From Micromonosporaceae bacterium (GTDB lineage Bacteria > Actinomycetota > Actinomycetes > Mycobacteriales > Micromonosporaceae), in NCBI GenBank assembly GCA_017354595.1, contig JAFMQQ010000001.1, positions 1 through 31,720 on the forward strand: a stretch of DNA of 31,720 nucleotides, in the 5' to 3' direction. Of the stretch, positions 1 to 31,720 are shown in pieces (within the stretch, counting starts at the first letter, position 1; every line of letters begins with the position of its first letter). A model generated the notes under the pieces. It saw only the letters and a program-made list of their open reading frames with translations, did no database searches and was not told the origin of the DNA. A program made the position numbers and the translations under genes.

Positions 1-1128
1 GTCGGGTTCCAGCTGAGCGGCGACTTCGACCGGGCTGGGCATGGCCCGGTGTTCGCGGTGGAGTTCGGCCGCGCCGGCCTGCAGATCCGGCAGGTCGTCG
101 AGGAACGAGTTGACCACGCGCGTCAGGCCAGCGTCGTCGAGGTCGGGCGGCTCGTACCGCCCGGCGCCGGCCGCCTCGACCAGCCGGGCATTGACGATGG
201 CGTCGGCCGCCGAGCCAATGATCAGCTGGGGTACGCCCGCACTGACCGCGGTCATCGTGGCCCCAGCGCCACCCTGGTGGATGATTCCGGCGCAGTCCCG
301 GGTCACCAGGTTGAGCGCCACCGGACCGAGGTGCACGACGTTGCCCGGCAACTCGCCGAACCGTTCGCGCTGCTCGTCGAGCACCGCCACCACCACCTCG
401 ACATCGCGCCCGGCCAGCGCGCGCACCACGGCCGGGGCACGAAAGGCGTCGTCCCAGCCCAGATAGTGGTGCGAACGGCCCCAGGTCACCACGATCCGCG
501 GCCGGGCCGGCGGATCGGTCAGCCACTGCGGCATCACCGCCGGCCCGTTGTACGCCACGTACCGCATCGGCCGGCGCACGAGCTCGTCCCGGGTGCGCAG
601 CCGGGGCGGGCACGGATCGAGCGTCACGTCGCCGAACGCCTGCTTGCCGAACAGTTCTTGCCGGGTGCCGAGCCCCTTGGCCTCCAGCTTGTCGGCGATC
701 GAGGCCATGTAGTCGGCGGCCCACAGCAGCCGCAGGGCCGGTACGTCCAGCTCGGCGGCCAGCCACGGACCCAGATACGCCATCGGCTCGTAGACCACGA
801 CATCCGGCCGCCAGTGCTGCGCGAAGCAGAACGTGTCCTTGGCCATCGCGTTCGTGCTCTGGATCGCCACGGCATTCGCCCGCTCGCCGCTGTGCCGGAT
901 GGCCGACTCGTCCGGAGAAAACTGCCGGTGGGCTTCGCGCATGAGGCCGCGTACGTCGAGGTCCTCGCCGACCGGAAGTGCGGCCAGCCCGGCAGCGGTG
1001 ATGGTCTTCGCGAAGGACGGGTGACTGGCGACTAGAACCTCGTGGCCGGCCGCACGCAGCGCCCAGGCAAACGGAACCATCGGCTGCAGATGGGAGTCCC
1101 AGGCCCACGTGATGAACAGTGCTCGCAT
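1..1128 (-). CDS. Family 1 (GT-B) natural-product glycosyltransferase GT-A; 3' end just off the window (not in the ORF track)
   Basis: Hand translation from ATG at 1128 gives MRALFITWAWDSHLQPMVPFAWALRAAGHEVLVASHP; the same frame at the window edge reads AMPSPVEVAAQLEPD, a typical GT C-terminus; GAGGGG lies upstream. Confidence 0.92.
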   Translation of the reverse strand, partial: MRALFITWAWDSHLQPMVPFAWALRAAGHEVLVASHPSFAKTITAAGLAALPVGEDLDVRGLMREAHRQFSPDESAIRHSGERANAVAIQSTNAMAKDTFCFAQHWRPDVVVYEPMAYLGPWLAAELDVPALRLLWAADYMASIADKLEAKGLGTRQELFGKQAFGDVTLDPCPPRLRTRDELVRRPMRYVAYNGPAVMPQWLTDPPARPRIVVTWGRSHHYLGWDDAFRAPAVVRALAGRDVEVVVAVLDEQRERFGELPGNVVHLGPVALNLVTRDCAGIIHQGGAGATMTAVSAGVPQLIIGSAADAIVNARLVEAAGAGRYEPPDLDDAGLTRVVNSFLDDLPDLQAGAAELHREHRAMPSPVEVAAQLEPD

Positions 1129-1169
1129 CCCCTCATGGTGGGGGCCTCCGCTCGAGAACCGGTCGTGCC

Positions 1170-1417
1170 GGGTCCGGCGGCACGGTCTATGACCATCGAC
1201 AGCCACCGCCGTACAGCGAAGACTCGCCGGTCCACGCGGTCGGCCGGTACGGCGCGGCCAAGCAGGCGCTGGAGGAGGGGTTGTCCGGCTGTGCCGGCGT
1301 GGCGCCCGGGTACCCACCTCACTGGCGCAACTGCTGGAGCACGTGGTGGGCCGCAACCCGGGGTGGTGGCGGGCGTGGCACGGGCCGGACGTCCCGCCGC
1401 AAGCCGGCACCGCTTGA
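1170..1417 (+). pseudogene. Relic of an NAD-dependent (extended SDR) sugar epimerase/reductase
   Basis: GSGGTVYDHRQPPPYSEDSPVHAVGRYGAAKQALE contains the S..VY...E.SP...YxxxK pattern (Tyr at 1248); a second frame from 1310 reads VPTSLAQLLEHVVG to TGA at 1415-1417; no Rossmann N-terminus and no start codon. Confidence 0.5.
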
Positions 1418-1496
1418 CCGGGACACGGGAGGCGTGCGAGCGACCCCGGCCAGCATCGACGAACAGTTCGTTGTCACCACCAGATTGGAGAAGGGC

Positions 1497-2234
1497 GTGC
1501 TGGCCGAAACCATGGCTCGTGCCGGACAGGCACTGATCGGGGACACCCCACCCAACGGAAAGCGCTACTGGGCGGCCCGCTTCTGGGACCGCGACTCGGC
1601 CGAACGGCACCCCGTGCTCGCCGGCGACTTCCTCAGCCAGAAGAACACCATCGCGCGCTACCTGCAGACCTACGCCGCCGGCGCGCACACCTCGGTCGAG
1701 TTCGCCTGCGGCACCGGCGAGTTCACCCGGCTCACCGCGCTGCACACGAACGTCGCTACCATGCGCACACTGGACATCTCCGCGCGGGCACTGGAGATCG
1801 CCCGCAACCGGGTCGACCATCCCGACCTGCAGTTGGTGCAGGGCGACTTCTGGGCCGACAACGGGCTGGAGCCTTCCGACCTGGTGGTCTGTGTCGACGC
1901 GATCCACCACCTGGGCGACATCCGCGAGGTCCTGACCCGGCTGCGGACCTTCGTCAAGCCCGGCGGTACCTTCATCGGCAACGTGTTCACTGTGGACAAC
2001 TTCCACGAGTTTGAGCGTCGCCGCTACGGTCGGCTGGAGCACACGTGGCGCACCGCGCTGTTCCTCGGTACGGCGATGGCGGTCAAGCTCTCCGCGGGCA
2101 AGCTCTACACCGGCTCGCACCGCACTCAGCTCAAGCCAGGCGCGTACACCGTCAACCTGCTCGGCGAGATCTTCGATGAGGTTCTCGAGGTCACCGTTGA
2201 CCCGTACTTCACCGCCTTCGCCTGCCGGGCCTGA
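1497..2234 (+). CDS. Class I SAM-dependent methyltransferase
   Basis: Motif I VEFACGTGEF, acidic LDIS, DLVVC..AIHH, KPGG; start reassigned to GTG 1497 (GGAG-AAGGG upstream), alternative ATG 1512. Confidence 0.85.
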   Translation: MLAETMARAGQALIGDTPPNGKRYWAARFWDRDSAERHPVLAGDFLSQKNTIARYLQTYAAGAHTSVEFACGTGEFTRLTALHTNVATMRTLDISARALEIARNRVDHPDLQLVQGDFWADNGLEPSDLVVCVDAIHHLGDIREVLTRLRTFVKPGGTFIGNVFTVDNFHEFERRRYGRLEHTWRTALFLGTAMAVKLSAGKLYTGSHRTQLKPGAYTVNLLGEIFDEVLEVTVDPYFTAFACRA

Positions 2235-2257
2235 CCGGCCGGCCGAGAGGGGTAGCT

Positions 2258-3319
2258 ATGAGGATTCTGGTGACCGGCGGCGCCGGTTTCATCGGCCGGC
2301 GCATCGTCGAAGAACTGGTCGCCGCCGGACACCAGGTTCGGGTGTTGGATGTGCTGTTGCCCGACACCCACCCGGTACCGCGGCCGCCGGCGTTCCCGGA
2401 CGGCGTCGAGTTCATCCGCGGCGATGTGCGGGACACCGCGACCGTGGTCGCCGCGCTGCGCGGCGTCGACCTGGTCAGCCACCAGGCCGCGGTGGTCGGA
2501 CGGGGTCGGGAGATCCTGGACGCCGCGCACCACGTCTCCTGCAACGACCTGGGTACGGCGGTGCTGCTGGCCGCGATGGCCGAGCGCGGGCCGAACCGGT
2601 TGCTGCTCGGCTCGACCGTGGCCCTCTACGGCGACAGCCGGTACGACTGCCGCGAACACGGCCGGGTCCGGCCCAACCGGCGTAGCCGCACCGACCTGGA
2701 GGCCGGCCGGTACGAACCCACCTGTGTCGAGTGTGGACAGCCGCTGGTCTCCAGCGCGGTGACCGAGGAGGACCACATCGACCCGCCCCGCAACATCTAC
2801 GCGGTGACCAAGCTGGCGCAGGAGTACCTGACCGCCACCTGGGCGCGGGAGACCGGCGGCTGCGCGGTGGCGCTGCGGTACCACAACGTCTACGGGCCCG
2901 ACATTCCCTACCAGAGCCCGTACTCCGGCGTCGTCGCGGTGTTCCGCAGCGCGGTGGCGCGTGGCGAGGCACCCGAGCTGTACGAGGACGGCGGCTCGCT
3001 GCGCGACTTCGTCCACGTCAAGGATGTGGCCGCCGCGCACCTGGCGGCGCTGTCCTGGGCCGAGCCTGGCTGGCGCGCGTTCAACGTGGCCAGCGGCGTA
3101 CCGCACTCCATCGGTGACGTGGCCCGGGCACTGGCCGCCGCGGCGGGCGGCCCGCCGCCGGTGGTGACCGGCGCATACCGGATCGGCGACGTGCGGCACA
3201 TCGTCGCGTCGCCGGCCCGGATCCAGGCCGAGCTCGGCTGGCGGCCGAGCATCGACTTCGAGACCGGGATGAAGGAGTTCGCGCTGGCACCGATGCGCGG
3301 CGGACCGGAGGGACGCTAA
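2258..3319 (+). CDS. NAD-dependent epimerase/dehydratase (extended SDR, probable NDP-sugar epimerase)
   Basis: TGGAGFIG, YAVTK, RYHNVYGP, RDFVHV motifs; RBS GAGAGGGG. Confidence 0.9.
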   Translation: MRILVTGGAGFIGRRIVEELVAAGHQVRVLDVLLPDTHPVPRPPAFPDGVEFIRGDVRDTATVVAALRGVDLVSHQAAVVGRGREILDAAHHVSCNDLGTAVLLAAMAERGPNRLLLGSTVALYGDSRYDCREHGRVRPNRRSRTDLEAGRYEPTCVECGQPLVSSAVTEEDHIDPPRNIYAVTKLAQEYLTATWARETGGCAVALRYHNVYGPDIPYQSPYSGVVAVFRSAVARGEAPELYEDGGSLRDFVHVKDVAAAHLAALSWAEPGWRAFNVASGVPHSIGDVARALAAAAGGPPPVVTGAYRIGDVRHIVASPARIQAELGWRPSIDFETGMKEFALAPMRGGPEGR

Positions 3320-4533
3320 TGCTGCGGGTAGCCATCGCCGGGGCCGGTATCGGCGGCCTGTGCCTGGCACAGGGCCTGCGCCGGGCAGGCATCGAGGCGA
3401 GCGTGTACGAGCGGGACCCGGCGGCGCTGGCCCGCGGGCAAGGGTACCGGCTGCGCCTGGACCACCAGGGCCACGACGCGCTGCGCACGTGCCTACCCCC
3501 GGACCTGTTCGCGCTGCACGAGGCGACCGCCAACGCGCCGTACATGTCCAGCGGCAGTGTCTACGACCACCAGCTGAACCTGCTCTACGCCCACCAGCGC
3601 CGCGACGCCCCGCTGGACCCGGCCACCGCGAGCCGCGGAGTCAACCGGCTCACCGTGCGCCAGATCCTGCTCACCGGCATTCCTGTCCACTTTGGACGGA
3701 CAGTGGTCGGCGTGCGCAGCGGGACGGACCGGGCCTGGCTGGACTTCGCCGACGGCAGCACCGTCTGCGCCGACCTGGTGATCGGTGCAGATGGCATCAA
3801 CTCGATGGTCCGCCGGAACCTGGCGCCCGATGCCGGGCTGGTCGACACCGGACTGCGCGCCATCTACGGGCAGTCCCCGCTCGTCGAGGAACTCGTCGAG
3901 CGCCTGCCCGGCCCGCTGTTCGGCGGATCCTCGCCGGTGCTCGGGCCGCACCGGCAGACCCTGGCGCTCGGCTCATACCAGCCGGTAGTACCGCACGCCG
4001 AGGCGGTGGCCCGCACCGCGCCCCACGCCCGGCTGGATTCCTTCCCGGACTACATGAAGTGGACTCTGGTGGCACCGGCCCACCAGTTCGCGCTGCGCGG
4101 CCCGGCGCTGTGGCGGGCCAGCGCGCGGCGGCTGCATGAGCAGGCCCGGCAGTGCACCGCAGACTGGCATCCCGCCCTGGCCATGCTGGTCGAGCGGGCC
4201 GAGATCCCGGTGACCTTCCCGCTTGCGATCCGGGCCAGCGCGCCGCCGGACTGGCCGTCCGGGCGGGTCACTCTGCTCGGTGACGCCGCGCACGCGACCA
4301 CCCCGGTCGGCGGTACCGGAGCTAACACCGCGCTGCGCGACGCCGCGCTGCTCACCCAGCGACTGCGCCGGGTCATCGAGGGGAGGCTGCACCTCTCCGA
4401 GGCGGTACGCGGATATGAGGAACAGATGCGTGACTACGGCAGCACCGCGGTACGCAATTCGTTGCGCGGCGCGCAGAAGATCTTCCGGGCCGACCCCGCC
4501 GAGTTCAGCTCGGCACTGGTCGGCGTCGGCTGA
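3319..4533 (+). CDS. FAD-dependent monooxygenase (aromatic hydroxylase family)
   Basis: GAGIGG FAD motif, GADG, LLGDAAH..TP..GTGANTALRDA; start overlaps the upstream stop. Confidence 0.9.
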   Translation: MLRVAIAGAGIGGLCLAQGLRRAGIEASVYERDPAALARGQGYRLRLDHQGHDALRTCLPPDLFALHEATANAPYMSSGSVYDHQLNLLYAHQRRDAPLDPATASRGVNRLTVRQILLTGIPVHFGRTVVGVRSGTDRAWLDFADGSTVCADLVIGADGINSMVRRNLAPDAGLVDTGLRAIYGQSPLVEELVERLPGPLFGGSSPVLGPHRQTLALGSYQPVVPHAEAVARTAPHARLDSFPDYMKWTLVAPAHQFALRGPALWRASARRLHEQARQCTADWHPALAMLVERAEIPVTFPLAIRASAPPDWPSGRVTLLGDAAHATTPVGGTGANTALRDAALLTQRLRRVIEGRLHLSEAVRGYEEQMRDYGSTAVRNSLRGAQKIFRADPAEFSSALVGVG

Positions 4534-5758
4534 CGCCGACCAGTGTCCAAAGCTGCTCAACCACGTCCGCCGGTGCCGGCAGGGCGAGCGCCTCGTCCCG
4601 CAGCCGGCGCGCCGCGGCGGCGTACCCCGGATCCGACAGCAACTGCAGCACCGCCGCGCGGATCCCCTGCGCGTCCGCCTCCGCGGCCCGCAGGTGGATG
4701 CCCGCGCCGGTTGCCGCCAGCTGGTTCGCAATGAAGATGGTGTCCTGCGACATCGGGATGGTCAGCTGCGGCACCCCGCAGACCACCGACGACATGGTGG
4801 TCCCGCTGCCGCTCTGGTGCACCACGGCAGCGCAGGTGGGCAGCAGCATCCGCAGCGGTACGGGTCCACAATGGACCACATTGGGCGGCAGCTCACCGAG
4901 CGTCTCCCGTTGGCTGGGCAGCGCGGCCACAACCACCTCCACGTCCAGCCCGGCGAGCGCGGCGAGCACCCGCGGAGCAAGATAGGTGTCGAGCAACCCT
5001 AGATTGTGGATGGTGGTTCCCCAGGTGACGCATACCCTGGGACGGCCACCGGTGGACAGCCGGCCGAGCCAGGTGGGTACCGTCATCGGCCCGTTGTAGG
5101 TGACGTACCGGATCGGGTGACGGCGGATCGCGTCGCGGACCTGCAGCCGCGGCGGGCACGGGTCGAGGGTGACCGTGCCGGTGATGTCCACATCGGAGAG
5201 TCCGAAGGGGGCGACCACCGGTCCCAGGATGCGCGCCGAGATGCCCTGCATCGGCGCGCAGAGGTCCGGCGCCCAGAGTTGGCGAACGGTCGGGATGCCC
5301 AGGATCGCGGCGACCACCGGCCCGACGAACCCGGTCGGCTCGAAGACCACCAGGTGCGGTCGCCAGTCCCGGGCGAAGCCCAGCACATCGTCGAGCATGT
5401 CCGCGGTGCCGTCCAGCACCACCCGCAGCATCTGCCTGCCCAACTGGTTATGCGCCAGGTCCCGGTTGCGCCGCCCGGGTGGCGGCGCAACCGGCGCGCC
5501 CCGCGATTCTGGGTGCTCGAAGGTGGCGGCGGCACGCTCCTCGGGCGAGAGCTGGGCGAATCGGCGGCGCAGCTGTTCGCTCACGTCCACCTCCGGGCCG
5601 GCCGGCAGCGCGGTCAGGCCGGAGTCGGTGATGGTGCGGGCGAAGGGCGGCGGGGCGGCGACCACCACCTGGTGCCCGGCCGCCTGCAGTGCCCAACCGA
5701 GCGGCACCAGCGGCTGGTAGTGCCCGCTCTGCGCCCAGGTGGTGAACAACACCCGCAT
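4505..5758 (-). CDS. Family 1 glycosyltransferase GT-B
   Basis: MRVLFTTWAQSGHYQPLVPLGWALQAAGH, WRPHLVVFEP, LDPCPP, VHQSGSGT..S....GVPQL. Confidence 0.93.
   Translation of the reverse strand: MRVLFTTWAQSGHYQPLVPLGWALQAAGHQVVVAAPPPFARTITDSGLTALPAGPEVDVSEQLRRRFAQLSPEERAAATFEHPESRGAPVAPPPGRRNRDLAHNQLGRQMLRVVLDGTADMLDDVLGFARDWRPHLVVFEPTGFVGPVVAAILGIPTVRQLWAPDLCAPMQGISARILGPVVAPFGLSDVDITGTVTLDPCPPRLQVRDAIRRHPIRYVTYNGPMTVPTWLGRLSTGGRPRVCVTWGTTIHNLGLLDTYLAPRVLAALAGLDVEVVVAALPSQRETLGELPPNVVHCGPVPLRMLLPTCAAVVHQSGSGTTMSSVVCGVPQLTIPMSQDTIFIANQLAATGAGIHLRAAEADAQGIRAAVLQLLSDPGYAAAARRLRDEALALPAPADVVEQLWTLVGVSRRRPVPS
4514..4545. terminator. Perfect 14-bp inverted repeat at convergent gene ends, possible bidirectional terminator
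   Basis: CACTGGTCGGCGTC-ggct-GACGCCGACCAGTG, spanning the overlapping 3' ends of the monooxygenase and GT-B. Confidence 0.55.
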
Positions 5759-5865
5759 GATGACTCCTGTCCGGTGCGCTCAGGTTTCGTCGGCGTCGGC
5801 GCGGGAGAAGACCACACCGGCATGGGAGGTCAGCGGACCGGCCAGCCGGGGCGCGATGCCGTTCA

Positions 5866-6327
5866 TCAGCACCACCGGCCGTCGGCCATCACCGTACGGC
5901 TGTCCATCTCGGATGGTCCGCGCCAGGCGAGCATCCGGTACGGCCGGAGGTGCACCACGATCGCCCCGGGCACCCGGTGCGGGTCCAGTGGCAGCCGGTC
6001 AAGCAGCTGGGCCAGTTGCGGATCGGCCTGGGCCGGCTCGGAGAAGCTCACCGTCGCGTCGGCCAGAACCACGTCCCGGGTCGAGCCGAGCGCTGCCCGG
6101 GCGCGACCACTGCGCCGAAGGTTGCGTACCGTCCGGCTGTCCCGCTCGGTGAGCAGCACGAGCTGTGCGCCGTCCCAGGCGTAGGCGAGGGGGATCAGGT
6201 GCGGGCGCCGGTCGCCGGCGGTGGCGAGCCAGAGGTGCCGCTCCTGGGCGAGCATGGCCTGCACGTCGGCCCGGCGCTGGTCGGCGTCGCGGGCCGGGGC
6301 CAGTGTCGGGTTCTGCGGTGGTCGCAC
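5866..6327 (-). CDS. Pyridoxamine 5'-phosphate oxidase-like split-barrel flavin/F420-binding protein
   Basis: LWLAT.GDRRPHLIPL.Y.WDG, SRTVRNLR; GTG start with AAGGGAG RBS. Confidence 0.75.
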   Translation of the reverse strand: MRPPQNPTLAPARDADQRRADVQAMLAQERHLWLATAGDRRPHLIPLAYAWDGAQLVLLTERDSRTVRNLRRSGRARAALGSTRDVVLADATVSFSEPAQADPQLAQLLDRLPLDPHRVPGAIVVHLRPYRMLAWRGPSEMDSRTVMADGRWC

Positions 6328-6421
6328 CGGTGGCTCCCTTCAGTTGGATGCCCGATGGTTGCCCCGGCGGGTCCAGCGGTTCTTGAGCCGTGGTTGGGTG
6401 CGCCGGGGTGCACTGCTGGGC

Positions 6422-7399
6422 ATGACACCTACCGCGGTCGTACTCGGCGGGACCGGCTTCCTCGGCCGCCACGTCTGCGCGGCGCTGCGCCGACACGCCT
6501 ACCGGGTGGTGGCCGTCGGCCGCACAGCGCGAGTGGTGCCCGGGTGTCCGGTGTGGACGCTCGACGCGGCGGCCGACCCGGGCCGACTCGCGAACCTGCT
6601 CGCCGGGCAGGAGCCGAGCGTGGTCGTCAACGCCGCCGGCGCTGTGTGGGGCCGAGACGGCGAAGGCCGGGCGCTGGTCGACGGAAACGTCACCACGGTG
6701 GCGAACCTCATCGCGGCCGCCACCGTCCAGCGGCGACCACCACGCCTGGTGCACCTCGGCTCTGTCTACGAGTACGGCCAGCAGCCGCCCGGCGTGCGCA
6801 TCTACGAGCAGACCCCGGCGTGCCCGTGCGGCGGGTACCCGCAGAGCAAGCTGCGCGGCACCGAGCTGGTGCTCGCCGCGCCGCCCACACTGCGTCCGCT
6901 CGTCCTCCGCCTGTCCACTGTGGTCGGACCGGGGGCACCGGAGCAGAGCCTCTTCGGCGGCATCCTCAAGCAGCTGGCGGCGGCCGGGCCACCCGGTCCG
7001 GTACCGTTGCGGCTGCCGGCGCTGCGCGGCTGCCGTGACTTCATCGACGTGCGGGATGTCAGCGATGCCGTGGTCCGGGCCTGCCGCAGCACGGCGACCG
7101 GAGTACTCAACGTGGCCAGCGGCGTGCCCTACCCGGTCGCCGCCGCTGTCGACGCCCTCATCGAAACCACCGGCCTGCCCGTGCTGCGCCTCGCCGCACC
7201 CGCCGGGACCCGCGGCAGCCCCGTGCGCCGAGACGCCGGCATCGGCACCCAACTGATCAGCGTCGGCGCGGCACGCGCCCGGCTCGGCTGGCGCCCCCAT
7301 TACAGCCTGACACAGGCTCTCGAGCACCTCTGGCGGCACCAGCAGATCACCAGCCGCACCAGTGCGGTCGCGGTTACAGCTGAGGGGAGCCGACGATGA
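6422..7399 (+). CDS. NDP-hexose 4-ketoreductase-like extended SDR (UrdZ3/LanZ3-like)
   Basis: VLGGTGFLG, VNAAG, HLGSVYEYG, YPQSK, RDFIDVRDV; start moved to ATG 6422; coupled to the 3,4-dehydratase. Confidence 0.8.
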   Translation: MTPTAVVLGGTGFLGRHVCAALRRHAYRVVAVGRTARVVPGCPVWTLDAAADPGRLANLLAGQEPSVVVNAAGAVWGRDGEGRALVDGNVTTVANLIAAATVQRRPPRLVHLGSVYEYGQQPPGVRIYEQTPACPCGGYPQSKLRGTELVLAAPPTLRPLVLRLSTVVGPGAPEQSLFGGILKQLAAAGPPGPVPLRLPALRGCRDFIDVRDVSDAVVRACRSTATGVLNVASGVPYPVAAAVDALIETTGLPVLRLAAPAGTRGSPVRRDAGIGTQLISVGAARARLGWRPHYSLTQALEHLWRHQQITSRTSAVAVTAEGSRR

Positions 7400-8733
7400 C
7401 ACGAGAGAGACCTTCGATGGACGAGCCGGGGCGGCAGCTCATCCTGGAACAGACCCGCAAGCTGCACCGGGTCCGTGCCGGCGACAACGCCTTCATCCCG
7501 GGCCGGACCCCGATCCTGCCCTCCGGCGCCGTTCTGGACGAGGACGACCGGGCCGCGCTGGTCGAGCAGGCGCTCGACCTGCACATCGCCGCGGGCGCCG
7601 CCGCACTGCGCTTCGAACGGCTCTTCGCCCGCACCCTGGGGCTACGCAAGGCGCACCTGACCAACTCCGGCTCCTCCGCAAACCTGCTCGCCGTCGCGGC
7701 ACTGTGCTCCCCGCAGCTGGGCGACCGGCGGCTGCGCCCCGGCGACGAGGTGATCACCGTCGCCGCCAGCTTCCCCACCACCGTCAACCCGATCCTGCAA
7801 CACGGCCTGGTACCGGTCTTCGTCGACATCGACATACCGACATACAACACAACCGTCGACCGGGTCGCCGCCGCGATCGGCCCACACACCCGGGCCATCA
7901 TGATGGCGCACGCACTAGGCAACCCGTTCCCCGTCGCCGAGATCGCCGAGATCGCCCGCGAGCACGACCTGTACCTCATCGAGGACAACTGCGACGCCGT
8001 CTTCTCCACCTACCAGGGCCGCTACACCGGAACCTTCGGCGACCTGGCCACCGTCAGCTTCTACCCGGCACACCACATCACCATGGGCGAGGGCGGCTGC
8101 CTGCTCACCAACCGCCTGGACCTGGCTCGCATCGCCGAATCCATCCGCGACTGGGGACGAGACTGCTGGTGCGAACCCGGCGAAGACGACCGGTGCCACA
8201 AACGGTTCGACCACACCATGGGCACCCTGCCGCACGGGTACGACCACAAATACATCTTCTCCGAGGTGGGATACAACCTGAAAACCACCGACCTGCAAGC
8301 CGGCCTCGGGTTGAGCCAACTCGCCAAGCTGCCCGACTTCACCGCCACCCGACGACGCAACTGGCGCATGCTGCGCGACCGGCTCGCCGGACTGCCCGGC
8401 CTGATCCTGCCCGAGCCCACCCCGGACAGCGACCCCAGCTGGTTCGGCTTCGCCATCACCGTCGCACCGCAGGCACCCTTCGACCGGCGAGAGATCGTCC
8501 GGTTCCTGGAATCCCGACGCATCGGCACCCGGCTGCTGTTCGCCGGCAACCTGACCCGCCACCCAGCCTACCGGCACCAGCGGTACCGCATCGCCGACAA
8601 CCTGCACAACAGCAACCTGGTCGCCGAGCAGACCTTCTGGATCGGCGTCTACCCAGGAATCACCAGCGAAATGCTCGACTACATGATCGAGTCCATCACC
8701 GACTTCGTGACGGAGCGGTCATGCGGGTGCTGA
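7396..8733 (+). CDS. rfbH: NDP-hexose 3,4-dehydratase (PMP-dependent, RfbH/UrdQ/SpnQ family)
   Basis: NSGSSANLLA, EDNCDA, SFYPAHHITMGEGG (His in place of the aminotransferase Lys), WGRDCWC, YDHKY, RLLFAGNL. Confidence 0.93.
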   Translation: MTRERPSMDEPGRQLILEQTRKLHRVRAGDNAFIPGRTPILPSGAVLDEDDRAALVEQALDLHIAAGAAALRFERLFARTLGLRKAHLTNSGSSANLLAVAALCSPQLGDRRLRPGDEVITVAASFPTTVNPILQHGLVPVFVDIDIPTYNTTVDRVAAAIGPHTRAIMMAHALGNPFPVAEIAEIAREHDLYLIEDNCDAVFSTYQGRYTGTFGDLATVSFYPAHHITMGEGGCLLTNRLDLARIAESIRDWGRDCWCEPGEDDRCHKRFDHTMGTLPHGYDHKYIFSEVGYNLKTTDLQAGLGLSQLAKLPDFTATRRRNWRMLRDRLAGLPGLILPEPTPDSDPSWFGFAITVAPQAPFDRREIVRFLESRRIGTRLLFAGNLTRHPAYRHQRYRIADNLHNSNLVAEQTFWIGVYPGITSEMLDYMIESITDFVTERSCGC

Positions 8734-9920
8734 TCACCTCGTGGGCGTGGCCCTCCCACTACCTACCCCTGGCGCCACTGGGCTGGGCACTGCGCGCCGC
8801 CGGCCATGAGGTACGGGTCGCCAGCCAGCCCCGGCTCACCCCCGTCATCCTGGACTCCGGCGCCGTCGCCGTCCACAGTGGACCCGATCTCGACCACGAC
8901 CAGGTGCGCGCCCAGAGCATGCGCGACCTGCCGCTGGTCGCGGTCCCGCACGCGCCGGCCGCCGGAGCCACCATGCGCGACTGGGCGGCCGACCCGCGGG
9001 ATATGGTGCGCCGTGTCTTCCGCGTCTTCGTCCGGTACGCCGAGACGATGGTCGACGAGTTGCTCGACTATGCCCAGGCGTGGCGGCCCGACCTGGTGGT
9101 ATACGAGCCCACAAGCTACGCCGGCCCGCTGGTCGCCGCCGCACTCGGCGTACCCGCCGTCCGGCACGTGCAGGGCGTGGACGTCACCTACCAGGCCGCC
9201 GAGCTGCTACCCGAACTGCTCGCCCCGGTGTGCCGCCGGCTCGGACTGTCCGATGTAGACCCGCTGGGCACGGTCACCGTCGACCCGTGCCCGCCGAGCA
9301 TCCAGATCCAGGCCGGCCTGAAGCGGATCCCGGTTCGCTACATCCCGTACAACGGACCGGCCGTACTACCCGAGTGGCTGTATGAGCCGGCCGGCAAGCC
9401 GCGGCTGGTGGTCACCTGGGGCACCTCGACGACCCGACTCACCGGCAGCGGCACCTTCCGGCCCCCGGAGATCATCTCGGCCACTCGCGGGCTGGACTGC
9501 GAGCTGGTAATCGCGCTGACCGGCGCGGACGCCGCCGAGCTCGGTGAGGTTCCGAACGGGGTCCGGGTGGTGGAGTCACTCGCGCTGCACCTGCTGCTGC
9601 CCGGCTGCGCGGCGGTCGTGCACCAGGGCGGCAACGGCACCATCCTTACCGGTGTCCACTGTGGAGTACCGCAGCTGCTCCTGCCCCAGCTGCCCGACCA
9701 GACGTTCCTCGCCGACCAGTTCGCCAACTCTGGCGCGGGGATCGTGGTGCGGCCCGACCAGGCTACCCCGGAGGGGCTGCGCGAAGCCCTCGGCGCCCTA
9801 CTCCGCGAGGCGGCGTACCGGCAGGCGGCGGCGCGGTTGCGGGATGAGGCGCTGGCCCAGCCGACACCCGCCCAGATCGTCCCGGTCCTGCAGGCGCTCG
9901 CTCAGCACCGCGCCAGTTGA
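8721..9920 (+). CDS. Family 1 glycosyltransferase GT-C
   Basis: MRVLITSWAWPSHYLPLAPLGWALRAAGHEVRVASQP, VDPCPP, VHQGGNGT; true start ATG 8721 (the ORF track fuses it to a shadow frame). Confidence 0.93.
   Translation: MRVLITSWAWPSHYLPLAPLGWALRAAGHEVRVASQPRLTPVILDSGAVAVHSGPDLDHDQVRAQSMRDLPLVAVPHAPAAGATMRDWAADPRDMVRRVFRVFVRYAETMVDELLDYAQAWRPDLVVYEPTSYAGPLVAAALGVPAVRHVQGVDVTYQAAELLPELLAPVCRRLGLSDVDPLGTVTVDPCPPSIQIQAGLKRIPVRYIPYNGPAVLPEWLYEPAGKPRLVVTWGTSTTRLTGSGTFRPPEIISATRGLDCELVIALTGADAAELGEVPNGVRVVESLALHLLLPGCAAVVHQGGNGTILTGVHCGVPQLLLPQLPDQTFLADQFANSGAGIVVRPDQATPEGLREALGALLREAAYRQAAARLRDEALAQPTPAQIVPVLQALAQHRAS
8871..8883. repeat. Iterated palindrome GTCCACWGTGGAC (representative perfect 13-mer; also perfect at 11265 and 11817)
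   Basis: The 11-bp core TCCACWGTGGA is exact at 8872, 9655, 11266, 11818, 13321, 14554, 26003, 26217 and 31285. Confidence 0.9.
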
Positions 9921-11182
9921 TCTCCATCCGGCCGCGCCTCAGCGCTTGTTCCACTCGCCGTACTCCGGTGGCGCCGCTCTGCCTCCGATCCTCTGCGGGC
10001 TCCCAACTCCTCCAAGTCGTCCATCAGCTGGTCGATAGGCGCGAGTGCGTGGATGTGCCGTTGCAACCAGCGCGCCCGGGACCGGTAGCCCGGGTCGCCC
10101 AGGACCCGGGCGCAGGCGGCGGCGATCGTCGCGGCGCCCGCCTCGCCGACCGGCACCTCGACCGCGACGCCGGCCCGCACACAGGTCGCCACGTTGTGCC
10201 GGTGGTCCGAGCCGACCGGCATGCCGACCATCGGTACGGCAAGGCGCAGCGCCTCCTTGATGCTGTTCAAGCCGCCGTGGCTGAGGAACAGGTCGCAGCC
10301 CTCCAGCATCAGCGGCTGGTCGGTGAACTCCACCAGCCGCACGTTGGGCGGCAGCGACCCGAACCGGTCCAGGGACTTGCCGGAGCCGACCGCGAGTACG
10401 GCGGTGACCGGCAGCATGCCGAGCGCCGCGATCACCTCGGCGAGGAAGTCGCGGGCGCCGGGCAGGTCATACACGACGGTGCCGAAGCCGGCGAAGAGGA
10501 ACGGCCGGTCGTGGTCGAGCTCGGCGAGCCAGCCGGGTAGCCGCCCGGCGACCTGCTCGGAGCTGGTGTGCCGGTATGCGCGGGTGTTCGGCAGGATGAA
10601 CTCGCCCGCCCCGTACGCCTCGGGCAGGAAGGTCGCGTGCAGGTACCGGTAGAGCGCGGCGCCCTCCGGGTCGCCGGGCAGCCCCAGGTCCCGGCGCCCC
10701 TCGTCGAGGATCGGGGCGAGCCGCTGTCCAGTGATGCCGGACAGCCCGCCGAAGGACGCGACCGAGGCGTGCGGCACGCCCAGCACCTCGGCGGCCAGGT
10801 AGCCGCCGAACTCGTCCGCCTCCCGCACCACCAGGTCCGGCTTGAACTGTGCGGCGAGCACGTCGTGGGCGAGTGCGCGGGCGGCCGGGCCGGCGAAGGT
10901 CGCGGTGACCATCGCGTCCAGGCCGGCGAGCACGTCGGCTGCCTGGGCGAAGGAGAGCCTGGAGTACCCGCGCGGCAGCTGCGCGACGACCTCCGGCGCC
11001 CAGTCGTAGCCGGCCGGCAGGTGCGCCAGCCCGTAGCCGGCGAGCTCGCCGGACATCCGGTCCAATGTGGCCACGGCGACCTGGTGGCCGCGCCGGGCGG
11101 CGGCCTGGGCCAGCGGCACCAGCGGACGCAGGTGCCCGCTGGCTGGCTGGGTGGTGAAAAGGATCCGCATCGGTTCAGCCAT
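9902..11182 (-). CDS. Family 1 glycosyltransferase GT-D (divergent from the other five)
   Basis: RILFTTQPASGHLRPLVPLA, DLVVREADEFGG, SHGGLNSIKEAL..VPM; ATG 11182 with GGAGG RBS. Confidence 0.9.
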   Translation of the reverse strand: MAEPMRILFTTQPASGHLRPLVPLAQAAARRGHQVAVATLDRMSGELAGYGLAHLPAGYDWAPEVVAQLPRGYSRLSFAQAADVLAGLDAMVTATFAGPAARALAHDVLAAQFKPDLVVREADEFGGYLAAEVLGVPHASVASFGGLSGITGQRLAPILDEGRRDLGLPGDPEGAALYRYLHATFLPEAYGAGEFILPNTRAYRHTSSEQVAGRLPGWLAELDHDRPFLFAGFGTVVYDLPGARDFLAEVIAALGMLPVTAVLAVGSGKSLDRFGSLPPNVRLVEFTDQPLMLEGCDLFLSHGGLNSIKEALRLAVPMVGMPVGSDHRHNVATCVRAGVAVEVPVGEAGAATIAAACARVLGDPGYRSRARWLQRHIHALAPIDQLMDDLEELGARRGSEAERRHRSTASGTSAEARPDGDQLARC

Positions 11183-12329
11183 GCGCGGCACCTCCCGCAA
11201 TGGTGAGCAGTTCGTCGCGTACCTGGGCGGCCTGCGGCTGCCGGGCCATCTCCGAGCGCAGATCGTCCACTGTGGACGGCGGCGCGGAGAGCATCGTCAC
11301 GGCCTGGTCCCGGATCGCCGCAGCGGTGGCCTCGGCGGCGTAGACCATCCGGGCGGCACCGGCGGAGGTCAGCCGCTGCGCGTTGAAGATGTGGTCGGGG
11401 TTGCGCGGGACAAGCAGCTGCGGGGTACCGGAGACGAGTGCGGTCATCGCCATGCCGCCACCCCCGGAGTGCACCGCGAGGCAGCAGCTGGGCAGCAGCA
11501 GGTGCATGGCGAGTCGGGGCACCACGCGCACGTGCCCCGGCAGGTCATCGGTGACCGGGTTGACCACCACAATCTCGACATCCAGGCGGTCGAGTGCCTC
11601 GACCACCAGCGACTCGAAGGCCGTCCCGGTGCGGGCGAACCGGCCGGCGATCGTGCCACCCGTGACGCAGACCCGTGGGCGGCTCGGCGACTTGCGCAGC
11701 CAGCCGGGCAGCTGCGCGGGCCCGTTGTACGGCGCGTACCGGATGGGCAGCCGGCGCACCGGATGCGGCGCTTGCAGCGACTGCGGGCACGGGTCGACGG
11801 TAACCAGGCCCAAGGTGTCCACTGTGGACAGGCCGAGCCGGCTGGCGAGCGGCGCGAGGGCACCCGGTTCGTATTCGTGGGTCAGGTAGGTGAAGTCCAT
11901 CCCCCAGATGTGGCGCACCGCGGGCACCCCGAGGGCCGCGGCGGCCAGCGGTCCGGCGAAGGTGGTCGGCTCGAAGACCACCACGTCGGGACGGAAGGAC
12001 TCCCCGTACCGCAGCGTGTCGTCGAGCATGTCGCCGGCCAGCTCCACATAGAGGGAGACCGTGTCGGCGCCGAACTTCGCCAGCAGCTCACTGATCTCGA
12101 TCGGCCGGCCAAGCCGGTCCAGGTACTCGTGGAAGGGGCGGAGCACCGGCGCCACGTCCACGTCGGTGCCGACCGGTACCGCGGTCAGCCCGGCCTGCGT
12201 GATCGCCGGCGCCAGGCCCGGCTGGCTGGCCACCCGCACCTCGTCGCCGGCCGCCTGCATCGCCCAGGCGAGCTGGACCAGCGGATAGAGATGCGAGGGC
12301 CAGCCCCAGGTGGTGAACAGAACCCGCAC
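11175..12329 (-). CDS. Family 1 glycosyltransferase GT-E
   Basis: MRVLFTTWGWPSHLYPLVQLAWAMQAAGDEVRVASQP, VDPCP, VHSGGGG. Confidence 0.93.
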   Translation of the reverse strand: MRVLFTTWGWPSHLYPLVQLAWAMQAAGDEVRVASQPGLAPAITQAGLTAVPVGTDVDVAPVLRPFHEYLDRLGRPIEISELLAKFGADTVSLYVELAGDMLDDTLRYGESFRPDVVVFEPTTFAGPLAAAALGVPAVRHIWGMDFTYLTHEYEPGALAPLASRLGLSTVDTLGLVTVDPCPQSLQAPHPVRRLPIRYAPYNGPAQLPGWLRKSPSRPRVCVTGGTIAGRFARTGTAFESLVVEALDRLDVEIVVVNPVTDDLPGHVRVVPRLAMHLLLPSCCLAVHSGGGGMAMTALVSGTPQLLVPRNPDHIFNAQRLTSAGAARMVYAAEATAAAIRDQAVTMLSAPPSTVDDLRSEMARQPQAAQVRDELLTIAGGAAHG

Positions 12330-12332
12330 CGC

Positions 12333-14783
12333 TCAGACCCGCCCCGGAGCCGGCCGTACCACGCCCGCCGAACCGTCCACAGTGACCAGTTGGCCGTCGC
12401 GCAGCGTGCCGGTACCGGCGCCGGTGGCGACCACCGCCGGTACCCCGTACTCCCGGGCGATGATCGCCGGGTGGGACAGCAGGCTACCGCGGTCGGTGAC
12501 CAGCGCACCGACACTGGGGAACAGCATCGCCCACTGCGCCGTGGTCTCCGGGCAGACCAACACGTCGCCGCGGCGCAGCTTGCCGAACTCCGCGACCCCG
12601 GCCACCACCCGCACCGGGCCGGTGTAGCGGCCGGGTGAGGCGGCCACTCCACGCAGCAGCACACCGTCCTGTGTGGATTCCGTCGCGCCCTGGCCGCCGG
12701 AGACCGCCATCGACCAGCGCCCGATCGCGACCACACGAAGCGCCGCCGGGGACAGGGTCACCTCGGGATCCGGCTGCGGCCCGCCCGGGTACTGCCCGTA
12801 GGTCGGTGGGCCGGGGTGGGCCAGTGCCCAGGCGTACTCCCCCTTCCGCCGGCGCACCAGCGCCGCGACCCCGCCGGCGGCAGGGCCACCGTCGACCGCG
12901 GCCAACGCCTCGTCCAGGGTGAGGAAGAATACGTCCGACGGATCGGCGAACCGGTCCAGCCGGGCGCCCAGCTCCAGGCAGGCGTAGCGCAGCAGGGCCC
13001 ACAGGCTGACGGCGTAGTAGACCTTCTCGTCGCGTACCGGCGCCGCCACACTGCTGTCGGCGACCGCCTTCTCGAACTGGGCGCGCTGCTCTGCCGGCCG
13101 GCCGGCGAGCGCCTGGCGTGCCTCGGCCAGCGCCGCGCTACGCCGCCCCTGGATCGCGGCGCGTTCGGCGGCGAAGTCGTACGGCGCATCCAGTTGCGCG
13201 GCGACCAACGCCAGCAGCGTCTCCGGATGCTCGGCGAGGGTCGGTTCGGTCAGCTCGAAGCCCACCGTCCGGTGCGCGTGCTCACGCACGTATGCATCGA
13301 ACGCCGCCGCGAACTCGGCGTCCACTGTGGATAGAGTGCTGGCCGGCCGGCCGCTGGTGAGGTGCGCGCGTACCGCCGGCCTGCCGGCGGCCAGCGCGGC
13401 CAGCTCGCCGATGCCCGTCGCCGCGCCCATGTGTACGCCGGCCAGGCCGCCACCCAGCCGCAGCACCTGCGGCGCCGACCAGCCGAGCAGGCTCCCACAG
13501 GTGACCCCGAGCTGGCCGAAGATCGCGATGGCTGCCCCGGCGAGCTGGAAGTAGACCCGGTGCAGGTCCCTGAAGGCGGTGAGCACCTCGCGGAGGTGTG
13601 CTACCAGCTGCCTGGTGGAAAGCTCTGCCCGCGGCACCTCTCGCAGCTGTTCGATTCGCGCGGCGAAGGCCGGCCGCCAATGCTCGTGCCACCGGTCCAC
13701 CAGGGAGCGCGGCTCGCCCTCGGCCAACCGCTGCGCGATCCGCTCGGCCCGGGTGGCCAGGCCACGCGTGGTGTCCTCGGGAAGTCCGACGTACGGCCAG
13801 CCGGCGATCTGCTGCACCTGCGGGGCGGCCACGGTGGTGAAGGCGAAGACCGAGGCGGCCGCGTCCCGGTAGACGTCGAGGAAGACCGCGGACTTCATCG
13901 CCGTCCACGGTCTGTCGCTGTTGTGGTCGCGCGCCCAGAACCCCGGCGGCACAACAACCTCCATCGGGATCTGCGGCGTGCTGGTTACCGGCCGGGCCTG
14001 CACCAGGCACAGCGTGCCGCTGGCGATGGCCCACTCGATGTCCTGCGGGACGCCGAAGTACCCGGCGACCCGGTCGGTGAGCGCGGCCACGTCGGCAACC
14101 TGCTCCGTGGTGAGCACATCCGGCGAGTCGTTGTCGGCGCGCCGGGCGGTGCCGTCCCGGTAGGTCCACTCCTGCGCGCTGGTCTGGCCGGACATCAGCC
14201 GGTCGCCCAGCCCGGGTACCGCGCTGACGACCGTCTCCGCGTCGCCGGTGACCGGGTTCACGCTGAACGCCACCCCGGCCGCGTCCGCCGGTACCATCAC
14301 CTGCACCAGTACGGCCAGCCCACCGGCTGAGCCGGCGTAGCGGGCCAGCCGCTCGGAGAAGCTGGAGACCCAGCAGGTACGCACCGCCGCCAGCAGGGCC
14401 GGCAGGCCTACCACGTCGAGCACCGACTCGTACTGGCCGGCGAAGGAGCGGTCGGCCAGATCCTCGGCGGTGCCTGAAGAGCGCACCGCGACGGGGCCCC
14501 CGCCGAGCCCGGCCAGCGCGGTCTCCAGCTGGGCGACCAGCTCACCCGGAATTTCCACTGTGGACAGAACGGTGGCGACAGTGGACCGGTCGACCGGGCC
14601 GGTCCCGGGCTGGCCCAGCAAGCCGGCCTTCTCCAGCACACCGGCGAGCGCTTCGGTGGTGAGCACAAAGCCGTCCGGCACCGGGAAATCCGCGGCGCGC
14701 AGCTCGCCAAGTACCGCGGCCTTGCGGCCGGCCAATGGGGCGTCGGACAACCGTACCCGCGACAACGGCAGCACCTGGCTCAT
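12333..14783 (-). CDS. PEP-synthase/PPDK-like three-domain dikinase (rifampin phosphotransferase-type architecture)
   Basis: N-terminal ATP-grasp (VPDGFVLT, VAVRSSGTAED, SFAGQYES, GVAFSVNP, PQDIEWA, QARPVT), ~400-aa central domain, C-terminal His-swivel (GVAASPG..GPVRV, LLSHPAIIAREYGVPAVV). Confidence 0.88.
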   Translation of the reverse strand: MSQVLPLSRVRLSDAPLAGRKAAVLGELRAADFPVPDGFVLTTEALAGVLEKAGLLGQPGTGPVDRSTVATVLSTVEIPGELVAQLETALAGLGGGPVAVRSSGTAEDLADRSFAGQYESVLDVVGLPALLAAVRTCWVSSFSERLARYAGSAGGLAVLVQVMVPADAAGVAFSVNPVTGDAETVVSAVPGLGDRLMSGQTSAQEWTYRDGTARRADNDSPDVLTTEQVADVAALTDRVAGYFGVPQDIEWAIASGTLCLVQARPVTSTPQIPMEVVVPPGFWARDHNSDRPWTAMKSAVFLDVYRDAAASVFAFTTVAAPQVQQIAGWPYVGLPEDTTRGLATRAERIAQRLAEGEPRSLVDRWHEHWRPAFAARIEQLREVPRAELSTRQLVAHLREVLTAFRDLHRVYFQLAGAAIAIFGQLGVTCGSLLGWSAPQVLRLGGGLAGVHMGAATGIGELAALAAGRPAVRAHLTSGRPASTLSTVDAEFAAAFDAYVREHAHRTVGFELTEPTLAEHPETLLALVAAQLDAPYDFAAERAAIQGRRSAALAEARQALAGRPAEQRAQFEKAVADSSVAAPVRDEKVYYAVSLWALLRYACLELGARLDRFADPSDVFFLTLDEALAAVDGGPAAGGVAALVRRRKGEYAWALAHPGPPTYGQYPGGPQPDPEVTLSPAALRVVAIGRWSMAVSGGQGATESTQDGVLLRGVAASPGRYTGPVRVVAGVAEFGKLRRGDVLVCPETTAQWAMLFPSVGALVTDRGSLLSHPAIIAREYGVPAVVATGAGTGTLRDGQLVTVDGSAGVVRPAPGRV

Positions 14784-15118
14784 CAGCTCTCCTCCTCCCT
14801 GCCGCGACCTCGGCCATAGGAGGCAACTACTTCATAGACACCGAACGGGCGGCCCCGGCCGGCGTCCTGATACGGCCGCAGCGGTGCGGTGGCGGCCCGG
14901 TGCGCCGTGCCCGCTTCCCACCGATGGAACGCCTCGCCGCTCGCCCACTCGCTGAGTACCAGGTACGCGCCCTCGTCGGTCAGCTCGTGCAGCAGCCGGT
15001 TGCCGAGCAACCCCTCGGTGCCGGCGAGCTCACGGCTGACCCGGTGGTAGGCCTGGGCAACCGCGTCGGGAGTCTCCTGCGGTGCACGTACCCGCAACAG
15101 GACCAGCAGGCCGCTCAT
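14783..15118 (-). CDS. Antibiotic biosynthesis monooxygenase (ABM) domain protein
   Basis: AYHRVSRELAGTEGLLGNRLL, LVLSEW...AF.RWE....H...TAPLRPY; GrhV/PdmI-type position after the KR and first ABM. Confidence 0.8.
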   Translation of the reverse strand: MSGLLVLLRVRAPQETPDAVAQAYHRVSRELAGTEGLLGNRLLHELTDEGAYLVLSEWASGEAFHRWEAGTAHRAATAPLRPYQDAGRGRPFGVYEVVASYGRGRGREEES

Positions 15119-15414
15119 TGCTTCTCCAGTGCGTACACCGTGGTCATCGTCGTCATTGAGCCCGCGGCCCGGTACGGGTGCAGCCGGACGCGGTGCTCGC
15201 GGTGCTGCGGGCTGCGCTCGTACTCCCGGAAGCTCGGCTCGTCGACCCAGTCGCTGATGATGTGGTAGACACCCGGCTCCTGCGCGCTGGCGTAGAGCCA
15301 TTGGCCGCGGTTGGCCGGCTGCCCGGTGATCACCCCGGCGCCGGACAGCCAGGCCCGCTCGAAGTCCTGCTCCTTGCCGGGGTGGGTCTGCATGCGCAAC
15401 TGCACCCGGAACAT
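15115..15414 (-). CDS. Antibiotic biosynthesis monooxygenase (ABM) domain protein
   Basis: FERAW, PAN.GQWL, YHIISDW, F...ERSPQHREHR..LHPYR; GrhU/PdmH-like. Confidence 0.82.
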   Translation of the reverse strand: MFRVQLRMQTHPGKEQDFERAWLSGAGVITGQPANRGQWLYASAQEPGVYHIISDWVDEPSFREYERSPQHREHRVRLHPYRAAGSMTTMTTVYALEKQ

Positions 15415-15415
15415 C

Positions 15416-16147
15416 TCAGATGCCTCCGTCCACGTGGATCGTCTCGCCGGTGATGTAGCTGGACTCGTCGCCGACCAGGAACACCACTACCTGGGCCACC
15501 TCCGCAACGCTGCCCAGCCGGCCGACCGCGGTCAGCTGCCGGTACTTCGCGATCACCTGCTCGGGCAACGGGTGCTCGGTGGTGATGATGCCGGGAGCCA
15601 CCACGTTCACCCGCACCTGGCGCCCGCCCAGCTCCCGAGCCAGCGACCGGGTGAGCCCCTCCAGGCCGGCCTTGGCCGCGGTGTAGTGCGCCCGCATCGC
15701 AATGCCGGCCCGCGCCGACCCGGACCCGATGTGTACGACCGAGGCGGGGCCGTCGAACAGCTGCAGCGCCTGTTGCGTCAGCAGGTACGCCGCGGTGAGG
15801 TTGGTGTCCAGCACCCGGTGCCACTCCTGGGCGGGCAGCTCGGCGAACGGGATGTGGCTGATCGCCCCGGCATTGTGTACCAGCGCGTCGAGCCGGCCGT
15901 ACCGCTGCCGGCACTCGTCGAACAGTTCGCGTACCTGCTCCGGCACGCTGACGTCGGCGGGCACCAGGTGGTGCTCCCCGCCGAGCTGTTTCAGCTGCCG
16001 GCTCAGCGACTCGACGTGCTCACCTGGCGTGCGGTAGCAGGCGAGCACGTCCGCGCCGGCGGCGGCCAGGCCCAGCACGGTGCCCCGGCCGATCCCCCGC
16101 GTGCCGCCGGTAACCAGCACCTTCCTGCCGGACAGAGAGATACCCAT
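15416..16147 (-). CDS. SDR ketoreductase (FabG-like; GrhT/PdmG-type position)
   Basis: TGGTRGIG, HNAG, HYTAAK, NVVAPG, TGETIHVDGG; ATG 16147 with GGAGG RBS. Confidence 0.9.
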   Translation of the reverse strand: MGISLSGRKVLVTGGTRGIGRGTVLGLAAAGADVLACYRTPGEHVESLSRQLKQLGGEHHLVPADVSVPEQVRELFDECRQRYGRLDALVHNAGAISHIPFAELPAQEWHRVLDTNLTAAYLLTQQALQLFDGPASVVHIGSGSARAGIAMRAHYTAAKAGLEGLTRSLARELGGRQVRVNVVAPGIITTEHPLPEQVIAKYRQLTAVGRLGSVAEVAQVVVFLVGDESSYITGETIHVDGGI

Positions 16148-16160
16148 CGAGACCCTCCAC

Positions 16161-17343
<1,183 letters not shown>

Positions 17344-18579
17344 TCACTTTCGCAGAACCATCGCAGCGTTGAAGCCTCCGGTGCCGCGGGCCAGCACCAG
17401 CGCGGACCGCAGCGGCACCTCCCGCGGCTCGCCGACGACCAGGTCGATCAGATGGCGGGCGGGCACCTCGGTGACACCGACCGTTGGTGGCACCACCTGG
17501 TCACGCAGGGCCAGCAGCGCCGTCGCCACGTCCAGCGCGCCGGCACCGGCATACAGTCGGCCGGTCATCGACTTCGGTACGGTCACCGGTACCGCGCGTG
17601 CTCCGAAGACCCGGGCGATGGCGGCCGCCTCGATCCAGTCCAGATCCGGCACGCCCGCACCGTCCGCGAAGACCACATCGATGTCGCGCGCCGGGATCTG
17701 CGCGTCGCGCAGCGCGGCCTCGACCGCGCGGTCCAGCCCGGGCCGCCGGTGGCCGCCCGGCGCCGGATCAAAGGTGGCCGCGTACCCGGCGATCTCGCCG
17801 TACCCGCCGGTGGCGGCACGATCGAGCACCATCATCGCGCCGCCTTCGCCCGGCACATAGCCGGACGCCTCGGCATCGAAGGGCAGGTACGCGCGGAGCG
17901 GGTCGGCGCTGGTACTCATCCGGCCGTTGCTGGTCTGGCAAAGCATCGCGTACGGGGAGAGCGGCGCCTCCGTACCGCCGGCGAGCATCACCCGAGTGCC
18001 GGCACACCCGTCACCCGCGGCGCTGTCCGCACCCGCCGCGCTGTCCGCACCCGCCGCGCGCAGCATCCGGCGCGCCTGGGCCAGTGCGTCCAGCCCGCCG
18101 GCCTGCTCGCTGACCACCACGCCGCATGGTCCGCGCGCACCGTACCTGATGGACACCTGGCCAGTGGTCGCCGCATAGAACCAGGCGATCGACTGGTACA
18201 CCCCGATGTGGTCGGGGCCATCCGCCCACAGCTTCTGGATCTCCCGCTGGCCGAACTCGTTGCCGCCAGAGGCGGTCGAGGTCACCACGCCGAGAGCGAA
18301 GGGCGGCAGCTCCCGCGGATCGAGGCCGGCGTCGGCCAGCGCCAGCGCCGCCGCGGCCAGGCCGAACTGGGTACCCCGGTCGGTCTGCACCGCGAGCCGG
18401 GCCGGTACGTGGTCGGAGACGAAGAAGTCGGCCACCACGCCGCCGACCATCGTCGGGTACCGCACCGGATCCAGGTGTGTCAACCGGTCCAGGCCGCTCT
18501 TGCCGGCCAGCGTGGCCGACCAGTACTCCTCGGTGCCCACGCCGTTCGGCGCGACCACGCCGATACCGGTAACTCTCAT
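17344..18579 (-). CDS. Type II PKS chain length factor (KS-beta)
   Basis: [11 protein letters not shown], Gln at the active-site position ([10 protein letters not shown]), [31 protein letters not shown]; ATG 18579 with GGAGGAG RBS overlapping the KS stop. Confidence 0.96.
18020..18055. repeat. 18-bp tandem duplication inside the CLF gene
   Basis: GCGCTGTCCGCACCCGCC x2 (18020-18037, 18038-18055) with partial flanking copies; encodes [16 protein letters not shown]. Confidence 0.9.
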
Positions 18580-19850
18580 CGGGTCTCCTCCCATCCCGGC
18601 CGGGTCAACACGACGGCGCTCTGGAAGCCGCCGAATCCGCTGCCCACACTGAGCACCACGTCGACGTCGCGCTCCCGCGCAGTGACCGGGACATAGTCCA
18701 GGTCGCACTCCGGGTCGGGCACCTCGAGGTTCGCCGTCGGCGGCACCACCCGGTCGGTGATGGCCAGCGCGCAGGCCGCCACCTCGATCGCGCCGATCGC
18801 GCCCAGCGAGTGACCCACCATCGACTTGATGGAGCTGACCGGCGCCCGGTACGCGTGCTCGCCCAGGGCACGCTTGAATGCGGCCGTCTCGTGCCGGTCG
18901 TTCTGCCGGGTGCCCGAGCCGTGCGCGTTGATGTAGTCCACGTCGGTCGGGTCGACCCGGGCACGGTGCAACGCGACCCGGATCGCCTCGGCCATCTCCA
19001 GGCCGTCCGGGCGCAGCCCCGTCATGTGGTACGCGTTGCCGAAGTTGCCGAACCCGGCCACCTCGCAGTAGACCCGCGCTCCCCTGGCCCTGGCCGCGGC
19101 GGCCTCCTCCATCACGAAGACCGCCGCCCCCTCGCCGAGCACGAACCCGTCCCGCCGGTTGTCGAACGGCCGGCTGGCCGTCTGCGGTTCCGCGTTGTTC
19201 GCCGAGGTGGCCTTGATGGCGTCGAAGCAGGCCGAGCTGATCGGCGAGATTGGTGCCTCCGCGGCGCCGGCCAGCACAACCTCCGCGCTGCCCTCCTCGA
19301 CCAGCGCGGCGGCGTAGCCGACCGCATCCAGCCCCGAAGTGCAGCCGGTGGAGACCACGCTGACCGGGCCCTCGGCACCGGCCAGCCAGGCAACCTCCCG
19401 CGCGATACTGCTCGGCGTCAGGTAGTCATAAAGCTGTGGCACCGCCCGGTCCGGGTTGACCAGCCAGTCCCGCCCGCCGCCGCTGACCCGGACGTAGTGC
19501 TCCTCCAGACGCGTGGTGCAGCCCACCGCGGTGCCGATGACCGTGCCGGTGCGCTCCGGTGGCAGCGCGCCGAAGTCCAGCCCGCTGTCGGAGATCGCCT
19601 CTCGTGCGGCTACCACAGCGAACTGGGTGACCCGGTCCCACTCCCGTGCCTGCTCGGCGGTGAGCCCGTGCCGGGTCGGCTCGAAGTCACACTCTGCGGC
19701 GATCCGGGACCGGAACCCAGTGGCGTCGAAGAGCGTCAACGCTCGGGTCGCGGTACGTCCGGCGAGCATCAGGTCCCAGAAGGCCCGGGTACCGACACCG
19801 CCCGGCGCGACCACACCGATGCCGGTCAGCACCGCTCGCCGCCGGGTCAT
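18576..19850 (-). CDS. Type II PKS ketosynthase alpha
   Basis: [11 protein letters not shown] (catalytic Cys), [34 protein letters not shown]. Confidence 0.97.
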
Positions 19851-20359
19851 CCCGCGCCTCCTTCGGCAGGTGCCGCGACGGCCGGCGGGGGCAGGTGCGG
19901 GTTGGGCAACGGCTCGGTGTCGACGTGGCCGAGGGCCGGCTGCGGCGCGAGCGGCGCCAGGTGGAACACCGCGCGGGCGGGTACCGTGCCGTTGTTCTCC
20001 ACCCGGTGCCGGATCCCGATCGGCACCATCAATCCCTCACCGGCGACCAGGTGGATCGGCTGTCCGTCCACTTTGGCGTCCATCTCGCCGGAGACCACGT
20101 AGAGGAACTCTTCCGAGTACGGGTGGTAGTGCTCGGCGACGAACTCGCTGGGGGCCAGGTCGAGGGTCCCCAGGAACCCCGAGGTGGAGCCGACGGTACG
20201 CGGGCCGAGCACCACCCGGATCTCGCCGCCGCGGCGGCGGTTCGGCGGTATGTCATCCCGGCCGATCTTCACGACTCCATTGTGGACACCGCCATTGTGG
20301 ATCGCCTCGTCGTGTCCATCATGGACTGGTCCGTTGCGAGTGGACAGTTGCGCGCTCAT
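19847..20359 (-). CDS. Cupin-fold polyketide cyclase (TcmJ/WhiE-ORFII type)
   Basis: [36 protein letters not shown]; ATG 20359 with GAGGAG RBS. Confidence 0.92.
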
Positions 20360-20709
20360 GAATCGCTCCTCGGTCCGGTGTCTTCCCGGCTCCACTGGTA
20401 GAACGTGGTGGCCATGGCATCTGCGGGCTGCCGCCAACTCGGGTCGTACGGGCGCACATAGTCGGCGAGCGCGCTGTTCAGCTCGCGGAAGAGTGGATGC
20501 TCGCGGACCTCGCCGAGCCGCCGCGCCACCCCGGTCGGCCCATCGCTCTCCACCAGATGGAAGTAGAGGCTGTGATAGCTGAACAGAGTGCGGCTGCGGA
20601 CCCCGACCAGCGCGGGCAGTTCGGTGCGGTCGGATGCACCGAACAACTCGGCGACCGCGCCGGTGTGCGCCGGGTCAAGCCGCGCGACGATGAGAGTACG
20701 GGACGACAT
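20356..20709 (-). CDS. TcmI/WhiE-ORFVII-type polyketide cyclase
   Basis: RTLIVARL, ELF..SD.TELP..VGV..RTLF.Y..LYFHLVE, PYDP.W..P.DAMA..FY.W. Confidence 0.92.
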   Translation of the reverse strand: MSSRTLIVARLDPAHTGAVAELFGASDRTELPALVGVRSRTLFSYHSLYFHLVESDGPTGVARRLGEVREHPLFRELNSALADYVRPYDPSWRQPADAMATTFYQWSREDTGPRSDS

Positions 20710-21785
20710 CAGGTCTCCTTGGAGGATTGCGCTGCAGCCAGGCTGCGCCCTGGGGGTAGGAGCCGGCTCGAGGACCGGGCCAGGGCGGCCGCCGCGGCCC
20801 GCACCGTGGCGAGCTGGTCCTCGACCGATGGCGCGAGCAGGGTCAGGCCGAGCGTGGTCACGCCCGCCGCCCGGTACTCCGCGAGCCGCGGAGCGATCCG
20901 GCTCACCGGGCCGACCAGCGACGTAGCGTCGATCAGCTCGAACGGCACCGCGGCGGCTGCTGCGGCCCGATCCCCGGCCCGCAGGTGCGCCCGGATCTGA
21001 CTGGCCGCCTCGCCGAAGCCCATCCGTACCGCGAGCCGGTGGTAGATGCTGCGCTCGGCGCTGCCCAGCCCGATGAAGTTGGCGAAGTAGTGCCGCAGCG
21101 GCTGTGCCGCGGCGAGCAGATCGTCGCCGACCCCGATGGGTACCGACAGCAGCACCTCGAAGCCGGCGAGCCGGTCGCCTGGCTCCCCGGCACCCGCCGC
21201 ACGCCGCCCGGCGCGCAGCCGATCCAGCGCCTCGGCGACCTGCTGCGGTGAGCTGAACACGCCGACCCAGCCGTCACCGATTTCGCCAGCCAGCTCCTGG
21301 CTGCGCGGGCCAACCCCGGCCAGATAGATCGGCAGCCGGGCCGGTGTCGGGCCGGCGAGCTGGGCCGCGTCCGCCTCGCCCAGCCGGTAGTGCCTGCCGT
21401 GGTAGCGGACCGGCGCACCGGATAGCGCCAACCGCACCACCTCCACGTATTCACGGGTGCGGCGCAACGGCGCGTCGAAGGGTACGCCGTACCAGCCGGC
21501 CGACACGTCCGGGTTGGACACGCCCAACCCGAGCCGGAACCGGCCAGCTGACATACTGTCCAATGTGGAGGCTGTAAGTGCGGTCAACACCGGGGTCCGC
21601 GCCGGGATCTGCATGACCCCGGAGCCGAGCCCGATCCGGCTGGTCCGCGCCGCCACCGCGCCGAGCACGCTGACCGCGTCGCACCGGTACCCCTCTGGCA
21701 CCAGGGCCAGCCCGTAGCCGAGCTGCTCGGCAGCGACCGCCACTGGCACCGCGCTGTGCTGGTTGAGAAACACACCTAGCCGCAT
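20709..21785 (-). CDS. LLM-class (luciferase-like) flavin/F420-dependent oxidoreductase
   Basis: AEQLGY..V.EGY..DA, RIGLGSGVMQIPARTP, GRFRLGLGVS, PIYLAGVGP....LAGEIGDGW. Confidence 0.88.
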   Translation of the reverse strand: MRLGVFLNQHSAVPVAVAAEQLGYGLALVPEGYRCDAVSVLGAVAARTSRIGLGSGVMQIPARTPVLTALTASTLDSMSAGRFRLGLGVSNPDVSAGWYGVPFDAPLRRTREYVEVVRLALSGAPVRYHGRHYRLGEADAAQLAGPTPARLPIYLAGVGPRSQELAGEIGDGWVGVFSSPQQVAEALDRLRAGRRAAGAGEPGDRLAGFEVLLSVPIGVGDDLLAAAQPLRHYFANFIGLGSAERSIYHRLAVRMGFGEAASQIRAHLRAGDRAAAAAAVPFELIDATSLVGPVSRIAPRLAEYRAAGVTTLGLTLLAPSVEDQLATVRAAAAALARSSSRLLPPGRSLAAAQSSKET

Positions 21786-21879
21786 GCGCGAAGGCTGCTA
21801 CCGGCCGCTAGAGGATCCCCCGGAAGGCGCCCGTGCCGACTCAAGCGATCCGCAAATCGGGACCGGCACCGTGGTGCCC

Positions 21880-23091
21880 ATGCGCGTACTGTTCACCACC
21901 TGGAACATGAACGGGCACCTGAACCCGATGGTGCCGCTGGGCTGGGCGCTGCGCGCCGCCGGGCACGAGGTCGTGGTGGCCAGCAACCCGGACCTGGTTC
22001 CGGCGATCACCCGCAGCGGCCTGCCCGCGCTCGGCGTGGGCCCGCAGTTTGACTCTTTCGGTGTGCTGGTCGAGCAGGTCAAGGCCCGCGGCTGGCGGCC
22101 AACCCCGCCGGTCGACCCGGAGGCCGAGCCGGACGGTGCGGTGGCCCGAATCCGCCGGCGTAGCCTGCTCGGGCTGCGCGTCGCGGTGCAGGCAGCCGAC
22201 GCCCAGGCCGACGAGCTGGTGGCGTTCTGCCGGGACTGGCGACCCGACCTGGTGGTCTTCGAGCCCACGGGGTACGCGGGCCTGCTGGTCGCCCGGCTAC
22301 ACGGCATCCCGGCCGTCCGTCACTTGTGGAGCGTCGACCTCAGCGCACCCGTCGCCGAGTTCGAAACCGACCTGGTGGGCGAGCTGGCCGCCCGGTTCGG
22401 CCTGGACCGGCTCGGCATCAACGGCGACGTGACCCTCGACCCGTGCCCGGCGCCGATACAGGTGCACGACGGGCTGCCGCGCCGGCCGATCCGCTTCGTG
22501 CCGTACAACGGCCCCTCGGTGGTGCCGGACTGGCTGCGCGAACCGCCGTCAGCGCCCCGGATCTGCATCACCTGGGGCACGTCCCTGGACCGGTTCGGCT
22601 TCGACGACCTGATAATCGCCCCCGCGGTCGCCGAAGCGCTGACCGACTGCGACGTGGAAGTGGTCATAGCCGTCGCCGACAGCCAGCGCGACCTGTTCGG
22701 CCCGCTGCCCGGCAACGTCCGCTTCCTCGGCCCCGTCCCGCTGCACCTGGTGCTGCCCAGCTGCGCCGGCGTTGTGCACCAGGGTGGCGCCGGTGGCACC
22801 ATGACCTCGCTGCTGTTCGGTGTGCCGCAGGTCGTATTGGCCGCGATGCCGGATGGTGTCTTCCACGCCCGGCAGGTCGAGCGCGCCGGTGCCGGCCGGT
22901 ACCTGCCGGCACAGCAGGCGACCACACAGTCCATCCGAGACGCCGTACTGTCCATTTTGGATGGCGACTACCCTGGCACCGCACGGGCGCTGCGTGACCG
23001 GATGCTGGCCATGCCCGCCCCGGTGCGGGTCGCAGCCGACCTGGCGGAGCTCGCCGGGTTGGCGCAGCCGGCCGGCGTCCCGGTGCCATGA
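21880..23091 (+). CDS. Family 1 glycosyltransferase GT-F
   Basis: MRVLFTTWNMNGHLNPMVPLGWALRAAGHEVVVASNP, LDPCP, VHQGGAGGT; start at ATG 21880. Confidence 0.93.
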   Translation: MRVLFTTWNMNGHLNPMVPLGWALRAAGHEVVVASNPDLVPAITRSGLPALGVGPQFDSFGVLVEQVKARGWRPTPPVDPEAEPDGAVARIRRRSLLGLRVAVQAADAQADELVAFCRDWRPDLVVFEPTGYAGLLVARLHGIPAVRHLWSVDLSAPVAEFETDLVGELAARFGLDRLGINGDVTLDPCPAPIQVHDGLPRRPIRFVPYNGPSVVPDWLREPPSAPRICITWGTSLDRFGFDDLIIAPAVAEALTDCDVEVVIAVADSQRDLFGPLPGNVRFLGPVPLHLVLPSCAGVVHQGGAGGTMTSLLFGVPQVVLAAMPDGVFHARQVERAGAGRYLPAQQATTQSIRDAVLSILDGDYPGTARALRDRMLAMPAPVRVAADLAELAGLAQPAGVPVP

Positions 23092-23705
23092 CATCCGAAC
23101 AGCTCGCTGTGCGGGAGCACCTCGTGCTGCCCAGGCAGTTCCAGGATCTGCTGTTCCGCGAGGCGCGGTCGGCCAGCGCCTTCCAGGATGAGCCGGTCTC
23201 CGGGGAGCAGCTCGCCGCCATCTACGACTTGGTGAAGTACGGCCCGACCGCGCTCAACCAGCAGCCGTTGCGGCTGGTCGCACTGCGCAGCGAGCAGGCG
23301 AGGCGGCGGCTGCTTCCATACCTGCACGGGCACAACCAGCAGCGCGCCGCCCGCGCCCCGTTGGTCGTCCTGCTCGCCGCCGACCTGAACTTCCACCAGC
23401 GGCTGCCCGAGCTCTTCCCCGCCGGTCTGCTGCTTCGCGACGAGTTCGCCGGGCGGCCGGCGGAGCGGGCGGCGCAGGCCCGGTTCAACGCCCTGCTGCA
23501 GGCCGGCTACTTCATCATCGGAGTACGCTGCGCCGGCCTGGCCGCCGGGCCGATGACCGGCATGGACAGGGCCGCCGTCAACCGGGAGTTCTTTCCGGCC
23601 GGCGACCTGGAGGCGCTGATGGTGGTGAACATCGGCCGCCCGCTGCCCAAGACCCGCCCCAGGCTGCCCCGGCTGCCGTACCAGGACGTGGTGCGGATCC
23701 TCTGA
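23088..23705 (+). CDS. Nitroreductase-family FMN oxidoreductase (RutE/YcdI-like)
   Basis: LFREARSA..F.DEPV, GPTALNQQP, NA.LQAGYFI.G.R..GLAAGPM.G. Confidence 0.85.
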   Translation: MTSEQLAVREHLVLPRQFQDLLFREARSASAFQDEPVSGEQLAAIYDLVKYGPTALNQQPLRLVALRSEQARRRLLPYLHGHNQQRAARAPLVVLLAADLNFHQRLPELFPAGLLLRDEFAGRPAERAAQARFNALLQAGYFIIGVRCAGLAAGPMTGMDRAAVNREFFPAGDLEALMVVNIGRPLPKTRPRLPRLPYQDVVRIL

Positions 23706-23738
23706 CCACAGCATGCCGCCCGAACGCAGGGAGGGACC

Positions 23739-24722
23739 GTGTACGCCGTCTACGCCAAGGCACCCAACCCGACCAACCCGCTCGCCGCGCTCGCCGCTGG
23801 AGAACGCAGCCAACCACAGCCGGCGCCCGGCTGGGTGCTGGTCCAGGTACGGGCCGCGTCACTGAACATGCACGACGTCAACACCCTGCGCGGGGTACGG
23901 ATGGATCCCGCCCGGTACCCGATGATCCTTGGCTGTGACGGCTCGGGCGAGCTGGCCGACGGCACCGAGGTGGTGCTGCACTCCTGCGTACCGGCTCCCG
24001 GCTGGGTCGGCCCGGAGGAGCTCGACCCGGGGCGTACCGTGCTCAGCGAACGGTATCCGGGCAGCTTCGCCGAGGCGGTTGCCGTGCCGGAACGCAACGC
24101 GGTACCCAAACCGGCCTCGATGAGCCATATCGAGGCGGCCTGCCTGCCGACCGCCTGGCTCACCGCGTACCGGATGCTGTTTGTGAATTCCCGAGCCCAC
24201 CCGGGACAGACCATCCTGGTCGACGCGCGGGACCGGCTGGGCAGCATCAACGGCGCCGTGGTGGCGCTGGCTCGCAAGGCCGGATTCGAGGTGTGGGTGG
24301 CCACCGGACGGGACCGCGATCGGGTGGCCGCCACCGAGCTCGGCGCGCATCGGGTCTTCCCGGCCGGCAAGCGCCCAGACCGGCTGGTGGATGCGGTCTT
24401 CGACGCCGGCATCGACGAGGCTGGCTGGTCCCACGCCACCGACCTGGTGCGCCCGGGCGGCACCGTGGTCTGTGCCGGGTGGCGCAGCGGCACCAGCACC
24501 ATCGGCTATCGGATGGCGCTGGACGATCTGATCTTCCGCGAGGTACGCGTGGTCGGCTCCACCATGGGTACCGTGACCGATCTGGCGAACCTGCTCGCCT
24601 TCCTGGACCGCACCGGCCTGCGCCCGCAGGTCGCTGGAGAGTTCCCGCTCTCCCGCGCCGGTGAGGCGATCGGCGTCATGCTCGCCGGCCGCACCTCCGG
24701 CAAACTCGTGCTCACCGCGTGA
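23739..24722 (+). CDS. Medium-chain dehydrogenase/reductase (quinone-oxidoreductase-like)
   Basis: VQVRAASLN.HD, ILGCDGSG, AACLPTAWLTAYRML, GSTMGT, GKLVL; GTG start with GGAGGGA RBS. Confidence 0.85.
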   Translation: MYAVYAKAPNPTNPLAALAAGERSQPQPAPGWVLVQVRAASLNMHDVNTLRGVRMDPARYPMILGCDGSGELADGTEVVLHSCVPAPGWVGPEELDPGRTVLSERYPGSFAEAVAVPERNAVPKPASMSHIEAACLPTAWLTAYRMLFVNSRAHPGQTILVDARDRLGSINGAVVALARKAGFEVWVATGRDRDRVAATELGAHRVFPAGKRPDRLVDAVFDAGIDEAGWSHATDLVRPGGTVVCAGWRSGTSTIGYRMALDDLIFREVRVVGSTMGTVTDLANLLAFLDRTGLRPQVAGEFPLSRAGEAIGVMLAGRTSGKLVLTA

Positions 24723-24725
24723 CCC

Positions 24726-24751
24726 CTTCGCCGGGTATCAGGGTGGCGAAG
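24726..24751. terminator. Weak inverted repeat between convergent genes
   Basis: CTTCGCC...GGCGAAG, a 7-bp stem in the 30-bp gap between the MDR gene and the second DUF1772 gene. Confidence 0.3.
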
Positions 24752-24752
24752 C

Positions 24753-25205
24753 TCAGCGGGCGGCCAGCGCCGTAGCGGCCGCGTTGGCCAGCAGCGCGAG
24801 CAGCGCAGACGAGGTACGCAAATGGTGCCACCGGCGCCACCGCAGCCGCGGGTCCGACCAATCCGCCGGGATGGCGCTCGGGTCCAGCTTCTTGACCCGG
24901 CGGTTGATCGGCACATTGCCGAATTGAGAGACCAGCGAGACGCCGAGGCTGAGGGCGGCGCCCAGCCCGTACAGCGGCTGCCCGGTAGCGGCGGCCAGGC
25001 CCGTGGCGAGCAGCACGGAACTGAGCACCGCCGGCGGCATCACCCGGTCGAACCGGCGGCCGACCAACTGGTGGGTCTGCACGTACTGGGCCGGCTCCAG
25101 CGCCAGAAACGCCGGCACCACGCTGAGCGCCACCGCGAACAGCACCCCGGCGGTGACACCGGAGAGCACCAGCAGCGCCGTCGAGGCAAATTCGAGCATC
25201 GTCAT
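24753..25205 (-). CDS. Second anthrone oxygenase-like membrane protein (DUF1772)
   Basis: GVTAGVLFA, GNVPINRRV, W..PR.RW.RWH.LRT; start overlaps the stop of the carrier-condensation gene. Confidence 0.75.
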   Translation of the reverse strand: MTMLEFASTALLVLSGVTAGVLFAVALSVVPAFLALEPAQYVQTHQLVGRRFDRVMPPAVLSSVLLATGLAAATGQPLYGLGAALSLGVSLVSQFGNVPINRRVKKLDPSAIPADWSDPRLRWRRWHHLRTSSALLALLANAAATALAAR

Positions 25206-26749
25206 CCCACACCTCCAATGTCTACAGTGGACGATGCATCGCCGGCCACCTCGTCACCGAGCCGGGCCACGTGCCACAGCCAGCGTTCTGCCAACCGGGC
25301 GGCGCGCTGCGGGCTCACCGCGTCCGTGCGGTACCAGATGTGGCTGTCCCCGCCGCTGACCGGCAGCAGCGCCAGGCACAGCTCGAGGACCGAGGTACGC
25401 TGCGGCATCCAGATGCGGGTCACCGACAGCCCCGGCAGCACAAGTCCCGGGTGCTCGGTGCCCTGCAGCAGGAAACCCACCTGGCAGAACGGCGCGCGAC
25501 CAGTCGAGGTCGGCTGCAACTCCCAGTACAACCGCTCCAGCGGCATGAACTGGTCGGTCAGTACCCGCCCGAGCAGAGCAGTCGCGTGCTGCAGGCAGTC
25601 GCCCGCGCCGACCGAGGACGGGAAGCGCAGGATCGCCGAGGAGGCGAAGGCGCCGACCACGTTCTCGGCCGCTGGCTGGGTGCGCCCGGCCAGCGCCAAC
25701 CCGACCGCAAAGTCGTCTGCGCCGGTCTCTTCGCGCAACGCAAGGATCCAGGCAGCCAGATAGACCGCGCTCGGCATGGTGGCGTAGCAGCGGCAGGTCC
25801 GCCTCAGCCGCTCGGCGTTGACGGCGGACAGCCGCACCGGCTGGTCGTCGACCGGGCCGCTGGGCGACGAGGGGAGCATCTCGCACGGCATATCCGGCAC
25901 GCCCCGCAGGTGCTCCAGCCAGAACTGCTCGTCGGCCGGCGCACCCGTCACCTCGGCGGCCACCTCCTGGAATCCCGGCACCGCCGGCAGGTCCGGCTCC
26001 TGTCCACTGTGGAATGATCGGTACGCGATGGCGAGATCGCGACAGATCAACCCGTCCGACCAGCCGTCATATGCGGTCTGGTGCAGCCCGAGAGCCAGGC
26101 AGTGGTCGGCCGGGCCGAGCCGGAACAACCGCGACCGCAACGGCCGGTCCCGCCCCATATCGAACGGCTCCCAAAGCAAGCCCTCGATCGCCGCGAGCAG
26201 TCCAGCCCCGGCTACTTCCACAGTGGACAGTTCCGGCTCGGAGCCGGGCGGCAGGACGAGCGGCGTGACGCGCCAGCCGTCGTCAGTTGTCAGAATGGTG
26301 CGCAGCGCCGAGTGCCGGTCCACCAGATAGCTCAGCGCGCGAGCCAGCGCCGGCAGGTCCAGCGGACCGCGGATGCGAAACAGCATCGGGTTTATCGCGT
26401 CCCCGCTACCTGGGCGCTGCTGCTCCAGGTACCACATGCGGTGCTGGCTGACCGGCAGCCCACCTACCAGACGGGTAACGCCACCACGAGGTGTGCCCAC
26501 CAGGGGCGCGCCAGCGGCACACTCGGATCCCGAGCGGCCGGCGACGATCTCGGCGATCAGCCGCGGGGTACGCCCGGTGACCACATCCGGCGGGGTGACC
26601 AGGCAACCGTGCAGCTGCCGGAGGCGGTTCACCAACTGGACCGTGGTGACCGAATCGGCACCTGTGTCAAACAGGTCGGTATCGGGGCCGACCGGCCCAG
26701 GAAGCAGGTCGACCGCGGCACGGGTGATCGTGGTGACCAACGTTTCCAT
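25202..26749 (-). CDS. Stand-alone carrier protein (T)-condensation (C) didomain
   Basis: DLFDTGADSV carrier Ser motif; LPVSQHRMW, GPLD..AL..AL..LV.RH.ALRT, LHQTAYDGWS; no adenylation domain. Confidence 0.85.
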   Translation of the reverse strand: METLVTTITRAAVDLLPGPVGPDTDLFDTGADSVTTVQLVNRLRQLHGCLVTPPDVVTGRTPRLIAEIVAGRSGSECAAGAPLVGTPRGGVTRLVGGLPVSQHRMWYLEQQRPGSGDAINPMLFRIRGPLDLPALARALSYLVDRHSALRTILTTDDGWRVTPLVLPPGSEPELSTVEVAGAGLLAAIEGLLWEPFDMGRDRPLRSRLFRLGPADHCLALGLHQTAYDGWSDGLICRDLAIAYRSFHSGQEPDLPAVPGFQEVAAEVTGAPADEQFWLEHLRGVPDMPCEMLPSSPSGPVDDQPVRLSAVNAERLRRTCRCYATMPSAVYLAAWILALREETGADDFAVGLALAGRTQPAAENVVGAFASSAILRFPSSVGAGDCLQHATALLGRVLTDQFMPLERLYWELQPTSTGRAPFCQVGFLLQGTEHPGLVLPGLSVTRIWMPQRTSVLELCLALLPVSGGDSHIWYRTDAVSPQRAARLAERWLWHVARLGDEVAGDASSTVDIGGVG

Positions 26750-26772
26750 GGCCCGCAGCAAACCAGCGCAGG

Positions 26773-26800
26773 CTCAAGGCGCACTCAAGCGCTGTTGAGC
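26773..26800. promoter_or_regulatory. Putative SARP-binding direct repeats in a divergent promoter region
   Basis: CTCAAG at 26773 and 26784 (11-bp period) plus an inverted TTGAGC at 26795; a SARP gene lies in the window. Confidence 0.55.
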
Positions 26801-26889
26801 CGACACCCAGTCCGTCCATGCCTCTACCGCGGCTCCAGCCACGGCCGCTGTTCTGGTGGGCGACCGGCCCACCGGGTGAGGAGATCAGC

Positions 26890-28317
26890 ATGTCCGTGGA
26901 GACCATGACACAGCCCCTTCGCCACACCGACCCTGGCCTGTCCCAGCGCATCGCTGAATCTGCCCTGGCCCGCGACGGTGGTGTGATGCGCGACAACCAG
27001 TTCTGGCAGTGGCTGCGGGAGCGGCGGCAACACCAGTTGCAACGGGTGACCCGGGTACCCTTCGCCGAACTGCGGGACTGGCGGTTCCGGCCGGACACCG
27101 GAAACCTTTGCCATTCCAGCGGGCGGTTCTTCTCGGTGGAGGGCCTGCGGGTCAGCACCGACTTCGGGCCGGTGTCCAAGTGGACCCAGCCCATCATCAA
27201 TCAGCCCGAGATCGGCATCCTGGGCATCGCCGTCCGGGAGATCGACGGAGTTCTGCACTTCCTGATGCAGGCCAAGATCGAGCCGGGCAACATCAACGGA
27301 GTGCAGCTCGCCCCGACCGTACAGGCGACCAAGAGCAACTACACCCGAGTGCACCGTGGCGCCGCCGTGCCGTACCTGGAGACCTTCCGCGACCCTCCAC
27401 CGGACCGGGTCATCACCGATGTCCTGCAGTCGGAGCAGGGCGCGTGGTTCTACCGCAAACGCAACCGCAACATGGTCGTCGAGGTCGGCCCGGAGATCGA
27501 GGCCGGCGAGGACTTCTGCTGGCTGACCCTGGGCCAGCTGTACCGGCTGCTGCGGGTAGACAACCTGGTGAGTATGGACGCACGGACCGTGCTGTCCTGC
27601 CTGCCCTACATCCCCTCGGTCGGCACGCACAAGCCGCTCGGTGCGGCCATCGCCCGGTCCGCCGACTGGTCCACCGGTGGCCTCTGCACCACCTCTGAGA
27701 TCCTGAGCTGGATCACCGCCCGGCAGACCGCACAGGAGCTGACCGTACTGCCCATACCGCTGCGGGAGGTGGACGGCTGGCGGTGCGACCCGTGGGCCAT
27801 CTCGCACGAGCTGGGACTGTACTTCAGCGTGATCGCGGTACAGGTGGAGTCGAACCGGCGGGAGGTGACCAAGTGGTCCCAGCCGCTGCTCGCGCCGTGC
27901 GGCCTGGGTATGGTCGCATTCCTGGTCAAACGCTTCGAGGGAGTGCTGCACGTACTGGTCAATGCACGGGTCGAGCCCGGCTACATGGATACGGTCGAGC
28001 TGGCACCCACCGTGCAAGCCACTCCGTCCAACTACGTGCACCTGGCCCCCGAGAACCGGCCACCCTTCCTCGACGTGGTGCTCTGCAGCAGGCCAGAGCA
28101 GATCCTCTTCGACGTCGAGCTGGCCGAGGAGGGCGGCCGGTTCCACCACGCCCAGTGCCGGTACGTGATCGTGGAGGTCGACGACGACTTCCCCGAGCAG
28201 GTCCGCCCGGAGTTCCGCTGGATGACCCTGCACCAGCTCAGCCGGCTGCTGATGCACAGCCACTACCTCAACGTTCAGGCCCGCACGCTGGTCGCCTGCC
28301 TGCGCGGTCTCGCATGA
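26890..28317 (+). CDS. NDP-hexose 2,3-dehydratase
   Basis: H.SGRFFSVEG, QPII.QPEIGILG, MQAKIEPGN, QL.PTVQAT.SNY (present twice), QSEQG.WFYRKRNRN, EEGGRF; ATG 26890 with GAGGAG RBS. Confidence 0.95.
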   Translation: MSVETMTQPLRHTDPGLSQRIAESALARDGGVMRDNQFWQWLRERRQHQLQRVTRVPFAELRDWRFRPDTGNLCHSSGRFFSVEGLRVSTDFGPVSKWTQPIINQPEIGILGIAVREIDGVLHFLMQAKIEPGNINGVQLAPTVQATKSNYTRVHRGAAVPYLETFRDPPPDRVITDVLQSEQGAWFYRKRNRNMVVEVGPEIEAGEDFCWLTLGQLYRLLRVDNLVSMDARTVLSCLPYIPSVGTHKPLGAAIARSADWSTGGLCTTSEILSWITARQTAQELTVLPIPLREVDGWRCDPWAISHELGLYFSVIAVQVESNRREVTKWSQPLLAPCGLGMVAFLVKRFEGVLHVLVNARVEPGYMDTVELAPTVQATPSNYVHLAPENRPPFLDVVLCSRPEQILFDVELAEEGGRFHHAQCRYVIVEVDDDFPEQVRPEFRWMTLHQLSRLLMHSHYLNVQARTLVACLRGLA

Positions 28318-29372
28318 CCGGCCCGCTGCGCTTCGGCGTCCTGGGCTGCGCGGACATCGCCGTCCGGCGCACCCTCCCGGCGATCTGCTCCCACCCGGAC
28401 ACCACGCTGACCTGGGTGGCGAGCCGGGACCCGGCGAAGGCGGCCCGGGTCGCCGACCGCTTCGGCTGCCGCGCGACCGACTACGCCGGGCTGCTCGAGC
28501 GCGACGACGTGGACGCGGTATACCTGCCCCTGCCACCCTCGCTGCACCTGGAGTGGGGCGCCCAGGTGCTGGCCTGCGGCAAGCACCTGCTGGTGGAGAA
28601 GCCACTGGCGCCGGATGCCGCGCAGGCCGCCGAGCTGGCCCAGCTGGCCGCCGAGTCGGGCCTGGTGCTGCGGGACAACATGACCTTCCTGCACCACCCG
28701 GTACACGCCAGGGTGCGCGAGTTGGTCGCCGCCGGCAGGCTGGGCGAGGTACGCGCGCTACACGCCGCCTTCTGCTTCCCGCCACTCTCCAATGTGGACA
28801 TACGGTACTCACGAGCCCTGGCCGGCGGTGCCCTGCTCGACGCGGGGGTGTACCCGCTGCGCTGCGCCCAGCTCATGCTCGGTGAACAGCTACGGGTGGC
28901 CGGCGCTGTGCTGCGCGAGGACCCGGATCGCGGCGTGGACCTGTCCGGGCAGGCGCTACTGGTCTCCGCCGGGGGCGTGCCGGCGAGCCTGGCCTTCGGC
29001 TTCGAGCACAGCTACGGCTCCTGGTACACCCTCTGGGGAAGCACCGCGCGGCTGCACCTGGACCGGGCGTTCACCCCGCCGGCGTACCGGCAGCCGGTGC
29101 TGCGCATCGAAGAGCAGGACCGGGTGGAGGAGCTGACCCTCGCCCCGTACCACCAGTTCGAGGGCTCGGTCGGCGCGTTCGCGGCGGCGGCTCGCGACGG
29201 TGGCCGGGACGAGAGCGTCTGGCGCGCCGCCGCGCTGGGCACCCTGCGCCTCGCCGACCAGATCCGCGACCTCGCGGTGCGCGTTCCGGCACAGCCCCGC
29301 CGCGGCCAGCCGATCCAGCCGGCCGGCAGTCGGGCGGCGACCGGCATCAGCGCTGGGCATGACGGCGGGTGA
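28314..29372 (+). CDS. NDP-hexose 3-ketoreductase (Gfo/Idh/MocA family)
   Basis: FGVLGCADIA.RR.LPA, DAVYLPLP, GKHLLVEKP, GGALLDAGVYP; ATGA overlap with the 2,3-dehydratase. Confidence 0.92.
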   Translation: MTGPLRFGVLGCADIAVRRTLPAICSHPDTTLTWVASRDPAKAARVADRFGCRATDYAGLLERDDVDAVYLPLPPSLHLEWGAQVLACGKHLLVEKPLAPDAAQAAELAQLAAESGLVLRDNMTFLHHPVHARVRELVAAGRLGEVRALHAAFCFPPLSNVDIRYSRALAGGALLDAGVYPLRCAQLMLGEQLRVAGAVLREDPDRGVDLSGQALLVSAGGVPASLAFGFEHSYGSWYTLWGSTARLHLDRAFTPPAYRQPVLRIEEQDRVEELTLAPYHQFEGSVGAFAAAARDGGRDESVWRAAALGTLRLADQIRDLAVRVPAQPRRGQPIQPAGSRAATGISAGHDGG

Positions 29373-31245
29373 GCCGCCGCCCGGCGCCGGCAGCGGGTGT
29401 GCTCGCGGCCGGGTCGGCGTTGGGCGGTGTGGGCATGCCCAGCACGTAGGTGCGTACCAGGCCGGGCAGGAGGAAGGTACGCTCGTCGCGGTCTCCGTGC
29501 CGGATGAAGGCGGTCTGCGCCAGCTGGTCCAACAATGGCTCGACCGCCGAGGTGGGCAGTCCGGTCAGCCGGGCGGCCTGGGTAGCGGTGAAGGACCCCT
29601 GCTCGGCGCGGGTCAGACCCTGCAGCAGCCGTCGGGCGGCCGGCTCCAGCCTGCGGTAGCTCGGCGCCAGGCGTGCACCCAGATCCAGCTCGTCGACGTG
29701 GAGCAGGGCCAGCCGGGTACGCGGGTCGGCCATCCGGGCCGCCATCCGGCGTACCGGGTACAGCGGATTGGCCCGCAGCCGTGCACCGACGGCGCGGATG
29801 CCCAGCGGGGAACGGGCACACATCCGCACAACCGCCGCGGCCGCCTCCGGTTCGGCCGCCACCCGTTGCCGCCCCGCGCAGCTGGCCAGCAGCTGCAGGC
29901 AGTCCGCCTCGTCCAGCTCCGCCAGTCCGACCGGATACACACCGGCCAGCCCGGCCAGCACCGGCCGGCTGGTGACCAGTACCGCGCACCGGGTACCGCC
30001 CGGCAGCAGCGGCCTGACCTGAGCCGCGGTCGCCGCATCATCCAACACCACCAGCACCCGACGCTCCGCCGTCCAACTGCGAAACAGCTGGCTACGCTCG
30101 CCGAGTGTCTGCGGCAGCTGCCAGTCGGCCAGGCCGGCGGCGCGCAGGAAGCCGCCCAGCACCGCGTGCGGGTCGGCCGGCTGCTCACTCGAGCCGGACA
30201 GCTCGGCGTAGAACTGCCCATCGACATAGCCGGACCGCACCCGGTGCCCGACCCGGACCGCCAGCGTGGTCTTACCCACCCCGACCACACCCGAGATCGC
30301 CACCAGCCGAGTCCCACCACCACCGTCACCGTCAGCGTCGCCGGTCACCATCTCCTCCAGCCTGGCCACCAGCTGAACCCGGCCAACAAAATCACCGATA
30401 TCCAGCGGCAGCTGGGCCGGGCGCACCAGACCACCCAGGTACTCCAACCCACCAGCCTGCTCAAAGCCGTGGTCTGCCCCCGGCGGCGGCTGGCTGGGCT
30501 GCGAGTCGACCGCCAGCAGCGCCCCGTACATGCCGCGCAGCCTGGGCGACGGGTCGATGCCAAGCTCCTCCCCGAGCGTGACACGCAACGCCTGGTACGC
30601 CTCCAACGCCTCCGGACGCCGCCCCGACCGCTCCAAGGCCAGCATCAGGCTCGCCGAAAATCCCTCATGGAACGGATGCTGCGCGACCAGTGTCTTCAGC
30701 TCCCCGATCACCTCACGGTGCCGACCGAGCCTCAGGTCCGCCTCGACGCGCAACTCGATCGCCTGCAACCGGCGCTCGGCGAGCTGGCTGATGTGCACAC
30801 CCAGCACCGGTCCGGCGTCCACATCAGACAGTGGGTTCGGCGTGCACATCCGCAGCGCCTCGCCGAGCAGCCGCGCTGCCCGGTCCGGCGCGCCGGCCAA
30901 CGCCGCCCGGCCCTGCTCGACCAGCCGGTCGAAGACCGCCAGGTCCAGGTCGTCCGGGCCAAGCTGGATCAGGTACCCCAGCGGCTTGGTCACCAGCGTG
31001 TCCCGGCCGCCGCCCGGCTCCTCGCCCAACAGCCGGCGCAGCTGGTAGATGTAGGTCTGCAAAGTGGCCAACGCGCTGACCGGCGGGGCCTCGCCCCACA
31101 GCTCCTCCATCAGCGTGTCGCGGGTTACCACGTGGCCTTGCCGCAACGCCATCAGGGCCACCAGGTTGCGCAGCTTCGGCGCGCTGGGGGTAACCAGCTT
31201 GCCGTTGACCGCCATCTCCAGCGGCCCGAGCACCGATACCTTCAT
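29347..31245 (-). CDS. SARP/AfsR-like regulator (OmpR-type HTH + BTAD + NB-ARC, no C-terminal TPR array)
   Basis: VLGPLE, L..ELWGE.PP.SA..TLQTYIYQLR, P..E.....LMLAL.RSGR..EAL..Y, P-loop GVVGVGKTT, LVVLDDA. Confidence 0.93.
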   Translation of the reverse strand: MKVSVLGPLEMAVNGKLVTPSAPKLRNLVALMALRQGHVVTRDTLMEELWGEAPPVSALATLQTYIYQLRRLLGEEPGGGRDTLVTKPLGYLIQLGPDDLDLAVFDRLVEQGRAALAGAPDRAARLLGEALRMCTPNPLSDVDAGPVLGVHISQLAERRLQAIELRVEADLRLGRHREVIGELKTLVAQHPFHEGFSASLMLALERSGRRPEALEAYQALRVTLGEELGIDPSPRLRGMYGALLAVDSQPSQPPPGADHGFEQAGGLEYLGGLVRPAQLPLDIGDFVGRVQLVARLEEMVTGDADGDGGGGTRLVAISGVVGVGKTTLAVRVGHRVRSGYVDGQFYAELSGSSEQPADPHAVLGGFLRAAGLADWQLPQTLGERSQLFRSWTAERRVLVVLDDAATAAQVRPLLPGGTRCAVLVTSRPVLAGLAGVYPVGLAELDEADCLQLLASCAGRQRVAAEPEAAAAVVRMCARSPLGIRAVGARLRANPLYPVRRMAARMADPRTRLALLHVDELDLGARLAPSYRRLEPAARRLLQGLTRAEQGSFTATQAARLTGLPTSAVEPLLDQLAQTAFIRHGDRDERTFLLPGLVRTYVLGMPTPPNADPAASTPAAGAGRRLTRRHAQR

Positions 31246-31262
31246 GGCTTTCCCCTTGACGG

Positions 31263-31720
31263 TCAGGTCACCGGGACCGCATAGTCCACAGTGGATGGAG
31301 TGGTACCGTCTGCCGCACCGGCGACCGCCCGCCGCACCAGCTGGCAGATCTGCGCGATCTGCCCGGCGCCGACCGACGTACCGGTGGGAAGCGTGATGGT
31401 GCGGGCGGCCAGCGCCTCGGTGTTGGGCAGCCGGATCCCATCCCGGTAGGGCGCCATCCGGTGGCAGCCGGGATAGAAGTACCGCCGTGCCCGGACGTTC
31501 TCGGCATGCAGCAGCGCGACCAGCGTGTCCCGGTCGATCCCGGTCACCGTCTCGTCCACCTCGATGACCACGTACTGGAAGTTGTTGCGCTCCCGCTCAT
31601 CGAACTCGATCAATCGGATCCCCGGTATGCCAGCCAGCGACCCGCGGTACGCCTGGAAGTTGGCCGCGTTGTGCATGCGGAAATCCTCCAGGCTGTCCAG
31701 CGACGTCAGGCCCATCGCCG
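31263..31720 (-). CDS. DegT/DnrJ/EryC1/StrS aminotransferase, DesI/VioA-like sugar 4-aminotransferase (C-terminal part only)
   Basis: GLTSLD, N.QYVV.E.D...G..RD.L...L.AENV.ARRYF.PGCH.M.PY, LPTGT.V. Confidence 0.85.
   Translation of the reverse strand, partial: AMGLTSLDSLEDFRMHNAANFQAYRGSLAGIPGIRLIEFDERERNNFQYVVIEVDETVTGIDRDTLVALLHAENVRARRYFYPGCHRMAPYRDGIRLPNTEALAARTITLPTGTSVGAGQIAQICQLVRRAVAGAADGTTPSTVDYAVPVT

Follow-up and report, generated by a model that had tools for sequence, protein, structure and literature searches.

The window, by which we mean the whole 31,720-nucleotide stretch analysed here, carries an antibiotic cluster in which the palindromic word TCCACWGTGGA recurs. As an earlier sequence-only reading had reported, the copies lie on both strands in unrelated genes. 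The genes that carry them include those for glycosyltransferases, a PEP-utilising dikinase-like protein, a luciferase-like monooxygenase, a GFO/IDH/MocA oxidoreductase and a cupin. All nine exact copies listed in that reading were confirmed (Table 1), against 0.00 in dinucleotide-preserving shuffles, and its mononucleotide expectation of fewer than 0.01 exact copies per window is arithmetically correct. Furthermore, its nine one-mismatch and six two-mismatch copies were verified in the sequence (15 of 15), and five more two-mismatch copies were found, at 2727, 5187, 12667, 20067 and 20291. The exact site at 11818 and the degenerate site at 5187 occupy homologous positions in paralogous glycosyltransferases. 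The pair in the cupin gene seems to have come from tandem duplication of a 15-bp unit that includes the site.

Table 1. Copies of TCCACWGTGGA and related sites in the window
Feature	Sequence	Position	Context
Exact site	TCCACAGTGGA	8872..8882	within EryCIII-like glycosyltransferase, + strand, about 8784-9920
Exact site	TCCACTGTGGA	9655..9665	within EryCIII-like glycosyltransferase, + strand, about 8784-9920
Exact site		11266..11276	overlap of two glycosyltransferase ORFs: 3' end of 11175-12329(-), upstream of start of 9902-11200(-)
Exact site		11818..11828	S-T-V-D in glycosyltransferase 11175-12329(-)
Exact site		13321..13331	S-T-V-D in PPDK_N/PEP-utiliser protein 12333-14783(-)
Exact site		14554..14564	S-T-V-E in PPDK_N/PEP-utiliser protein 12333-14783(-)
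Exact site		26003..26013	(F)-H-S-G in ORF 25202-26761(-)
Exact site		26217..26227	S-T-V-E in ORF 25202-26761(-)
Exact site		31285..31295	gene junction: 40 nt upstream of ATG of SARP/BTAD regulator 29347-31245(-); within last 22 nt of upstream ORF 31263-31715(-)
Half-degenerate site	TCCACTTTGGA	3686..3696	within FAD-binding monooxygenase 3319-4533(+)
Half-degenerate site	TCCACAATGGA	4865..4875	within glycosyltransferase 4505-5758(-)
Half-degenerate site	TCCACATCGGA	5187..5197	S-D-V-D in glycosyltransferase 4505-5758(-)
Half-degenerate site	TCCGGTGTGGA	6547..6557	within NDP-sugar epimerase/dehydratase 6221-7399(+)
Half-degenerate site	TCCTGTGTGGA	12667..12677	within dikinase-like gene
Half-degenerate site	TCCACTTAGGA	16156..16166	within ORF 15416-16228(-)
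Site pair, second copy 15 bp on	TCCATTGTGGA, then GCCATTGTGGA	20276..20301	N-terminal extension of cupin 19847-20437(-)
Half-degenerate site	TCCAATGTGGA	21559..21569	within luciferase-like monooxygenase 20709-21785(-)
Half-degenerate site	TCCAATGTGGA	28788..28798	within GFO/IDH/MocA oxidoreductase 27783-29372(+)
One-mismatch copy	TTCACTGTGGA	1986..1996	mismatch outer; not in TCCACWNNGGA class
One-mismatch copy	TCCACTGTGGT	6914..6924	
One-mismatch copy	TCCACTGTGAA	17318..17328	near 5' end of ORF 16618-17331(-)
One-mismatch copy	TCTACAGTGGA	25221..25231	

The 4.68-Mb draft genome contains 541 exact sites where a Markov-3 model predicts 1.2, a 442-fold excess, and 1,744 sites of the looser class TCCACWNNGGA. 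No word of the genome ranks above the palindrome, and the best-scoring 8-mers are sub-words of it. The excess is specific to TCC-N5-GGA and is concentrated in TCCACWNNGGA; spacers of N3, N4, N6 and N7 show none. Site counts per 4 kb are Poisson-like (index of dispersion 1.06), and the distances between neighbours are those of random rather than quasi-periodic placement, within the limits that short contigs set to this test; even spacing of the kind that would hint at an architectural role was not seen. Site density is similar in genes and spacers, with 75% of the sites in called genes, and no gene family recurs downstream of the sites, which argues against a regulon. A tie of the motif to the gene cluster, as had been considered, is thus not borne out: at the density of the genome 3.7 exact sites would fall in the window, and its 9 place the antibiotic cluster in the upper tail of the Poisson-like distribution as ordinary, slightly dense genome.

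Within coding sequence, three reading frames are in use genome-wide and not only the two described from the window, with 67% of the sites read as TCC-ACW-GTG-GAn, 21% as CCA-CWG-TGG and 12% as nTC-CAC-WGT-GGA. The word does force rare codons, as had been stated (ACA is 5.1% and ACT 3.8% of Thr, GGA 6.8% of Gly and AGT 5.1% of Ser). The codon-preserving shuffle proposed earlier as a check was run genome-wide, and its expectation was not matched: within-gene synonymous shuffles gave 6.9 +/- 2.2 copies, whereas the called CDS set has 359. In addition, the peptide STV[DE] is itself about nine-fold over-represented (286 instances against 30 expected), the exact word encodes 237 of the 286, and permuted control peptides are at expectation. 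These results uphold the claim that the signal lies in the DNA and not in a conserved peptide.

The full logo of the sites is a 19-bp dyad, A-n-Y-G-TCCAC-W-GTGGA-C-R-n-T. Its flanks are symmetric (G0/C12 at about 71%, Y-1/R13, A-3/T15), also when the sites are oriented by one intact half, and they are identical in intergenic and coding sites. Degenerate sites keep TCC/GGA and lose CAC, and the flanks are stronger around degenerate cores (71% vs 54%, p=2e-22), as is expected under a binding-energy threshold. The site had been proposed to bind a dimeric chromosome-associated protein; the dimer is still the best reading of the dyad logo and of this compensation between core and flank, and the proposed positional system is the part that was not supported.

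Ortholog alignments showed that the sites were created from near-cognates by substitutions and not by insertions. Every type of point substitution is represented, T-to-C being only one of them, and synonymous changes occur as well as amino-acid replacements. In three species of the same genus, 52% of the sites were retained as compared with 18.7% of 11-mers within 72 nt (2.8x), in a test of 20 unique sites whose species pairs are not independent. Among the retained pairs, 11 of 21 had changed sequence within the class, often at the centre, and once the intact half had switched sides; 8 of the 20 sites were species-specific. The flanks are unique for 93% of sites, those of 37/528 resembling the flanks of another site. 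The sites arise by substitution and are retained above their surroundings. What maintains the word is therefore selection for occupancy or a persistent drive, rather than some quirk of mutation, a repeat element or a protein motif.

The word characterises particular clades, all within one order. The source genus has counts of 351-548, and the word was present in every Amycolatopsis genome searched (95-355 copies in all 25 species of one Amycolatopsis genus) as well as in Rugosimonospora and Dactylosporangium. In the rest of the class, for which 150 genomes were sampled (144 of them outside the order), the 13-mer has at most 2 copies in each. The relatives G025 (an unpublished genome), G026 and G029 have about 40-60 mostly perfect sites only, and no conserved 'ancestral operator' was found in motif-poor relatives. 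Full-text literature searches returned no paper describing TCCACWGTGGA, in line with the earlier remark that it was not recognised as one already described.

We favour, with modest confidence, the reading that TCCACWGTGGA is the core of a 19-bp site for a putative lineage-specific homodimeric DNA-binding protein, for which it would be a genome-wide landmark of own DNA. In this soil actinomycete and its relatives, cultured Amycolatopsis among them, the word is written genome-wide even at the cost of protein changes, which makes it nearly certain that some protein reads it. As judged from the logo, each monomer would contact a 9-bp half-site, with the half-site centres about 10 bp apart, a spacing of one helical turn like that of helix-turn-helix dimers. 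Direct reading would apply to the outer (G)TCC/GGA(C) and indirect reading to the flexible, A/T-centred CACWGTG centre, so that one inner dinucleotide would be free to vary. Like HIP1 or DNA uptake sequences, such a landmark may serve a DNA transaction, for example nucleoid organisation or DNA transfer and recombination. No reader protein was found among the candidates tested, and YbaB/EbfC copy number showed no correlation with the motif.

A less probable alternative is that some machine for DNA import, conjugative transfer or recombination has a preference for word-bearing DNA, and that the alleles spread through transfer and recombination together, without benefit at each site. Such a drive would still require a sequence-specific receptor; it overlaps the favoured reading in the reader and differs from it in the cause of accumulation. 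A benefit per site is hard to picture for about 1,700 sites, which favours drive, and the random placement and the quick turnover seen in the species-specific sites also agree with it. The anatomy, furthermore, is like that of the uptake sequences USS and DUS, in which a strong core lies in extended flanks of lower strength, one-off variants are enriched, some frames are preferred and peptides are distorted (compare PMC2817400), and HIP1 is now tied to transformation and the T4SS (bioRxiv 10.1101/2024.09.10.611283; PMC13756078). The ComEC channel was found in the motif-rich genomes searched but does not discriminate, being equally present in motif-poor ones. USS and DUS lack palindromy, and selection also fits the core/flank compensation and the retention in place. 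We know of no report of natural transformation with a sequence bias in these actinomycetes.

It is improbable that the word is the target of an orphan DNA methyltransferase and that methylation-linked short-patch repair converts near-cognates to it (HIP1-type, Elhai 2015). The HIP-like abundance and the W centre, as in Dcm-type sites, would suit this mechanism, and each of the cyanobacterial HIPs has a cognate DNA methyltransferase (PMC4390886). However, among the four main Pfam families searched, in draft genomes only, none is common to the motif-rich genomes, and the modification target suggested earlier is not supported. PF00145 was not found in G000-G003 and G006, PF02086 was found in 0 motif-rich genomes, PF02384 was not found in the genus nor in G012, G021, G024, G025 and G026, and PF01555 is patchy and present in motif-poor genomes too. 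G001, G012, G021 and G025 (89-98% complete) had no match to any of the four, and the site-creating substitutions are not the T-to-C type alone. We know of no DNA methyltransferase with a fully specified target as long as 11-19 bp.

It is very unlikely that the palindromes titrate or position DnaA. The half-site yGTCCACw does resemble the actinobacterial DnaA box TTGTCCACA, with agreement at 7-8 of 9 positions, and TGTCCACA has 556 occurrences against 66 expected; the likeness in GTCCAC(A) that had been pointed out therefore stands, but a DnaA-box function is not supported. At oriC, A. acidicola, Rugosimonospora and Dactylosporangium have clusters of single TTGTCCACA boxes but lack the palindrome, and the same boxes are in use in a motif-poor relative. 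The flanks and the tolerated positions also differ, position -2 preferring C and not T and degenerate sites dropping the CAC of the box while keeping TCC/GGA, and DnaA, unlike the clade-specific motif, is universal. We give as little credence to a self marker like Chi, which would curb a helicase-nuclease or some other defence nuclease, although the word is dense, genome-wide and lineage-specific: RecC was found in 0/16 motif-rich genomes and only in five motif-poor ones, and one scan of viral contigs gave single chance matches only. Chi sites, the words that RecBCD or AddAB read, are asymmetric and biased in orientation and are read as a single strand; the word is palindromic and was rejected as a member of this class.

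An artefact of protein motifs, codon usage, dispersed repeats or module duplication does occur locally: repeated PKS modules of Dactylosporangium have 10 sites at one and the same FHSTVD position, and two glycosyltransferase paralogues in the window have a site position in common. As a general explanation it is refuted by the codon shuffles, the control peptides, the use of three frames and intergenic DNA, and the few sites with shared flanks. A dispersed repeat of the REP or MITE type was likewise rejected, on the 93% of unique flanks and the 75% of sites in called genes.

Among known systems, matS/MatP, NBS/Noc, SBS/SlmA and parS/ParB share with the word a palindrome of 13-16 bp and presumed dimer binding, and the 40-60 sites of G025, G026 and G029 resemble them in number. 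The source genome, with about 1,700 dispersed sites at a density 10-100x higher, is unlike them and shows no regional confinement, and the first 50 sites of the complete Dactylosporangium chromosome are spread over 0.38-5.86 Mb, which speaks against the positional system proposed earlier. The USS and DUS of Pasteurellaceae and Neisseriaceae (PMC2817400, PMC3458573) are similar in their strong core inside weaker extended flanks, enriched one-off variants, frame preference, over-represented peptides and accumulation by point substitution. They differ in that TCCACWGTGGA is palindromic, that the uptake channel gene ComEC is independent of its presence, and that its hosts have no known sequence-biased uptake. 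HIP1 (GCGATCGC), the cyanobacterial highly iterated palindrome (PMC4390886, PMC5861425), is unrelated in sequence; TCCACWGTGGA is longer (11-19 bp), of odd length and with a W centre, its hosts are high-GC actinomycetes without a common cognate methyltransferase family (four families, drafts), and its spacing is Poisson-like whereas that of HIP1 is quasi-periodic (Xu et al. 2018). In behaviour, the suggested likeness to HIP1 holds, since both are short perfect palindromes found hundreds of times over expectation, genome-wide and within unrelated genes against codon preference, conserved above neutral expectation, and characteristic of clades.

The sequence-only reading had reported an iterated palindrome, TCCACWGTGGA, in the window, and its nine exact copies were confirmed at the positions given, with none in dinucleotide-preserving shuffles of the 31.7 kb. 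The one- and two-mismatch copies that it had listed were also all present, together with five more two-mismatch copies. The window corresponds to the longest contig in a draft genome (4.68 Mb in 1,076 contigs, 70% completeness, 70.9% GC) obtained from a termitarium metagenome, with sequencing runs from 2020. Exact sites in this genome numbered 541, where a third-order Markov model predicts 1.2 (about 440-fold), and the top-scoring 8-mers of the whole genome were sub-words of the motif. The proposed count against codon-preserving shuffles gave the same picture: within-gene synonymous shuffling predicted 6.9 ± 2.2 sites in the called CDS set, and 359 were observed. Site counts per 4-kb chunk were Poisson-like (index of dispersion 1.06). 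Since the density is genome-wide and Poisson-like, a cluster-specific element was ruled out; with 9 exact sites where the genome density predicts 3.7, and 18 against 11.8 for the wider class TCCACWNNGGA, the window lies only in the upper tail of the genome's own distribution. Neighbour distances in the draft genome were those of random placement, with no regular spacing or short-range clustering, and positions within genes were uniform. The word is not a dispersed repeat, because only 37 of 528 sites had flanks resembling those of another site. A long-range GC-skew sawtooth anchored on the sites was absent; the only skew lay within about 30 nt and is part of the logo.

Some side observations were made on the same genome. 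Two contigs, C201 (10,885 bp) and C213 (10,661 bp), carried no wider-class site where about four were expected on each, and may be recently acquired or mis-binned DNA. GTAC occurred about 37,500 times, roughly three times the mononucleotide expectation, GTA accounted for 11.4% of the Val codons, an unusual share at 71% GC, and CCGGTACCGG occurred 534 times (1.9-fold over Markov-3). These figures may reflect either a codon-pair effect or another palindrome bias, weaker than that of TCCACWGTGGA.

The anatomy of the site extends beyond the 11-mer. TCC and GGA separated by five nucleotides were found 6,334 times against 2,320 expected (both strands counted), with no such excess for spacers of 3, 4, 6 or 7. 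The bulk of this excess was the wider class, in which one half is intact and the outer triplet of the other half is kept (1,744 sites, one per 2.7 kb). When 1,200 non-exact sites were oriented by the intact half, the flanks were still symmetric: G at position 0 in 72% and C at 12 in 70%, T/C at -1 and A/G at 13, A at -3 in 41% and T at 15 in 35%. Persistence of the symmetry after this orientation indicates a dyad of 19 bp. The flank preferences were alike in intergenic and coding sites, and so are not a codon effect. Furthermore, flanking G/C was more frequent at sites with a degenerate core (71% vs 54%, p=2e-22), which is the opposite of contamination by chance matches, as these would dilute the flank signal. 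Such compensation between core and flank is what a binding-energy threshold would predict. From the logo, we propose a pair of half-sites, each of 9 bp and centred about 10 bp from the other, with direct readout of the outer GTCC and indirect readout of the CACWGTG centre.

In the window, the claim that copies sit in unrelated genes was borne out. The cluster is of type II PKS and deoxysugar type, and the products of its site-bearing genes are several EryCIII-like glycosyltransferases, a PPDK_N/PEP-utiliser protein, a luciferase-like monooxygenase, a GFO/IDH/MocA oxidoreductase, a cupin and a sugar epimerase; at 31285 the site falls on a gene junction adjoining a SARP regulator. The rarity of the codons imposed by the copies also held, ACA and ACT being 5.1% and 3.8% of Thr codons and GGA 6.8% of Gly codons. 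Two paralogous glycosyltransferases have sites at homologous positions, one degenerate (5187-5197, GLSDVD) and one exact (11818-11828, GLSTVD). The N-terminal extension of the cupin (20276-20349) contains TCCATTGTGGA and, 15 bp on, GCCATTGTGGA, a pair that looks like a short tandem duplication with the site inside; further motif-like words, GTCCATCATGGAC and GAGTGGAC, follow. The PKS/glycosylation cluster (7001-27000) had no orthologue in the three same-genus genomes (G001-G003); in comparison with these and with a further relative (G006), only paralogous pieces of about 68% identity were found. The cluster is therefore accessory within the genus.

The word was read mainly as TCC-ACW-GTG-GAn (67% of sites), and less as CCA-CWG-TGG (21%) and nTC-CAC-WGT-GGA (12%). 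The peptide STV[D/E] occurred 286 times against 30 expected, with 21-32 occurrences of permuted control peptides, and 237 of the 286 were encoded by the exact word; thus the DNA word drives the protein sequence. In an alignment of squalene-hopene cyclase orthologues from ten genomes, point substitutions of every kind had turned near-cognate sequence into sites, examples being GGC to AGT/AAT, GAC to GTG, TAC to TAT and GCC to TCC. An insertion footprint was ruled out, because orthologues differ by substitutions with unchanged length at the sites. Two of the four sites in this gene were common to all three available genus members at 76-78% protein identity.

Retention between species was examined against each same-genus relative over roughly 40-50 kb of aligned orthologous sequence. 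The alignments contained 20 unique sites, 12 of which were kept in at least one relative. In this small sample of non-independent pairs, the retained share was 52% for site-locus pairs and 18.7% for control 11-mers lying within 72 nt, at a flank identity of 76%. Among the 21 kept pairs, 11 had changed in sequence and were still within the class, and in one kept pair the intact half was on the other side. This argues for a function maintained at the position. In the aligned regions, 6-10 sites per relative were private to the draft genome and 1-3 to the relative, in agreement with its higher genome-wide density (0.116/kb vs 0.047-0.068/kb). The word seems to be still accumulating in this lineage.

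The word was counted in the genus, in its family and order, and in the rest of the class.

Abundance of the word in actinomycete genomes
Genome or group	Sites	Word counted
Three same-genus genomes	351-548	11-mer
Other genera of the family	1 to 233	11-mer
12 further families of the order	20-58 in 5 of 12; 0-4 in the others, similar to reversed-word control	
150 genomes from the rest of the class (144 outside the order)	at most 2, vs 149 in the draft genome with the window	13-mer
Amycolatopsis acidicola	355	11-mer
Amycolatopsis sp. GM8	278	11-mer
A. thermalba	131	11-mer
Rugosimonospora acidiphila JCM 18304	184	11-mer
Dactylosporangium sp. CA-092794	116	11-mer
A. saalfeldensis	154	13-mer
A. jejuensis	181	13-mer
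Saccharopolyspora hattusasensis	18	13-mer

Each of the 25 species in the genus of A. acidicola carried 95-355 sites, and Pseudonocardia sp. TRM90224 and Actinoplanes sp. TBRC 11911 had none. In one relative (G025), 45 of 58 sites were full 13-mers, a count from an unpublished genome record. On the Dactylosporangium chromosome, four giant ORFs of 8,732-11,631 aa (5.76-5.92 Mb, L294-L301) form a 117-kb modular megasynthase with 10 exact sites, all at the FHSTVD of a repeated module. This dense patch was rejected as a transferred island, as it is one site copied with the PKS modules; module duplication can thus inflate local counts. A scan of viral contigs with a 15-mer gave, among the matches listed, single chance-like ones in mid-GC contigs.

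Several explanations of the word were weighed. An ancestral operator and a regulon were dismissed, as 15 sites from five motif-poor genomes had no common locus or context and no gene family recurred downstream of 147 intergenic sites. In three carriers and a non-carrier, the oriC regions contained clustered single TTGTCCACA boxes and lacked the palindrome. ComEC was universal in the sampled genomes and hence uninformative. A paralogue of YbaB/EbfC was considered as reader, since the palindrome bound by EbfC is likewise odd and W-centred, and was rejected because its copy number was uncorrelated with the motif. Among 31 relatives, RecC (PF04257) was found in five motif-poor genomes (0-5 sites), each from a different family, and had no match in the 16 motif-rich ones. 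The anti-correlation is weak (about p=0.02 without correction for relatedness), and a RecBCD Chi site is ruled out. The suggested modification target was not supported either, as none of four methyltransferase Pfam families searched in the draft genomes tracked the motif. PF00145 (C5 methyltransferases) gave no match in G006 or in any of the four genomes of the genus, Dam-type enzymes (PF02086) were in no motif-rich genome, PF02384 was not found in the genus or in five further carriers (G012, G021, G024, G025, G026), and PF01555 was patchy and occurred in motif-poor genomes too; one same-genus genome (G001) and three carriers (G012, G021, G025) had no match to any of the four. Cyanobacterial HIPs are defined by a methyltransferase link (PMC4390886), and the four families in these draft genomes gave no such link for the word.

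Together, these findings fit the view that the word is recognised by a homodimeric, lineage-specific DNA-binding protein. The sites would be kept either by selection or by transfer and recombination drive; the two readings have a common reader and differ in the cause of site accumulation. It is rather unlikely, in our estimate, that mycelial actinomycetes use the word as a signal for DNA transfer or self-recognition, one that spreads by drive and marks 'own' DNA, which would make it an actinobacterial counterpart of uptake sequences or Chi. If true, it would be the first such signal beyond Gram-negative competent bacteria and cyanobacteria, and could be used at once for better DNA delivery and genetic work in Amycolatopsis, the genus producing vancomycin and rifamycin.

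Short DNA words of such abundance are rare. The known ones are HIP1, USS/DUS and Chi, and every one of them has either revealed a genome-wide DNA transaction or stayed a long-standing puzzle. TCCACWGTGGA is an independent and very strong case, with 11-19 bp, about 440-fold excess and hundreds of proteins rewritten, in culturable high-GC actinomycetes (many Amycolatopsis species, Rugosimonospora acidiphila and Dactylosporangium). As the methyltransferase link that dominates thinking on HIP1 was not found, the word offers a clean system for what maintains such words. In addition, binning and the detection of transferred DNA can draw on the word as a strong lineage signature, and codon and peptide statistics of gene clusters are biased by it. 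Full-text searches with the word and its variants returned no bacterial description, in line with the initial view that it is not a described element. The closest known phenomena are HIP1 and uptake sequences (PMC5861425, PMC2817400). Compared with HIP1, the word has another sequence and length, its symmetry is odd and its spacing random, and no methyltransferase partner was found among the four families. From USS/DUS it differs in its hosts, which are without known biased uptake, and in being a palindrome.

Follow-up and report, generated by a model that had tools for sequence, protein, structure and literature searches.

The window, a stretch of 31,720 nucleotides from a Micromonosporaceae bacterium (contig JAFMQQ010000001.1 of assembly GCA_017354595.1), carries a dikinase gene, P0001, among the genes of a type II polyketide synthase (PKS) cluster. 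The genes and domains concerned are listed here by position in the window.

12333..14783, minus strand: dikinase gene P0001, 816 residues plus stop, ATG start (open reading frame list and translation, Pfam, AlphaFold model)
13959..14783, minus strand: ATP-grasp domain of P0001, residues 1-275, carrying K21 (14721-14723), R101 (14481-14483) and S120 (14424-14426)
12669..13958, minus strand: central acceptor-binding domain (Rph_4th), residues 276-705, with the R584-D585-E586-K587 motif at 13023-13034
12336..12668, minus strand: phosphohistidine swivel domain, residues 706-816, with S770-H771 at nucleotides 12471-12476
14783..15118, minus strand: ABM-2 monooxygenase, 111 residues, with its own PF03992 match; stop overlapping the dikinase ATG
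15115..15414, minus strand: ABM-1 monooxygenase, 99 residues, with its own PF03992 match; ATGA overlap with ABM-2, start 1 nt past the ketoreductase stop
15416..16228, minus strand: ketoreductase (KR; SDR), first gene of a recurrent KR-ABM-(ABM)-dikinase string
16618..21785, minus strand: upstream core in the same operon direction, comprising luciferase-like monooxygenase (MO), TcmI-type cyclase, cupin, KS-alpha, CLF and ACP::ARO/CYC
11175..12329, minus strand: GT1 glycosyltransferase (GT), GTG start 3 nt past the dikinase stop
9902..11200, minus strand: second GT1 glycosyltransferase, overlapping the end of the first
3319..4533, plus strand: FAD-dependent monooxygenase (FAD_binding_3), of the family commonest beside the dikinase in related clusters

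Translational coupling joins the dikinase both to the preceding ABM gene and to the GT gene that follows. The dikinase ATG overlaps the stop of ABM-2 as TGATG, with GGGAGGAGGAG immediately ahead, and its own TGA is followed after 3 nt (GCG) by the GTG of the GT1 gene at 12329; both junctions are as given in the first-pass annotation, which had, however, read the upstream ABM as one 172-residue protein where there are two tandem genes, each with a separate PF03992 match. Tandem ABM genes also occur in the Crossiella locus (L004), which has the dikinase-GT-GT order in common with the window, and the core at 16618..21785 is syntenic in L001/L050 and L004. The window's cluster includes six GTs together with deoxy- and aminosugar genes. 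Its product probably belongs to the long-chain, pentangular-like type II PKS class; a search with KS-alpha returned generic annotations only and no characterised relative.

An open frame of 816 residues, Pfam matches to PPDK_N (residues 16-271, E 1.4e-48) and PEP-utilizers (residues 737-807, E 3.3e-22) and hundreds of full-length homologues together indicate that P0001 is not a chance reading frame, and its centre is covered by the precomputed family PF27448 (Rph_4th). The ATP-grasp, central and His-swivel domains and the SH motif, as read from the letters at the outset, are borne out by the open reading frame list, Pfam and the alignment. The accompanying claim that this is the domain order of rifampin phosphotransferase (RPH) stands on the evidence of Pfam, Rph_4th and a full-length structural match to 5HV1. 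The AlphaFold model of P0001 (pLDDT 84.6) matches 5HV1 over its full length (Foldseek E 9e-37; VIA Z 29.3 over 727 residues, with an rmsd of 11.6 owing to differently posed domains). Separately, the model matches the ATP-binding domain of RPH (5hv6; VIA Z 27.0, rmsd 2.6) and the HpeI ATP-grasp structure 9GOJ (Z 23.8), and the swivel domain matches those of pyruvate kinase and Enzyme I (VIA Z 15-19).

By alignment, K21, R101 and S120 of P0001 correspond to Lys22, Arg117 and Thr136 of the Listeria enzyme RPH-Lm, and are invariant or S/T in 37/37 members of the clade described below. The R584-D585-E586-K587 motif, also invariant in that clade, matches the Arg666-Glu667 block of RPH-Lm; Lys670 of RPH-Lm aligns with V588, adjacent to K587. 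H771 of the SH motif aligns with His825 of the Listeria RPH, and the swivel histidine is invariant across all 95 aligned sequences. The enzyme is thus intact and, judged by its sequence, has the complete set of residues for both phosphotransfer steps (K21, R101, S120, R584-D585 and S770-H771). In domain order and catalytic residues, P0001 is a member of the RPH superfamily of small-molecule dikinases. By homology to RPH-Lm, ATP would be bound by the N-terminal ATP-grasp domain and His771 on the swivel domain would accept its beta-phosphate, with release of AMP and Pi; the swivel domain would then swing to the central domain, where Arg584/Asp585 would place the phospho-His, and the phosphate would pass to a hydroxyl of the bound acceptor.

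The resemblance to RPH (RPH-Lm, 5FBS/5HV1, NF041857) thus extends over a single chain with ATP-grasp, central acceptor and C-terminal His-swivel domains, the Lys/Arg/Thr(Ser) ATP site, the Arg-acid pair at the apex of the central domain, the catalytic histidine and, presumably, the reaction (ATP to AMP, Pi and phospho-acceptor). By contrast, P0001 lies in a type II PKS operon whereas RPH stands alone, lacks the RIF-binding signature (block 1), falls in a separate clade and has Ser-His instead of Thr-His. These differences bear on whether the gene might be an ordinary rifamycin phosphotransferase (rph) located in the cluster by chance, a reading that we regard as highly improbable. Although the domain order is the same, the best PDB matches are to RPH-Lm and some automated annotations call homologues 'rifampicin phosphotransferase', P0001 scores 246 bits against NF041857 (RPH), where the cutoff is 999 and ten true actinomycete RPHs reach 1472-1611. 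It is 23-26% identical to RPH-Lm, compared with >42% for the validated clade A RPHs (Stogios et al. 2016), and its central domain is 17% identical to those of the ten bona fide actinomycete RPHs. The Gln-Gln signature of block 1 (one of 12 blocks examined) is absent, GQQMM in RPH being DHNSD in the window. Moreover, when Stogios et al. tested a family member from a distant clade, it conferred no resistance to rifampin.

The phylogeny leads in the same direction. In a midpoint-rooted tree of 95 sequences, anchored by NCBIfam-defined RPH and RedH equivalogs only (YvkC, PigC, phenylphosphate synthase and true PEP synthase lie outside this set), RPH and RedH equivalogs each form one clade with 100% support, and a 100% branch splits both from the window's group. 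The check for grouping with true RPH or PEP synthase, as suggested in the first-pass annotation, came out negative and supports its case, with P0001 in a separate 37-member clade. Seven RedH equivalogs group with RPH, away from this clade. RedH nevertheless gives the top NCBIfam score, at 291 bits against a cutoff of 1350 (NF052632), and PigC 250 bits against 1300 (NF052631). A RedH/PigC-type prodiginine ligase was considered and rejected, since both scores are below their cutoffs, P0001 lies outside the RedH clade and there is no prodiginine or tambjamine pathway: no pyrrole-pathway genes were found near the dikinase, the neighbours being type II PKS, ABM, KR and GT genes. A PEP synthase or pyruvate phosphate dikinase of primary metabolism, suggested by generic database names and by the ATP-grasp and swivel domains in common, has next to no likelihood: Pfam detects no PEP/pyruvate-binding TIM-barrel domain in P0001, the His domain is C-terminal (the last 110 residues) rather than central, and TIGR01418 gives 223 bits where the cutoff is 740. 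P0001 is also a single chain, in contrast to the split polypeptides of HpeHI, CreHI and PpsAB. A split two-component dikinase pair is encoded elsewhere in the same genome (C387:17862-19653).

The 37-member clade, a previously undescribed branch of the RPH-type family, has 99% support and is marked by two invariant motifs, the RDEK-type one and VLVCPETTAQW; within it, the window's dikinase is sister to that of L050 (99% support). About 30 of the 37 members are located inside or next to related type II PKS clusters, which span more than 15 actinomycete genera; co-occurrence of this kind had been suggested as a check in the first-pass annotation. KS/CLF/cyclase genes are within 10 kb of 19 members and cluster GT or luciferase-MO genes mark another 10, while the contig of L067 carries a KS-alpha (73% identical) at a distance of ~18 kb. 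Near the 39 more distant relatives, no such marker (KS/CLF/cyclase, GT, luciferase-MO) was found. The separate clade and its linkage to BGCs tie the dikinase to such clusters and argue against a stray rph, and a deep subclade common to the dikinase and KS-alpha trees points to long residence. No description of a dikinase step in a type II PKS pathway was found in a search of the full-text literature, in agreement with what the first-pass annotation had said; in the one pentangular paper found (albofungin), mentions of phosphotransferases concern the neo marker and a sugar kinase only.

The surroundings of the gene in these clusters follow a few patterns. The string KR-ABM-DIK occurs in 8 loci from distant genera, and KR-ABM-(ABM)-dikinase is seen in L050, L004, L064, L069, L073, L076 and L083. 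In other clusters P450-ferredoxin precedes the dikinase, which is followed by Amidohydro_2 and an FAD monooxygenase. The FAD_binding_3-type monooxygenase family (FADMO3) occurs at 12 of the 33 loci, and directly follows the dikinase or its Amidohydro_2 neighbour in L050, L054, L055, L067-L070 and L090. Within BGCs the dikinase often stands in a string with a membrane protein of family f5 and a fused ABC exporter; a single query found no f5 partner in the window's own genome, the assembly of which is ~70% complete.

The nature of the acceptor can be approached through clusters that differ in their sugar genes. With two GTs directly downstream, six in the cluster and deoxy- and aminosugar genes present, the acceptor could be a sugar of an oligosaccharide chain or an NDP-sugar precursor, as for glucan-water dikinase. 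This is very unlikely, because the same PKS core is found with the dikinase in Labedaea, Umezawaea and Saccharothrix, where no EryCIII-type GT (PF06722) is present on the dikinase contigs (83-248 kb), and because copies of the gene outside PKS clusters have no sugar genes nearby. The association of clade and cluster is therefore independent of GTs, and the three GT-less contigs indicate an aglycone rather than a sugar as the probable acceptor. Of the two acceptors proposed in the first-pass annotation, polyketide or sugar chain, the sugar chain is disfavoured, while the tie to the cluster is upheld by the ~30 BGC-linked members.

The reading that we favour, if tentatively and with somewhat less than even confidence, is that P0001 is an active dikinase that O-phosphorylates a hydroxyl of the cluster's aromatic polyketide aglycone, for self-protection or to give a masked pro-form. 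The acceptor would most likely be a phenolic or alcoholic hydroxyl of the aglycone rather than rifamycin, pyruvate or a sugar chain; a toxic polyphenol may be kept phosphorylated, and so masked, in the producer until export, and copies of the gene in non-producers may give resistance to compounds of that class. The chemistry has precedents: YvkC phosphorylates flavonoids (PMC13099321), and HpeHI, CreHI and PpsAB phosphorylate phenols (PMC12167813).

Two features of the distribution bear on this proposal. Very similar PKS cores without the dikinase exist (L134-L136), one of which matches the window in its ACP::ARO/CYC fusion and in KR-ABM-ABM, and the gene is thus accessory and not needed to build the scaffold. 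Conversely, intact copies from the clade are found in PKS-less genomes of Microbispora, Actinomadura macrotermitis and Actinoplanes subtropicus, in which neither a TcmI cyclase nor a KS-alpha of >45% identity was detected (draft assemblies of unstated completeness). Beside these orphan copies lie regulators of the SARP, two-component or MarR type and a membrane protein of family f5 with 5-6 TM segments, and the substrate domain of the copies is as conserved as their ATP-grasp domain. The orphan copies and the accessory distribution both speak for protection, as does the frequent string of dikinase, f5 and fused ABC exporter in BGCs. The orphan loci may also be remnants of decayed clusters, and in L002 a 58-residue epimerase fragment lies beside the dikinase.

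The position of the gene inside the core operon leans instead towards a biosynthetic role: in eight clusters or more the dikinase is translationally coupled, with tailoring oxygenases on one side and GTs on the other, and this was counted against self-protection. The main rival, with a chance of under one in three, is that the phosphate is transient: an aryl or alkyl phosphate on a nascent aglycone, set on an early intermediate as handle, protecting group or leaving group for the oxygenases, Amidohydro_2 or GTs, and absent from the final product. As a recognition handle it would recall the Hpe, Cre and phenylphosphate pathways and, as a leaving group in substitution or elimination, PigC/RedH. 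A transient phosphate would be consistent with the embedded and coupled position in KR-ABM-ABM-DIK-GT-GT, with the recurrence of KR-ABM-DIK across distant genera and with the location elsewhere between P450-ferredoxin and Amidohydro_2 plus FAD monooxygenase. RedH as the best NCBIfam model (291 bits against 246 for RPH), the Ser-His motif of P0001 in common with PpsA, CreH and RedH where RPH has Thr-His, and the long residence indicated by the deep subclade common to both trees can also be read in this way. In catabolism, moreover, the Hpe carboxylase takes the phosphorylated phenol only (PMC9618137). The orphan copies, intact and evolving normally in PKS-less genomes, speak against a transient phosphate, as do the close cores that lack the gene and the placement of RedH with RPH, outside this clade. 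An analogy in which Amidohydro_2 would be the counterpart of the CreD/HpeD phosphatase also failed, since HpeD belongs to the NagD-type HAD enzymes.

No recurrent dedicated phosphatase was found in the clusters, Y_phosphatase3 being present in L004 and L105 only. This was counted against self-protection, but speaks neither for nor against a pro-drug cycle. The lack of such a phosphatase would suit retention of the phosphate in a mature, phosphorylated aromatic polyketide, which would call for the same enzymology as the aglycone phosphorylation proposed above. We consider such a product improbable, as the orphan copies, lacking the pathway, would then have no role; to our knowledge, no phosphorylated type II polyketide has been reported.

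Masking of the aglycone hydroxyl, the preferred reading, can be compared with several known systems. RedH/PigC form C-C bonds with the phosphate as leaving group. P0001 has the same three-domain order, location in a secondary-metabolite cluster and Ser-His motif; it differs in falling far under both cutoffs, in a central domain only 19% identical to that of RedH and in the lack of pyrrole-pathway genes nearby. YvkC (the B. subtilis flavonoid phosphate synthetase), HpeHI, CreHI and PpsAB belong to the same superfamily, operate by a phospho-His relay and act on aromatic hydroxyls, the chemistry proposed for P0001. However, none is associated with a PKS cluster, and HpeHI, CreHI and PpsAB consist of two polypeptides and serve the catabolism of small monoaromatics. 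Modification-based self-resistance in antibiotic clusters is exemplified by streptomycin 6-phosphotransferase and the oleandomycin glycosyltransferase OleI, with which P0001 would have in common that a group transfer masks the product within its producer before export, although the folds (APH kinases, GT1) are unrelated. We know of no case in which an RPH-type dikinase confers self-resistance of this kind, and of none in a type II PKS cluster.

Known roles of RPH-type dikinases comprise rifamycin resistance, prodiginine ligation and phenol-activating catabolism, and most clades of this large family are predicted to act on unknown small molecules (Stogios et al.). One whole clade is now linked to a definable substrate class, namely the products of widespread, uncharacterised long-chain type II PKS clusters of rare actinomycetes. 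With a protective role, the clade would represent a type of self-resistance that is new for aromatic polyketides; it would also mean that a ready-made resistance gene is already circulating in orphan copies, one that could be used as a marker in resistance-guided genome mining. A biosynthetic role would introduce phosphate-handle chemistry, as a novelty, to the tailoring of type II polyketides, and a transient phosphate would bring the logic of phenol and acetovanillone catabolism and of prodiginine assembly into type II PKS chemistry. Either way, the clade offers a testable entry point: the gene is defined, culture collections have sister strains, and a species of +80 Da is to be expected. 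In a Micromonospora subclade, the dikinase is adjoined by asparagine-synthase-type amidotransferases.

The dikinase gene of the type II PKS core operon (12333-14783, minus strand, ATG start) encodes 816 residues, as proposed in the first-pass annotation, and the domain order of rifampin phosphotransferase (RPH) assigned there is borne out by Pfam matches to PPDK_N (residues 16-271; E 1.4e-48) and PEP-utilizers (737-807; E 3.3e-22), with PF27448 'Rph_4th' at the centre in precomputed annotation. The start, preceded by a Shine-Dalgarno-like run (GGGAGGAGGAG), does overlap the preceding stop (TGATG), and 3 nt do separate the dikinase stop from the GTG of a GT1 glycosyltransferase (GT) gene. The single 172-aa ABM monooxygenase described upstream proved to be two tandem genes, each with its own PF03992 match:

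15115-15414, minus strand, ABM gene (99 aa), PF03992; ATGA overlap with the second ABM gene
14783-15118, minus strand, second ABM gene (111 aa), PF03992; the 172-aa ORF is an over-extension of it

The operon therefore reads ketoreductase (KR), ABM, ABM, dikinase, GT, GT, all junctions being ≤4 nt or overlapping, and the identical order is found in Crossiella sp. SN42 (locus L004). The ABM-ABM pair is present in L004, L006 and L135 (Thermostaphylospora chromogena).

An AlphaFold model of the dikinase (pLDDT 84.6, pTM 0.71) matched all three domains of the Listeria enzyme RPH-Lm (Foldseek E 9e-37); VIA aligned 727 residues (model 1-813; Z 29.3), with a high r.m.s.d. because the domains are posed differently. 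All residues essential in RPH-Lm by mutagenesis have counterparts in the dikinase, invariant in its clade save for Ser/Thr exchange at position 120:

K21, counterpart of RPH-Lm Lys22
R101, counterpart of RPH-Lm Arg117
S120, counterpart of RPH-Lm Thr136
R584-D585, counterpart of RPH-Lm Arg666-Glu667
H771, counterpart of RPH-Lm His825

With this full set, the dikinase should run both half-reactions, in which ATP would yield phospho-His, AMP and Pi, and the phosphoryl group would then pass to a hydroxyl of the acceptor that occupies the central domain. Since the prodiginine-type condensing enzyme RedH has the same Arg-acid pair, the catalytic residues do not allow a stable ester to be distinguished from transient activation.

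The NCBIfam scores reject identity with RedH (291 bits versus a cutoff of 1350), PigC (250 versus 1300), RPH (246 versus 999) and PEP synthase (223 versus 740), and no PEP/pyruvate-binding domain was found by Pfam. The anchor sequences were actinomycete RPHs (ten, 1472-1611 bits) and RedHs (eight, 1569-1692 bits); the RPHs, seven of the RedHs and 76 relatives of the window protein entered a quick LG+G4 tree search, rooted at the midpoint and with SH-aLRT as the sole support measure, so that its anchors are RPH and RedH rather than YvkC, PigC, PpsA or the Stogios clades. The RPHs form one clade and the RedHs another (100% support each), and a 100% branch splits both from the window's group, so that the phylogenetic check suggested earlier places the dikinase apart from true RPH. 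Identity to RPH and RedH, respectively, is 38% and 38% in the ATP-grasp domain, 43% and 44% in the swivel domain, and 17% and 19% in the central domain; RPH and RedH, whose substrates are unrelated, are themselves 18% identical in the latter. The RPH block-1 motif GQQMM, which includes the phosphate-contacting Gln337, is DHNSD in the dikinase. Validated RPHs are >42% identical to RPH-Lm, while distant clades retain only the catalytic Arg-Glu(-Lys) block, one such protein giving no rifampin resistance (Stogios et al.); the window dikinase is 23-26% identical to RPH-Lm. No RPH above cutoff was found in the window's own ~70%-complete genome, where the only relatives are a PPDK-like ORF on contig C329 and a split pair on C387 (17862-19653, minus strand; L008/L010), comprising a 443-aa central+swivel protein and then a 479-aa ATP-grasp protein. 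HpeHI and CreHI, which act on phenols, have been described with the same split; the C387 pair bears no relation to the PKS contig.

The dikinase belongs to a 37-member clade (99% support) with hosts in Micromonosporaceae, Streptosporangiaceae, Pseudonocardiaceae, Streptomycetaceae, Nocardiaceae and Thermomonosporaceae. The co-occurrence with PKS clusters that the first-pass annotation named as a check is evident from a tblastn survey with the window's PKS proteins: 19 of the 37 members have KS-alpha, CLF, TcmI, cupin, ARO/CYC, KR or ABM genes within 10 kb, and ten more have cluster GT or luciferase-MO genes within that distance. L067 encodes a KS-alpha of 73% identity on the dikinase contig, at a distance of ~18 kb, and L062 has sugar, O-methyltransferase (OMT) and P450 genes nearby; one further locus with an interrupted reading frame (L127) was kept out of the tree. 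PKS-cluster markers were detected by tblastn in none of 39 more distant relatives (≤41% identity). Two positions recur: (i) KR, ABM, (ABM), dikinase, then GT or Asn-synthase; and (ii) P450, ferredoxin, dikinase, Amidohydro_2, (MarR), FAD-MO, f5 membrane protein and fused ABC exporter. A deep subclade (L073/L075/L076/L083) of the dikinase tree recurs in a small tree of KS-alpha, which suggests long co-residence. The RPH-type family and mechanism are already known; no published description was found of an RPH-family clade that is devoted to type II PKS clusters and acts on an aromatic polyketide.

In the Micromonospora subclade, the gene directly after the dikinase encodes an amidotransferase of the asparagine-synthase type (L076:12548-14410 and L083:12516-14381), with a second copy at the opposite locus end; such enzymes are a hallmark of pathways to pentangular polyphenols. 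The f5 proteins (L051:15313-16053, L052:11253-11936, L053:13008-13844 and ten more) are 230-280 aa long, with five to six predicted TM segments, and belong to no Pfam family; their likeness to DUF3159 is weak and below threshold. They accompany the dikinase both in biosynthetic gene clusters (BGCs), just before the fused ABC exporter, and in loci of genomes without the PKS, and may be its dedicated export or sensing partner.

Of the two acceptors first proposed, polyketide or sugar chain, the former is favoured. The PKS cores of Labedaea, Umezawaea and Saccharothrix include the dikinase, and an EryCIII-type GT is absent from these dikinase contigs (83-248 kb; draft genomes), so that a sugar chain is ruled out as the conserved acceptor. 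What the dikinase-bearing clusters share is the aromatic aglycone, the putative acceptor. Analogy with characterized relatives likewise favours aromatic hydroxyls: flavonoids are phosphorylated by YvkC (cited in PMC13099321) and phenols by HpeHI, CreHI and PpsAB (PMC12167813), and 9GOJ, the structure of HpeI, ranks with the best ATP-grasp matches of the model.

Protective phosphorylation of this aglycone is our preferred, albeit tentative, reading of the gene contexts. Microbispora sp. NPDC049125, Actinomadura macrotermitis and Actinoplanes subtropicus carry intact copies that nest within the clade, and neither a TcmI-type cyclase nor a KS-alpha of >45% identity was found in their draft genomes. 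Such orphan copies adjoin SARP, two-component or MarR regulators and an f5 protein, and compared with BGC-linked sisters their substrate and ATP-grasp domains are equally well conserved (74 versus 75, 79 versus 80 and 67 versus 66% identical); one more member of the clade has NRPS surroundings and lies beside an MFS exporter. Cluster decay might have left the orphan loci behind as relics; L002 has an epimerase remnant. Moreover, PKS cores up to 70-75% identical in KS-alpha have no dikinase gene, among them that of Thermostaphylospora, which has the same KR-ABM-ABM string and ACP::ARO/CYC fusion:

16618-17331, ACP::ARO/CYC fusion in the window
L135:12464-13168, ACP::ARO/CYC fusion in Thermostaphylospora chromogena

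In the KS-alpha tree, such cores are intermingled with those that bear the dikinase. The gene is therefore accessory and the scaffold does not need it. The main rival reading, somewhat less likely, takes the phosphate as a transient biosynthetic handle. In its favour are the gene's closely coupled position within the core operon, the neighbours that recur (ABM, FAD-MO, Amidohydro_2, P450/ferredoxin) and two precedents, namely RedH/PigC and Hpe; in the latter, the next enzyme takes the phosphorylated phenol only (PMC9618137). A masked pro-form, phosphorylated early and kept through tailoring, would reconcile protection with these biosynthetic lines. A phosphorylated end product is improbable, and minor alternatives share what probability remains. 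No recurrent phosphatase was found in dikinase clusters; a kinase/phosphatase pair is hinted at solely by Y_phosphatase3-family genes immediately beside the dikinase in Amycolatopsis sp. cmx-10-5 (L105:12523-12804, minus strand) and at the Crossiella cluster edge (L004:1-324).

The window is an entire contig (C820) of the draft genome. Its PKS core comprises a luciferase-like MO, TcmI-type cyclase, cupin, KS-alpha, CLF, the fused ACP::ARO/CYC, an Anthrone_oxy protein and KR, accompanied by six GT1 genes, deoxy- and aminosugar genes, a nitroreductase, Zn-ADH, FAD monooxygenase, SARP regulator and a PCP-C didomain:

25202-26761, minus strand, orphan PCP-C didomain; 59% identity in the sister cluster L001/L050

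With weaker matches (33-41%) in L064/L066 and in the group of Streptomyces rameus as well, the didomain is a recurrent member of the BGC family. Contig C612 (L133:1-17149) is probably a second fragment of the BGC, with two P450s, an ABC transporter pair, GT1, OMT, a sugar epimerase/dehydratase and an Amidohydro_2 protein 56% identical to a dikinase neighbour in Streptosporangium. The dikinase-less L135 cluster (Streptosporangiales, outside Micromonosporaceae) combines the ACP::ARO/CYC fusion with SchA/CurD. The window's PNPOx gene (5866-6327) is stand-alone only; in the Crossiella sister cluster an APS-kinase domain is fused to a PNPOx-like domain (L004:18133-19140, minus strand), which suggests sulfation chemistry there.
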